Origin: Planctomycetota bacterium
GTDB lineage: Bacteria > Planctomycetota > MHYJ01 > JACPRB01
Length of the DNA stretch: 39,031 nt
Direction of reading: 5' to 3'
NCBI GenBank assembly: GCA_036505255.1
Contig: DASXTT010000113.1
Location: forward strand, 1-39,031
Shown: positions 1-39,031 of the stretch, piece by piece
Layout: each line of letters begins with the position of its first letter
Numbering within the stretch: position 1 is the first letter of the stretch
Notes under the pieces: model-generated
The model's input: only the letters and a program-made list of their open reading frames with translations
Databases searched by the model: none
Told to the model about the DNA's origin: nothing
Program-made: the position numbers and the translations under genes

Positions 1-776
1 GCCAGGAACAGAAGCTGACGCGGTTCCGGACTCCGATGAAGCGGATCATCAAGCCAGCCACCGTGGTCACCGAGTTCGTGACGCTGTCCGCCATCTTCCG
101 CGAAGCGAAGAAGCGCGGGCACTGCTCCGAGAATCCCTGCCGGGGCGTGTCGCTCCCCAGGGTGAACAACAAGCTGATCCGGTGCCTTACCGACGACCAA
201 GAGAAAAGGCTCTTGGCCGCTTGCTCAAAGGGCTTGGCCGACGTCGTGCTCACGGCGCTCATGAGCGGCCTGCGGCGCGGCGAGCTGTTCGACCTCCGCA
301 GGGGCGACGTCGATCTCAAGAACGGCATCCTGACCGTCGTCCACGGCAAGGGCGAGAAGATGCGGCACATCCCCATGGTGCCGGAGCTGAAGGAGATCCT
401 CGAACGGCAGCCCGTCCATGTGAAGGAGGGCAAGCCGAGCCCGTACGTCTTCAACAACCCCCAGACCTGCACAGGCTGGGTGGACATCAAGAAGGCGTGG
501 GCTCGAGCGCTGCGCATCGCGGGAATCCGGGAGTTCCGCTTCCATGACTTGAGGCACACCTTCGCCAGCCGGCTCGTTCAGGGCGGCGTACCGATCAAGG
601 CAGTGCAGGAACTGCTGGGACACGCGGACATCAAGATGACGATGCGGTACGCGCATCTCGCTCCGCACAACCTCAGGGACGCGGTGTCGGTCCTCTCGAA
701 GAAGGCCAAGCGGCCCCGAAGAGTTGGCACAAAGTTGGCACAAACGCGAAAGGCCGGAAAGCGTGAAACTGCCTAA
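1..776 (+). CDS. Tyrosine recombinase / phage-type integrase, 5'-truncated by the window edge
   Basis: ORF 36..776. The same frame stays open back to nt 3, so the true N-terminus probably lies upstream. Catalytic-domain motifs are present: GLRRGELFDL (Arg), FHDLRHTFAS (His-x-x-Arg), LLGHADIKMTMRYAHL (His...Tyr). Sits directly next to a tRNA gene. Confidence 0.85.
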   Translation, partial: QEQKLTRFRTPMKRIIKPATVVTEFVTLSAIFREAKKRGHCSENPCRGVSLPRVNNKLIRCLTDDQEKRLLAACSKGLADVVLTALMSGLRRGELFDLRRGDVDLKNGILTVVHGKGEKMRHIPMVPELKEILERQPVHVKEGKPSPYVFNNPQTCTGWVDIKKAWARALRIAGIREFRFHDLRHTFASRLVQGGVPIKAVQELLGHADIKMTMRYAHLAPHNLRDAVSVLSKKAKRPRRVGTKLAQTRKAGKRETA

Positions 777-782
777 CCGTCG

Positions 783-807
783 TAACCTGCTCTGCCGACG
801 CAGGTTA
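783..807. terminator. Small hairpin between the integrase stop and the tRNA-Gly 3' end
   Basis: Perfect 8-bp stem taacctgc (783-790) / gcaggtta (800-807) with a 9-nt loop. No U-tract, so the function (terminator or att-related) is uncertain. Confidence 0.3.
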
Positions 808-808
808 G

Positions 809-884
<76 letters not shown>

Positions 885-942
885 CCGCGGGGGAATCGGC
901 TGGAACTATAGTGCTCCTTCCAGAGGGAAGTCAAGCGCCCGC

Positions 943-1386
943 TCAGGACTTGCGCTCGACGAGCCCCGACCCTTCGAACTTCCGCACCGCGGCGCGGAAA
1001 CTCTCGGGGACCGGCAGGGGCCGCCACGTCTTCTCGTCCAGGATCACGTGCACCGTCCGGCCCTCGGCCACGAGCCGGTTCTCCCCCTTGTGCGTGACCG
1101 CGAATTCGAAAGTGAAGCTCGTCCTCCCGAACCCGGAGATCCGCGCGTGCACCACCAGCACGTCGTCGAACCGCGCGGGCGACCGGAAGTCCGCGCTCGC
1201 GTGCACGATCGTGTTGGTCAGTCCCCCCGTCGGCCGGATGTGCTCCATGAGGCCGAGGTTCCGGATGTAGTCCATGCGGGCCACGTCGAAGTACGTGTAG
1301 AAGTAGCCGTGGAAGACGATCCCGAACGCGTCGGTTTCGGGAAGGCGGACCCGGACCTCGGTCGAAAAGTGGAAGGGATCGAGCAT
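943..1386 (-). CDS. Acyl-CoA thioesterase, 4HBT/YbgC-like hotdog fold
   Basis: ORF 943..1419. The motif ETDAFGIVFHGYFYTYFDVARMDYIRNLG is typical of YbgC/4-hydroxybenzoyl-CoA thioesterases. Start taken at the internal ATG (MLDPFHF) to avoid overlapping the upstream gene; ATG 1419 is the alternative. Confidence 0.75.
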   Translation of the reverse strand: MLDPFHFSTEVRVRLPETDAFGIVFHGYFYTYFDVARMDYIRNLGLMEHIRPTGGLTNTIVHASADFRSPARFDDVLVVHARISGFGRTSFTFEFAVTHKGENRLVAEGRTVHVILDEKTWRPLPVPESFRAAVRKFEGSGLVERKS

Positions 1387-1399
1387 CGGAGGCGCGCCC

Positions 1400-1696
1400 C
1401 TACGTTCCGCCCAGGGCATCCAGGATCTTCTGCAGGTCGCCCTCCACGCCGTCCACGGCCTTCAGGATCCGGACCATCGACTGGGGCGTCACCCGGAGGA
1501 CCCGCCGCGAAGTGTCCCGTACCTGCTGCAGGTGCGACCTTACGGCGGAGGCATCTTTCGAGGCGGACAGGATCTCCCCTTGCAGGGCGTCGATCACGGT
1601 CAGGAACTTGCCCTGATCCGGACCCTTGACCGATTCGCGCACCGCGGCCCGAAGCCGCTCCATGGCCGCCTTGACCTCCCGGGCCTCCATCGCCAT
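1400..1696 (-). CDS. Hypothetical small alpha-helical protein (~98 aa)
   Basis: ORF 1400..1732, start chosen at MAMEAREVK. Co-directional and tightly packed between PPK2 and the thioesterase. No recognisable motif. Confidence 0.45.
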   Translation of the reverse strand: MAMEAREVKAAMERLRAAVRESVKGPDQGKFLTVIDALQGEILSASKDASAVRSHLQQVRDTSRRVLRVTPQSMVRILKAVDGVEGDLQKILDALGGT

Positions 1697-1745
1697 GGCG
1701 GTCAGGATATCCCTGCGACCGCGGCCCGGCAAGGTCGCTCCCCGC

Positions 1746-2522
1746 TCACGCCTCGGCCAGCCGGGCCAGGCGCCGCTCCGACTTCTTCAACCGCTTCGCC
1801 GGGGAGGGGCCGCCGAGCCCGCGCTCCAGCGCCCCGGCCACGTTCTCCAGGATCTTGATCCGGGCGTAGTGCTTGTCCTCCGCCTCCACCACGATCCACG
1901 GAGCGCCGGGTCGATCCGTCCGGGCCAGCATCTCCTCGACCGCGGCCGAGTACGCCGCCCACTTCCGCCGGTTGCGCCAATCTTCGGGCCCGATTTTGTA
2001 CCGCTTGGCGCGGTCGGACGCGCGCTCCTTGAACCGTCGGAGCTGCTCCGCGCGGGAGATGTGAAGCCAGAACTTCACGAGGATCGTCCCGAAGGACGCG
2101 ATCTGTTCCTCGAATTCCGTGATTTCCCGGTAGGCCCGGCGCCACTCCGCCTCGGTGCAAAACCCTTCCACGCGTTCCACGAGCACGCGGCCGTACCACG
2201 ACCGGTCGAAGACGGTCAAGTGACCCGCCTTCGGCACGGAGTTCCAGAAGCGCCACAGGTAATGGCGCGTCGCCTCCTCGCCCGCCGGCGCCGACACGGG
2301 GACGACGTCGTACGCGCGCGGATCGAGCGTCGGGGTCAGCCGGCGGATCGCGCCTCCCTTGCCCGCCGCATCCCATCCCTCGAAGACCACCACGGACGGG
2401 ATTTCCTTCTTCCAGCACTTCCGGTGGAGCTCGTGCAGGCGCGCCTGCAGCGCGGGCATCCGCTCCTCATACTCCCTTTCGGGGAGCGACTTCGCCAGGT
2501 CCACCCGTCCGAGCACGGTCAC
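1746..2522 (-). CDS. Polyphosphate kinase 2 (PPK2), single domain, canonical motifs
   Basis: C-terminal 258 aa of track ORF 1746..3248. Motifs: Walker A FEGWDAAGKGGAI, FDRSWYGRVLVERVEG, lid region RYKIGPEDWRNRRKW. The GTG start at 2522..2520 overlaps the upstream stop (GTGA). Confidence 0.85.
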   Translation of the reverse strand: MTVLGRVDLAKSLPEREYEERMPALQARLHELHRKCWKKEIPSVVVFEGWDAAGKGGAIRRLTPTLDPRAYDVVPVSAPAGEEATRHYLWRFWNSVPKAGHLTVFDRSWYGRVLVERVEGFCTEAEWRRAYREITEFEEQIASFGTILVKFWLHISRAEQLRRFKERASDRAKRYKIGPEDWRNRRKWAAYSAAVEEMLARTDRPGAPWIVVEAEDKHYARIKILENVAGALERGLGGPSPAKRLKKSERRLARLAEA

Positions 2523-3226
2523 CTCAACCCTCTCCGCACGCCGCGTGCGATCGTTTCCAAGGCCGCGATCTCGGCGGTCCTGCGGTCGTCCGCGGGTATC
2601 ACCTTCCAAGGGGCCCGGGACGTGGAGGTCCGCTTCACCATCGCGGCGAAGGCCTCCCCGTACTCCCGGAATTTCCGGTGCCGCCGCCAGTCCTCCGACC
2701 GGATCCGCCACCGCTGGTTTGGATCGTCCTCGCACTCCTCGAACCGGCGACGCTGTTCGCGCTTCGAGAGGTTCAACAGGATCTTCACGAGGACCGCCCC
2801 GCCGTCGGCGAGGGCCCGCTCGAACGCGGCGATCTCCCCATAGGCGCGGTCCACCTCGGATTTCGAAGCGATTCCTTCGACGCTCTCGACCAGCACGCGG
2901 CCGTACCACGACCGGTCGAAACAGGCCATCGCGCCCCGGCGCGGGATCCGCGTCCAGAACCGCCGCATCCACGGGTGGCGCAGCTCCTCGGAGTCGGCCC
3001 CGTAGGTGTGCCACACCTTGAATCCGCGGGGATCGAGCTTCTCGAGGAGCCGGGCCGCGATCGTGCTCTTGCCCGATTCGTCGGCGCCCTCGAGGACCAT
3101 GAGGATCGATCGGTCCGAATCCCGGACGCGCGTCTGAAGTGCGGCGATCCGGTCCTGCAGCCGGGGAAGGCGGCTCCGGTATTCCGATTTCCCGAGAGGC
3201 CGGGCGGGGGCGGTGGGACCAGGCAC
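2519..3226 (-). CDS. Polyphosphate kinase 2 (PPK2) paralogue with a divergent P-loop
   Basis: ORF 2519..3226. Motifs: LEGADESGKSTI (P-loop variant), FDRSWYGRVLVESVEG, RWRIRSEDWRRHRKF. Same direction as the downstream PPK2, with a 4-nt stop/start overlap. Confidence 0.85.
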   Translation of the reverse strand: MPGPTAPARPLGKSEYRSRLPRLQDRIAALQTRVRDSDRSILMVLEGADESGKSTIAARLLEKLDPRGFKVWHTYGADSEELRHPWMRRFWTRIPRRGAMACFDRSWYGRVLVESVEGIASKSEVDRAYGEIAAFERALADGGAVLVKILLNLSKREQRRRFEECEDDPNQRWRIRSEDWRRHRKFREYGEAFAAMVKRTSTSRAPWKVIPADDRRTAEIAALETIARGVRRGLR

Positions 3227-3326
3227 GTCGGTCTAGTGGTTCGACCACGACAAATGGGTCAATTGAATCCGCGACCGGCGCATGAAGAGCTCCCTTTCAA
3301 CGGACAGAATCAATGTCGGCTCGCCA

Positions 3327-5042
3327 CTAGCCCGGAAGGATGATCCGCGGCACCGAGGAGGGCTCGGCCGTCGCGTCCAGCCCCGGCACTCCGGCGCCCG
3401 CGTCGAGGCGCTCGATGAGATCCTTCGCGAAGGGGTGATTGGGAAGAATCTGGAGGGCCGCCCTGGCGAAATGGCGGGCGTCGTCCTCCATCCGGGCCTC
3501 GTGGGCCCGGAGCGCCCGCGCGTAGAGTTCGGCCGCCTCCTCCTCGCGTTCGACGCGGTCGTCCTCGGGATCGACGCGGCGGGCGGCCCGTTCGTCGAGG
3601 ACGATCGCCAGGGGAATGCGGCCGGAGACGTCATTCTGGGGCGTCGTCATCCATTTCACCTTGAACTCGCGCTCCAGCTCGGCCACCGGCGACCGTCCCG
3701 CAAGCCGTCCGAGGGCGGACCGGGTCTCGCGCGCCAACCTTCCCAGCAGATCCTTTTCGCGCGGCCCCGCCTCGGCGGCGACGTCCGCGGGGCGGCGCCA
3801 TCCGAGAGACTCGTGCCAGCACTCCTCCCAGACCGCGCTCATGCGGCGGACCTCGGCCTGGAAGGCGGCGGGAGCCATCCGGTCCTGGAATGTCCCGTAC
3901 TTTTCGAGGAATTCCTCCTGGGACATTTCGGCGGGAACCACCACGGGTCGGCCCGACTCGAGCCGGACCAGCCCCTCCTGAAAGGCCGCCGCGAGGGGGC
4001 TCGCCTCGAATGCCTTCAGGATCGCCGTCCGCACTTCGGCCTTCGGCGGCCGCTGCGCCAGCAGGTGGAGCGACACGGGGACCGCAAGAGCGCGGCCGCT
4101 GCGCAGAACCGGCCCCAGGATCGTGGCCGTATGCTCGGCCCCCTCGCCCCGGACGGCCCATGGTCCGGCTCCGAACGCGTCCTCGAGCGCGAGGGGCAGG
4201 AGCCGCTCGTCCCCCAGGTCCATGGCGGCCGTGAAAAGGGCCCGCCGCGCCTCCGGCGGCGGGTCGTGATAAAGCAGGTGATGGCGGACGATCTCGCGTC
4301 CCGGCTCCGGCATCGAGGCGAGTCCCGCGCGGGCGGTTTCCTGAATCGAAGGATCCACCCGGGCCCACAGGACCATGCCGAGGGCCCGCGCGGCGCGGCG
4401 ACCGGGATACATTCCGACCGCGGCGATGAGCTCGCGGGCGACCGCCGGGTCCGACGGGGGGGAGGACTCCCATCCGAACAGGATCCGCTCCAGCGCCGGA
4501 AGCGCCAGCTTCTTCACGGTCGCCAGGTCGCCCTGGCCGGACATGAACGGGTCCTCGAGCGCGGCCTCCTCGGCGCTCCGGTTCGATTCCTCCCGCGCCA
4601 ATTCCTGGCGCCGCTCCCGCAGGCGGTTCAGGACCTGGGGCGGGTAGAGCTTCCACAGGAGCCCGATCGACGAAGCCCGAAGCGGGAGGTGATGGAGCGC
4701 CTTGATGACCGTGACGCCCTGGCTTCGAACGTCGAGCCGCACCTCGCCCGCGATCCGCCGCTCGACTTCCCGGAGGAGCTTGAGGCGGACGGGGAGCGTC
4801 ACATGGCCGTCCATCGCCGGGGCGAGCAGCGCGGACAGCTGCTCGGAGGTCGCCCGGCCTTCCGAGATGACGCTCTCAAGGTCGTCGAGCCGGGGATCGA
4901 AGAGATCGATCTCGAAGTCGAAATCCGACCAGCCGAGCAGGGCGGCGAGATCGGCCGTCCGGAGAAGCTCCTGCGCCATGCCCTGAAGCTGGTCCTCCAT
5001 CTCCTGGCGCGGGTCCTGAGCTTCATCGGAGGCGTGGGGCAT
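3327..5042 (-). CDS. Hypothetical protein (571 aa), no recognisable domain
   Basis: Long ORF with balanced, non-shadow amino-acid composition. Co-directional with the PPK2 pair. The opposite-strand ORF 3282..5096 is R/G/P-rich shadow. Confidence 0.6.
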   Translation of the reverse strand: MPHASDEAQDPRQEMEDQLQGMAQELLRTADLAALLGWSDFDFEIDLFDPRLDDLESVISEGRATSEQLSALLAPAMDGHVTLPVRLKLLREVERRIAGEVRLDVRSQGVTVIKALHHLPLRASSIGLLWKLYPPQVLNRLRERRQELAREESNRSAEEAALEDPFMSGQGDLATVKKLALPALERILFGWESSPPSDPAVARELIAAVGMYPGRRAARALGMVLWARVDPSIQETARAGLASMPEPGREIVRHHLLYHDPPPEARRALFTAAMDLGDERLLPLALEDAFGAGPWAVRGEGAEHTATILGPVLRSGRALAVPVSLHLLAQRPPKAEVRTAILKAFEASPLAAAFQEGLVRLESGRPVVVPAEMSQEEFLEKYGTFQDRMAPAAFQAEVRRMSAVWEECWHESLGWRRPADVAAEAGPREKDLLGRLARETRSALGRLAGRSPVAELEREFKVKWMTTPQNDVSGRIPLAIVLDERAARRVDPEDDRVEREEEAAELYARALRAHEARMEDDARHFARAALQILPNHPFAKDLIERLDAGAGVPGLDATAEPSSVPRIILPG

Positions 5043-5110
5043 GGGACGTGTCTTCTAGCACGCTCCCTCCGGGTGGTCAAGGCCGCGCGCCGGTGATACT
5101 ATTCCCGCGC

Positions 5111-6442
5111 ATGAAATTCATTTTTCGAACGGCCGCGCCATTCCTGATCCTGGGCCTGGGGGCGTGCTCCCACGCCCCGAAGCCGGGTCCGCGCCCCGAC
5201 CCGCCACCTCAGGTCCAATCCCCTCCAAGCCAGGTGGACGGCGAGATCACCTCCGCGGCGGAGCGCCATCTGCCCTCGCTCGTGGAGCTGTACCGCCATT
5301 TCCACGCGAATCCGGAGCTGTCGTACCAGGAAGTGAAGACGGCCGCGCGGTTCGCCGAAGAGGTCCGCAAGGCGGGATGGGAGGTGACCGAAGCGATCGG
5401 CCGGACCGGGGTGGCCGCGATCCTCAGGAACGGCACCGGGCCGACGATACTCGTCCGCGTCGACATGGACGCCCTTCCCGTGAAGGAGGAAACCGGCCTG
5501 CCGTACTCGGCCACGGGAGAGGCCATGCACGCCTGCGGTCACGACATCCACCTCGCGGCGGGAATTGGACTGGCGCGGACCCTGGCCGATCTCAGGGTTC
5601 GATGGACGGGAACCGTGCTCCTGATCGGCCAGCCCGCCGAGGAGGTCGGAACGGGTTCGAAGCGGATGATTGAAGATCCCGCGTTCGACGCCGTCGTCGC
5701 GCGATCCGCCGCCCCCTCGTGGTGCCTTTCAATCCACGACTCGAACGAGCTCCCCGCCGGGGCGGTGGGGATCTGCCCCGGGTGGGCCTACGCGAACGTG
5801 GACACGATCGACCTCACCGTTTTCGGCCGGGGCGGCCACGGGGCGCGGCCCGAGCAGGCGGTCGACCCCATCGTGATCGCCTCGGAAATCGTGATGTCGC
5901 TCCAGACGATCGTGAGCCGCAAGGTCAAGCCGGGCACGCCCGCCGTGGTGACGGTGGGTTCGATCCACGCCGGGACGAAGCACAACATCATTCCGGCCGA
6001 GGCGAAGCTCCAGCTCACCGTGCGGTCGTACGAGGACGCGGTGCGGGGGCGGCTCCTGGCGGACATCCGCCGCATTTCGGAGAACATCGCCGCGGCGCAC
6101 GGGGCGCCGAAGCCGCCCGAAATGAAGATCGATCCCGAGTACTGTCCCGCGGGGTATCACGACCCCGCGTTCGCCGAACGGATGGCGGGCGTTTTCCGCC
6201 GGCTCCTCGGCGCGGACCGGGTCAAATCCATGGGGCCGGTCATGGGGGGCGAGGACTTCGGGCGATTCGGCCGGCGATTCGGAGCGCCGAGCCTGCAGTA
6301 CTGGGTGGGGGCCGTCGATCCGGCGCGGAAGGAAGGCGACGTCCCCCCTCTTCATTCGAGCCGGTGGGCGCCGGCGGCGGAGCCGGCCCTGCGGACGGCC
6401 GTCGTCACGCTGACGGCCGCGGCCCTCGATCTCCTGCGGTGA
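5111..6442 (+). CDS. M20-family amidohydrolase (hippurate hydrolase / N-acyl-amino-acid amidohydrolase type), predicted lipoprotein
   Basis: ORF 5048..6442. Start set at MKFIFRTAAPFLILGLGAC (signal peptide plus lipobox). Motifs: LYRHFHANPELSYQE, VDMDALPV, HACGHDIH, GQPAEE. Confidence 0.85.
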   Translation: MKFIFRTAAPFLILGLGACSHAPKPGPRPDPPPQVQSPPSQVDGEITSAAERHLPSLVELYRHFHANPELSYQEVKTAARFAEEVRKAGWEVTEAIGRTGVAAILRNGTGPTILVRVDMDALPVKEETGLPYSATGEAMHACGHDIHLAAGIGLARTLADLRVRWTGTVLLIGQPAEEVGTGSKRMIEDPAFDAVVARSAAPSWCLSIHDSNELPAGAVGICPGWAYANVDTIDLTVFGRGGHGARPEQAVDPIVIASEIVMSLQTIVSRKVKPGTPAVVTVGSIHAGTKHNIIPAEAKLQLTVRSYEDAVRGRLLADIRRISENIAAAHGAPKPPEMKIDPEYCPAGYHDPAFAERMAGVFRRLLGADRVKSMGPVMGGEDFGRFGRRFGAPSLQYWVGAVDPARKEGDVPPLHSSRWAPAAEPALRTAVVTLTAAALDLLR

Positions 6443-6460
6443 TCGGGAGGAGGTTTCCGG

Positions 6461-6787
6461 TCACACCCCGAAGACCCGCTTGATCTCGTCGACGATCTTC
6501 GACTTCGGCGGACCCGCGAGGCGGGCGACTTCCTTGCCGCCCTTGAAGAAAACCAGGGCCGGGATCGCCATGATGCCCAGCTCGGAGGCGATGTCCGGGC
6601 TGACGTCCACGTTCAAACCGACGATGTTGACTTTGCCCTCGTAGTCCTTGGCGAGCTGCTCCAGCACGGGAGCAATGGCGCGGCAGCCCCCTCACCACTC
6701 CGCCCAGAAATCGACGATGGTGGGCGTGGGGTTCTTGAGGACCTGCTGCTCGAAGGTTCCGTCGGTGACTTCCGCGAGGGCGCTCAT
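6461..6787 (-). CDS. trxA: Thioredoxin with an in-frame TGA (6694..6692) at the first active-site Cys position; candidate selenoprotein, otherwise a pseudogene
   Basis: The last 31 aa of track ORF 6692..7567 (MSALAEVTDGTFEQQVLKNPTPTIVDFWAEW), the TGA, and GGCRAIAPVLEQLAKDYEGKVNIVGLNVD...IPALVFFKGGKEV (ORF 6461..6667) all lie in one frame. An AAGGAG lies 6 nt upstream of ATG 6787. Confidence 0.7.
6656..6675 (-). promoter_or_regulatory. Candidate bacterial SECIS hairpin downstream of the thioredoxin UGA
   Basis: On the mRNA: UUGCUCC-CGUGCU-GGAGCAG, a 7-bp stem (one G-U pair) with a 6-nt loop containing GU. The stem starts 16 nt after the UGA. Confidence 0.4.
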
Positions 6788-6834
6788 GTGGGTCTCCTTT
6801 GGGCCCGATATTCTAACAGCCAGGAGCGCGCGGA

Positions 6835-8025
6835 TCATCCCTCCGAGGCGGGTTCGACCGGCCGGGGCCGGTCCTCGATCTTGAGGATCTCCCGGATCTC
6901 CTTCTGGCCCGCGGCGCCGAGCTCGCGGAACCTCCGAAGCTGGGGCAGCACCTGACGCTCGTAGGACCCGACCACGCGGTTGAAATCGTCGACCGAACCG
7001 GAGAGCGACCGGCCCAGTCCCGCGAAGTGGCCGATCAGCACGGCGAGACGGTCGTGCAGGTCCCGCCCCAGCTCGCTGATCCGCTGGACGTTCTCCGCGA
7101 TCTGCTCCTGCTTCCAGCCGTAATAAACCGCCTTCAGCAGCGCGATGAGCGTGGTGGGCGTCGTCATGATGACGCTCCGGTTGAAGCCCTCCTCGAGGAG
7201 CGTGGGGTCCTGCTGCAGCGCGGCGCTGAAGAGCGCCTCGCCGGGAACGAAGAGGACCACGAATTCCGGCGCGGGGGTGAACCGGGCGAAATACTCCTTC
7301 CGGCCCAGCTGGAACAGATGGGTCCGCACCTGCTGGGCGTGGTCCTTCATCTTCGCCGTCCGCTCGTCCCCCTCGGGAAGCTCCTGCGCCTCGATGTAGG
7401 CAAGGAGCGGAACTTTCGAGTCGACGACGATGTTCTTCCCGGCCGGGAGCTTCACGATCATGTCGGCCCGGAATCGCCCATCCGGCCCCGTCTCCTGCTC
7501 GAGGAAGTCGCAATGGTCGACCATCCCGGCGATCTCGACGACGCGCCGGAGCTGCATCTCGCCCCATCGCCCGCGGACCTCGGGCTTGCGCAGCGATGTG
7601 ACGAGGTTCCCCGTCTCCGCCTGCAACCTCTGGACTTCGCGCGTGAGGGTGGTGTAGGCCTCCTGCCGCCGCCCTTCAATTTCCTGCAGGCTCCCCTGGA
7701 CCTTGTCCAGGGTCTCCCGGACCGGTCCCAATACGCCGCGGATCTCCTCGGCCCGCACCGCGAGGTGCTTCTCCGCCTCCTTCTGGATCGCGCCGAGCCG
7801 CTCGTGCGCCAGGGACAGGAAGCCCTCGGTGTTCGTCTTGAGGGCGTCCGCCGCGAGCGCCCGGAAAGAGTTGGACAACCGGAGCTCGGCCGCATCGAAC
7901 GCGCGCTGCATTTCCGTGGCGCGGGCGTCGGCGGCGGCGGTCCGGGCCGCGCCCCGGGCGGCGGCCAGGATCCAGGCCACGGCGCCGCCCAGCGCGAGCC
8001 CCACCGCCAGCAGGATCCAGTCCAT
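6835..8025 (-). CDS. rmuC: DNA recombination protein RmuC
   Basis: N-terminal TM helix (MDWILLAVGLALGGAVAWIL), then a long coiled coil, then a nuclease-like C-terminus (WGEMQLRRVVEIAGM..CDF..VVDSKVPLLAY..FVVLFVPGEALF), which is the characteristic RmuC layout. Confidence 0.85.
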   Translation of the reverse strand: MDWILLAVGLALGGAVAWILAAARGAARTAAADARATEMQRAFDAAELRLSNSFRALAADALKTNTEGFLSLAHERLGAIQKEAEKHLAVRAEEIRGVLGPVRETLDKVQGSLQEIEGRRQEAYTTLTREVQRLQAETGNLVTSLRKPEVRGRWGEMQLRRVVEIAGMVDHCDFLEQETGPDGRFRADMIVKLPAGKNIVVDSKVPLLAYIEAQELPEGDERTAKMKDHAQQVRTHLFQLGRKEYFARFTPAPEFVVLFVPGEALFSAALQQDPTLLEEGFNRSVIMTTPTTLIALLKAVYYGWKQEQIAENVQRISELGRDLHDRLAVLIGHFAGLGRSLSGSVDDFNRVVGSYERQVLPQLRRFRELGAAGQKEIREILKIEDRPRPVEPASEG

Positions 8026-8078
8026 GGGCGGCTATGGTAGGGTTAACGGCCCTCCCATCTCCATCGAAAACCGTTAAG

Positions 8079-10226
8079 ATGAATCCAATGGAAGACCGCG
8101 AGCTGTTCATCAACCGGGAGCTGAGCTGGCTCGAGTTCAACGCGCGGGTCCTCGAGGAGGCCCAGGACCCCTCCGTCTCCCTCCTGGAGCGCCTCAAGTT
8201 TCTCGCCATCTTCAGCGGGAATCTCGACGAGTTCTACATGGTCCGGGTCGCGGGGTTGAACAACCGGGAGCCGGGCGAAATCTCCAGCCCCGAGGCCAAC
8301 GACGGTCTCGCGACCCGCGAGGTGCTCGAGGCCATCTCGAAACGCGTCCACGAGCTGGTCGGGGAACAGTACCGGGTCCTGCGCGAAGAGGTCCTGCCGG
8401 GCCTCGGCAAGGCCGGGCTGAAACTCGTGCCGGTGTCCGAGGTGAGCGCGGCTCACGCGACGGAACTCGAAACCTATTTCCAGCAGAAGGTGATGCCGGT
8501 CCTCACGCCGATGGCGATCGACCCGGCCCACCCCTTCCCGCACATCCAGAATCGCTCCCTCTACCTCGGCGTCTTCCTCAAGACCAAGACCCGGGGCAAG
8601 GTCCGGGCTCCGGAGACCTTCCTGGCCATCATCCCCGTCCCCCCGATTCTTCCGCGCTTCGTCCCCGTGACGTCGGGCGAGGGAGGCGACCAGTTCGTCC
8701 TGCTCGAGGAGCTGATCGGGTCCCACCTGGGACAGATCTTCCAGGGGTTCGCGGTCCAGGAGTACACGATCTTCCGGCTCACGCGCGACCAGGACTTCGA
8801 GCTGACCGACCAGGATTCCGAGGATCTCCTGAAGCAGATCCAGTCGGAGCTCTCGAAGCGGAAGCGGGGAGCGGCGGTGCGGCTGGAGATCGGCAAGGGG
8901 GTCTCGGAGGGGCTCTCCCGCGCCCTCACGGGATGGTTCGAGCTCGAGGCGAACGACGTGTTCGCGATCGAGGGGCCTCTGAATCTTGCCTCGTTCTGGA
9001 CGTGGTGGGGACTCCCGGGTCACGCGTCGCTTCGGGACGATCCCGGCACGCCCCAGCCGCCGAAGCGCCTGCAGAAACACAAGGGGGACCTCTTCAGCCT
9101 GATCCGACAGGGCGACCTCCTCCTGCACCACCCTTTCGAAGGGTTCGAGACCGTCGTCGATTTCGTCCAGCAGGCCGCGAAGGACCCCGACGTGCTGGCC
9201 ATCAAGCAGACCCTGTATCGCACGGGGCGCAACTCCCCCGTGGTGGCGGCGCTGTCGCACGCCGCGGAGCGGGACAAGCAGGTGACGGCGCTCGTGGAGC
9301 TGAAGGCCCGCTTCGACGAGGAGGCGAACATCGAATGGGCGCGCCAGCTGGAGCGCGTCGGCGCCCACGTCGTGTACGGCCTCGTGGGCCTCAAGACGCA
9401 CTGCAAGGTGACCCTGGTCGTCCGCAACGACGGCGACCGGATCCGGCGCTACGTCCACCTCGGAACCGGGAACTACAACCCCGCGACGGCGAAGATGTAC
9501 ACCGACCTGGCGCTGATGACGTGCGACGACCGGATCGGCGAGGAGGTGGCGCTGCTCTTCAACATGATGACGGGGTATTCGCTCCCGCCCAAGTGGCAGA
9601 AGATCGCCGTGGCGCCCCACGGCCTGCGCGAGTGGGCCATCGAGAAGATCGAGCGTGAAATCGCCCACCGACAGGCGGGGCGCGACGCGCGCATCATCGC
9701 CAAGATGAACGCCCTGGTCGACGGGGCCGTGATCCGGGCCCTCTACCGCGCTTCGCAGGCCGGCGTCCCGATCGAGCTCATCGTCCGCGGCATCTGCTGC
9801 CTGCGGCCCGGGATCCCCGGCGTGAGCGAGACGATCCGGGTCCGCTCGATCGTGGGGCGCTACCTCGAACACAGCCGGATCTTCTACTTCGCCAACGGGG
9901 GGACCCCGGAGGTCTTCCTCGGAAGCGCCGATTGGATGCCGCGCAACTTCGACCGGCGCGTCGAGGTCGTCTTCCCCGTGGAGGAGCGCGCCCTGAAGCA
10001 GCGCCTCATCGACGAGATCCTGGCCGTGACGCTCCTCGACGACGCCAAGGCGCGCGTGCTGCGCCGGGACGGGACGTACGCACGGGTCGGAGGATCGCTG
10101 TCGAGCCAGCGGGTCTTCCAGGAACTGGCGCAGGGGGCGGAGCGGACCTTCCAGCTCCCGCCTCCCCCGGGCGAGCTGCCCCGGACGGACAGTTCGCGCC
10201 GCCGCGCGGCCACTCCTGAAGCCTGA
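8079..10226 (+). CDS. ppk: Polyphosphate kinase 1 (PPK1)
   Basis: ORF 8034..10226, start at ATG 8079 (MNPMEDRELFINRELSWLEFNARVLEEA). Hallmarks run the full length: FLAIFSGNLDEFYMVRV, HHPFEGF, KTHCKVTLVVR (phospho-His region), GTGNYN, EHSRIFYF. Confidence 0.92.
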   Translation: MNPMEDRELFINRELSWLEFNARVLEEAQDPSVSLLERLKFLAIFSGNLDEFYMVRVAGLNNREPGEISSPEANDGLATREVLEAISKRVHELVGEQYRVLREEVLPGLGKAGLKLVPVSEVSAAHATELETYFQQKVMPVLTPMAIDPAHPFPHIQNRSLYLGVFLKTKTRGKVRAPETFLAIIPVPPILPRFVPVTSGEGGDQFVLLEELIGSHLGQIFQGFAVQEYTIFRLTRDQDFELTDQDSEDLLKQIQSELSKRKRGAAVRLEIGKGVSEGLSRALTGWFELEANDVFAIEGPLNLASFWTWWGLPGHASLRDDPGTPQPPKRLQKHKGDLFSLIRQGDLLLHHPFEGFETVVDFVQQAAKDPDVLAIKQTLYRTGRNSPVVAALSHAAERDKQVTALVELKARFDEEANIEWARQLERVGAHVVYGLVGLKTHCKVTLVVRNDGDRIRRYVHLGTGNYNPATAKMYTDLALMTCDDRIGEEVALLFNMMTGYSLPPKWQKIAVAPHGLREWAIEKIEREIAHRQAGRDARIIAKMNALVDGAVIRALYRASQAGVPIELIVRGICCLRPGIPGVSETIRVRSIVGRYLEHSRIFYFANGGTPEVFLGSADWMPRNFDRRVEVVFPVEERALKQRLIDEILAVTLLDDAKARVLRRDGTYARVGGSLSSQRVFQELAQGAERTFQLPPPPGELPRTDSSRRRAATPEA

Positions 10227-10243
10227 ACGCGGATCATGGATGA

Positions 10244-10314
10244 CGGATTGTGGATTGTGGATGACCAGGCGGATGCGGTCTAACGCCCATCAATAATCCG
10301 CAATCCACAATCCG
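10244..10314. terminator. Long hairpin between convergent ppk1 and the prolyl oligopeptidase gene (putative bidirectional terminator)
   Basis: Perfect 14-bp arms cggattgtggattg (10244-10257) / caatccacaatccg (10301-10314) with a 43-nt loop. Each arm is a tandem duplication of a heptamer (ggattgt x2). No U-tract. Confidence 0.5.
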
Positions 10315-10317
10315 GGC

Positions 10318-12408
<2,091 letters not shown>

Positions 12409-12490
12409 CGATGGCTCCGGTAATTGACCGGAACATCATGCCCGGGAGACCTGACACCCGCAAGGCTTTGACCGTGATGCGGGACCGTCA

Positions 12491-12553
12491 TCAGACTTCA
12501 GACTTCCGACTTCGGTAGCCGACAGCTGACGGCTCCTGAAGTCTGAAGTCTGA
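12491..12553. terminator. Hairpin with heptamer-duplicated arms between the prolyl oligopeptidase upstream region and the SEC-C gene end
   Basis: Perfect 16-bp arms tcagacttcagacttc (12491-12506) / gaagtctgaagtctga (12538-12553). A third partial copy, ctgaagtctg, lies at 12558-12567. The arms are cagactt x2. Confidence 0.45.
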
Positions 12554-12573
12554 TTTCTGAAGTCTGTCTCAAT

Positions 12574-13083
12574 TCACTGGCCACAGCACTTCTTGAATTT
12601 CTTGCCGCTCCCGCACGGGCAGGGATCGTTGCGGCCGATGGCCGGCGTGCCGCGGCGGACGGGCGGCGTGCGCGCGCCGCCCCCGGTCCGGCAGCGCGCG
12701 AGGTAGGCCGGACCGAGCGCCCGCACGAACGCGGCGCCTCCGGAGAGGCGGCCCTGCGCCTGGAGCGTCTCGAGAAACGTCGCGAGAATCTCGGGAGCCC
12801 GGGGTCGGACCTCCTCGGGCAGGTCGAGGGCGGGAATCCGGTCGAGCAGCGCGGCGCGGAACCCGGCCTCGCCGACGGTCTCCGGTCCCGACCCTTCCGC
12901 TTCGCAGGCCGCCCGAAGAAATTCCGCGGAGAGGGCGACGGCCGATTCTTTTTCAGCGGGAGAGAGCGCGCCGAACGCCGGCGTCTCGGCGAAATCGGCG
13001 GCCCACGTCTCGACCCGCTCGCGATCGTAAGTGGAAAGGTCCATGAAGGGCGCGCGATCGAAATCCCATCCGGGTTCGCGCAT
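12574..13083 (-). CDS. SEC-C motif (metal-binding) domain protein
   Basis: The C-terminus [17 protein letters not shown] is the SEC-C zinc motif. The start is uncertain: ATG 13083 is chosen to avoid an antisense overlap with the CHAD gene, with ATG 13113 and GTG 13134 as alternatives. Confidence 0.65.
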
Positions 13084-13135
13084 TCTCCTTATATCATCGC
13101 CGGCCGAAGCCATGATCGCGGAATCGGACGTCACG

Positions 13136-13915
13136 ATGGATCCCCGCCTGCGGCGGCTGGGGGCCCGGCTGCTCCGGCAGGGCGCGCTTTACGACCGGCT
13201 GGCGCGGGCTCCGAGGAGCGAAGAGACCATTCACCGCCTGCGGGTCCTCACGCGCCGGATGAGGGCGGCCTGCACGCTGGCGCGCCGGATAGCCCCCGCC
13301 CCGGCCCTCCGCGACCTCGCGCGCGGACTCCGGAAAACGGGGCGGGCGCTCGGGGAGAGACGGGCCCTCGACGTGGCCGCCGCCGACTATGCCTTCCTGT
13401 CGGGGGGAAAAACCCATCCCCTGATCGAGCGCGCACGCATCGTCGCGGAAACAAAACTCCTGCGGCGTCTCCGGCCCCGCGATCGCGAGGCCGTGGTCGC
13501 CGCGACCCGGGGGGCCGCCCGCGCGATGGGATCGGCGGAGGCGGAACCCGGAGCGCTCGAGCGCTTCCTTCGCCGCCGGAAGGAGCGCCTCCGGAACGCC
13601 TCAGGGGCGGTGACCAAGGAGGAGCTGCACGTTCTACGGATCGAAGCGAAGAAGACGCGGTACGCCCTCGAGGCGGCGAGGGTGATGACCGGCGGACGAG
13701 CGGCGCCCGCCGAGAGGACTCTCAAGAGGCTCCAGCGCCAACTGGGCCGGATCCACGACCTGGAGGTGCTTCGAGCCCTCCTCCCCGCCCGGGACCCCGT
13801 CGCGGTCCGCGCCGCGGCGCAAGAGGCGTCGCTCCGGAACGGGGTCCGTCCCCTCGCCAATGCCCTGAACTCCGTCGCGCTGGTCCCGCGCGGGCGAAAC
13901 GGCCGCACGCCATGA
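13136..13915 (+). CDS. CHAD-domain protein (polyphosphate-granule-associated family)
   Basis: Repeated CHAD signatures [14 protein letters not shown] and [16 protein letters not shown], plus [14 protein letters not shown]. The stop overlaps the ppx start (ATGA). The alternative start is ATG 13112. Confidence 0.75.
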
Positions 13916-15489
13916 AACTCGGGGTGCTGGATATCGGGTCGAACTCGATCCACGTCGTGATCGCGGAGATCTCGGGGGAGACCCAGTTCGAGATCGTCGG
14001 CCGCGGGAAGGACATGACGCGGCTGGGCGACGAGACCCTCAAGACCGGCTGGCTCTCGCGCCGCAAGATGGAGGAGGGGATCGCCGTCGTCCAGAGGTTC
14101 GTCCAGCTCGCGCGCCACCGGGGCGTGCAGAAGATGCTCGCCTTCGCCACGGCCGCGATCCGCGAGGCGTCGAACGGCGGCGAGTTCGTGGACCGGATCC
14201 TGCGCCAGACCGGGCTCAAGGTCCGCACCATCACGGGGGACGAGGAGGCGAGGCTCATCTACCTCGCCGTGCGCCACTTCACCGACCTCTCGAACCGGCG
14301 CGCCCTCGTCGTGGACATCGGCGGCGGAAGCGTCGAGTTCATCGTCGGCTCGAACCAGGTCATGCTCGCCGAGCGGAGCCTGAAACTCGGCGGCGCCCGG
14401 CTGCGGGACCTGTTCATCACGGACCAGCCGGTACCCAAAGACGACCACGAGCGGATCCACCGCCACCTGGAGGAGACGATGGATCCCGCGCTCGCCGAGA
14501 TGCGGGCCGCGGGATTCGAGCAGATCATCGCGACCTCGGGCACCGCCATCAACCTGGGGTCGATCATCCACGAGCGCCGGACGGGTCAGCCCCTGGCCAA
14601 CCCGCTCGGCTTCACCTACACGGCGGAGGACCTGAAGGAGGTCCATCGCGACCTCGCCCGGTCCACCCGGCGGGAGCTCGAGGAAATCCCCGGGCTCGAC
14701 CCGGAGCGTCGGGATCACCTGCTGCCGGGCGCGTGCCTCCTCCTCCATCTTCTGAAGAGCACCGGGAGGCGCGAGATCATTCTCAGCGACAAGGCGATCC
14801 GTGAAGGGGTCATCCTGGACTACCTTCAGAAGAACTCGCGCAAGATCCGTGCCGAGATCGAAATCCCCAACGTCCGGATGCGCTCGGTGGTCCAGCTGGC
14901 GGCGCGGTGCGAGTACGAGGCGCCCCATGCGCGCGCCGTGGCGAAGCTCGCGCTCCAGCTGTACGACGGAGTCCCGCTCCCCCCCGGCCTGCGCCCGAAC
15001 GCGCGCGAGCTGCTCGAGTACGCCGCGCTCCTTCACGACGTCGGTTACCACGTCAGCTTTTCGAAACACCACAAGCACGCCTATTACCTGATCAAGAACG
15101 CGGAGCTGCCCGGATTTTCTCCCGAGGAGATCGAGATCATCGCGAGCGCCGCCCGCTACCACCGGAAGCGGCCCCCCAAGGCGAAGGACCTCGCGGGCGG
15201 GGGGCTCCAGGACCGGGACCGCCGCACCGTCGCGGCCCTGGCCGGGATCCTCCGCGTCGCGGACGCCCTCGACCGCAGCCATTTCGGCGTGGTCAGCGAC
15301 GTCCGGATCTCCGGCGGGCGCAAGGGCCTGAAGATCCGGATCGTCTCCAAGGGCGATCCCGCCATGGAAATCTGGGCCGCCGAGCGCCGCAAGGGGTTTC
15401 TCGAGAAGGTCTGCGGCCGCCCCATCCAGATCGGCCCCGCCGGGGCGGCCGGGAAGAAGAGGGCCCGCGACCTGACCCGGTCCGGGTAG
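13912..15489 (+). CDS. ppx: Exopolyphosphatase, Ppx/GppA family, with a C-terminal HD domain
   Basis: [30 protein letters not shown] and ATSGTA are ASKHA-fold motifs. LLHDVGYHVSFSKHHKHAYYLI is the HD domain. Confidence 0.9.
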   Translation: MKLGVLDIGSNSIHVVIAEISGETQFEIVGRGKDMTRLGDETLKTGWLSRRKMEEGIAVVQRFVQLARHRGVQKMLAFATAAIREASNGGEFVDRILRQTGLKVRTITGDEEARLIYLAVRHFTDLSNRRALVVDIGGGSVEFIVGSNQVMLAERSLKLGGARLRDLFITDQPVPKDDHERIHRHLEETMDPALAEMRAAGFEQIIATSGTAINLGSIIHERRTGQPLANPLGFTYTAEDLKEVHRDLARSTRRELEEIPGLDPERRDHLLPGACLLLHLLKSTGRREIILSDKAIREGVILDYLQKNSRKIRAEIEIPNVRMRSVVQLAARCEYEAPHARAVAKLALQLYDGVPLPPGLRPNARELLEYAALLHDVGYHVSFSKHHKHAYYLIKNAELPGFSPEEIEIIASAARYHRKRPPKAKDLAGGGLQDRDRRTVAALAGILRVADALDRSHFGVVSDVRISGGRKGLKIRIVSKGDPAMEIWAAERRKGFLEKVCGRPIQIGPAGAAGKKRARDLTRSG

Positions 15490-15612
15490 GATTTTCCGCT
15501 GTCCCAAAGAGAGACACAAATAATTCAGAATATTTTCCCAATTTCCCGAGAAAATACTGGCGCCGCGCGGGCCCCGAGGTACAGTGATCGCGCCGCTTCA
15601 GGAGGACCGTTC

Positions 15613-16209
15613 ATGAGAAATCTGCTCCGCGCGATCGCGAGACTTCCCCGTCGCCGGCTGCGGCTCCTGATCCGGGCCAGCCGGATCGAGGCGGTCATCG
15701 CGCGGCTCGAGACCCGGTTGAAATCGGCGCGGAAGGAGAAGGCGTCCCTCGAGGCGAAGGAGGCGCGGCTCGAGCGCCGCGTCGCCGGCGCGGAACGGAA
15801 GCTGGCGTCGGTGCTCGAGGGAGCGGGAGTGTCGGGGCGCGGGCCCGGGCGTCCTCCGAAGCGTCGCGGTCCCGGCCGGCCGCCCAAGGCGCGGCGTCGC
15901 GGTCCCGGCCGGCCTCCGAAACGGCGCGGACCCGGGCGTCCTCCCAAGGCGGGCGCGAGCCGCCGACGTCGCCACCGCATCAATGAGAAGCCCCTGGCTC
16001 TGGCGCTGCGCGACGTCCTCTCCCAGAAGAACCAGCCCATGGCCGTCGCTGAACTGGCGGACCTCGTGCGCCAGCAGGGCTACAAGACCAAGAGCAAGCC
16101 CTCGATCTTCGCGATCACGGTAAGCCTGGCGCTCCGGAAGCACCCGGATCTGTTCGCCCGAACGGGGCGGAAATACCAGATGGCGAAATCCGCGGCCCCG
16201 TCGAATTGA
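15613..16209 (+). CDS. DNA-binding protein: N-terminal coiled coil, four tandem AT-hook-like repeats, and a C-terminal winged-helix (HARE-HTH-like) domain
   Basis: GRGPGRPPKRRGPGRPPKARRRGPGRPPKRRGPGRPPK (nt 15835-15948). C-terminus: PMAVAELADLVRQQGYKTKSKPSIFAITVSLALRKHPDLFARTGRKYQM. GGAGGA lies 6 nt upstream of the ATG. The upstream region is AT-rich. Confidence 0.75.
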   Translation: MRNLLRAIARLPRRRLRLLIRASRIEAVIARLETRLKSARKEKASLEAKEARLERRVAGAERKLASVLEGAGVSGRGPGRPPKRRGPGRPPKARRRGPGRPPKRRGPGRPPKAGASRRRRHRINEKPLALALRDVLSQKNQPMAVAELADLVRQQGYKTKSKPSIFAITVSLALRKHPDLFARTGRKYQMAKSAAPSN

Positions 16210-16258
16210 CCGGCGCGGGTTCACCGAAAGAAGTGCGGGAAAACTCCGGAGGCGCGCC

Positions 16259-16825
16259 TCAGGAGCGGCCGAGAATTTCGTCGACCACGAAGATCGCCCG
16301 CACGTCGTAGCCCTTCGACCGCAGTTCCGACCCGCCCCCCTCGATCCGGTCGACCAGGCAGTAGACGCGCTCCACCTTCGCCCCGGCCGCCTCGGCCTGC
16401 GCGATCGCCTCCTTCGCGGAGCCGCCGGTGGTCAACACGTCCTCGACGACCGCGACGCGCGTCCCGGCGAGGGGCGCCCCCTCGACGCGTTTCTGCGTCC
16501 CGTGGGCTTTCATCTCCTTCCGGACGAGGAAGGCCCGGACGGGCCGGCCTTCCTGGTGGGAGACGACGGCCACGCCGGCCGCGATGGGATCCGCCCCGAG
16601 CGTCAGCCCGCCGACGGCCTCGATGCCCGAACCCTTCATGTCCTCCACGATGAGGCGGCTCAGGAGGCACAGCCCCTCGGGGTCGAGCGTGACCAGGCGG
16701 CAATCGAGGTAGTAGGCGCTCGTCTTTCCGCTCGCGAGCGTGAAGGTCCCCCTCTTGAGGGCCTTTTCGCGGACGATTTCGAGGAGCCGGGCGCGCGCGC
16801 CCGCGGCTTCGAACGGCGCGGTCAT
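16259..16825 (-). CDS. pyrE: Orotate phosphoribosyltransferase
   Basis: GTFTLASGKTSAYYLDCR and the PRPP-binding loop VAVVEDVLTTGGS. Start at ATG 16825 (MTAPFEAAG). Confidence 0.9.
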   Translation of the reverse strand: MTAPFEAAGARARLLEIVREKALKRGTFTLASGKTSAYYLDCRLVTLDPEGLCLLSRLIVEDMKGSGIEAVGGLTLGADPIAAGVAVVSHQEGRPVRAFLVRKEMKAHGTQKRVEGAPLAGTRVAVVEDVLTTGGSAKEAIAQAEAAGAKVERVYCLVDRIEGGGSELRSKGYDVRAIFVVDEILGRS

Positions 16826-16833
16826 GGGAGGGG

Positions 16834-16862
16834 ACCATCGCACGCGCCGCGTCCGGTGTCAA
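16834..16862 (-). promoter_or_regulatory. Putative sigma70-type promoter for pyrE (TTGACA, 17 nt, GATGGT)
   Basis: On the minus strand: a perfect TTGACA (16862..16857), a 17-nt spacer, GATGGT (16839..16834), then 8 nt to ATG 16825. This implies a near-leaderless transcript. Sequence pattern only. Confidence 0.3.
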
Positions 16863-16888
16863 CGGTCGGGCGCCGTCCCCGTTCCGGG

Positions 16889-16902
16889 ACAAATCGATTT
16901 GT
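16889..16902. promoter_or_regulatory. Perfect 14-bp palindrome (acaaatcgatttgt) in the pyrE / ECF-sigma divergent intergenic region; possible operator
   Basis: Self-complementary and AT-rich in a GC-rich context. It abuts a TTGACG (16904-16909), 19 nt, TGgTACATT (16926-16934) promoter-like arrangement facing the sigma-factor gene. Confidence 0.3.
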
Positions 16903-17196
16903 TTTGACGGATTCCGATTCGCGGGTGGTACATTCGGGGCGATCCGTGCTTTCTCCCCCCGGGCCGTCTGGGACCGGGACGCGGCGGCGTTTGGAGCGGG
17001 AAGGAGGCGCCGCCGGGGAGGACGGATCGTGGCGGTCGCTGCGGGTGGGTGGCGGCTGCGGCTTCTGTTCCGATCTGCTATCGCGGACGGTTTGTGGGCC
17101 GTCTGCGGTGGCGCGCCTTCCCTTCAGGTTCCGTCCGGCCCTCCCGCGCCGCTGCTCCCGGCTCTGGCGCCACCTTACGGGGGGCGGTGCAGGATC

Positions 17197-17736
17197 ATGC
17201 CCGCACCAGAGCGTCCGACCGAGCCGTCGGACGAGGAACTCGTCGCGCGCCTCGTCGCCGGGGACCGCTCGGCGGGCGATCTGCTCGTCCGCCGCCACTA
17301 CAAGCTCGTGGCCAAGACCGTCCGCGACGTGGGGGCCGAGGAGCAGTCGGTCGAGGACATGGTGCAGGACATCTTCCTGCGCGCCTTCCGGAAGGCCTCC
17401 CGGTACCAGGCTTCGCTGGGCCGTTTCACGGCGTGGCTCGCCACGGTCGCGCGCCACGACGCCCTCAACCACCTCCGCCGGCGCCGCGCCGCGACCGTCA
17501 GTCTCGACGAGACCCTGCTGGCCGCGGGCACGACCTCCGAGGGGGGTTCCGAGGTGACGATCGCCCTCATGGAGGCGATCGGCAAGCTCAAGGAACCGGG
17601 ACAGACCATCGCGCGCCTGCGGTTGCTTGAGGGAAAATCGTTCGCGCAGATCGGGCGGGCGACCAATCATCCCACCGAGACGGTGAAGACGATCTATTAC
17701 CGGAACATCGTGAAACTGCGCAAAGCGATCCGGTAG
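17197..17736 (+). CDS. ECF-type sigma-70 family RNA polymerase sigma factor
   Basis: Region 2 (DLLVRRHYKLVAKTV..VQDIFLRAF..FTAWLATVARHDALNHLRRR) and region 4 (LRLLEGKSFAQIGRATNHPTETVKTIYYRNIVKLR). Start at ATG 17197. No adjacent anti-sigma gene. Confidence 0.85.
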   Translation: MPAPERPTEPSDEELVARLVAGDRSAGDLLVRRHYKLVAKTVRDVGAEEQSVEDMVQDIFLRAFRKASRYQASLGRFTAWLATVARHDALNHLRRRRAATVSLDETLLAAGTTSEGGSEVTIALMEAIGKLKEPGQTIARLRLLEGKSFAQIGRATNHPTETVKTIYYRNIVKLRKAIR

Positions 17737-17785
17737 GACGTCGGGCGAAAAGCGTCGGGACCCGGAATCGGCCCGCCAACCCCGC

Positions 17786-18328
17786 TCAGGGCTGGGCGGC
17801 CTTCGCGCCTCCCTGGCGCGCCTCGAACCGGAAGATGACCGCGCCGCGCACCGTCGCGAAATTCGCGACGGAGACCCACCGCTTGGCCTCGATCGTGACC
17901 GGCTTCCAGTCCGACCGGAGCGACGGCACCGCGTCCCCCTTGGCGTTCAGGAAAGCGACCCGCCACTCGAAGGTGACGGGGGCGTCCGACTTGTTGTTGA
18001 AGAGCCGGAGGGTGACTCCGAAGTGGTTGTCCGCGTCCTCGCGCGTCACGTGGTCCACCCACACGGCGCCGTCGAGGAAACTCTCGCCGGCCGCGGTGCT
18101 TCCCTCCGCGTACCCGACCGTCTTGGCGGGGTCCTTGCGCCGGCCGACGCCCAGCTCGGAGGTCCGCTCGATTTTCTCGAGCAGCTCCGCCGTCGTGGCG
18201 GTGTCCCCTTCCGGGCTGACCGCGGCGGCGGGATAGTCGCTGACGACGAGGCTCTCCTCGGGGGAGCTGCCGCATCCGGCGAGGATGAGCAGGCCGAGGG
18301 CGAGCGGGGCGGACAGTTTCATGGTCAT
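17786..18328 (-). CDS. Hypothetical lipoprotein
   Basis: MTMKLSAPLALGLLILAGCGSS (lipobox LAGC). AAGGAG lies 5 nt upstream of ATG 18328. The beta-rich mature part has no confident family assignment. Confidence 0.7.
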   Translation of the reverse strand: MTMKLSAPLALGLLILAGCGSSPEESLVVSDYPAAAVSPEGDTATTAELLEKIERTSELGVGRRKDPAKTVGYAEGSTAAGESFLDGAVWVDHVTREDADNHFGVTLRLFNNKSDAPVTFEWRVAFLNAKGDAVPSLRSDWKPVTIEAKRWVSVANFATVRGAVIFRFEARQGGAKAAQP

Positions 18329-18393
18329 GGCGGCTCCTTGCTGGACCCGCATACTAGGACGGGCCGGGGGTGCCGTCAAACTTCACAATTCCG

Positions 18394-19908
18394 TCAAGCG
18401 ACCTTCACGCAGATCGTGGTGATGTCGTCCTCCTGGGGCAGGGGGCCGCAGAACCGGTCGAGCTCGAAGGCGATCGCGCCCAGGATGTACGCGGCGGGAC
18501 GGTCGGCGTCCTGCTCGAGCACGGGGGTGCACCGGGCCAGGCCGAAGAGTTCGCCCTTGTCGTTCTTCGCCTCCTCGAGGCCGTCCGTGTAGAAGAGGAT
18601 GACGTCGCCCGACTGGAGCTGGATCGTTTCCGACACCATGGCGCGGTCGAAGAGCGCCCCCGGAGCCATGCCGAGCATCATGCCGCCCGATTCGAGCTTC
18701 CCGTGGGGCGGGGTCCGAGCCCGGTTGTACAGGAGCGGCGGGTTGTGCCCCGCCCTCGCATAGATGAGGGTCCGCGCCACGGGATCGAACATTCCCAGGA
18801 AGGCCGTGACGAAGGTCTGGCGGTCGAGGTCCTTGTAGACGTCGAGGTTGGCCTGCTTCATCGCCTCCGCCGGGTCCATCAGCTCGCTGGCCCGGATGTT
18901 GAGCACCTTCTTGGTCATCCCCATGAGGATGCCGGCCTCGATGCCGTGACCGGCGACGTCGCCGATGGCGATCCCGATGCGCCCCTGACCCATGTCGATG
19001 AAGTCGTAGAAATCCCCGCTGACCCGCTGGGCCGGGCGGTAGGTGATGGCGATGTCGCAGCCGGGGATCTGGGGCGCCTTCGCCGGAAGGAGGCGCCGCT
19101 GCCGGTCCACGGCGATCTTCAGGCTCTGCTCGAGGGAGTCGGCGAGCTGCGCCTTGTCCTCGAGGACCTTCATCTTGGTCTCCATCGCGGACGCGAGGCT
19201 CTTGGAGGCGGAGTATTTCTCCGCGTTGACTTTCTTGAGCTTGGCCTCGAGCTCCGCCTGCGGCTTGAACCGCGGCATCTTCGGGTTGAAGCCGATGCAG
19301 CGCCTGTGGAGGTGCCGGTAGAGATTGTCGACGACCTGCTGGGGGATCGACACGCGGGAGACGATCTTCACTTCCTCGAGGACGTTGGCGCAGAACGGGC
19401 AGAGCCAGCAGGTCTCGCGGTCGACGAACTGCCAGAGCGGATTGGTGAAGAGGTTCTTGCGGAGCTCCTCGTACTCCACCTCGAGGCGCTCCACCTGCTG
19501 CTCGAGGGTGCGGGGGTCCGAAGGGAGCTCCTCGACGGTGGGGAAGCTCGCGATCCTCGCGTTGGGGGCGATCAGGGTGAGAAGGCTGCTGATCTTCTCG
19601 CCCGGGTTGACGAGGACGAGTCGCTGGTCGGTCGCCTTGAGCTTGTTCGCGGAGAAGTAAAGCTCCCGGACGAGCGGGGCCGCGATGCCGCTGAGGTTCG
19701 AGAGATCGAAGGCGAAGGAGCTTTTTTTCGAGAAGACTTTTCCCCTGAGGATTTCGAGCATGGAGTCGTCGTACAGGCCGCGAAGGGTGATGAGCATCCA
19801 GGGGCCGCGGGCCAGGGTGACCACTTCGTAGGTGGGGGTGCGGGCCAGGATGTTGTCGGCCGCCGGGAGGGGGCGGGGCTTGGGGGCCGAGGGGGGTCCG
19901 AAGGGCAC
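18394..19908 (-). CDS. STAS-like domain / coiled coil with Cys-rich segment / PP2C (SpoIIE-type) serine phosphatase
   Basis: N-terminus: LITLRGLYDDSMLEILRGKV..FAFDLSNLSGIAAPLV..RLVLVNPGEKISSLL (STAS-like). Middle: CWLCPFC..HLHRRC. C-terminus: SGDFYDFI, GIAIGDVAGHGIEAG, FVTAF, AGHNPP, ILFYTDGL (PP2C/SpoIIE). GTG start. Confidence 0.85.
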   Translation of the reverse strand: MPFGPPSAPKPRPLPAADNILARTPTYEVVTLARGPWMLITLRGLYDDSMLEILRGKVFSKKSSFAFDLSNLSGIAAPLVRELYFSANKLKATDQRLVLVNPGEKISSLLTLIAPNARIASFPTVEELPSDPRTLEQQVERLEVEYEELRKNLFTNPLWQFVDRETCWLCPFCANVLEEVKIVSRVSIPQQVVDNLYRHLHRRCIGFNPKMPRFKPQAELEAKLKKVNAEKYSASKSLASAMETKMKVLEDKAQLADSLEQSLKIAVDRQRRLLPAKAPQIPGCDIAITYRPAQRVSGDFYDFIDMGQGRIGIAIGDVAGHGIEAGILMGMTKKVLNIRASELMDPAEAMKQANLDVYKDLDRQTFVTAFLGMFDPVARTLIYARAGHNPPLLYNRARTPPHGKLESGGMMLGMAPGALFDRAMVSETIQLQSGDVILFYTDGLEEAKNDKGELFGLARCTPVLEQDADRPAAYILGAIAFELDRFCGPLPQEDDITTICVKVA

Positions 19909-19965
19909 GGGGAAATCCTCCGCCGGGATTCTAGGCTGGGCGCGGAGGTTTTGTCAAAGCGGCCT

Positions 19966-20940
19966 TTATTTGTTTCCGCCCCCGCCGCCTCCCCCTTCCT
20001 TGCCTTCCTCCTTGGGCGGGGCTTCGGTCTCGGGGACGAGCCGGGTGCGGACGGTCTGGGTGCACGAGGAGTGTCCCTTTTCGGCGGCGTGGGGGCAGGC
20101 GGTCTTGTGTCCGGCCGGTCCGTCGAAGCGCTCCCACGTGACACGGCAGCGGTACGTGACGGTCGCATTGGCCTGCAGGTCCGCCCTGTTGAGTTTCCAC
20201 CATTTTTCCCAGTCGGCGGTGGTTTCCTCGTCGCCGCCCGTGATGGATTTCAGCGCGCGGTCGCAGGCGGCGCGCAACTTGGCTCCGCCCATTTCCCCGC
20301 CGCCGCCGCCGCCGAAGCGCCGCCCGCCGCCGCCGCCGAAGCCGCCGTTCTTGCGGCGCCAGTCGAGGAGGGGATCGACCGCGCCGGAGCTTCCGATGCG
20401 GCCGATGGCGTTGAAGGCCTCTTCGAGGACTTTCTTCCAGTCATCGTCGCTGGAGCGGTCAAGGAGCCTGACCAGGGGTGGCGAGGCCGATTCGTATCCC
20501 AGCTTCCCGAGGGCGCTGAAGATCGCCGCGAGGGCGACGGGGCGCTTCTCGTTGGGCGAGACGGCGGCGAGGAGGGAGTCGGCGGAAAGCGGGTGGTCCA
20601 GTTCCGCGATCTGGAGCGCCGCGTTGGCCGCGACGTCGGGGTTCGAGGCCCGGAGGTAGGAGACCATCGCCCGGATGACCTTCTCGTGGCGGACGCGGGA
20701 GATCTCCTTGAGGGCCGCGATCTGCGAGGACGGGAGGTCGGAAGCCATCGCCTTCTTGAACACGGCGAGAGCGGCTTCGGCCTCCTCGTCGGTGGCGGGG
20801 GCCGATTTCGCCGCCCCGGCGCCGGCCTTGGGATCCTGCTTGGGAGGTTCCTGCTTGGGAGGTTCCTGGAGCGCGGGGGCGCCGGCGGCCGCGAGAGACA
20901 GGACCGCGGGCAGAATGAGAGCGAGGAGGTAGCGCGACAT
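19966..20940 (-). CDS. Secreted HEAT-repeat protein with a Gly-rich linker and a Cys/His-containing C-terminal module
   Basis: Signal peptide MSRYLLALILPAVLSLAAAGA. Tandem QEPPK repeats. HEAT-like helices (AIFSALGKLGYESASPPLVRLLD, EEAFNAIGRIGSSGAVDPLLD). AAGGAG lies 9 nt upstream of the ATG. Confidence 0.7.
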   Translation of the reverse strand: MSRYLLALILPAVLSLAAAGAPALQEPPKQEPPKQDPKAGAGAAKSAPATDEEAEAALAVFKKAMASDLPSSQIAALKEISRVRHEKVIRAMVSYLRASNPDVAANAALQIAELDHPLSADSLLAAVSPNEKRPVALAAIFSALGKLGYESASPPLVRLLDRSSDDDWKKVLEEAFNAIGRIGSSGAVDPLLDWRRKNGGFGGGGGRRFGGGGGGEMGGAKLRAACDRALKSITGGDEETTADWEKWWKLNRADLQANATVTYRCRVTWERFDGPAGHKTACPHAAEKGHSSCTQTVRTRLVPETEAPPKEEGKEGGGGGGGNK

Positions 20941-21149
20941 GGGCAGCGTCTCCTTCGGCGAAGTCCGACCGTTGATCCCCGCTCCAACCCTGTTAACCCA
21001 TTATGACAGTTCGGGTGGCGGGAATGTTCGAAAATATGGACGGAGGAATCGCTGCGGCTCGATCGCGATCCAGCCGATTCTGAGGTAGGATGTCCGTCAT
21101 GACGGGCCCCGGGCGCGCCGTTCGAATAGCGCGCTGATCCTCCGCTCAG

Positions 21150-21221
21150 GGGCCCGTGGCTCAACGGTAGAGCAGGGGACTCATAATCCCTTGGTTCCCG
21201 GTTCGAATCCGGGCGGGCCCA
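21150..21221 (+). tRNA. tRNA with CAT anticodon: elongator tRNA-Met, or tRNA-Ile2 if modified to lysidine; CCA not encoded
   Basis: GGGCCCG-TG-GCTC-AACGGTA-GAGC-A-GGGGA-CTCATAA-TCCCT-TGGTT-CCCGG-TTCGAAT-CCGGG-CGGGCCC-A. Position 1-72 is a G-C pair, which argues against an initiator tRNA. Confidence 0.85.
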
Positions 21222-21353
21222 CTTCGACTCGCCGCAGCTTTGCCGTTGCGGCTCGCTCAGGGCAAGCACTTCCCGCGGTGGAAACTGGAAACATTTCGCG
21301 GTCCGAAATCGTATCGATGAAGTATCCTCTTGGAACCTGTCTGGAGATCGCCC

Positions 21354-21872
21354 ATGAAACTCGGATCCTTCGCCGCGCTCGCCGTCGTGTTCGCCATCGC
21401 CCTCCCCGGCGTGGCCCAGGAAAAGGAAAAGAAGGAGAAGAAAACCCACGCCGGCCTTGAACGGCTCAAGAAGCTCACGGGCACTTGGACCGCCGAGACC
21501 AAGGAGATGGGCGCCACCACCGTCACCTACCGGGTGATCTCCGGCAACTCAACGGTCATGGAGACCATCATGCCGGGGACCGATCACGAGATGGTCACCA
21601 TGTACCACGTCGACGGGGATGACCTCGTTCTCACCCACTACTGCGCCCTCGGCAACCAGCCCCGCATGAAGGCGCAGAAGGATTCCAAGGAAGGGACGCT
21701 CGACTTCCGCTGCACGGGCGGCTCCAACATGAAGTGCCCGACCGACGCCCACATGCACTCCCTGGTCCTGACGTTCGTGGACGCGGACCACATCAACCAC
21801 GAGTGGGCGCTCATGAAAGACGGGAAAATCGACCATTCCGTGAAGTTCGAACTCGCCCGGAAGAAGGAATGA
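21354..21872 (+). CDS. Small secreted protein (DUF1579-like beta-barrel; family assignment tentative)
   Basis: Signal peptide MKLGSFAALAVVFAIALPGVAQE. GGAG lies upstream of ATG 21354. The mature part contains WTAE..MVTMYHVDGDDLVLTHYC. Confidence 0.7.
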   Translation: MKLGSFAALAVVFAIALPGVAQEKEKKEKKTHAGLERLKKLTGTWTAETKEMGATTVTYRVISGNSTVMETIMPGTDHEMVTMYHVDGDDLVLTHYCALGNQPRMKAQKDSKEGTLDFRCTGGSNMKCPTDAHMHSLVLTFVDADHINHEWALMKDGKIDHSVKFELARKKE

Positions 21873-21882
21873 ACTCCGGGGG

Positions 21883-22902
21883 TCACGCCCCGATGAATTT
21901 CGCGTAGACCGCCCGCGCCCGAGCGGGATCGTCGGTCCCCCGGATGATCGCCCGCCCGTCCGGGAAGAGGGTGACCTCGAAGCCCTCCGCCTCGAGCCGC
22001 AGTAGATACTCGTTCCGGGCGACTTTTCCCACGGCCGAGAGCCGGCGCTCGAGCGCCGCCAAATCCAGGGACGCCTCCGTCGCGGGCCGCACCTGCACCG
22101 CGTTCCGCCCGCAGAGCGCCGTCGCCGCCCCCGAGGCGCCGCCTTCCAGGAATTCGTACCGACCCTTGCCGCAGGCTACGCATTCCGGATTCCGCGCCAT
22201 CCGGAACAGGTGGTGCCGGTTTCCCCAGATGTCCACCGTGAGGAGCCCTTCCGCCAGCGCCTCCCTCCGGCCGACGAGGATTTTCAGCGCCTCAGCCGCC
22301 TGCAGCGAGGCCACCACGCCCACCGCGGGCCCGATCACCCCCGCGGTGTCGCACGTCGGCACGCTCCCCGGCTCGGGCGGGTCGGGCACGAAGCACCGGA
22401 AGCACGCCGTTTCGCCGGGAAGCACGGCGAGGACCATCCCCTCCGCGGCCACGCACCCTCCGTAGACCCACGGCTTCTTCAGCTTCAGGCACGCATCGTT
22501 CAGGAGGAACCGCGTCTCGAAATTGTCCGTGCCGTCGAGCACGAGGTCGGCGTCCCCGATCAGCGACGCGACGTTCGAGGGATTCACGTCCACGACGCGG
22601 GCCTCGACGGCGATCTCGCCGTTGACGCGCGCCAGCTTTTCCGCGGCGGCCGCCGCCTTGGGAAGATTCCGGCGCACGTCCTCTTCGTCGAAGAGGACCT
22701 GCCGCTGGAGGTTGTTCAGCTCGACGAAGTCGCGGTCGCAGATCCGCAGCCGGCCCACCCCGGCCCGCGCGAGATGCTGCGCGAGATGGGACCCGAGCGC
22801 GCCGCACCCGACCAGGGTGACCCGGGCCGCGCCGAGCCGTTTCTGGCCCTCCGCCCCGAAGGGGGTGAAGAGCCGCTGTCGCGCGTAGCGGTCGGGTTCC
22901 AT
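21883..22902 (-). CDS. ThiF/MoeB-family E1-like adenylyltransferase (339 aa form with a C-terminal extension)
   Basis: RYARQ..VTLVGCGALGSHLAQHLARAGVGRLRICDRDFVELNNLQRQ (nucleotide-binding fold). Two Cys pairs, CFRC..TC and CVAC (zinc site). GGAGG lies 7 nt upstream of the ATG. Confidence 0.85.
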   Translation of the reverse strand: MEPDRYARQRLFTPFGAEGQKRLGAARVTLVGCGALGSHLAQHLARAGVGRLRICDRDFVELNNLQRQVLFDEEDVRRNLPKAAAAAEKLARVNGEIAVEARVVDVNPSNVASLIGDADLVLDGTDNFETRFLLNDACLKLKKPWVYGGCVAAEGMVLAVLPGETACFRCFVPDPPEPGSVPTCDTAGVIGPAVGVVASLQAAEALKILVGRREALAEGLLTVDIWGNRHHLFRMARNPECVACGKGRYEFLEGGASGAATALCGRNAVQVRPATEASLDLAALERRLSAVGKVARNEYLLRLEAEGFEVTLFPDGRAIIRGTDDPARARAVYAKFIGA

Positions 22903-23137
22903 TCGTCGACCTCCATGGACATGGGCCGGGACGAGGTCCTCCGGCAGATCGGCGGAGGCCGTCCCCGGCGCGGGCCATCGCGACCCGGGTCCGAAACTAT
23001 CAGGAGGCGCATTTCGGCGCCAGTGGGCGACGTTTTATTTTTTGTTGGCTTTCGCCCGGAAAAAGGTGGGATAATCCGCGTCTTGCCGCAGGGTGCGGCG
23101 AGCTAAGGTTGCAGTGGTTTCACTAACGGGGCCGGGC

Positions 23138-23488
23138 ATGTACACGGACAAGCAGTTGACGTGCGTCGAGTGCGGGGCGGCGTTCACCTTCACGGCGGCC
23201 GAGCAGGAGCGTCACGCTCAGCTCGGGTTCACCAACGAACCCAAGCGGTGCGCCCCCTGCCGGGCGGCGAAGAAGGCCGCTTCGGGCAGCCGGGGCGGTG
23301 GTGGTGGCGGCGGCGGCGGCGGGAGCGGCGGAGGCGGAGGCGGAGGCATGGGCGGGGGCGGTCGGTCCGGCCCCAGGGAAATGTTCCCCGCCGTGTGCGC
23401 CCAGTGCGGCAAACAGACCCAGGTCCCGTTCAAGCCGCGCGGCGACCGGCCCGTTTACTGCAGCGACTGCTTCAGCTCCCGCCGGTAG
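23138..23488 (+). CDS. Double zinc-ribbon protein with a central poly-Gly linker
   Basis: CVECGAAFTFTAAEQERHAQLGFTNEPKRCAPCR, then G/S-rich linker SRGGGGGGGGGGSGGGGGGGMGGGG (23 aa, 19 Gly), then CAQCGKQTQVPFKPRGDRPVYCSDCF. Start at ATG 23138. Confidence 0.7.
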   Translation: MYTDKQLTCVECGAAFTFTAAEQERHAQLGFTNEPKRCAPCRAAKKAASGSRGGGGGGGGGGSGGGGGGGMGGGGRSGPREMFPAVCAQCGKQTQVPFKPRGDRPVYCSDCFSSRR

Positions 23489-23601
23489 CCGGTCCTCGGC
23501 TCCCGACTTTTCCGAACCCGGGACGCTCGCGCCGGGAGTCCGCCCGGACTCTGCCCGCGCGCCGGGCGTCGTATATACTCCAGTCTCGCCACGGAGGACT
23601 C

Positions 23602-25479
23602 ATGCGCGCCGCACGCGTCTTCGCCCTCCTGCTCCTCGTCGGGCGCCCCGCCTCCGCGCAGGAGGTTCTCGAGGAGGATTGGAGCGTCATGACGATCATG
23701 GGGTCGCGCGTCGGCCACACCCACTCGCTGCGGACGCGCCGCGCCGGGCCGGACGGCGCCGCGGAGATCGAGACGCTCGAACAATCGCGCCTGGCCGTGA
23801 AGCGGATGGGCGCCGGGATCGAGATCAGCCAGGATGTCCGCCACGTCGAGACGCCGGACGGCCGCCCGCTCCGGTTCAGTTCCCGCATGATCATGTCCTC
23901 GACCCCCACGCTCACCGAGGGCGTCATCGAGAACGGCCGGCTCAAGCTGAAGACGACCTCCGGGGAGGTCACCAAGGAAACCGAGGTCGACTGGGACCCC
24001 GAGTGCCTCCTTTCCGAGGGGTCGCGCCTGCTCATGATCAAGAAGGGCTTCGCCCCGGGGACGAAGTACCGCTTCAAGACGTTCAGCGCCGACTTCGGCA
24101 AAGTCGACGAGGTGGAGGTCGAGGTGCTGGAGCCCGAAACCAAGACCGTTCTCGGCAAGGAACGGCGCCTGAACCGGGTTCAGGTGAAGACCTCCCTTCA
24201 GAAAGGCGTGGTCATGACGACCTGGCTCGACGAGAACGGCTCCGCCTGGGCCATGGAGTCCCCTCTCATGGGGTTGAAGCTGGCCGTCGAGCGCGCCACG
24301 CGGGAGGAGGCGCTGAAGTCGGCGCCGGCGGAGCTCCCGGAGATTTTCTTCAAGACGATGCCGCGGTCCGACGCCGCCCTGCCCCGGCCGCGTGAAATCA
24401 CCGAGCTCCGCGCGCGCCTTGAACGGCCGGATGGCGGGCTCGCGGACTGGAAGCCGCCCGGGGGGACGCAGACCGTCGTCGCGCGCGACACGAAGTCGGT
24501 GACGTTGCGGATCGTGGCGCCGCCGCCGGGAACGCCGGCGGCCCAGCCGGTCGAGGACCATTCGGCCTTCCTCAAGTCCTCGCCCGCCGTCCAGTCGGAC
24601 GATCCGGAAATCGTCGAGCAGGCGCGCCGGATCGTCGGCGAAGAGAAGGACCCGTACCGGAGGGCGAGCGCCCTCGCGGGCTGGGTCAACAAGCACATCA
24701 ACAAGAAGAGCATGGACGTCGCGGCCGCGAGCGCGAAGGAGGTCCTGAAGGATCGGACCGGCGACTGTTCCGAGCACGCCGTCCTCCTGACGGCGCTCCT
24801 GCGGGCCGCCGGGATCCCCGCCAAGGTGTGTTCCGGCTACCTGTACGTGCGCGGGTCCTGGGGCGGCCACGCGTGGAGCAGCGCCTGGGTGGGACGCTGG
24901 GTCGACCTCGACGCGACCCTCGGCGACGGCGTCGCCGACGCCGCCCGCATCAAGTTCAGCGAGACGACGCTCGAGGACGTGGGAGCGACGATCGAAGGCA
25001 TGACGGGCGCCGGTTTCATGCACGGCGACATGAAGATCGAACTCCAGGAGTACGCCCTCGACGGAAAAACGCACAAGGTGGAGCCGCCGGCGAAACCGAC
25101 CGACGACACCTTCTCCGCGCCGCTGCTCGGCGTTTCCTTCGAGAAGCCCGCGGACTGGAAGTTCACGGCGCCCAAGGACCTTCCGCCCTTCATCCTCGCG
25201 GTCCTCGCGTCGCCCGACGGGAAGGCCGAGGTCCGGATCAGCTACATCGACCTTCCGTACGACCTGGCCCCGCTCGAAACCAGGAAGGCGGCGCGCAAGC
25301 TCGGCGGGGGTTCCAGCGGCGAGGCCGGCCGCCTCGCGGGCCTCGACACCTACGAGACCGATTCCAGGCTCTTCGTCCGGCTGAGTCCCGGTGAAATGCT
25401 GGTGATCGTCCTCAAGGACGAGGAGGCCGCGCGCCCGGCCCTCGAGCACATCAAGAAGACCCTGAAGATCAAACGATGA
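23602..25479 (+). CDS. Secreted transglutaminase-like (Cys-His-Asp) domain protein
   Basis: Signal peptide MRAARVFALLLLVGRPASAQE. GGAGG lies upstream of ATG 23602. Core: TGDCSEHAVLLTALLRAAGIPAKV..GHAWSSAWV..WVDLDAT. The stop overlaps the next start (ATGA). Confidence 0.8.
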   Translation: MRAARVFALLLLVGRPASAQEVLEEDWSVMTIMGSRVGHTHSLRTRRAGPDGAAEIETLEQSRLAVKRMGAGIEISQDVRHVETPDGRPLRFSSRMIMSSTPTLTEGVIENGRLKLKTTSGEVTKETEVDWDPECLLSEGSRLLMIKKGFAPGTKYRFKTFSADFGKVDEVEVEVLEPETKTVLGKERRLNRVQVKTSLQKGVVMTTWLDENGSAWAMESPLMGLKLAVERATREEALKSAPAELPEIFFKTMPRSDAALPRPREITELRARLERPDGGLADWKPPGGTQTVVARDTKSVTLRIVAPPPGTPAAQPVEDHSAFLKSSPAVQSDDPEIVEQARRIVGEEKDPYRRASALAGWVNKHINKKSMDVAAASAKEVLKDRTGDCSEHAVLLTALLRAAGIPAKVCSGYLYVRGSWGGHAWSSAWVGRWVDLDATLGDGVADAARIKFSETTLEDVGATIEGMTGAGFMHGDMKIELQEYALDGKTHKVEPPAKPTDDTFSAPLLGVSFEKPADWKFTAPKDLPPFILAVLASPDGKAEVRISYIDLPYDLAPLETRKAARKLGGGSSGEAGRLAGLDTYETDSRLFVRLSPGEMLVIVLKDEEAARPALEHIKKTLKIKR

Positions 25480-27008
25480 CGCGCCTGGTCGCCGTCGAGG
25501 GGCCCCTGCGGGGGCGGACCTTCGAGATCGACGACGGTTCCACCGTCGGCCGCGCCGCTTCGTGCGCCGTGCGGATCGACGGCCGCCACATCTCCCGGAT
25601 CCACGCGCGCTTCGTCCGGAGATCCGCCGGCTTCGCCATCCAGGACGCGGGCAGCCGCAACGGCATCTTCGTCAACGGCCAGCGCGTGGACGACAAGGAG
25701 CTGACGCGGGACGACGAGATCGAGATCGGCGAGCACCTCCTGGTGTTCGAACCGACGGCGGAGCGCGACTCCGCTTCGCGCTCCCGCCCCGGGGGCGCCA
25801 CCCTCGTGACGGAGACGCTCGACGATCCGTTCGGGGAACCTCTTGAACCGGCTCGGACGGCGGCGACCCTCGACGCGGTTCGCGCTTTCCACGGGGCCGA
25901 GCCGGAAGAGAGGGCGGTCCGGCTCCTCCTCGACCGGCTCGTGAACGATCTTAGGGCCCGCCGGGGATTCGTGATGCTCGCGGACGACCGGGGCCGGCTG
26001 CAGCCGGCGGCGCGCCGGGCCCCGCCGGGGGACGACGAGATCCATCTCTCCAACGTCCTCTTCCACAAGGTGTGGAAGGAGCGGAAGTCGGTCCTCGCCT
26101 CGGACACCGCGCGCGGGGGCCCCTCGGCGGGGCGGGCCGTGGAAATCCTGGCGACCCCTCTGGCCGCGGCCGGCGACATCCTGGGCTTTATCTACCTCGA
26201 CGCCCCGCCCCCGGCTTTCGGCCGGTCGGACCTGAGGTACGCGGCCTGGCTGGCCGCCTTCGGCGCGGGGGCCATCGCCACGGCGCGGCGGATGCGCCGG
26301 GCGCGCGAGGCGGTGGCCGCCTCCGCGGGCCGGCTCGCCGAGGGAGGCGAGCTGGTGACCTCCGGGGCGCTTGATGAAGCGGTCCGGCGGATCGAGCGCG
26401 CGGCGGCCGGCGACGCGCCGGTGCTTTTCACGGGTGAGGCGGGGACCGGGAAGGAGCGCGCGGCCCGGCGCCTTCACGCCCTGGGCCCGCGCGCCGTGGG
26501 TCCCTTCGTCTCCGTCCGGTGCGGAGCGGTATCCGCTTCCCTCGTCGAGGCTGCCCTGTTCGGGGCGGGAGGCCGCGTGGCGGAGGCGCGCGCCGGGACG
26601 CTGTTCGTGGACGGGATCGACGTCCTGCCGCCGCCCGTTCGGGAGCGGCTCCTCGTCCTGGTGGACGAGCCCTCGGTCGAGGAGGACGTGCGGGTCGTGG
26701 CCGGGTCGCCCAACGCGGCGGGGCTCCAGGGCCATTTCGGGGAGATCATCGACCTGCCCCCGCTGCGCGAGCGGCTCGGCGACCTGCCGGCGCTCCTGCA
26801 CCATTTCCTGAGGACCCTCGGAGGACGGAGCGTGGGTTCGCTCGAGGACCACGTCGACCCCGCCGTCCTGCGCCGGTTGGAATCTCAATCCTGGCCCGGC
26901 AACGTCCGGGAGCTGCGGCTCGCCGTGGAGCGGATGCTCGCGGCGGCGGGAAGCGGACGCATCGACCCCTCGCATCTTCCCCATGAGCCGGAAGGCTCCG
27001 CGTCCTGA
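25476..27008 (+). CDS. FHA / GAF-like / degenerate sigma54-activator-type AAA+ protein (no HTH)
   Basis: FHA: GRAASCAVRI..HISRIHARF..GSRNGIFVNG. AAA+: LFTGEAGTGKE (Walker A), TLFVDGID (Walker B with Gly in place of Glu), LFGAGGRVAEA where GAFTGA is expected, LRERLGDLPAL, WPGNVREL. It ends without a DNA-binding domain. Confidence 0.85.
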   Translation: MTRLVAVEGPLRGRTFEIDDGSTVGRAASCAVRIDGRHISRIHARFVRRSAGFAIQDAGSRNGIFVNGQRVDDKELTRDDEIEIGEHLLVFEPTAERDSASRSRPGGATLVTETLDDPFGEPLEPARTAATLDAVRAFHGAEPEERAVRLLLDRLVNDLRARRGFVMLADDRGRLQPAARRAPPGDDEIHLSNVLFHKVWKERKSVLASDTARGGPSAGRAVEILATPLAAAGDILGFIYLDAPPPAFGRSDLRYAAWLAAFGAGAIATARRMRRAREAVAASAGRLAEGGELVTSGALDEAVRRIERAAAGDAPVLFTGEAGTGKERAARRLHALGPRAVGPFVSVRCGAVSASLVEAALFGAGGRVAEARAGTLFVDGIDVLPPPVRERLLVLVDEPSVEEDVRVVAGSPNAAGLQGHFGEIIDLPPLRERLGDLPALLHHFLRTLGGRSVGSLEDHVDPAVLRRLESQSWPGNVRELRLAVERMLAAAGSGRIDPSHLPHEPEGSAS

Positions 27009-27065
27009 CCGGCGGCCCAACCTTCAGGGGGAGATTTCTCCCGCCGCGGGGTTCGTGTATAATCC

Positions 27066-29126
27066 ATGCGACCCTTGGATCGGTCCGGGGTCCTCTCTAT
27101 GACTTTCCCACCACCACCACCGCCGCCGGGTCCGGTGACGCAGGCCACCGGCTTGTCCGCGCCTCCGAGGGCGGACCTGGGCGGGATCCTCCTGCGCATG
27201 GGTGCCGTCACCCCGGCGCAGCTCGACGAGTGCCTGAAGCTGCAGCAGTCGATGGCCGGCCAGCCCCACGTCCCGCGGATCGGCGAGCTCCTCCTGCACA
27301 AGGGCTACGCCACCAAGGAGTCGATCCAGAAGGCCCTCGCGGAGCAGAACAAGAAGGTCCTCCTCTGCCCGCGCTGCAACATCATGGTGACGGTCAACCT
27401 GAGGTCGGACGCCATCGGGTACAAGTGCGGCAAGTGCGAGACGATCCTCATCGAGCCCTCGCCCGATCGGGAGGACGACAGCATCGACTCGATGATCATC
27501 GTCCACAGCAGCCTTCCGGTACCGCCCGAGGTGCAGGAGGCCCGCAAGGACCCGACGAAGCGTTTCGGCAAGTACATCCTGCTGGGCGAGATCGGCCGGG
27601 GCGGCATCGGCACCATTTACCGCGCGTGGGACGTCTACCTGAACCAGTTCGTGGCCCTCAAGCGGATCAAGCCGCCGCCCATGGGGGCGGGACGCGGCGT
27701 CCGCCACACGCGCATCGCGAGCCTCCTCAACGAGGCTCACAACGCGATCCGGCTGCGCCACCCGAACATCGTGTCCGTCTACGACATCGGCCGCATCGAG
27801 GACGAGTACTACATCAGCATGGAGTTCCTCGACGGGCGGACGATGCTCGACGAGGTGCAGGAGTGCAAGAAGGCGGGCAAGGTTTCGCCCTTCCACGAGA
27901 ACTCGCGGAAGTGGCTCGGCGTGCTCTACGAGACGGCCCAGGCGCTTCACTACGCCCACACGCGCCCGGCTCCATTGCTCCACTGCGACCTCAAGCCCGC
28001 CAACATCATGGTGACCAAGGACGGGCGGACCTGCATCCTCGACTTCGGCCTGGCGCGCCAGCTCGGCGAGATCAAGGCGGAGCAGGGGGTCGTCAGCGGC
28101 ACGCCTTCGTACATGGCCCCGGAACAGGCGGCCGGGCGCAATGACCTCCTCGACCCCCGCACCGACGTGTACGGCCTGGGCGCGATCCTGTACGAACTGC
28201 TCGCGGGCCAGCCTCCCTACATCGGGGAGGTGATGGACGTGCTGAAGCGGGTGCAGGAGGAGAGGCCGAAGCCGCCGAGCGAACTGGCGTGGGGCCGGGA
28301 CCCGGCGAGCGGTTCCTCGCGGCGGATGCTCCTCGTTCCGCCGGAGCTGGAGGCGCTCTGCATGCGGAGCCTCTCCAAGGAAGCGGCCAAGCGTCCGGCG
28401 AGCGCGCTGGTCTTCGCCGAGGAAATCGCGCACACGATCGGGGGCGGCAAGCGGTCGCTCCCCAAGCAGGCGGCGAGCTCCACGCTTCACACGGAATTGC
28501 AGTCAATCGCCGAATCCTTCGGCGCCCGCAAGGGCCGGCTGGTCCCGATCCTGCTCATGGCGTTCATGATGATCCTGGCGGCCTCGGCCACGGTGATCTT
28601 CTACTCGAAGTTCCGCGGCACCTACGAATCCGACGCCCCCGAACAGACCGCCCTGAAGTACCTCGCGGAGTTCCGCCCGGAGGAGGTCGACAAGCTGGGT
28701 CCCGATGTCCTGCGGCGTCCGGAGCTCAGCGAGGTCGTGCGGCGCCGGGACCAGATGGCGTCATTCAAGCAGCAACTTATGGACTACATCGAGGCGAAGA
28801 ATCCCTTCATCTGGCGTCTGACGATCGGATCCCAGTCGGCGAGAAACGTCACGCTGCAGCGGGCCCGGGCGGACAGCGTCACCTTCGTCATCGGCCAGCA
28901 GCTGCCGGACAACGCTCCGTGGTCGCGCTTCGGTCCGACCGGCGTGCACGAGATGGCGAAGGAGTGGAAGCTCCTCAATTCCGCCGGGAACAAGTACGCC
29001 ATGGCCCTCTACGCCCTGTCGGCCAACACCAAGGGGCTGGCCCGCGACCTGTTCAACAGCCTCCAGGGAACCCAGTTCGCCGGGCAGGCGGCCGAGTACC
29101 TCCGGCAGCTCGACCTGGAGAAATGA
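27066..29126 (+). CDS. Hanks-type Ser/Thr protein kinase with an N-terminal T2SSE_N/MshEN-like module and zinc ribbon, one TM helix and a C-terminal extracytoplasmic domain
   Basis: DLGGILLRMGAVTPAQLDECLKLQ and RIGELLLHKGYATKESIQKALAEQ. CPRC..CGKC. Kinase motifs GEIGRGGIGTIY, VALKRIK, HCDLKPANIMV, DFGLAR, GTPSYMAPEQ. TM helix LVPILLMAFMMILAASATVIFY. The alternative start is ATG 27099. Confidence 0.88.
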   Translation: MRPLDRSGVLSMTFPPPPPPPGPVTQATGLSAPPRADLGGILLRMGAVTPAQLDECLKLQQSMAGQPHVPRIGELLLHKGYATKESIQKALAEQNKKVLLCPRCNIMVTVNLRSDAIGYKCGKCETILIEPSPDREDDSIDSMIIVHSSLPVPPEVQEARKDPTKRFGKYILLGEIGRGGIGTIYRAWDVYLNQFVALKRIKPPPMGAGRGVRHTRIASLLNEAHNAIRLRHPNIVSVYDIGRIEDEYYISMEFLDGRTMLDEVQECKKAGKVSPFHENSRKWLGVLYETAQALHYAHTRPAPLLHCDLKPANIMVTKDGRTCILDFGLARQLGEIKAEQGVVSGTPSYMAPEQAAGRNDLLDPRTDVYGLGAILYELLAGQPPYIGEVMDVLKRVQEERPKPPSELAWGRDPASGSSRRMLLVPPELEALCMRSLSKEAAKRPASALVFAEEIAHTIGGGKRSLPKQAASSTLHTELQSIAESFGARKGRLVPILLMAFMMILAASATVIFYSKFRGTYESDAPEQTALKYLAEFRPEEVDKLGPDVLRRPELSEVVRRRDQMASFKQQLMDYIEAKNPFIWRLTIGSQSARNVTLQRARADSVTFVIGQQLPDNAPWSRFGPTGVHEMAKEWKLLNSAGNKYAMALYALSANTKGLARDLFNSLQGTQFAGQAAEYLRQLDLEK

Positions 29127-29186
29127 CGATCTCCGGGCCGGGAAAACCGCGGCGGGGTTGATAGGCCATCGTATAATCCGGCTTTC

Positions 29187-32100
29187 ATGGGCGATCCCTC
29201 CCTCCAGGACGCGGCGACCGGGCTGGGCAATCGGCGCGGCCTGCTCTCCGCCCTCCGCGACCGCATGCCGGCCCAGACGGGCGCCCTGATCCTGATCGAT
29301 CTCGACGGCTTTCGAGCCTCCGTCGAAGGCCTTGACCGCAAACAGATCGACGCCCTGCTCATGGACATCGCCGGGCGGCTCCGCGAGGGGGCCGGGGCGG
29401 AGGCCCTCCTTTTCCGGTACGGCGGCGACGCCTTCGGTCTGCTGGTTCCGGAGGCGGATCGCGACAAGGGCGCCGCGGCGGCCGAGAATCTCCGCTCCTC
29501 CGTCGACCGCAAGCCCTTCATGTCCGGAACGCGCTACATCCCGATGACGGCCAGCGCGGCGGTCGCGACCTACCCCATGGATGGAAAGTCCCCGGCGGGA
29601 GTGATCGAGGCGGCCGAGAGGGCCCTGCTGGTCGCCAAGCAGCTGGGGCGGAACCGCATCGCGGTGGCGGGCCGGCTCGACCCCGCCGCGCTCGCCGAGA
29701 TCGGCATCTTCCGCGGGCTCCCCTGCCCGATTCACATCGGGCGCGTCGCGGAGCAATCCCGCCTGCGCCAGCTCGCCACGGACGTCCGCAACGTCGGGCC
29801 GGCCGTCGCGGTCGTCACGGGCGGAGCCGGCGTCGGCAAGTCGCGCCTCCTCCAGGAGCTGGGGGTGTGGGCGCGGGCGGAGAAATACATCGTCCTCGCC
29901 GCGACCTGCCAGGAGTCGCGCGCGACGGCCCCCTATGCGACCCTCGCCGAGCAGATCGAAACGCACATGGCCTCGGACCGCGACAAGGTCCTGCAGGCCA
30001 TGCAGCGCATCAGCCCGGCCCACCGCGCGGCGCTCGCCGTGGTCCTCCGCGACCTGCCGGTGGAGTGGACGACCGAAGCGACCGAGGCGGGCGTGGTCGG
30101 GAAGTTGATCTTCGAGGCCTTCGGGGCCCTGTTCGAGGAGCTGTCCCGGATCGGCCCGCTGCTCGTCCTGGCCGACGAGGTGGAGTTCGGGGACGCCGCC
30201 ACCTTCGAGGTGTACCGCGCCGCGATCAGCCGGAAGCTTCCCATCCTCGTCGTCGTCGGCACCGATCGACCGGCCCCCGAGATGGAGCTGATGCCCTCGG
30301 GGTCCTTCTGGCGGGACTTCGGACCCGGGGCGTCGCGGATCAACCTCCAGGCGCTCCCGGCCGAGGACCTGCGGCAGATGGTCCGCGGCATCCTGCCGGA
30401 CGCCGAGATCAGCAGCGAGTCCCTGGCGCGGCTCGTCGTGGCCGCCCAGGGGAATCCGCTCTACATCGAGGAAACGATCCGGTCGCTCCTCCTGCGGGGA
30501 CGCCTCAAGCTGGCCGGGGGCCGGTGGTCGCTCGCCGAGCTGACGGCCGCCGACCTGTCGCGCGATCTCGCGGGCGCCATGCGCGCCGTCTCGGAGGCGC
30601 TGCCCTCCGGGGCCAATTCCCTCCTGACCCGCGCCGCGGTGATCGGCACGCGCGTCGACCCCGAGCTGCTGCAGGAGGTGCTCGGCGAGGGGGACATGGA
30701 GATGCTGGACCTCATCGACGAGGTCCGGCGGTCCCGGCTCCTTCTGCCCTCGGAGTCGGGCCAGGATCTCCTCTCCTTCCCGGCGGCCCACGCGCGTCGG
30801 GCCCGGCTGCAGACCTCGGACGCGACGGAGCGCCGCGAGATTCACGGCCGCGTCGGCGTGGTGCAGGAGGCGCGTCACGGCGGCGACGTCGACCACATCG
30901 CGGACGAGATCGCGTTCCACTACGGCCGCGCGGGGCAGGAGGCCAAGGCCAAGCAGTTCGACCAGATCGCGCAGAAGCGCGCGGCGCTCATCCAGCCGCC
31001 CCAGAAGCCCGGCGTCCGCCGGCCCACGCTTCCCCAGATCACGACGGCCCTGGCGGCCCCGGCGACCGAGCAGGCCCTGGCCCTCATGCGCCACTTCATG
31101 GCGGCCGTGAAGATCGGGAGGCTCTACCCGCAGTGGAGCCAGGTCGGGACCACGTTCCTCGCCCAGCTGCGGGGTTCGCTGGAGGCGCTCCTCACGGGAG
31201 GGCCCGGCCTCACCTTCGCCGTGACCACGAACGGCCCCGCCATCAACGGGGTCGTGACCGACGCCCCGGTGGCCGCCGACTTCGCCCGGCTCATCGAGGA
31301 GCGCCTCATCGAATCGATCACCATCCTGAACACCTTCGAATTCCCGCGGATCGAGACGCTCGTCCGCACCTTCGCGGAGCCCTTCGACCGGTCGCGGGTG
31401 TCGCCCGATTACTGGGACCGCTTCCTAGCCCGCGAGGCGATGGGGGCGATCGACATCGTCCAGAAGGCCTACCAGGCCCGAGAAACCGTGCGGCGGACGC
31501 GCGTCCAGCACGGGGACACGGCCGTGCCGCCCGAGGACATCGGCGCCGTGCGCGACGCGCTCCGCTTCGTGAAGGCCGCGGTGGACAACCTGAAGCGCTA
31601 CCCGCCGGGCCATTCGCTGGTGGAGGAGACGACCGGCCAGAGCGTCCGCACTTTCCTCGAGCTCCTTCGCAAGGTGCCGGCCGTGACCATCGGGACCGCG
31701 GAAGGGGAGCTCGTCCTCAACGGACAGCCCGCGGACCGGAAGTTCTTCTCCGAGGCGGGGGCCTTCTTCACCAAGGAGATCGACCAGCGCAAGATCCAGA
31801 GCATCTCGGTGTGGCGCGGCCTGATGGAGGACGAAGTCCGCGCCCTCATCAGCTACTTTTCGCTGACGGCCGAGGAGGCCCTTCAGCCGGGGACGGGCGA
31901 GCGCCTGCTCACCCAGTTCACCCACGTCGCGTTCGGCTCCCGCGCCTACGAGCGGGCGACGGAGGAGGCCGGGGCGCCGCTCCACCCGCCGCCGAAGGCG
32001 GTGCGATCGGAACTCCGGGCCCGGGAGCACCTCTCCAAATCGGACGAGGAGTTCCTCACCCCCGACCTCGAGCGCCAGTTCCCCCTCCTCGTCGAGGCGC

Positions 32101-33248
32101 TGGCCTACGGGGCGGGGCGGACCCTGGCGGAGCAGCTCGTGGACCGGCTCGGGACCCACTTCCACCACCCGAGCCTCTCCCACCGCACGCGGGCCTTCAA
32201 CCTGCTGACGCGGTCGATCGCCTTCGCCTCCCCCGGAACGCGCAAGCTGGCCGTGATGCGGTCCGCCGCGTCGCTCAAGATGCGCCTGTCGGAGGATACG
32301 GAGCCGCTGCACGTGCGGGCCGCGGTGAACCTCCTGCCCGTCTGGATCCCGGCCGCCGCCGCGTCGGGCTGCCTCGGCGAGCTGGCGGAGATCGCGGGTC
32401 GGACCCTGCGGAGGCGGGCCGACTCCCCGGCGACGCCGCCGGAGGTGGCGGCCGTCTGCGAATCGGCCCTCCAGCTCATCCCGCAGTCGCAGGCCTACGA
32501 CGCGATCTGCGCCGCGGTCCGGAAGCCCGCCGAGGACGATCGCAACGCGGCCATCACGATCCTGCTTTCGGTCGGCGGCCCGACCGTGGAGAAGCTCGTC
32601 GAGATCCTGGCCGAGGAGTCGGACCTGCAGGTCCGGCGCGCGATCTCGCTCTCGCTCGCGCCGGCCTCGGAGCGGCTCTCGCCCGAGATCATCCGGCTTC
32701 TCCCGCCCGACGGCGAGCCGCAGCGGCTCGCCCGCGTGCTCATGGTGATCGAGCCGCTTCTGACGGGGACGGTGGCGGCCCACATCGCCACGCTGGCCGA
32801 GAAGTCGGGCCCGGACATCCGGGGAGTCATCCTCAAATCCGCCGAGCAGTGGCCCCGATCGGTGGCTTCGGGAGTCGTCCGCCGGCTCCTGGCCAGCCCG
32901 GCCCGGGATCTCCGCGACGCGGGGATCGAGGCGGCCACGCGGATGAAACTCGAGGCGGTCAAGGCGGAGATCGGCCGCATCCTCGAGGGGGCGCAGGACG
33001 AGCGGCTCATGGTCCTTTGCGCGGGATTCTTCCGGGAGGTGCCCAATCCCGCCGTCGTCGCGCTGCTGACGAAGATCGCCCAGACCCGTCCCAAGCTCTT
33101 CGGCCTCGTGAAAGGCTACGCGGCCGAGACCCGCGCGGCCGCCGTCCTGGCCCTGGCCGCCCAGGGGACCCGCCAGGCGGAGGAGGCCGTGACCGCGGCG
33201 GTGACCGATCCGAAGGTCAAGGCCCTCACGGAATCGAGGAAGAAGTAG
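29187..33248 (+). CDS. Degenerate GGDEF domain / STAND-type (AAA_16-like) NTPase / internally duplicated module / HEAT-repeat protein (1353 aa)
   Basis: GGDEF-like N-terminus with RYGGDAF (nt 29421-29435). Walker A GGAGVGKS (29820-29843). Walker B LLVLADEVEF. A helical region follows. Two related ~100-aa modules lie at about 31080-31385 and 31545-31865. HEAT-like C-terminus. Confidence 0.85.
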   Translation: MGDPSLQDAATGLGNRRGLLSALRDRMPAQTGALILIDLDGFRASVEGLDRKQIDALLMDIAGRLREGAGAEALLFRYGGDAFGLLVPEADRDKGAAAAENLRSSVDRKPFMSGTRYIPMTASAAVATYPMDGKSPAGVIEAAERALLVAKQLGRNRIAVAGRLDPAALAEIGIFRGLPCPIHIGRVAEQSRLRQLATDVRNVGPAVAVVTGGAGVGKSRLLQELGVWARAEKYIVLAATCQESRATAPYATLAEQIETHMASDRDKVLQAMQRISPAHRAALAVVLRDLPVEWTTEATEAGVVGKLIFEAFGALFEELSRIGPLLVLADEVEFGDAATFEVYRAAISRKLPILVVVGTDRPAPEMELMPSGSFWRDFGPGASRINLQALPAEDLRQMVRGILPDAEISSESLARLVVAAQGNPLYIEETIRSLLLRGRLKLAGGRWSLAELTAADLSRDLAGAMRAVSEALPSGANSLLTRAAVIGTRVDPELLQEVLGEGDMEMLDLIDEVRRSRLLLPSESGQDLLSFPAAHARRARLQTSDATERREIHGRVGVVQEARHGGDVDHIADEIAFHYGRAGQEAKAKQFDQIAQKRAALIQPPQKPGVRRPTLPQITTALAAPATEQALALMRHFMAAVKIGRLYPQWSQVGTTFLAQLRGSLEALLTGGPGLTFAVTTNGPAINGVVTDAPVAADFARLIEERLIESITILNTFEFPRIETLVRTFAEPFDRSRVSPDYWDRFLAREAMGAIDIVQKAYQARETVRRTRVQHGDTAVPPEDIGAVRDALRFVKAAVDNLKRYPPGHSLVEETTGQSVRTFLELLRKVPAVTIGTAEGELVLNGQPADRKFFSEAGAFFTKEIDQRKIQSISVWRGLMEDEVRALISYFSLTAEEALQPGTGERLLTQFTHVAFGSRAYERATEEAGAPLHPPPKAVRSELRAREHLSKSDEEFLTPDLERQFPLLVEALAYGAGRTLAEQLVDRLGTHFHHPSLSHRTRAFNLLTRSIAFASPGTRKLAVMRSAASLKMRLSEDTEPLHVRAAVNLLPVWIPAAAASGCLGELAEIAGRTLRRRADSPATPPEVAAVCESALQLIPQSQAYDAICAAVRKPAEDDRNAAITILLSVGGPTVEKLVEILAEESDLQVRRAISLSLAPASERLSPEIIRLLPPDGEPQRLARVLMVIEPLLTGTVAAHIATLAEKSGPDIRGVILKSAEQWPRSVASGVVRRLLASPARDLRDAGIEAATRMKLEAVKAEIGRILEGAQDERLMVLCAGFFREVPNPAVVALLTKIAQTRPKLFGLVKGYAAETRAAAVLALAAQGTRQAEEAVTAAVTDPKVKALTESRKK

Positions 33249-33394
33249 GGAAGCCCCCGCCGGGCGGACGCCGTCCCTCCAGGATCGCGCCGTCCGGGCC
33301 GCGTTTTACATATTTCGAAAGTCATGAATTAGTAAATTTGTAAATGGGCGGGGCCCCGGGAAACGGGTGCGGATCCAGGAGGGCCCCCGCGCGA

Positions 33395-36352
33395 TCAGGG
33401 CTTGCCGTTCACGCGCTCCCGCGCCGACCGGATGGCGGGCTCGAGGCGGCTCCCGTATGAGGAGTCGATGCTGACGGCTTTCTCGAAATCGCGAAGGGCA
33501 TCGGCGTACCGGGCGAGCCGCAGCAGGATCTGTCCGCGATGCTCATAGACGGCGGCCGCTTCCGAGGCCAGCTGGACCGCCGCCTCCGCGGCCTCGAGGG
33601 CCTCGGTCCCCCGGTCCAGCGCTTCCAGCGCCCGGGCCCGCAGGAGGAGCGGCCACGCATCCCGGGGCTCCAGCTCGGAGGCCCGCTTGAAGAGCGGGAG
33701 CGCCTCTTCGGGCTCGCCCTTCCGGAGGCGCGCGAGACCTCCTCCGGCGGCCGCCAGGGCCGAGGAGGGCTCCAGGCCCGCCGCCGCGGCGAACGCCTCG
33801 CCGGCGCCGGCGAACCCGCCGCGCTCGATGAGAATCCGGCCCTTCACGAGCAGGGGGGCCGAGCGGTCGGGCGCGAGAGTCCGCGCCTCCTCCAGATCCG
33901 TGTCCGCCCCGGCCGCGTCGCCCCGCCTATGGCGGACCCACGCCCGGGCCAGTTTCGGTCCGGGATCGGCGGGCGCGTAGCGAATGGCGACGCCGAGGTC
34001 GGCGTCGGCCCCCGCCAGATCCTCGGCACCCAGGCGCGCCCAGCCGCGCAGCCGCCACGCGTCGGTGTCGGCGGGGAATTTCTCCAGGTACCGGTCGAGG
34101 ACGGCCGCGGCCTCCGCCGGTTTCCCGTCGAGCCATCGCAGGGCCGCCTGGGCGAAATCGTCCCGCGCCGGGTCGCGGGCGACCAGGGACCAGACGCTCG
34201 TGAGATCGACGTGCGCGCGTTCCCGTTCCTCGGCATGCGCCGGTGACGACGGAATCCCGTCAGGCCTGAAGTCGACGAGGAGGCCTTCCATGACCCGGGC
34301 CAGCCGGACTCTCGCCCGATCGCAGAGGGCCGCCGTGAGATCCGGGGCCCGGGCCAGCGCGGCGGTGAGGTCCTCCTCCGCCGCCGGTCCCGCTCCGCGG
34401 AGCATGCGCGCCCGCGCCCTCAGGTGCAGCGCTTCTTCGTGGTTGGGCACAATCTTCAGCGCCTCGTCGAGGATTTTCTCGACGGCCGCGACCCGCTCGA
34501 GGATTCCCGCACCGTCGAGCCCCACCTGCCTCGGGATCATCTCGAGCATCGTCCGCGCCGACCCAACCTGGGGGGCCACCTGGCGCCGCTTCTCGTCCAG
34601 GGCGAGCTCGCGGATGAATTCATCCCTCTGCGAAGCGATGCGCTGCACGACCCACTGGTGGAACTGGGTCATTCCGGGGTCTTCGGGGCGAAGCCGGAGG
34701 GCGGCTTGCGCGTGGAGCAGCGCCTCCTGATATTTCCGCTCGTCGAAGCTGCGCTGGGCCTCCCCCCTGAGCCGCGAGAATTCCCGCGAGTCCCGCGACA
34801 TGAGATACAGGACCAGGCTCCCGGACACCGCGAAGAGGGCCAGGGAGACCGCGGCGAGGGCGGTCGACTTGTTCTTGCGGATTCGCCGGAAGGCCCGGAT
34901 GGGCCACGGCTGGGGCCGCGCCAGGATCGGCTCGCCGTCGAGGTAGCGGCGCAGGTCGTCCGCGAACTCTCCCGCGGTCGCGTACCGGAGCGCGGGGTCC
35001 TTGTCGATCGCCTTCAGGCAGATCGTCTGAAGGTCGGGATGGACGCGCTCGTTGAAGACGCGCGGGGGCGGGGGCTCCTCGGTCAGGATCTTGTGGAAGA
35101 TTTCCACGCTGTTCTGGGCGACGTGAGGCGTGCGCCCGCAGAGGATCTCGTAGAGGATCACGCCGAGCGAATAGAGGTCGCTGCGCGGGCCGACGAGCCG
35201 CGTCTCCCCGCGGATCTGCTCCGGCGCCATGTAGTAGGGGGTCCCGAGGAAGCTCCCGTCGCGCGTCAGCATGGCGCGCTTGGGGTCGTCGAGGAACTTG
35301 GCGAGGCCGAAGTCCATGACGTGCGGCTCGCCGTTGAGGTCGATCATGATGTTCGCCGGCTTCAGGTCCCTGTGGACGATGCCCTGCTCGTGCGCGTGGT
35401 GGACGGCGCGGACCACCTTCTCGAGGCGCGCGATCATGTCGCGCACCTTGAATCCTCGGGCGAGGTGGGTCGTGAGGGGGTCGCCCTCGATGTAGTCCAT
35501 CGCGAGGTAGTGCATCCCCGCTTCCTGGCCCGCGTCGTGGATCGCCACGATGTTCGGGTGGCGGAGGCGCGCCTCGGCCTGCGCCTCGCGCTTGAAACGG
35601 TCGAGCACTTCGGCGGAGGCCATCTCGGTCTCGCGCAGGATTTTCAGGGCGAAGACCGTGTTCAGGTCCCGGTGGGCCGCCTTGTAGACGATGCCCATCC
35701 CGCCGCGGCCCAGTTCCTCGAGGATGGCGTACCGGCCGAACTGCGTTCCCACCTCCGCGGCGCGTTTCGCCGTCGCGGCCCCCATCGGGCCGGCCGGAGC
35801 CCCCTCGGGCTCCACCTGCGGGATCGGCACCACCGTCCCGCACCGCCGGCACGCGAACTTGGCCCCGCGATCTTTCTCGTCGAATCGGTAGAAGGTGTCG
35901 CAACCGGGACAGCGCACGATGGAGCGCCGCTGGACTTTGAGGATCTCGAGGAACTGTCCCGTCTGGAGCCAGCCCTTCCGGAGCAGGATCTGTCCGAGCA
36001 TCGCCGGGGAGCCGGAGCGCGAGAGGAGCGCCTGCTCCTCGAGCGCCTGGTTCACGTTTTCGGCCGCGACGAAGCCGAGGTCGAGCGCGATCTGCCCGAA
36101 GAGCCCGCCCCGGGCCGGGTCGGCGGCCACGATCCGGACCTGGCGGGTCTGGATGTCGAGGATCGCGGCGAGCCGCTTCGGGGTGATGTATCCCTTGTCG
36201 ATGAGGATCTCGCCCAGCTTGCGCGGCGCGGTCGCCTGTTTCTGGAGCGAGACGCACTCCTCGACCTGCTGGGCCGAAACGAAGCCCTCGCGGACGGCCA
36301 GGGAGCCGAGGAGCCGGTCGTCGCCTCCGCGCGTGGCAGCGGGATCAGACAC
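33395..36352 (-). CDS. Hanks-type Ser/Thr kinase with two N-terminal MshEN-like modules, zinc ribbon, TM helix and a long TPR region
   Basis: Start set at GTG 36352, with GGAGG 6 nt upstream. Four 24-aa repeats ending in Q. CPGC..CRRC. Kinase motifs LGRGGMGIVY, FALKIL, HRDLKPANIMI, DFGLAK, GTPYYMAPEQ. TM helix ALAAVSLALFAVSGSLVLYL. TPR-like repeats run to the C-terminus. Confidence 0.88.
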   Translation of the reverse strand: MSDPAATRGGDDRLLGSLAVREGFVSAQQVEECVSLQKQATAPRKLGEILIDKGYITPKRLAAILDIQTRQVRIVAADPARGGLFGQIALDLGFVAAENVNQALEEQALLSRSGSPAMLGQILLRKGWLQTGQFLEILKVQRRSIVRCPGCDTFYRFDEKDRGAKFACRRCGTVVPIPQVEPEGAPAGPMGAATAKRAAEVGTQFGRYAILEELGRGGMGIVYKAAHRDLNTVFALKILRETEMASAEVLDRFKREAQAEARLRHPNIVAIHDAGQEAGMHYLAMDYIEGDPLTTHLARGFKVRDMIARLEKVVRAVHHAHEQGIVHRDLKPANIMIDLNGEPHVMDFGLAKFLDDPKRAMLTRDGSFLGTPYYMAPEQIRGETRLVGPRSDLYSLGVILYEILCGRTPHVAQNSVEIFHKILTEEPPPPRVFNERVHPDLQTICLKAIDKDPALRYATAGEFADDLRRYLDGEPILARPQPWPIRAFRRIRKNKSTALAAVSLALFAVSGSLVLYLMSRDSREFSRLRGEAQRSFDERKYQEALLHAQAALRLRPEDPGMTQFHQWVVQRIASQRDEFIRELALDEKRRQVAPQVGSARTMLEMIPRQVGLDGAGILERVAAVEKILDEALKIVPNHEEALHLRARARMLRGAGPAAEEDLTAALARAPDLTAALCDRARVRLARVMEGLLVDFRPDGIPSSPAHAEERERAHVDLTSVWSLVARDPARDDFAQAALRWLDGKPAEAAAVLDRYLEKFPADTDAWRLRGWARLGAEDLAGADADLGVAIRYAPADPGPKLARAWVRHRRGDAAGADTDLEEARTLAPDRSAPLLVKGRILIERGGFAGAGEAFAAAAGLEPSSALAAAGGGLARLRKGEPEEALPLFKRASELEPRDAWPLLLRARALEALDRGTEALEAAEAAVQLASEAAAVYEHRGQILLRLARYADALRDFEKAVSIDSSYGSRLEPAIRSARERVNGKP

Positions 36353-36488
36353 GGCGAACCTCCGATGTCGATGGCGGGCGGGGATCGGCAGGCGGGCCGT
36401 TCCCCCCTGCGGCCAAAGTATACCTGATGGGCCCGCGGCCGGGTGGCGCGCTCCCCTTTTCGCCCCTCGTGGGGTATAACGGAGGCCC

Positions 36489-39031
36489 ATGGCGGACGCC
36501 CCCGAAAAGGATCTCGCCAAAGACGGACTGCTCGCGATCGCGCCGCGCGACCCGACCGGCCGCCCCACCCTCGGCGGAATCCCTCTCTACAAGAAACTCG
36601 GCCAGGGGGGGATGGGCGCGGTCTACCTGGGAAAACACCCGCGGCTCGGCGTCGAGGTCGCCGTCAAGATCCTCCCTTTTCACCTCGCCGACCAGGACCC
36701 CAACGCCATCGAGTATTTCATGCGGGAGGCGAACGTCGCCGCGCGGCTGAACCACCCGAGCCTGGTGCGCATCTTCGACGTCAACGTCGACGGCGATCCC
36801 AAGGCGGGCTCGGCGATCTGGTACCTGGTCATGGAGTTCGTCTCGGGCCTGACCGGGGGAAAGCTCATCCGCGAGCGCATGAAAGGCGGGAAGGGGCCCC
36901 TGTCGGAAGCGGACGCGCTCGATCTCCTGCTCACCGTGAGCGACGGCCTCGCCGCCGCCCACGAGGAGAATTTCGTCCACCGCGACATCAAGCCTGAGAA
37001 CATCATCATCCCCCTCTCCCCCGAGGGCGAGCCGCAGTTCCGGAAAGCGAAGCTCATGGACCTCGGCCTCGCCAAGCTCCTGTCCGAGGAACGGTCCATC
37101 GGGTTGACGGGGACAAACGTGGCCATGGGGACGCCGGGCTACATGGCGCCCGAACAGGCGGAAAACGCGAAGGGGGCGGGCCCGCCCTCGGACGTCTTCG
37201 CGATGGGCGCGACGCTCTACACGCTCCTGACGGGATCGGCGCCGTTCACGGGGACCACCGTCCTTCACGTCCTGAAGAAGACGAGCGAAGAGCCCCATCC
37301 GCCCCTGCGGAACGTCAACCCCGCCGTGAGCCGGCCGACGGAGGTCCTCGTCGACACCTGCCTCGCCAAGCGACCCGAGGCGCGGTACGCGAGCGCGGGC
37401 GTGCTTCGCGAGGCGCTGAAGGCGTGCCGCCAATCCCTCGGCGGCGAGATTTCCACCGACCGGACGCTCGCCTCGCTCCAGAATCTCGCCTCGGTCGCCT
37501 CCACCGACCCGACGGTCCGGGCGCCCTCCCCGTCGATCCTCCCTTCGGCCTCCCCCCGGACCGGCGTGACGGCGAAGACGCCCGAGCCCGAGGTGGCGGC
37601 CCCGTCCGTACCGGCGCCGGCTCCCGCGGCACCCTCCTCGCCGGGTCCGGCGCGGAGATCGAAGGCGCCGCTTCTCGTCGCCGCGGCGGCGGTCGCCCTC
37701 CTGGCCGCGGCCGGAATCGGAGCCTTCATCGTTTTCCGGCCCGGCGGGAGAGGATCCTCCGAGAAGACCGACCCCGGGAAAAAAGAAATCCCCCCCGACG
37801 CGGCCGGCGCCGAATTCGCCCAGGCCATGCGTGACGCGGAAGGCGCCCTCAACGATGAGGACTACGCGAAGGCGGAAGCGCTGTACAAGGAGGCGCGTCA
37901 CCTCAGGCCCCAGTCCTCGGAGGCCGAGGAGGGAGAGCGCCGGGCCCGCCAGCTCACGGAGCAGGCTTCGTCGGTCGCCACCGCCGTGGGCGACGCCGAA
38001 GCGCTCGCCGTGTCGAAGGATTACGCTTCCGCATGGCAGAAACTCCGGACGGCCATCGACCGCCACCCCGACGCGATCACCCTCCGAACCGCGTCGGCGA
38101 AGCTGGCCCTCGACCACGGGACGTACGCCTGGCTCGGCCTCGCCCTCAACGACGCCAACGTCGCCCTCCGGCTGGCGGGCCCGAAGCGCAAGCCCGCGGC
38201 GACCCAGCTGCGCGACAAGCTGGAGGCGAAGAAGAAATCGGCGGAAGCGGCGGGCGGAGTGCTTCCCCAGATCCAGCTCGCGATCGACCGCGGCGATTGG
38301 GACGCCGCGGAAAAGCTGCTCGACCAGGTCGAACCCGCGGAGCGAGGCGCATTCACGCGCGCGATCGAGCAGGGCCGGAAGTGGCAGGCGGCCATGGCGC
38401 GGGGAAAAAAGGCGGAGGAGTCGCGCCAGTGGCCCGAGGCGCTCGCGGCGTACCACGAGGCGCTCTTGTTGAAGTCCGACCCCGCGACGGACGAGGCCAT
38501 CCGGCGCGCCGAACAGGAAGTCAAGTCGCAGTACGGAGCGGAGTGCGACGGGGCCCTGCACGAGGCCAAGGGCGGTCGCTTCGACGAGGCGCGGCGCCAC
38601 CTGGCGGCCGCCGAACAGCTGACGCCCTCCGGCCTGCGCCACAACAAGCTCAAGGACGAGATCCAGTTCCTGGAGCACCTCGCGGAGGCGCGCAAGCTCC
38701 GCCGGGACGGGAAGAACGCCGACGCCCTCGCGGCCGCGCGGAGGGCGCTCGCGCTCCGCGGCGATTCGCCCGAGGCCCGGACGCTCGTCGAGGAGCTTGG
38801 ACGCGAAGGCCCGCTCGCCGGGGCGAAGGCGGCGCTGGCCGGCGGCGACCGCGCGACGGCCGCGCGGCTCGCGCGCGCCGCGGCCGCGGACAACCCCGCG
38901 GCCCCCGAGCTGAAAGACCTCGAGCGGGAGCTGTGGCCCGACCTGTTCGCTGAAAAGGCCAAGTCCCCGGCGGCCGGGCCCGTTGACGACCTGGCCGCCG
39001 CCTCCGACGGGCGAATCGTCGGCACGGGGGG
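36489..39031 (+). CDS. Third Hanks-type Ser/Thr kinase with TM helix and TPR-like region; 3'-truncated by the window end and absent from the supplied ORF track
   Basis: I translated this frame codon by codon and found no stop from ATG 36489 to nt 39031. Motifs: LGQGGMGAVYLG, VAVKIL, HRDIKPENIII, DLGLAK, GTPGYMAPEQ. TM helix LLVAAAAVALLAAAGIGAFIVF. Repeated helical Ala/Glu/Arg-rich pairs follow. GGAGG precedes the ATG. Confidence 0.85.
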   Translation, partial: MADAPEKDLAKDGLLAIAPRDPTGRPTLGGIPLYKKLGQGGMGAVYLGKHPRLGVEVAVKILPFHLADQDPNAIEYFMREANVAARLNHPSLVRIFDVNVDGDPKAGSAIWYLVMEFVSGLTGGKLIRERMKGGKGPLSEADALDLLLTVSDGLAAAHEENFVHRDIKPENIIIPLSPEGEPQFRKAKLMDLGLAKLLSEERSIGLTGTNVAMGTPGYMAPEQAENAKGAGPPSDVFAMGATLYTLLTGSAPFTGTTVLHVLKKTSEEPHPPLRNVNPAVSRPTEVLVDTCLAKRPEARYASAGVLREALKACRQSLGGEISTDRTLASLQNLASVASTDPTVRAPSPSILPSASPRTGVTAKTPEPEVAAPSVPAPAPAAPSSPGPARRSKAPLLVAAAAVALLAAAGIGAFIVFRPGGRGSSEKTDPGKKEIPPDAAGAEFAQAMRDAEGALNDEDYAKAEALYKEARHLRPQSSEAEEGERRARQLTEQASSVATAVGDAEALAVSKDYASAWQKLRTAIDRHPDAITLRTASAKLALDHGTYAWLGLALNDANVALRLAGPKRKPAATQLRDKLEAKKKSAEAAGGVLPQIQLAIDRGDWDAAEKLLDQVEPAERGAFTRAIEQGRKWQAAMARGKKAEESRQWPEALAAYHEALLLKSDPATDEAIRRAEQEVKSQYGAECDGALHEAKGGRFDEARRHLAAAEQLTPSGLRHNKLKDEIQFLEHLAEARKLRRDGKNADALAAARRALALRGDSPEARTLVEELGREGPLAGAKAALAGGDRATAARLARAAAADNPAAPELKDLERELWPDLFAEKAKSPAAGPVDDLAAASDGRIVGTG

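Follow-up and report, generated by a model that had tools for sequence, protein, structure and literature searches.

The six signalling genes that occupy the window (the whole 39,031-nt stretch of Planctomycetota DNA that was analysed) from position 23,602 to its end probably form, on balance, a signalling cluster within a genome rich in kinases, and in this cluster a conserved two-gene kinase/STAND module is joined by lineage-specific accessories. The module consists of gene C, which encodes a membrane Hanks kinase (kinase 1), and gene D, which encodes a STAND protein with an N-terminal GGDEF domain. As a signalling module the pair is uncharacterised, though its novelty is not radical, and recognising it narrows a vaguely defined 'signalling island' of 15 kb to a testable hypothesis about two specific genes. 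The genes concerned, together with a phosphatase gene upstream, are as follows.

18394-19908, minus strand: SpoIIE-type PP2C phosphatase, upstream
23602-25479, plus strand: gene A, secreted transglutaminase-like protein, 625 aa
25476-27008, plus strand: gene B, FHA-GAF-pseudo-AAA+ (sigma54-type) protein, 510 aa
27066-29126, plus strand: gene C (kinase 1), membrane Hanks kinase, 686 aa
29187-33248, plus strand: gene D, GGDEF(GGDAF)-AAA_16-HEAT STAND protein, 1353 aa
33395-36352, minus strand: gene E (kinase 2), membrane Hanks kinase, 985 aa from GTG 36352
36489-39031, plus strand: gene F (kinase 3), membrane Hanks kinase, more than 847 aa, cut by the window end

An earlier note on this DNA had called the same six signalling genes, and its gene and domain calls hold except for a STAS domain assigned to the upstream phosphatase; the PP2C domain is present and of the SpoIIE type, but no STAS domain is matched by Pfam even at E<=5. 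The spacings given for the first four genes likewise agree with the gene-model coordinates: the stop codon of A overlaps the start codon of B in an ATGA, followed by gaps of 57 nt between B and C and of 60 nt between C and D. The coordinates also place kinase 2 convergent on these four genes, as claimed, with a 146-nt spacer to D, and kinase 3 divergent from kinase 2, with a spacer of 136 nt. The start of E was set at GTG 36352, which has GGAGG just before it, in preference to 36568, and the start of F (ATG 36489) is also directly preceded by GGAGG. Scanning for promoters and terminators gave signals at or below shuffled expectation, which were uninformative on operon structure, and the Rfam scan returned two tRNAs only. 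C, E, and F contain Pkinase domains (Pfam, E = 7e-39, 4e-52, and 8e-44, respectively) in which the catalytic motifs are intact, from the Gly-rich loop and the VAIK Lys to HxD, DFG, and APE, and each of the three proteins has a single transmembrane segment. Kinase 1 has HCD at the catalytic loop (non-RD), whereas kinases 2 and 3 have HRD, and DFG or DLG is found in all three.

The argument for the two-gene module comes from gene order across related loci. In a distant set of 12 orthologous loci, with D 48-59% identical and enough upstream sequence, the gene directly preceding D is a co-oriented kinase-1 orthologue in 10, with gaps of 0-114 nt. The kinase-1 orthologues found beside D are 43-95% identical and retain the full architecture of HCD motif, MshE-like motifs, zinc ribbon, and ectodomain. 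Every close locus with enough upstream sequence also has kinase 1 directly before D, and comparison of two match lists shows that at least 16 D clusters share contigs of equal size with kinase-1 clusters. Two distant loci depart from this order. In L039, a related soluble MshE-like/zinc-ribbon kinase occupies the kinase-1 position, and in L003, A, B, and D are kept with no kinase anywhere on the 15.5-kb contig, which shows that the C-D pairing is not obligatory. All of these comparisons were made on MAG/metagenome contigs from one phylum-level clade, thus vertical inheritance contributes to the adjacency signal. The restriction to a single Planctomycetota clade and the kinase-free L003 would fit a reading in which C and D are functionally unlinked and their adjacency is inherited synteny. 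This is improbable, however, as C and D remain adjacent at 48-59% protein identity through at least five independent exchanges of both flanks, and none of the other neighbours persists over such divergence. The flanks in question fall into at least five different contexts; they were compared by a crude ORF clustering that mis-merged some ORFs (shadow ORFs, C+D read-through) and was used for this purpose only. As judged from these sequence comparisons, the C-D adjacency alone is demonstrably non-random. The kinase-1/GGDEF-STAND gene order is clearly conserved beyond this genome, and as far as this pair reaches, the Ser/Thr phosphorylation and STAND switch proposed for the region are supported as a conserved unit.

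The quartet of transglutaminase, FHA-AAA, MshEN-kinase, and GGDEF-STAND genes, suggested by the earlier note as a conserved block, is borne out in its C-D part but mostly not in its A-B part. In eight of the nine distant loci with at least 8 kb of upstream sequence, neither A nor B is present in the 10 kb before D, the exception being L006. They adjoin D only in the window's lineage, in L006, and in L003, which has no kinase and only about 4 kb of upstream sequence. In a neighbour-joining tree of D, the A-B loci comprise a basal branch (L006) and the window-plus-L003 lineage, a placement by which A-B-C-D may be ancestral and the role of A and B may go beyond that of accessories. It is conceivable, though rather unlikely, that the quartet is a functional unit, an ancestral operon serving one pathway to which kinases 2 and 3 are unrelated. 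The tight spacing from the ATGA overlap through the 57-nt and 60-nt gaps is consistent with such a unit, as is the presence of A-B beside D on three branches that diverge deeply, namely those of the window clade, of L003, and of L006, which is basal, and the intact FHA domain of B would be a plausible reader of pThr made by a kinase. In addition to the missing A-B in most distant loci, the B orthologues of L045 and L046 speak against the quartet, as they lie in different surroundings without a gene for a transglutaminase, kinase 1, or D close by. In L006, moreover, A and B are separated by an additional small kinase, and the short FHA-GAF-HTH paralogue of L044 has a 277-aa kinase of its own, to which it is coupled translationally. 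Both cases suggest that B-type proteins have kinase partners of their own.

The product of A matches Transglut_core (PF01841, E = 6e-22) and PDB entry 3ISR (E = 3e-7), and its catalytic triad is intact, with C389 in GDCSEHA, H423 in GGHAWS, and D436 in VDLDAT. Its N-terminus, MRAARVFALLLLVGRPASA, resembles a signal peptide. B contains FHA (E = 1e-16), GAF, Sigma54_activat, and AAA_lid_14 domains by Pfam. The pThr-binding residues of its FHA domain are intact (GR at 25-26, SRxH at 40-43, and NG at 62-63), and G25, R26, S40, H43, N62, and G63 are at least 90% conserved in the alignment. The AAA+ domain has fared differently. A 12-residue deletion falls at the GAFTGA loop, which is present in the distant orthologue P0131 and in the canonical enhancer-binding proteins of the same alignment; the Walker B motif reads LFVDGI rather than LFLDE and lacks the Glu; and the protein ends after AAA_lid_14, leaving HTH_8 (PF02954) absent. 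By its sequence, B is a decayed enhancer-binding protein, and the loss of the GAFTGA loop, the Walker B Glu, and HTH_8 implies that it is unable to activate sigma54. The full set of three is retained in P0131, and P0132, P0133, and P0135 keep HTH_8 only. In Myxococcus xanthus, FHA-domain sigma54 enhancer-binding proteins are coupled to Ser/Thr kinases. B resembles these proteins in its N-terminal FHA domain, its sigma54-type AAA+ domain, and the position of its gene beside Hanks kinase genes, but differs from them in the same three losses.

Kinases 2 and 3 are ordinary neighbours and lie outside the conserved unit. Kinase 2 contains four MshE-like motifs (aa 14-141), a zinc ribbon (aa 148-171), an RD Hanks kinase domain, and a transmembrane segment (aa 498-518) followed by an extracytoplasmic TPR array. 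Kinase 3 has an RD Hanks kinase domain, a transmembrane segment (aa 395-416), and a TPR-like C-terminal region, and is without the MshE-like module. E is found only in loci with D at least 78% identical and F only in close relatives; both are absent from all ten distant loci with at least 7 kb of sequence downstream of D. The integrated six-gene system put forward in the earlier note is thus not kept in gene order beyond this genome's close relatives, and the note had itself named missing conservation of gene order as a refutation. The six genes are contiguous, and kinases 1 and 2 are built alike in an unusual way, with a zinc ribbon, a kinase domain, and a transmembrane segment after the MshE-like motifs, which would suit one envelope-to-STAND signalling system formed by all six, perhaps with the upstream PP2C. 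Such a system has very little probability given the absence of E and F from the distant loci. Close relatives that have all six genes retain the unrelated ThiF, unk180, HEAT, and SpoIIE neighbours as well, so the synteny in these genomes says nothing on function. The background density of kinases is also high, with about eight extra kinase domains in roughly 298 kb of related loci, as Hanks kinases are common in these genomes, and the PP2C of SpoIIE type lacks a detectable STAS domain.

D has the layout of a STAND NTPase of the AAA_16/MalT-AfsR-like clade, with an N-terminal effector domain and a C-terminal repeat region around the NOD. The GGDEF domain spans aa 6-157 (Pfam, E = 6e-21), with the motif RYGGDAF at 77-83, and the AAA_16 NOD spans aa 184-600 (E = 4e-12), with Walker A GGAGVGKS at 212-219 and Walker B LLVLADE at 325-331. 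Residues G215, G217, K218, and D330 of the NOD are invariant in 17 homologues. The remainder of the protein comprises tandem duplicated alpha/beta modules (aa 624-924) and a HEAT solenoid (aa 940-1353) that matches alphaRep in the PDB search and is modelled at a pLDDT of 87.6. In the GGDEF domain, the fourth-position Glu of GG[DE]EF is gone in all 42 readable clusters of the clade, which have D[AS]F (RY[GA]xD[AS]F) or SVF instead. The DxDxFKxINDxxGHxxGD motif is replaced by IDLDGFRASVEGLDRKQID in D, with its Asn and Gly-His changed throughout the clade, and no I-site RxxD is found five residues before the GGDEF motif, where the sequence is GAGAEALLFRYGGDAF. The loss of the Glu, the guanine-binding Asn, and the RxxD I-site makes c-di-GMP synthesis and canonical c-di-GMP binding by D unlikely. 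The description of this GGDEF domain as non-catalytic in the earlier note is upheld by the alignments, in which active-site and guanine-binding motifs are lost across D's clade.

A wider family of GGDEF-AAA_16-module-HEAT proteins of about 1400 aa, found in Acidobacteriota, Gemmatimonadota, and others, has the full-length architecture of D including the central tandem module and is annotated only as 'diguanylate cyclase'. These proteins keep RYAGDEF and DxDxFKxINDxxGH, which makes cyclase activity probable for them. No kinase is conserved beside those distant D homologues that have the motifs intact, the reverse of what is seen in D's clade. On sequence criteria, the catalytic and guanine-binding motifs retained in the wider family are gone from D's clade. 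Two enzyme domains of this locus thus appear to have turned pseudo-enzyme clade-wide, the GGDEF of D and the sigma54-type AAA+ of B, and in D this conversion coincides with a conserved kinase partner.

That partner, kinase 1, begins with two MshE-like 24-residue motifs (aa 37-60 and 71-94) and a Cys4 zinc ribbon (aa 101-124). A non-RD Hanks kinase domain follows (aa 172-445; VALK at 196, HCD at 306, and DFG at 326), then a transmembrane segment (aa 492-513) and an extracytoplasmic C-terminal domain of about 170 aa, for which there is no Pfam or PDB sequence match. The MshEN/GSPII consensus consists of two consecutive RLGxx[LVI][LVI]xxG[LVI][LVI]xxxxLxxxLxxQ motifs of 24 residues each, 5 residues apart (PMC12002112; PMC5013675). 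MshEN/T2SSE_N (PF05157) is not matched by Pfam in kinases 1 and 2 even at E<=5, and the other matches of that search are weak DUF4388/PATAN and zinc-ribbon hits only. Both kinases match PilF GSPII and MshE in the PDB (E = 1e-6 to 6e-4). Against the NCBIfam model NF053729 (MshE-related c-di-GMP motif; cut-off 38 bits), kinase 2 scores 60.4 bits over positions 2-52 of 53, and kinase 1 scores a marginal 40.9 bits via motif II only. Kinase 2 and, less clearly, kinase 1 resemble MshE/PilF GSPII (PDB 5HTL and 8PDK; PMC5013675; PMC12002112) in their tandem 24-residue RLGxxLLxxGLLxxxxLxxxLxxQ-type motifs. They differ in that only the four-helix motif part is predicted, followed by a zinc ribbon, with neither the MshEN alpha/beta subdomain nor a secretion ATPase after the motifs.

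A GGDEF domain encoded beside a kinase with MshE-related motifs could point to a c-di-GMP circuit, in which D makes or binds c-di-GMP or GTP and the MshE-like module of kinase 1 senses it and gates the kinase. Motif II of kinase 1 and the motifs of kinase 2 do fit the published 24-residue consensus (PMC12002112; PMC5013675), and fusions of MshEN to Ser/Thr kinases have already been noted bioinformatically (PMC5013675). We regard this circuit as improbable, since D's clade is without the fourth-position Glu, the INDxxGH Asn, and the RxxD I-site. Kinase 1 also has Asp in place of the guanine-stacking Arg of motif I in every orthologue, and its inter-motif linker is 10-13 residues long instead of 5. 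Furthermore, PilF GSPII-A fails to bind despite near-consensus motifs, so the motif alone is no guarantee of binding (PMC12002112). Kinases 1 and 2 are natural candidates for asking whether MshE-type motifs gate Ser/Thr kinases.

Among the closest known counterparts of the C-D pair are single-chain fusions. Residues 184-600 of D align to positions 484-901 of TIGR03903 ('TOMM system kinase/cyclase fusion protein'; E = 6.5e-33), in which a Ser/Thr kinase, a class III cyclase, and an AAA_16 STAND region are fused. The M. tuberculosis PknK type comprises kinase-AAA_16-TPR proteins. Like these proteins, the C-D pair brings together a Hanks kinase, a palm-fold cyclase-type domain, and an AAA_16 NOD with a C-terminal repeat sensor. 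Unlike in these fusions, the kinase here is a membrane protein in its own right that carries an ectodomain and an MshE-like module, and the cyclase-type domain is a catalytically degenerate GGDEF, not class III. The sensor of D is also a HEAT solenoid with two uncharacterised alpha/beta modules, not a TPR array. D is not a TIGR03903 member, as it scores 113.7 bits in the NOD region only against a cut-off of 705.75, thus the likeness of the pair to fused kinase-cyclase-AAA_16 proteins is by analogy and without membership. Kinase-AAA_16 fusions also occur among the weaker D matches (P0051, P0053, and P0060). Together with the TIGR03903 match, they provide an argument of the Rosetta-stone type for a functional link between kinase and STAND protein.

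The earlier note's statement that this is not a described system agrees with the literature, in which no description of a GGDEF-STAND plus kinase system was found, and with the defence-system models, none of which matched; the logic nonetheless resembles the kinase-cyclase-AAA_16 fusions. vWA-MoxR-VMAP conflict systems, for which GGDEF, FHA, and transglutaminase domains are mentioned (PMC7159879), were considered and rejected, with their defining vWA, MoxR, and VMAP domains undetected by Pfam in the six genes. A role of the locus in anti-phage defence or conflict, as a system of STAND/Avs or kinase-based type, is extremely unlikely. STAND NTPases and kinases do occur in defence systems, and the kinase domains here match the PD-T4-6 and MADS6 kinase models of PADLOC-DB 2.0, but these matches are of the generic kinase-domain kind. 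A and D have no PADLOC match, B matches only the AAA part of RtcR-like models, and PADLOC-DB 2.0 gives no system-level match. The C-D pair is also vertically inherited, with identities that track each other across the clade, the surroundings are housekeeping genes with no mobile-element context, and Pfam detects no nuclease or other toxic effector domain in these genes.

Under the preferred reading of a conserved C-D module with accessories, kinase 1 is a Hanks kinase that crosses the membrane once, with a small C-terminal domain in the periplasm and, on the cytoplasmic side, an N-terminal module of MshE-like four-helix and zinc-ribbon parts. D, probably co-transcribed with it, is a cytoplasmic STAND NTPase with a dead N-terminal GGDEF domain and a C-terminal sensor or scaffold made up of the two novel alpha/beta modules and the HEAT solenoid. 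Kinase 1 may relay an envelope signal, possibly also a nucleotide signal, by phosphorylating or docking D, and this contact would control the NTP-dependent switching or oligomerisation of D. The degenerate GGDEF domain would serve as an interaction or output surface and make no c-di-GMP. In the window's lineage, the secreted transglutaminase-like enzyme A and B stand in front of C-D with operon-typical spacing, and B, whose FHA domain is intact, could serve as a reader of pThr from kinase 1, a link that would be lineage-specific and optional.

A more specific proposal, which we hold only tentatively, is that of a Planctomycetota-specific module in which an ancestrally c-di-GMP-synthesising STAND family lost catalysis and came under a dedicated membrane Hanks kinase with an MshE-type module that resembles a c-di-GMP receptor. 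The STAND protein would sense via the undescribed tandem alpha/beta domain and the HEAT solenoid, and in some lineages it would recruit the decayed FHA enhancer-binding protein and the secreted transglutaminase. If true, a second-messenger output has been rewired into phospho-signalling via pseudo-enzyme domains. To our knowledge, Planctomycetota signalling has been little studied experimentally. Current concepts stand in any case; neither the building blocks nor the kinase/cyclase/STAND logic is new.

The tandem alpha/beta domain of D is flagged here as uncharacterised; in the structural model it is confidently folded and has no Pfam or PDB relative. Foldseek searches with the C-terminal 764 aa of D returned generic HEAT/ARM solenoids only, and those with the isolated tandem module returned nothing significant (best E = 0.19, TM about 0.1). 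A GAF-like assignment was considered, with phytochrome/PDE GAF arrays as the top Foldseek matches, and was rejected as none of these was significant. At least 142 protein clusters contain the domain, and HEAT repeats follow it in all nine sampled members with any Pfam match.

The six consecutive genes, read in an earlier note as one candidate integrated signalling system with a PP2C-STAS phosphatase lying upstream, do not form a single conserved system; selection has kept kinase 1 and protein D together as a unit. Third-position GC analysis and ORF listing gave an unambiguous gene set (window G+C of 66-73%):

23602-25479, + strand: A, transglutaminase-like protein (ORF and third-position GC)
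25476-27008, + strand: B, FHA-GAF-sigma54-type AAA+ protein, its ATG overlapping the stop codon of A (ATGA)
27066-29126, + strand: C, kinase 1, after a 57-nt gap
29187-33248, + strand: D, GGDEF-AAA_16-HEAT STAND protein, after a 60-nt gap
33395 (end) to GTG 36352 (start), - strand: E, kinase 2, convergent on D
ATG 36489 to beyond the window end, + strand: F, kinase 3, incomplete at the window edge

The same two methods reproduce the coordinates and spacings first proposed for A-F, except for the start of E, which is moved to GTG 36352. Starts of E and F were chosen from the sequence around 36200-36680, where GGAGG precedes both codons and the divergent spacer is 136 nt.

Nearly all of the original domain calls were recovered in Pfam, NCBIfam, and PDB searches, the STAS domain of the phosphatase being the exception. 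A contains Transglut_core with an intact Cys/His/Asp triad and a signal-peptide-like N-terminus. The Hanks kinases C, E, and F each retain their catalytic motifs and have a single transmembrane segment. In kinase 1 the catalytic loop is of the non-RD type (HCD), and HCD is kept in all of its orthologues. At the N-termini of kinases 1 and 2, MshE-type 24-residue motifs precede a Cys4 zinc ribbon; the two kinases score 40.9 and 60.4 bits, respectively, against NCBIfam NF053729 (cut-off 38 bits) and match MshE and the GSPII domains of PilF among PDB entries (E 1e-6 to 6e-4), while a Pfam search gave no match to the MshEN model in either kinase.

About 42 full-length D orthologue clusters exist at 48-96% identity (here the clade), all named ones from Planctomycetota, and distant homologues (21-31% identity) occur in Acidobacteriota, Gemmatimonadota, and other metagenome contigs. 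All window proteins were mapped onto each of 46 fetched loci. In close relatives (D identity of at least 77%), A-B-C-D is kept, plus E-F where the downstream contig is long enough, but so are unrelated genes upstream: those for ThiF, a HEAT protein, and the SpoIIE phosphatase, and a 180-aa ORF; thus, their synteny carries no functional information. The distant set comprised 12 loci with D at 48-59% identity and at least 3.3 kb of upstream sequence. In 10 of these, a full-length kinase-1 orthologue (43-50% identity) lies directly upstream of D on the same strand, with gaps of 0-114 nt, and the flanks vary among distant loci over at least five distinct contexts. For at least 16 further D clusters, the size of the source contig equals that of a kinase-1 cluster's. 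Locus L003 has A-B-D without any kinase, and in locus L039 a related soluble kinase with MshE-like motifs and zinc ribbon, lacking the transmembrane segment, precedes D. This 469-aa kinase (8477-9886) also lacks the ectodomain and is in frame with D (10001-14005), a stop codon and 114 nt lying between them.

The earlier observation largely holds, with partial support for its interpretation. C-D adjacency persists in 10 of 12 distant loci, whereas none of the 10 distant loci that extend 7 kb or more downstream of D has E or F, and A-B adjoin D only in the window lineage, L003, and L006, the last with an extra small kinase inserted between A and B. Kinase genes abound in these genomes: in ~298 kb of related loci, about eight more kinase domains were counted. 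Beside distant D homologues with intact GGDEF motifs, no conserved kinase neighbour was found. Two metagenome contigs each encode two D-like paralogues, a few kb from one another on the same strand, at 30-31% identity to D (L033, 2481-5300 and 9615-13634; L034, 3966-6827 and 10001-14011), with no kinase detected near either pair.

It is plausible that A and B are lineage-specific add-ons to C-D. Alternatively, A-B-C-D could be ancestral and have been lost in the other branches, since a crude neighbour-joining tree of D places L006 at the clade base and L003 together with the window lineage. B orthologues in two further loci (L045 and L046) lie in unrelated contexts. In L044 (9171-11134), the gene for a 277-aa soluble Hanks kinase overlaps by 4 nt the start of the gene for a short B paralogue (FHA-GAF-HTH_8), which suggests that a small kinase of its own is the usual partner of a B-type FHA protein. 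Genes for a further kinase and for an FHA-guanylate-cyclase protein lie close to this pair.

B comprises FHA, GAF, and sigma54-type AAA+ domains. In an alignment with its orthologues and canonical enhancer-binding proteins (EBPs), a 12-residue deletion removes the GAFTGA loop, Walker B reads LFVDG rather than LFLDE, the second half of the AAA+ core has additional deletions, and HTH_8 is absent. As judged by this alignment, B is a decayed EBP that cannot serve as a sigma54 activator. Throughout this alignment the FHA domain keeps its pThr-binding residues, and the intact domain in B could be a reader of kinase-made pThr. P0131, a 49%-identical orthologue from L006, retains the lost features (GAFTGA, Walker B, HTH_8), and the remaining orthologues are intermediate. 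B and its homologues P0131-P0156 form a graded decay series of the FHA-GAF-sigma54 EBP lineage in Planctomycetota: full-length proteins with GAFTGA and HTH, proteins without GAFTGA that keep HTH, loss of HTH too (B), and lastly a set of 331-384 aa in which the AAA+ domain is deleted and FHA and GAF are left, mostly with HTH_8.

D consists of a GGDEF domain, AAA_16 with an intact STAND P-loop, and a long C-terminal stretch that closes with HEAT repeats. Its GGDEF motif is RYGGDAF, the domain has no RxxD I-site, and the substrate motif DxDxFKxINDxxGH is degraded to IDLDGFRASVEGLDR. D[AS]F or similar occurs in every clade member with a readable motif, whereas RYAGDEF and an intact INDxxGH are nearly always present in the wider family that shares this architecture. 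Because of this difference in motifs, D's clade is predicted to have lost diguanylate-cyclase chemistry and has probably also lost guanine binding. D and the MshE-like module of kinase 1 are unlikely to form a c-di-GMP circuit: D lacks motifs for c-di-GMP synthesis and binding, and motif I of kinase 1 has, in all orthologues, Asp instead of the guanine-stacking Arg and a linker of 10-13 residues instead of the 5 of the MshE-type consensus (PMC12002112; PMC5013675). Even near-consensus GSPII domains sometimes do not bind (PMC12002112), which further counts against such a circuit.

An AlphaFold2 model of D residues 590-1353, built from 42 homologues (mean pLDDT 87.6), contains a duplicated alpha/beta module (copies at aa 624-769 and 782-924; 27% identity between them), then a HEAT/ARM solenoid matching PP2A-A, importins, and alphaRep proteins. 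Modelled alone (pLDDT 90.3), the tandem module (aa 624-924; window 31056-31958, + strand) has no significant PDB fold match (best E 0.19), and it has no Pfam model. An exhaustive phmmer search recovered the module region from 142 clusters (50% identity), mainly ~1400-aa proteins of the same layout, along with some shorter ones that have the module at the start; HEAT repeats lie downstream in 9 of 9 members with Pfam hits (10 sampled). The tandem module may be an undescribed sensor domain.

Kinase 1 would sense an envelope signal through its ~170-aa ectodomain, possibly with an added nucleotide input through the MshE-like module, and relay it to D by phosphorylation or docking. The dead GGDEF domain would then act as an interaction or output surface, and the tandem module and solenoid as sensor or scaffold. 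Kinase-STAND coupling is argued indirectly from the nucleotide-binding core (NOD) of D, whose closest similarity is to that of TIGR03903 (fused kinase/cyclase/AAA_16; E 6.5e-33, below the family cut-off), and from kinase-AAA_16 fusions among weaker D homologues. By analogy, the C-D pair resembles the TIGR03903 design in a split form anchored in the membrane. Reading the locus as a defence system is not supported, given no PADLOC match for D or A, vertical inheritance, and housekeeping contexts. Cyclase-type domains fused to AAA_16 STAND modules and FHA-bearing EBPs beside kinases are already-known architectures, and MshEN-Ser/Thr kinase fusions have had an earlier bioinformatic mention only (PMC5013675). 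In a literature search, neither the kinase-1/GGDEF-STAND pair nor the clade-wide GGDEF decay nor the tandem module was found described, and the main value of the pair is as a well-delimited hypothesis.

The upstream phosphatase (18394-19908, - strand) is a SpoIIE-type PP2C with an N-terminal region of 300 aa without an assigned domain; the STAS domain once attributed to it was not found in Pfam and NCBIfam searches, and no STAS partner was seen within the window. A HEAT-repeat protein (19966-20940, - strand) adjoins it, and both are syntenic in close relatives only. A sigma-70 family factor (16822-17736, + strand) lies ~0.65 kb away, past a DUF1425 gene. Further features of the window are:

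36-776, + strand: tyrosine recombinase (Phage_integrase, E 1e-34)
809-884, - strand: tRNA-Gly(GCC), 32 nt from the recombinase, at the left window edge
2519-3226, - strand: PPK2
8034-10226, + strand: PPK1
13031-13915, + strand: CHAD-domain protein
13912-15489, + strand: Ppx/GppA, overlapping the CHAD-domain gene by 4 nt

The last four, within 13 kb upstream of A-F, look like a polyphosphate metabolism neighbourhood. The recombinase/tRNA-Gly pair is typical of integration sites, and any integrated element would sit outside the window.

Follow-up and report, generated by a model that had tools for sequence, protein, structure and literature searches.

Both c-di-GMP signalling and the phosphorylation of Ser/Thr by Hanks-type kinases rank among the largest signalling systems of bacteria. 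The MshEN domain of the ATPase MshE (V. cholerae; PDB 5HTL) and the GSPII-B and -C domains of PilF (T. thermophilus; 8PDK) are the best sequence, profile and fold matches of the kinase module described here. Wang et al. (2016) explicitly named a Ser/Thr protein kinase among the MshEN fusion partners, and their Supplementary Table 4 contains ‘MshEN_N only’ fusions as well as a Pkinase-MshEN-UNK-REC protein, PKN11 of Stigmatella (PMC5013675). The extended consensus of the ligand site allows Arg, Lys or Leu at motif position 1, where GSPII-B uses Lys and Leu and Arg is dispensable (PMC11731258), while GSPII-C tolerates Pro in that position and Val at position 17. Between the paired motifs, MshE has a spacer of 5 residues, and PilF GSPII-C and Geobacter PilB have one of 7 (PMC5013675; alignments); the PilF N-subdomain by itself binds c-di-GMP with full affinity (PMC12207366). 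Contact positions are changed in the non-binders XpsE of X. campestris (Q61V and G11V; PMC5013675) and PilF GSPII-A (H33 and R62; PMC12002112). In GSPII-A, binding is not assured even with the consensus restored (PMC12002112), and the Ser at the equivalent of position 1 in motif II has been flagged as damaging.

The fusion of an MshEN domain to a Ser/Thr kinase is, as such, already known (PMC5013675), and the idea of such a kinase is less new because Wang et al. (2016) had listed these fusions; the kinase reported here, K1, departs from them in its layout. As in those fusions, a minimal MshEN_N, sometimes present as (MshEN_N)2, provides a signalling protein with a portable input domain, but the K1 family differs from the earlier kinase fusions in having a zinc ribbon as an invariant coupling element. 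Literature on MshEN and Planctomycetes and on c-di-GMP and Hanks-type kinases, searched with incomplete coverage, yielded neither the K1 family nor a c-di-GMP-regulated Hanks kinase, nor any biochemical demonstration of direct c-di-GMP control of a Hanks kinase.

Layout of K1 and its two motifs

K1, a Hanks-type Ser/Thr kinase with one predicted membrane pass, comes from an uncultured Planctomycetota bacterium and is encoded on the forward strand (27066..29126; 686 aa by ORF translation) of the window, that is, the whole stretch of 39,031 nucleotides analysed. The rest of the window holds genes for polyphosphate metabolism, proteases, a sigma factor, a PP2C phosphatase and other functions. Residues are numbered throughout from the start at 27066, as in the preliminary description; the true start may instead be 27099 (Met12), because the closest homologue, P0001 (94% identical), begins there. 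The protein comprises an MshEN_N module, a zinc ribbon, a non-RD Hanks kinase domain, a transmembrane helix and an extracytoplasmic C-terminal domain, unlike the myxococcal PKN11, where the kinase is N-terminal and a full MshEN follows it. More than 100 full-length homologues were found, in Planctomycetota MAGs, and the full-length AF2 model has a mean pLDDT of 85. A fold search with full-length K1 returned kinase domains only and was uninformative on the N- and C-terminal domains.

The segment singled out in the preliminary description, 27174-27437, corresponds to K1 residues 37-124, and its two 24-residue motifs are exactly as quoted there. Motif 1 (residues 37-60, DLGGILLRMGAVTPAQLDECLKLQ), taken together with a conserved basic residue at position -2 (R35), spans 27168..27245 and is modelled by AF2 as helices alpha1 (38-45) and alpha2 (50-62). 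Motif 2 (residues 71-94, RIGELLLHKGYATKESIQKALAEQ; 27276..27347) reads R71-I-G-E ... I87xxxL91xxQ94 and is modelled as helices alpha3 (72-79) and alpha4 (84-93). Only the second repeat is led by Arg (R71, against D37 in motif 1), and the spacer (residues 61-70, QSMAGQPHVP; 27246..27275) is 10 residues long, both as originally noted; across the family it varies between 8 and 13 residues, with Pro always last. All three elements lie on the forward strand.

By the strict 24-residue definition of Wang et al. (2016), residues 37-60 match at 9 and residues 71-94 at 7 of the 11 specified positions. Motif 2 fully matches a relaxed version, from which motif 1 deviates at position 1 (Asp) only. When position 1 was left free, six copies of the relaxed motif turned up across all six reading frames of the window, always inside two kinase genes, compared to 0.2 occurrences expected from shuffles of the window (maximum 2 in 300). 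Within K1 alone, the two occurrences compare to 0.004 expected, and none of 5000 shuffles reached two. A chance origin of the motifs is excluded by these shuffles, and is also contradicted by the HMM, profile and fold matches.

Homology and predicted fold of the N-terminal module

NCBIfam NF053729 (‘c-di-GMP_motif, MshE-related’), a curated 53-residue NCBI model with a cutoff of 38 bits, matched whole K1 with 40.9 bits and its N-terminal fragments with 45.3-47.8 bits. Motif 2 was the best-scoring stretch of the protein, and all 35 sampled homologues matched the model at E<=1e-3. Secondary HMM matches of the N-terminus were to the MshEN_N regions of NfrB, the PRK15489 glycosyltransferase and EpsG, and phmmer found T. 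thermophilus PilF at 7e-9. Searched against the PDB, the family profile retrieved PilF (7e-16), Geobacter PilB (7e-11), PilF GSPII-B (2e-8) and MshE 5HTL (3e-6), aligned motif to motif and in register; designer PPR repeats also appeared, without a significant stretch. A profile of the module plus zinc ribbon matched over 10,000 protein clusters, in which the module is combined with many domains unrelated to one another.

The module had been described in advance as T2SSE_N/MshEN-like, and the MshEN_N part of that assignment holds by NF053729, by the PilF, PilB and MshE profile matches and by 5HTL, whereas the T2SSE_N part does not. The Pfam search suggested as a check gave no T2SSE_N (PF05157) match in K1 at E<=1, the NCBIfam model alone matching, and T2SSE_N is not among the 25 most-matched Pfam families listed for 35 K1 relatives. 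What Pfam returned for the module were weak partial matches to two unrelated helical models, DUF4388 and FumaraseC_C. K1 escapes T2SSE_N because the alpha/beta C-subdomain is missing and the zinc ribbon sits in its place; as NF053729 agrees with the profile and fold searches of the PDB, the negative result is treated as a limit of the model and not as counter-evidence to homology.

Structure prediction, the companion check, came out in favour of the assignment. The AF2 model of residues 30-140 (pLDDT 79.5; >90 for the same region in the full-length model) consists of the four helices listed above and two hairpins, and its best PDB fold matches (Foldseek, 350,542 chains) were 5HTL_B and 5HTL_A, MshE with c-di-GMP, at probability 1.00. 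Chain A superimposes with 1.7 Å over 58 columns at 29% identity. Owing to the small size of the domain, E-values were modest (0.06-0.14). X. citri PilB-N/PilZ was likewise among the matches. Two 24-residue helix-turn-helix motifs make up the cytoplasmic N-terminus of K1, a four-helix bundle that is an MshEN_N (GSPII N-subdomain) in its minimal form. The connection to the kinase N-lobe runs through the zinc ribbon with its four Cys and a structured linker, and no disorder is predicted along it.

Zinc ribbon, kinase and outer domain

The CPRC-x16-CGKC element reported after the module has the stated spacing (CPRC 101-104, CGKC 121-124) and lies in residues 96-127 (27351..27446, forward strand). 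Its four cysteines (C101, C104, C121 and C124) are invariant in 106 homologues, as is R113. AF2 places strands at 96-101, 106-111 and 116-121 with pLDDT >90, and Zn_ribbon_SprT or Zn_ribbon_TFIIB HMMs matched 21-22 of 35 relatives, K1's own match being sub-threshold. The CxxC pairs, on two predicted beta-hairpins, are a zinc ribbon with a putative metal site.

The Hanks-type kinase domain (residues ~168-447; 27567..28406, forward strand) is complete, as first proposed (Pfam Pkinase, residues 172-445, E=7e-39). All catalytic residues are present (K199, E223, H306-C307-D308, K310, N313, D326-F-G and P352-E353), and K199, D308, K310, N313, D326-F-G and P352-E353 form invariant columns in the family. 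HCD replaces HRD, invariantly across the homologues, and K1 is therefore a non-RD kinase; judged by these residues, the domain is catalytically complete. Non-RD kinases usually do not require phosphorylation of the activation loop. The best fold match of the kinase domain was M. tuberculosis PknB (TM 0.85, 30% identity), with which K1 shares a cytoplasmic kinase, a single transmembrane helix and an extracytoplasmic sensor domain. Unlike PknB, K1 is non-RD, has an additional cytoplasmic input module at its N-terminus and carries an outer domain that is not of the PASTA type and finds no match in Pfam.

The predicted transmembrane helix (residues 492-513, LVPILLMAFMMILAASATVIFY; 28539..28604, forward strand) was read as a hydrophobic stretch in the sequence and lies within a long AF2 helix, 493-520. 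It is followed by a C-terminal domain of ~160 residues (28647..29123, forward strand) with a helix/beta-sheet/helix arrangement, modelled with pLDDT 94-98 and conserved in the family. This outer domain has no Pfam match at E<=10, and its W619 is invariant.

The putative ligand site

Conservation was counted over 106 K1 homologues with 35-94% identity. Q60, Q94, G39, G73, E74 and L91 are invariant; R71, L72, G46, G80 and L57 are conserved in at least 90%, the R71 column containing 103 Arg and 3 Lys, and the hydrophobic positions 53 and 87 are Leu, Ile or Val across the homologues. Like MshE and PilF GSPII-B and -C, K1 has the Leu-Gly start and the Gly turn, keeps the LxxxLxxQ end with both of the Gln residues that in binders hydrogen-bond phosphate and ribose, and starts motif 2 with Arg. 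Its deviations from these proteins are the Asp start of motif 1 with Lys or Arg at position -2, where they have Arg, Lys or Leu at position 1; a spacer of 10 residues in place of 5-7; the absence of the C-terminal (T2SSE_N1) subdomain, with a zinc ribbon instead; and an output domain that is a Hanks kinase rather than an ATPase of secretion or of pili.

Position 1 of motif 1 is Asp in 71, Ser in 17 and Asn in 3 of the 106 homologues and is never Arg, Lys, Leu or Pro, while Lys or Arg is found at position -2 in all 34 orthologues. The two motifs differ family-wide, with Asp, Ser or Asn versus Arg at position 1 and Gln or Glu versus invariant Glu at position 4. Asp, Ser and Asn are classic helix N-cap residues. 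N-cap-type residues at the start of helix 1 are shared with PilF GSPII-A and the N-domain of XpsE, which have the same fold and recognisable motifs, and GSPII-A also has a small polar residue at position 1 of one motif (S39). GSPII-A and XpsE have, however, lost the terminal Gln and several Gly and Leu contacts, all of which the K1 family keeps. From the alignment, the conservation of the contact residues exceeds the needs of folding, and the conserved basic residue at -2 might stand in for the motif 1 Arg in the orthologue group. Binding of c-di-GMP by the module is plausible, with chances that we put at about even because the start of motif 1 and the spacer length are outside the range of every proven binder. 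Gating of the kinase by c-di-GMP would be subject to the same reservation about the start of motif 1, which lies outside the experimentally validated set of Arg, Lys and Leu (or Pro), and to the lesson of GSPII-A that a motif match is not enough.

A second kinase and the genomic neighbourhood

The window encodes another kinase, K2, on the reverse strand (33395..36490), which has four MshEN motifs, a zinc ribbon, an RD Hanks kinase domain and TPR repeats. The motif scan placed the MshEN motifs at 36313-36242, 36220-36149, 36103-36032 and 36001-35930, and the zinc ribbon, CPGC..CRRC, was read at 35911-35840. The N-terminal region scored 70.9 bits with NF053729 and the first motif pair by itself 47.1 bits. 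The N-terminal design is that of K1 doubled into two modules, with motifs that match better.

Immediately downstream of K1 lies a gene for a 1353-residue protein with a degenerate GGDEF domain (GGDAF), an AAA_16 STAND NTPase domain and HEAT repeats by Pfam (29187..33248, forward strand). The adjacent GGDEF-type domain of the preliminary description is confirmed as a fold (Pfam 6e-21; TIGR00254 66 bits), but not as a local source of c-di-GMP. The signature is GGDAF, AGDSF, AGDAF or GGDSF in the orthologues, degenerate in every one inspected, and DLDGFRASVEGLD lacks the guanine/substrate-binding Asn of FKxxND. An RxxD I-site, expected five residues ahead of the signature, is absent: the sequence that precedes RYGGDAF reads GAEALLF. 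With the GGDAF signature and the missing I-site, the protein is probably not a cyclase, and its role as a local c-di-GMP source was rejected. Elsewhere in the window, no active cyclase or phosphodiesterase was found.

Upstream, on the same strand, 25476..27008 encodes a sigma-54-activator-like FHA-GAF-AAA+ protein (Pfam FHA 1e-16, GAF_2 2e-9, Sigma54_activat 1e-20). Its pThr-binding FHA residues (GR...SRxH...NG) are legible, and it is a candidate phospho-Thr reader of the K1 output. A GGDEF-STAND gene immediately follows the kinase in six of six orthologous loci, and this pairing is a real, conserved feature. Of the four loci covered on the upstream side, three (the window, L001 and L002) have the FHA protein ahead of the kinase, and L005 lacks it. 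The survey of GGDEF co-occurrence that had been proposed earlier is positive for the orthologues but negative for the paralogues L003, L004 and L006 (<=41% identity), which have neither GGDEF-STAND nor FHA neighbours, and synteny as a family-wide trait was rejected. Taken as a whole, the preliminary interpretation is partly supported.

Discussion

In the model that we favour, the MshEN_N bundle of K1 would bind c-di-GMP or a closely related cyclic dinucleotide and thereby switch kinase activity; as a whole, we hold this model as likely to be right as wrong. One such molecule would sit at the pole that the N-termini of helices 1 and 3 form together with the C-termini of helices 2 and 4. Its phosphates and riboses would be contacted by Q60, Q94 and backbone amides, and its guanines would be stacked by clusters of Leu, Ile and Val, by R71 and possibly by the basic residue at -2 of motif 1. 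On binding, the N-terminal segment and the spacer would become ordered, and this change, relayed by the zinc ribbon as a rigid element to the N-lobe or to a dimer interface, would switch kinase activity; external signals would enter separately through the extracytoplasmic C-terminal domain. Phospho-Thr would form the output, to be recognised by the FHA domain that the upstream AAA+ gene encodes and to act jointly with the degenerate-GGDEF STAND NTPase encoded after the kinase.

The same bundle could also be an MshEN_N homologue that has lost nucleotide binding or never had it, a possibility to be taken seriously even though we doubt it. It would then be a protein-protein interaction or dimerisation module that, together with the zinc ribbon, positions the kinase on a partner (e.g., the GGDEF-STAND protein) or drives kinase dimerisation. 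Under this reading, the family-wide Asp, Ser or Asn at the start of motif 1 would be accounted for, as would the length of the spacer, which lies at the end of the bundle where a ligand would bind, and there are precedents in the non-binders GSPII-A (PMC12002112) and XpsE (PMC5013675) with the same fold and in X. citri PilB-N, found among the fold matches, which uses this fold to bind PilZ. The fusions to many unrelated domains fit a generic adaptor as well as a receptor. It would be harder to explain why the Gln, Gly and Leu contact positions, lost in the known non-binders, are invariant over 35-94% identity and why a curated HMM for the c-di-GMP motif is passed, and the conserved Lys or Arg at -2 in the orthologue group could replace the missing Arg.

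The systematic asymmetry of the motifs at positions 1 and 4, which MshE does not have, would suit a module that binds another nucleotide (3'3'-cGAMP, c-di-AMP or a linear one such as pGpG), with the Asp-type motif 1 and the Arg-type motif 2 recognising different bases. We consider this unlikely: it is pure inference, the remaining contact positions are all of the c-di-GMP type, and no MshEN-type domain preferring another ligand is reported in PMC5013675 or PMC11731258. The weak partial matches to DUF4388 and FumaraseC_C, the lack of a T2SSE_N match and the non-significant designer PPR repeats might be taken as signs of a chance or compositional likeness of an ordinary helical hairpin repeat, unrelated to MshEN. 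Such a likeness is highly improbable given the shuffles (two motifs in K1 against 0.004 expected), an NF053729 score above cutoff with matches in 35 of 35 relatives at E<=1e-3, in-register profile matches to four solved MshEN/GSPII proteins (7e-16 to 3e-6), and 5HTL as the best fold match among 350,542 chains.

Returning to a c-di-GMP-switched K1, a wider proposal, which we put forward tentatively and with some doubt, is that the Planctomycetota may possess a very large and so far undescribed class of Hanks kinases in which c-di-GMP acts as a direct switch, sensed by an N-terminal MshEN_N, single or doubled, that an invariant zinc ribbon couples to the N-lobe. The K1 orthologues would represent a form with a new half-site, [K/R]-x-D-L-G, and a long Pro-rich spacer, set in a conserved three-gene circuit with the GGDEF-STAND NTPase and the FHA-AAA+ protein that would lead from c-di-GMP to phospho-Thr to an FHA reader. 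The K1 module of ~100 residues, together with K2 in the same window, makes the question of a link between c-di-GMP and Hanks kinases directly testable. If the module does not bind, it would be a second natural MshEN site of consensus-like appearance without binding, after PilF GSPII-A. If it does, the rules for MshEN-type sites would be extended and a large share of planctomycete signalling proteins would be re-annotated, because of the great number of protein clusters that match the profile of the module plus zinc ribbon.

The N-terminal module of K1

The Ser/Thr kinase K1 (27066..29126, + strand, 686 aa) carries an N-terminal module that is a homologue of MshEN_N, the GSPII N-subdomain. Positions 27174-27437 (K1 residues 37-124) hold two 24-residue motifs (motif 1, residues 37-60; motif 2, residues 71-94), their spacer and the Cys pairs. 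The residues read from the ORF agree exactly with both 24-mers quoted in the preliminary description, with its 10-residue spacer and with the CPRC-x16-CGKC following the repeats. The real start may be 27099, since the closest homologue begins at the equivalent of Met12. Motif 1 fits the strict MshE motif at 9/11 positions and motif 2 at 7/11; with the relaxed motif applied for database counts by Wang et al. (PMC5013675), motif 2 is a full fit and motif 1 deviates at its first residue alone, an Asp. When any residue is allowed at position 1, the relaxed pattern has six matches in the six-frame translated window, all inside two kinase genes (shuffle expectation 0.2), and two matches in K1 alone (0.004 expected), confirming that the repeats are not a product of chance.

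The MshEN-like identity previously proposed for the repeats was borne out by several searches. NF053729, a curated 53-residue NCBIfam model (‘cyclic di-GMP-binding domain-containing protein, MshE-related’; cutoff 38 bits), scored 40.9 bits against the whole protein and 45-48 bits against N-terminal fragments, and was matched by 35/35 sampled relatives at E<=1e-3. Weaker matches were to the MshEN_N-bearing regions of NfrB, PRK15489 glycosyltransferase and EpsG. Among PDB sequences, the single K1 sequence found T. thermophilus PilF at 7e-9, and a 35-sequence profile retrieved PilF (7e-16), Geobacter PilB (7e-11), the c-di-GMP domain GSPII-B of PilF (2e-8) and V. cholerae MshE (5HTL, 3e-6), in alignments pairing motif with motif. 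An AlphaFold2 model of residues 30-140 (pLDDT 79.5) has helices at 38-45, 50-62, 72-79 and 84-93, then beta-hairpins, and its two top matches among 350,542 PDB chains were both chains of 5HTL, MshE with c-di-GMP (chain A: probability 1.00, 1.7 Å over 58 columns, 29% identity), with X. citri PilB-N next. The modest E-values of the structure matches (0.06-0.14) are as expected for a domain of only 55 residues. The T2SSE_N assignment, in turn, found no Pfam match in K1 at E<=1, because the C-subdomain is absent; a category ‘MshEN_N only, no T2SSE_N1 domain’ already exists in Wang et al. (PMC5013675).

Conservation and c-di-GMP binding

Full-length K1 homologues (>100, 36-94% identity) come from Planctomycetota metagenome-assembled genomes. 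Across 106 of them, G39, Q60, G73, E74, L91 and Q94 are invariant, the R71 position holds Arg in 103 and Lys in three, and G46, G80, L57 and L72 are conserved in at least 90%. The conserved positions include those contacting c-di-GMP in MshE and PilF; exactly these are lost in the non-binding relative XpsE (G11V and Q61V among others; PMC5013675) and in the non-binding GSPII-A domain of PilF (H33 and R62; PMC12002112). The first residue of motif 1 is Asp in 71, Ser in 17 and Asn in three of the 106, never Arg, Lys, Leu or Pro, and the inter-motif spacer spans 8-13 residues in the family, with a Pro at its end. All 34 sequences at least 43% identical to K1 have Lys or Arg at -2 from the Asp ([K/R]-x-D-[L/I]-G); the more distant paralogues do not. 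At two loci in other genomes (L003, 9001-13059; L006, 1567-6500), distant paralogues of the kinase are arrayed in tandem as two or three genes, indicating local duplication there.

On these data, the odds that K1 binds c-di-GMP through this module appear about even. The Gln, Gly and Leu positions are conserved across the family, and the N-subdomain by itself has full affinity in PilF (PMC12207366). The position-1 Arg is dispensable, as GSPII-B has Lys and Leu there and binds at 6 nM, and GSPII-C has Pro (PMC11731258); GSPII-C also tolerates Val at position 17. However, the Asp, Ser or Asn opening motif 1 in the K1 family lies outside the residues tried at that position and is a typical helix N-cap residue, and in GSPII-A the pocket is blocked by a helix 1 that its N-cap stabilises, and binding did not return even when the full consensus was reinstated (PMC12002112). 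Moreover, K1 has a longer spacer than the compared sequences of MshE, PilF and Geobacter PilB, located at the end of the bundle that forms the binding site, and the same fold doubles as a protein-binding surface (PilB-N/PilZ).

The second Ser/Thr kinase of the window, K2 (33395-36490, - strand), has four MshEN motifs in two pairs (36313-36242, 36220-36149, 36103-36032 and 36001-35930), followed by a CPGC..CRRC zinc ribbon, an RD kinase and TPR repeats. The motifs begin with Leu, Lys, Leu and Met, of which the Leu and Lys of the first pair are within the extended consensus, and NF053729 scored 70.9 bits against the N-terminal region and 47.1 bits against the first pair alone. K2 is the better candidate for a c-di-GMP receptor, and binding is somewhat more likely for it than for K1.

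Zinc ribbon, kinase and C-terminal regions of K1

The four Cys of the K1 ribbon and R113 are invariant in the 106 homologues, and many relatives match zinc-ribbon HMMs. In the full-length model the ribbon is predicted as hairpins (pLDDT >90), and residues 130-170, leading to the kinase, have pLDDT 83-97; the lack of a low-confidence linker suggests that ribbon and kinase may be held in a fixed arrangement. The kinase domain (Pfam Pkinase, residues 172-445, E=7e-39; nearest fold PknB) has all its catalytic residues and is the complete Hanks kinase described before. The catalytic loop has HCD in place of HRD (residues 306-308, window 27981-27989), invariant across 72 aligned family members, and the whole family therefore consists of non-RD kinases, which points to regulation other than by activation-loop phosphorylation. 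A hydrophobic helix (492-513) leads into a C-terminal domain of 160 residues that is modelled with high confidence and matches no Pfam family. K1 thus resembles a receptor kinase that has gained a further input module on its cytoplasmic side.

Genomic neighbourhood

Downstream of K1 lies a gene for a 1353-aa protein combining a GGDEF fold, an AAA_16 STAND NTPase and HEAT repeats by Pfam (29187..33248, + strand). The adjacent GGDEF-type domain noted earlier is thus present as a fold, but its signature is degenerate: GGDAF here, and AGDSF, AGDAF or GGDSF in orthologues. The window protein and its orthologues lack the RxxD I-site, and the Asn of FKxxND is lost. By general knowledge of GG(D/E)EF active sites, it is very unlikely that the protein produces c-di-GMP. 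The gene lies directly 3' of the K1 orthologue in 6/6 loci spanning 45-94% K1 identity (the window; L001, 11056-15120; L002, 10989-15080; L005, 10987-15090; L007, 1932-6053; L008, 9136-13254), and paralogues at <=41% identity have other neighbours. The protein is reminiscent of kinase-cyclase-AAA_16 fusion proteins in split form, and the TOMM_kin_cyc model matches it over the AAA_16 part.

Upstream of K1 is an FHA-GAF-AAA+ protein of the sigma-54-activator type (25476-27008, + strand), and at three of four loci whose upstream side was examined, an FHA-(GAF)-AAA+ gene is 5' of the kinase. The pThr-binding residues of the FHA domain are intact. The window copy is without GAFTGA and HTH and has Walker B DE changed to DG, and it is unlikely to activate sigma-54 or to bind DNA; HTH_8 is present in the L002 orthologue. 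The conserved kinase, GGDEF-STAND and FHA trio suggests one pathway, in which the FHA protein would be the phospho-Thr reader.

Elsewhere in the window, a PP2C/SpoIIE-type Ser/Thr phosphatase (18394-19953, - strand) lies between genes for a DUF1425 protein and a HEAT-repeat protein (17786-18382 and 19966-21000, both - strand), a block syntenic with L001 that may share a phospho-signalling neighbourhood with the three kinases. The third of these, a Hanks kinase gene divergent from that of K2, runs off the window end (36480-39029, + strand), and its visible part contains no MshEN motif. PPK2, PPK1, a CHAD-domain protein and a Ppx/GppA phosphatase with an HD domain form a polyphosphate gene cluster (2519-3232, - strand; 7842-10226, 13031-13915 and 13912-15489, + strand), and the window start truncates a phage-integrase-family (tyrosine recombinase) gene (3-776, + strand).

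Conclusions

The concept of an MshEN-Ser/Thr kinase has already been published by Wang et al. (PMC5013675). Absent from their catalogue and the literature searched are the order MshEN_N, zinc ribbon, kinase and TM helix, the invariant zinc-ribbon coupler, the [K/R]xDLG/long-spacer variant, the planctomycete expansion and the conserved gene pair formed with the degenerate-GGDEF STAND protein; in this incomplete literature coverage, no biochemical demonstration that c-di-GMP regulates a Hanks kinase was found. K1 is no surprise for specialists, and is a well-founded, testable lead.

Searched against 1.84 billion representatives, a module-plus-ribbon profile matched 10,716 clusters at E<=1e-3, of which 1,844 reached E<=1e-10, and many of the matched proteins have 2-10 repeats. 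Pfam, which does not recognise the module, placed Pkinase in 4/10 top matches scanned (one also with FHA, another also with TPR), Amidase_2 with HEAT repeats in one further protein and FGE-sulfatase in another. The module is therefore common in this lineage, where it serves as a portable domain for input or as an adaptor.

Follow-up and report, generated by a model that had tools for sequence, protein, structure and literature searches.

Among the described systems closest to the protein analyzed here are two c-di-GMP receptors of known structure, MshE and PilF. The MshEN_N region of V. cholerae MshE (5HTL; PMC5013675) consists of two 24-residue motifs that form a four-helix bundle, each motif opening with Arg and the two separated by five residues; it is accompanied by an MshEN_C subdomain and serves a T2SS/T4P ATPase. 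Thermus thermophilus PilF carries a multi-copy array of such domains, present as whole GSPII domains that keep their C-terminal subdomain and regulate the pilus ATPase. One of these, GSPII-B (8PDK and related structures), stacks guanine hydrophobically, has K (K167) and L (L196) naturally at the first positions of its motifs and binds c-di-GMP with a KD of 6 nM, as compared with 2 nM for a K167L mutant and 150 nM for K167R, and the motif consensus has accordingly been widened by its authors to (R/K/L)LG... (PMC11731258); GSPII-A has a near-consensus motif, yet does not bind for structural reasons. In both MshE and PilF, the terminal Gln of the motif is a ligand contact and not a core-forming residue. 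Bare MshEN_N units in tandem were listed in 2016 for Cyanothece cce_1044, Geobacter lovleyi Glov_2742 (followed by CheX) and M. xanthus MXAN_7396 (followed by REC-cyclase), as was Stigmatella aurantiaca PKN11, arranged Pkinase-MshEN-UNK-REC (PMC5013675, Suppl. Table 4), which provides a published precedent for MshEN on a Ser/Thr kinase.

The protein compared here with these systems, kinase 2, is the second of two kinases discussed from a 39,031-nucleotide window, the whole stretch of contig DASXTT010000113.1 that was analyzed, which derives from an uncultured Planctomycetota bacterium MAG (78% complete). Kinase 2 is a single-pass, membrane-anchored, receptor-type Hanks Ser/Thr kinase of 985 amino acids with intact catalytic motifs, encoded by gene P0001 on the minus strand (33395..36352). 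Its GTG start at 36352 is a common start site, shared by orthologues of the same length, and a GGAGG Shine-Dalgarno-like element can be read from the sequence 6 nt before it (36359..36363, minus strand, as for all features of this gene). As originally predicted, a kinase domain, a transmembrane helix and TPRs follow the N-terminal region. The Hanks-type domain (aa 208-457; 34982..35731) matches Pkinase (PF00069) with 178 bits, and its catalytic motifs, K237, HRDLKPxN (327-334), DFG (347-349) and APE (P377-E378), are invariant in 32 orthologues; a single transmembrane helix is predicted by hydropathy window at aa 499-519 (34796..34858), just after the sequence RAFRRIRKNK, and an extracytoplasmic region (aa ~621-966; 33455..34492) matches several TPR families. 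A compact module of 170 residues forms the cytoplasmic N-terminus: two MshEN_N four-helix bundles lie in tandem, and a four-Cys zinc ribbon caps them. Between this module and the kinase domain runs a linker of some 25 residues that is predicted to be disordered (aa ~179-207; 35732..35818); it is poorly conserved, and pLDDT falls to 30-37 at aa 182-202 in a 500-residue model.

Each bundle of kinase 2 consists of two 24-residue motifs, and translation from the GTG reproduces the four 24-mers that had been proposed at 35930-36313. Unit 1 comprises repeat 1 (LLGSLAVREGFVSAQQVEECVSLQ; aa 14-37; 36242..36313), which lies in a match to NCBIfam NF053729 at aa 15-67, and repeat 2 (KLGEILIDKGYITPKRLAAILDIQ; aa 45-68; 36149..36220), which aligns to MshE residues 38-61; unit 2 comprises repeat 3 (LFGQIALDLGFVAAENVNQALEEQ; aa 84-107; 36032..36103), preceded by a nearly invariant DPxRGG, and repeat 4 (MLGQILLRKGWLQTGQFLEILKVQ; aa 118-141; 35930..36001). 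We took as reference the consensus (R/K/L)LGxxhhxxGhhxxxxLxxxLxxQ in two consecutive 24-residue motifs, as extended in PMC11731258. Every repeat has Gly3, Gly10 and Gln24 together with hydrophobic residues at positions 17 and 21, as does MshE, and the repeats conform to the two-motif consensus with a few departures: repeats 1 and 3 both have A at position 6, repeat 3 also has F at position 2, and repeat 4 opens with M. The first motifs of Glov_2742 (KFFG) and MXAN_7396 (PLFG) likewise open x-F-G, as does repeat 3. Arg residues (R13 and R44) stand immediately N-terminal of repeats 1 and 2. A relaxed pattern, hGxxhhxxGhhxxxxhxxxhxxQ, matches kinase 2 four times, as against a mean of 0.0006 matches over 20,000 shuffled versions of its sequence, a test that rules out chance or low complexity as the origin of the repeats.

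The arrangement of the repeats also bears out the proposed duplication. Unit 1 aligns with unit 2 over 62 residues at 32% identity (E=5e-11), and the repeats most alike are 1 and 3 and 2 and 4 (9/24 each), as compared with only 4/24 for repeats 1 and 2, which is the pattern expected if a two-repeat unit had been duplicated. Between the motifs lie 7 residues in unit 1 (KQATAPR) and 10 in unit 2 (ALLSRSGSPA), both longer than the five residues of MshE; a 7-residue linker is the norm across the module family, and GSPII-C of PilF, itself a c-di-GMP binder, aligns over an equal 7-residue gap. The MshEN_C subdomain is absent: unit 1 leads straight into unit 2, after which comes the zinc ribbon. Kinase 2 thus differs from MshE in its longer linkers, its first positions (L/K/L/M rather than R/R), its tandem units, its attached ribbon and its Hanks kinase output in place of a T2SS/T4P ATPase, and from PilF in that bare bundles, rather than whole GSPII domains, stand in tandem. 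The two bare units recall cce_1044, Glov_2742 and MXAN_7396, for which no zinc ribbon is listed and whose outputs are CheX or REC-cyclase rather than kinase; PKN11, from Myxococcales, has its kinase first, a full single-copy MshEN and no zinc ribbon.

That the repeats are MshEN-like is borne out by profile, sequence and predicted fold. NF053729 (c-di-GMP_motif, MshE-related), the model that also matches MshE, scores the whole protein at 60.4 bits against a cut-off of 38 bits; taken singly, unit 1 reaches 47.0 bits, and unit 2, at 35.9 bits (E 4.8e-9), stays some 2 bits under the curated cut-off. Pfam T2SSE_N (PF05157) gave no match to the whole protein or to either unit, even at E<=10, and the N-terminus has only sub-threshold or spurious Pfam matches (FumaraseC_C, PatA_N/DUF4388); Pfam alone would hence have failed the repeats, which pass the dedicated NCBIfam model. 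At the sequence level, two c-di-GMP receptors of solved structure are matched, PilF (6f8l, 1.2e-6) and MshE (5htl, 5e-4). An AF2 model of the N-terminal module (mean pLDDT 81) contains 4+4 helices, at residues 12-21, 27-39, 46-52 and 58-76 of unit 1 and 83-92, 97-112, 119-125 and 131-144 of unit 2, followed by four strands. Among PDB structures, Foldseek matches it best to MshE with bound c-di-GMP (5htl_B; probability 1.00, 38% identity and an rmsd of 1.1 Å over 56 columns), and the PilF GSPII-B holo structure superposes at 1.0 Å, with 9gl5 and 8pfa at 1.0-1.1 Å; the predicted four-helix bundles thus superpose on MshE and PilF holo structures at 1.0-1.1 Å.

Immediately beyond the last motif, by 6 residues, sits the zinc ribbon (four short strands predicted at aa 145-176; core at 35840..35911), a placement delineated by Cys conservation, AF2 strands and Foldseek. 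The original prediction of a ribbon with two CxxC pairs stands, except for the spacing between them, which is x16 and not x18 (C148-P-G-C151-x16-C168-R-R-C171). The four Cys are 98-100% conserved across 122 module sequences. By profile, the ribbon scores near but below the thresholds of both Pfam Zn_ribbon_4 (PF13717; 29.4 bits, cut-off 30.3) and TIGR02098 (17.3 bits, cut-off 20.9). Its CxxC-x16-CxxC core on four predicted short strands resembles the MJ0042-type ribbons of these models and the ZitP zinc finger (PDB 2NB9), and Foldseek matches it to the ZitP and LysW folds. Unlike these relatives, the kinase 2 ribbon is co-inherited with the MshEN motifs that it follows.

Because ZitP and LysW are protein-binding modules, the ribbon raises the question of whether the N-terminus might be a diverged MshEN_N scaffold that binds no nucleotide and instead serves the kinase as a protein-protein interaction, dimerization or localization device. 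Precedents exist in the XpsE/GspE N-domain, which docks on GspL, and in the zinc finger of ZitP, whose binding partner is a polar organizer; MshEN relatives without binding are known (XpsE, PilF GSPII-A and D. geothermalis PilB_3), the inter-motif linkers exceed that of MshE, unit 2 scores below the curated cut-off, and stand-alone copies of the module could be adaptors. Against such a scaffold, the residues lost in known non-binders, namely the motif Gly, the terminal Gln and the hydrophobic residues at 17 and 21, are kept in all four repeats and family-wide: in the 122 module sequences Gly3 is conserved at 93-95% and the terminal Gln at 89-95% across the four repeats. Since this Gln has no core role in MshE or PilF, its conservation is difficult to account for if no ligand is bound, and we regard the scaffold as unlikely.

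If a ligand is bound, its identity had been doubted on the grounds that none of the repeats keeps a first-position Arg. The observation itself holds, the four residues being L, K, L and M; the conclusion that the ligand may differ is contradicted by GSPII-B, whose motifs open with K and L and which binds c-di-GMP in the nanomolar range (PMC11731258); across the whole module family, moreover, repeats 1 and 3 as a rule open with a hydrophobic residue. With the argument from Arg removed, binding of a related nucleotide, such as 3'3'-cGAMP or another cyclic di- or oligonucleotide, appears improbable. MshEN binds cGAMP weakly, and repeats 1 and 3 carry a variant motif (F2 and A6), but binding of c-di-AMP by MshEN is not detectable, and guanine is read by backbone NH at the conserved Gly, which is kept here.

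We favor, as the more probable interpretation of sequence and model, that kinase 2 is a c-di-GMP-sensing receptor kinase in which input to the module changes kinase output. Retention of Gly3 and the terminal Gln, ligand-contacting residues that XpsE and PilF GSPII-A have lost along with binding, speaks for this assignment; weighing against it are linkers of 7 and 10 residues where MshE has 5, the sub-threshold score of unit 2 with its F2, A6 and M1, the disordered linker between module and kinase, and a neighboring GGDEF gene that is degenerate and not a conserved neighbor. In the manner of MshE and PilF, each MshEN_N unit would hold one c-di-GMP, with guanine read by backbone NH groups of the motif Gly and of the residue after it, the bases sandwiched between the hydrophobic residues at positions 2, 17 and 21 and the first-position L, K or M, and the ribose-phosphate held by the terminal Gln. 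Occupancy may then alter kinase output by way of autoinhibition, dimerization or recruitment of a partner to the zinc ribbon, in which case kinase 2 would integrate the intracellular level of c-di-GMP with a signal sensed by its periplasmic TPR domain.

Whether both units would take part is a further consideration. Unit 1 could be the sole working c-di-GMP site, with unit 2 and the ribbon as a structural or relay element and one ligand per monomer, given that unit 1 passes the NF053729 cut-off by itself where unit 2 fails, that unit 2 has the longest linker, and that the kinase 2 family shows M or L at a site of unit 2 that is R in 47% of the wider module family. This arrangement is rather doubtful in light of the other kinase in the window. 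The N-terminus of kinase 1 (27174..27446, plus strand) has a single MshEN_N unit and an equivalent zinc ribbon, as had been proposed, and is collinear with unit 2 and the ribbon of kinase 2; single-unit kinases as a class align to this part and not to unit 1, which marks unit 2 as the ancestral or core sensor position. Unit 2 also fully retains Gly and Gln, and a hydrophobic first position is favorable in PilF (PMC11731258). Two c-di-GMP sites per monomer remain our preferred reading.

The original prediction had further held that the two kinases converge on a GGDEF-STAND gene in a family-specific regulatory architecture rather than a chance fusion. The second half of this claim is upheld. The 170-residue module, (MshEN_N)2 plus zinc ribbon, is a conserved evolutionary unit: at E<=1e-3 it matches 2344 cluster representatives, and at the stricter E<=1e-10 it matches 603; it is present as the whole unit in 121 of the best 148 module matches, and 38 of the 73 longer ones have Pkinase, others being stand-alone proteins of ~172 aa. 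With hundreds of proteins sharing the entire unit, and kinases making up about half of the longer ones, its fusion to kinases is not a matter of chance. Of the 151 Planctomycetota genomes sampled, 69 contain the whole module, some of them in 23 copies or more, and of ~24 Hanks kinases in the source MAG 6 have a single or double unit. One 151-residue module match is labelled Acidobacteria. Public annotation of module proteins is limited to 'protein kinase' or 'hypothetical protein'.

The gene neighborhood fares otherwise. The arrangement of two kinases with GGDEF-STAND is kept only in a close relative with an 82% identical N-terminus. Linkage to GGDEF-STAND as a family-wide feature was rejected, being missing at four orthologues with ~50% identical N-terminal modules, next to which further Pkinase genes and an M61 peptidase recur instead. 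A separate contig scan of genomes reached the close GGLFGQIA subfamily only, all in Planctomycetota MAGs. The GGDEF motif of the neighbor is degenerate (GGDAF), and the source MAG has 6 GGDEF matches. In the phylogenetic profile, GGDEF is found in 151/151 Planctomycetota genomes; universal in the phylum, it cannot discriminate, and its co-occurrence with the module lends no support.

MshEN-kinase fusions as a kind were foreseen in 2016 (PMC5013675), and the architectural variant seen in kinase 2 appears to be undescribed: a literature search for MshEN with zinc or with Planctomycetes found no description of the module. Since 2016, domain architectures have led to the prediction that c-di-GMP directly controls eukaryote-like Ser/Thr kinases, with no demonstration found in the literature searched. 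The family of kinase 2 is large and well defined, and in it two MshEN_N sensors and a ribbon stand as a single unit before kinases. We suggest, tentatively and with less confidence than for kinase 2 itself, that this unit is an unnamed c-di-GMP receptor module expanded in Planctomycetota, with Hanks-type Ser/Thr kinases as its main output. Recognized c-di-GMP receptors are few in this phylum, and the module would supply many if it binds c-di-GMP, in a compact, expressible 170-residue form amenable to testing. If the suggestion is true, c-di-GMP in Planctomycetota would exert its effects mainly through the gating of many receptor kinases with two ligand sites per monomer, the stand-alone 172-residue copies would be buffers or adaptors, and second-messenger input would be wired to phosphorylation in a manner as yet undemonstrated in any bacterium.

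On the minus strand, the kinase 2 reading frame opens with a GTG at 36352, ends with a stop at 33395 and encodes a Hanks-type protein of 985 residues; a GGAGG sequence precedes the GTG by 6 nt on the same strand, and orthologues share this start position. Four 24-residue repeats occupy residues 14-37, 45-68, 84-107 and 118-141 (nt 36313-35930, minus strand), exactly where the original prediction had placed them. The zinc ribbon that follows (C148, C151, C168 and C171) reads CPGC-x16-CRRC, rather than having the x18 spacing first proposed. As anticipated, a Pkinase domain (residues 208-457, 178 bits), a single hydrophobic helix (499-519) and TPRs (~621-966) lie C-terminal to the ribbon.

A relaxed motif pattern matches kinase 2 four times, compared with 0.0006 times per shuffled sequence (20,000 shuffles). 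Unit 1 (repeats 1 and 2) aligns with unit 2 (repeats 3 and 4) at 32% identity (E = 5e-11), and the closest pairs of repeats are 1/3 and 2/4; this A-B-A-B pattern therefore indicates duplication of a two-motif unit, bearing out the proposed doubling. The NCBIfam model NF053729 ('cyclic di-GMP-binding domain-containing protein, MshE-related'; 53 positions, cut-off 38 bits) gives 60.4 bits for the whole protein, 47.0 bits for isolated unit 1 and 35.9 bits (E = 4.8e-9) for isolated unit 2, where a longer linker breaks the match in two. Hence the repeats do not fail profile searches, the outcome set beforehand as speaking against them, even though Pfam T2SSE_N, which models the full MshEN domain including a C-subdomain that kinase 2 lacks, matched neither the protein nor its N-terminal units. 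The ribbon falls slightly below Pfam and TIGRFAM cut-offs of the MJ0042 type.

A PDB sequence search with kinase 2 recovered Thermus thermophilus PilF (1.2e-6) and Vibrio cholerae MshE (5e-4), motif aligned to motif. In an AlphaFold2 model of residues 1-189 (mean pLDDT 81), built on an alignment of 43 stand-alone homologues, two successive sets of four helices precede a four-stranded ribbon. Among PDB entries, the model best matches MshE with c-di-GMP bound (5htl_B; 38% identity and probability 1.00, with an rmsd of 1.1 Å across 56 columns), followed by c-di-GMP-bound PilF GSPII-B structures (rmsd 1.0-1.1 Å), consistent with the MshEN-like structure suggested for the repeats; the ribbon portion resembles the ZitP zinc finger and LysW.

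MshEN motifs, defined as RLGxx(L/V/I)(L/V/I)xxG(L/V/I)(L/V/I)xxxxLxxxLxxQ, bind c-di-GMP mainly through hydrophobic contacts, with the guanine contacted by the backbone NH of the Gly and the next residue; in XpsE, changes at the Gly, the hydrophobic positions and the Gln abolish binding (Wang et al., 2016; PMC5013675). Work on PilF GSPII-A showed that the terminal Gln is required in both motifs, that Gly-to-Ala costs ~10-fold and that binding is lost when motif II has Ser in first position (PMC12002112). Each of the four kinase 2 repeats has every residue known to be essential. The missing first-position Arg had been taken to mean that the ligand, if any, may differ from that of kinase 1. PilF GSPII-B, however, has K167 and L196 at these positions and binds c-di-GMP at 6 nM (K167L, 2 nM; K167R, 150 nM; L196R, 23 nM), leading its authors to widen the consensus to (R/K/L)LG... 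and to conclude that a bulky hydrophobic side chain in first position promotes very high affinity (PMC11731258); the L/K/L/M of kinase 2 is therefore no argument for another ligand.

Across 122 sequences of the module, that is, the two units plus ribbon, Gly3 (93-95%) and the terminal Gln (89-95%) are conserved in each repeat, as are all four ribbon cysteines (98-100%). First-position residues alternate regularly, with L (86%) in repeat 1, P/K/R (61/9/9%) in repeat 2, L/I (67/15%) in repeat 3 and R/P/K/M (47/11/9/7%) in repeat 4. Repeats 1 and 3, which usually read L-F-G-x-I-A, thus normally begin with a hydrophobic residue across the family, and the main departure of kinase 2 is M118 in repeat 4. 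The F2/A6 pair of kinase 2 repeat 3, perhaps a core change that compensates, makes binding less certain.

A perfect motif can still be blocked by structural context, in GSPII-A by an extended first helix (PMC12002112), and the module might be a nucleotide-blind interaction scaffold or take a different cyclic nucleotide. In kinase 2, a D-P-x-R-G-G-L-F-G-Q stretch before and in repeat 3 (residues 78-87, nt ~36092-36121) is nearly invariant among kinase orthologues and stand-alone paralogues, and its Pro and Gly-Gly would block N-terminal extension of unit 2 helix 1. The inter-motif linkers (7 and 10 residues) also make binding less certain, and the ribbon could influence it; a 7-residue linker is the family norm, and GSPII-C, a binder, aligns over the same gap. 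Just one of the two sites could also be functional. Overall, it is fairly probable that one unit or both bind c-di-GMP.

Searched in full by HMMER with residues 1-189, 1.84 billion cluster representatives gave 2344 matches at E<=1e-3, of which 603 reached E<=1e-10 and 22 reached E<=1e-30; 121 of the 148 best hits span the whole module in one alignment (query residues ≤16 to ≥170). By regular expression, motifs usually lie near residues 8, 39, 81 and 115, with CxxC..CxxC at ~145-168. Short proteins (260 aa or less) make up 46/121, and Pkinase domains occur in 38 of 73 module proteins above 260 aa, where other partners include FGE-sulfatase, Amidase_2, HEAT and HATPase_c. A second search found 54 stand-alone modules, mostly 145-215 aa and many exactly 172 aa, sharing 40-51% identity with the kinase 2 N-terminus; several lie on 50-108 kb contigs and so are real genes. 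Long contigs from many metagenomes encode similar 172-aa 'hypothetical proteins'. Named members, annotated solely as 'protein kinase' or 'hypothetical protein', come from Planctomycetota MAGs save one Acidobacteria-labelled hit. Far more elaborate than kinase 2 are six proteins (P0043, P0047 of ~1970 aa, P0058, P0135, P0173 and P0177) that combine two to three complete modules, or string together 8-12 canonical R/K-type motifs, some with several ribbons. Pfam FumaraseC_C (PF10415; 15/73 proteins, best E 6.7e-15, 35 bits against a cut-off of 32.5 in module protein P0145) and PatA_N/DUF4388 (PF14332; 17/73) also match the MshEN-type motif; they are apparently cross-hits caused by its helix-hairpin form and could mislead automatic annotation.

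Full-length kinase 2 orthologues (~35 clusters, 936-1009 aa) share its architecture and invariant catalytic residues, and all keep four repeats plus ribbon, their modules being 48-99% identical to that of kinase 2. The order kinase 1/GGDEF-STAND/kinase 2/kinase 3 recurs at an orthologue with an 82% identical N-terminus. No GGDEF gene lies beside four orthologues with ~50% identical N-termini, which neighbour other Pkinase genes, an M61 peptidase or an ECF sigma/anti-sigma pair. The GGDEF-STAND linkage is thus a clade-specific context and not the family-specific architecture originally envisaged. The GGDEF-STAND gene (29187-33248, plus strand) reads RYGGDAF in place of GGDEF, and so is probably no cyclase, nor, with no RxxD just upstream, a likely I-site binder; this weakens a simple producer-next-to-receptor reading. 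Kinase 3, a third Hanks kinase (36489-39031, plus strand, running past the window end), is transcribed divergently from kinase 2, with no MshEN/zinc-ribbon N-terminus, a kinase domain from residue 34 and DLG instead of DFG (KLMDLGLAK). A divergently transcribed Pkinase gene lies directly upstream of two kinase 2 orthologues (L002, L016) and ~2 kb upstream at a third (L003).

The module profile matches 69 of 151 sampled Planctomycetota genomes at E<=1e-10, nearly all listed matches spanning the full module, and two genomes hold at least 23 copies each. Within the MAG to which the window belongs (2.2 Mb, 78% complete), three kinase ORFs have the double module, and so do two stand-alone ORFs (C284 4934-5542 and C250 12361-13011, both minus strand; 203 and 217 codons stop-to-stop) containing nothing else, five in all. 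A single unit plus ribbon, aligning with unit 2 and its ribbon, occurs in kinase 1 and in a tandem pair of Hanks kinases (C294 5446-7569 and 7594-9246, plus strand), so that 6 of ~24 Hanks-kinase ORFs carry one form or the other.

MshEN on a Ser/Thr kinase (Stigmatella Pkinase-MshEN-UNK-REC) and bare tandem (MshEN_N)2 (cce_1044, Glov_2742-CheX and MXAN_7396-REC-cyclase) have been known since 2016 (PMC5013675); Glov_2742 and MXAN_7396 have x-F-G first motifs, as in repeat 3 of kinase 2. Our literature search found no description of an N-terminal (MshEN_N)2 plus zinc ribbon, nor of its dominance on Planctomycetota kinases or its copy number. In a 500-residue model, ~25 disordered residues (pLDDT 30-37) separate module from kinase, and the module is therefore predicted to be a tethered input, not a rigid extension. 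Most likely, the cytoplasmic module would take up as many as two c-di-GMP, altering its contacts with the kinase domain, a second protomer or a ribbon-recruited partner, and phosphorylation would thereby be modulated, with a second input from the periplasmic TPR domain.
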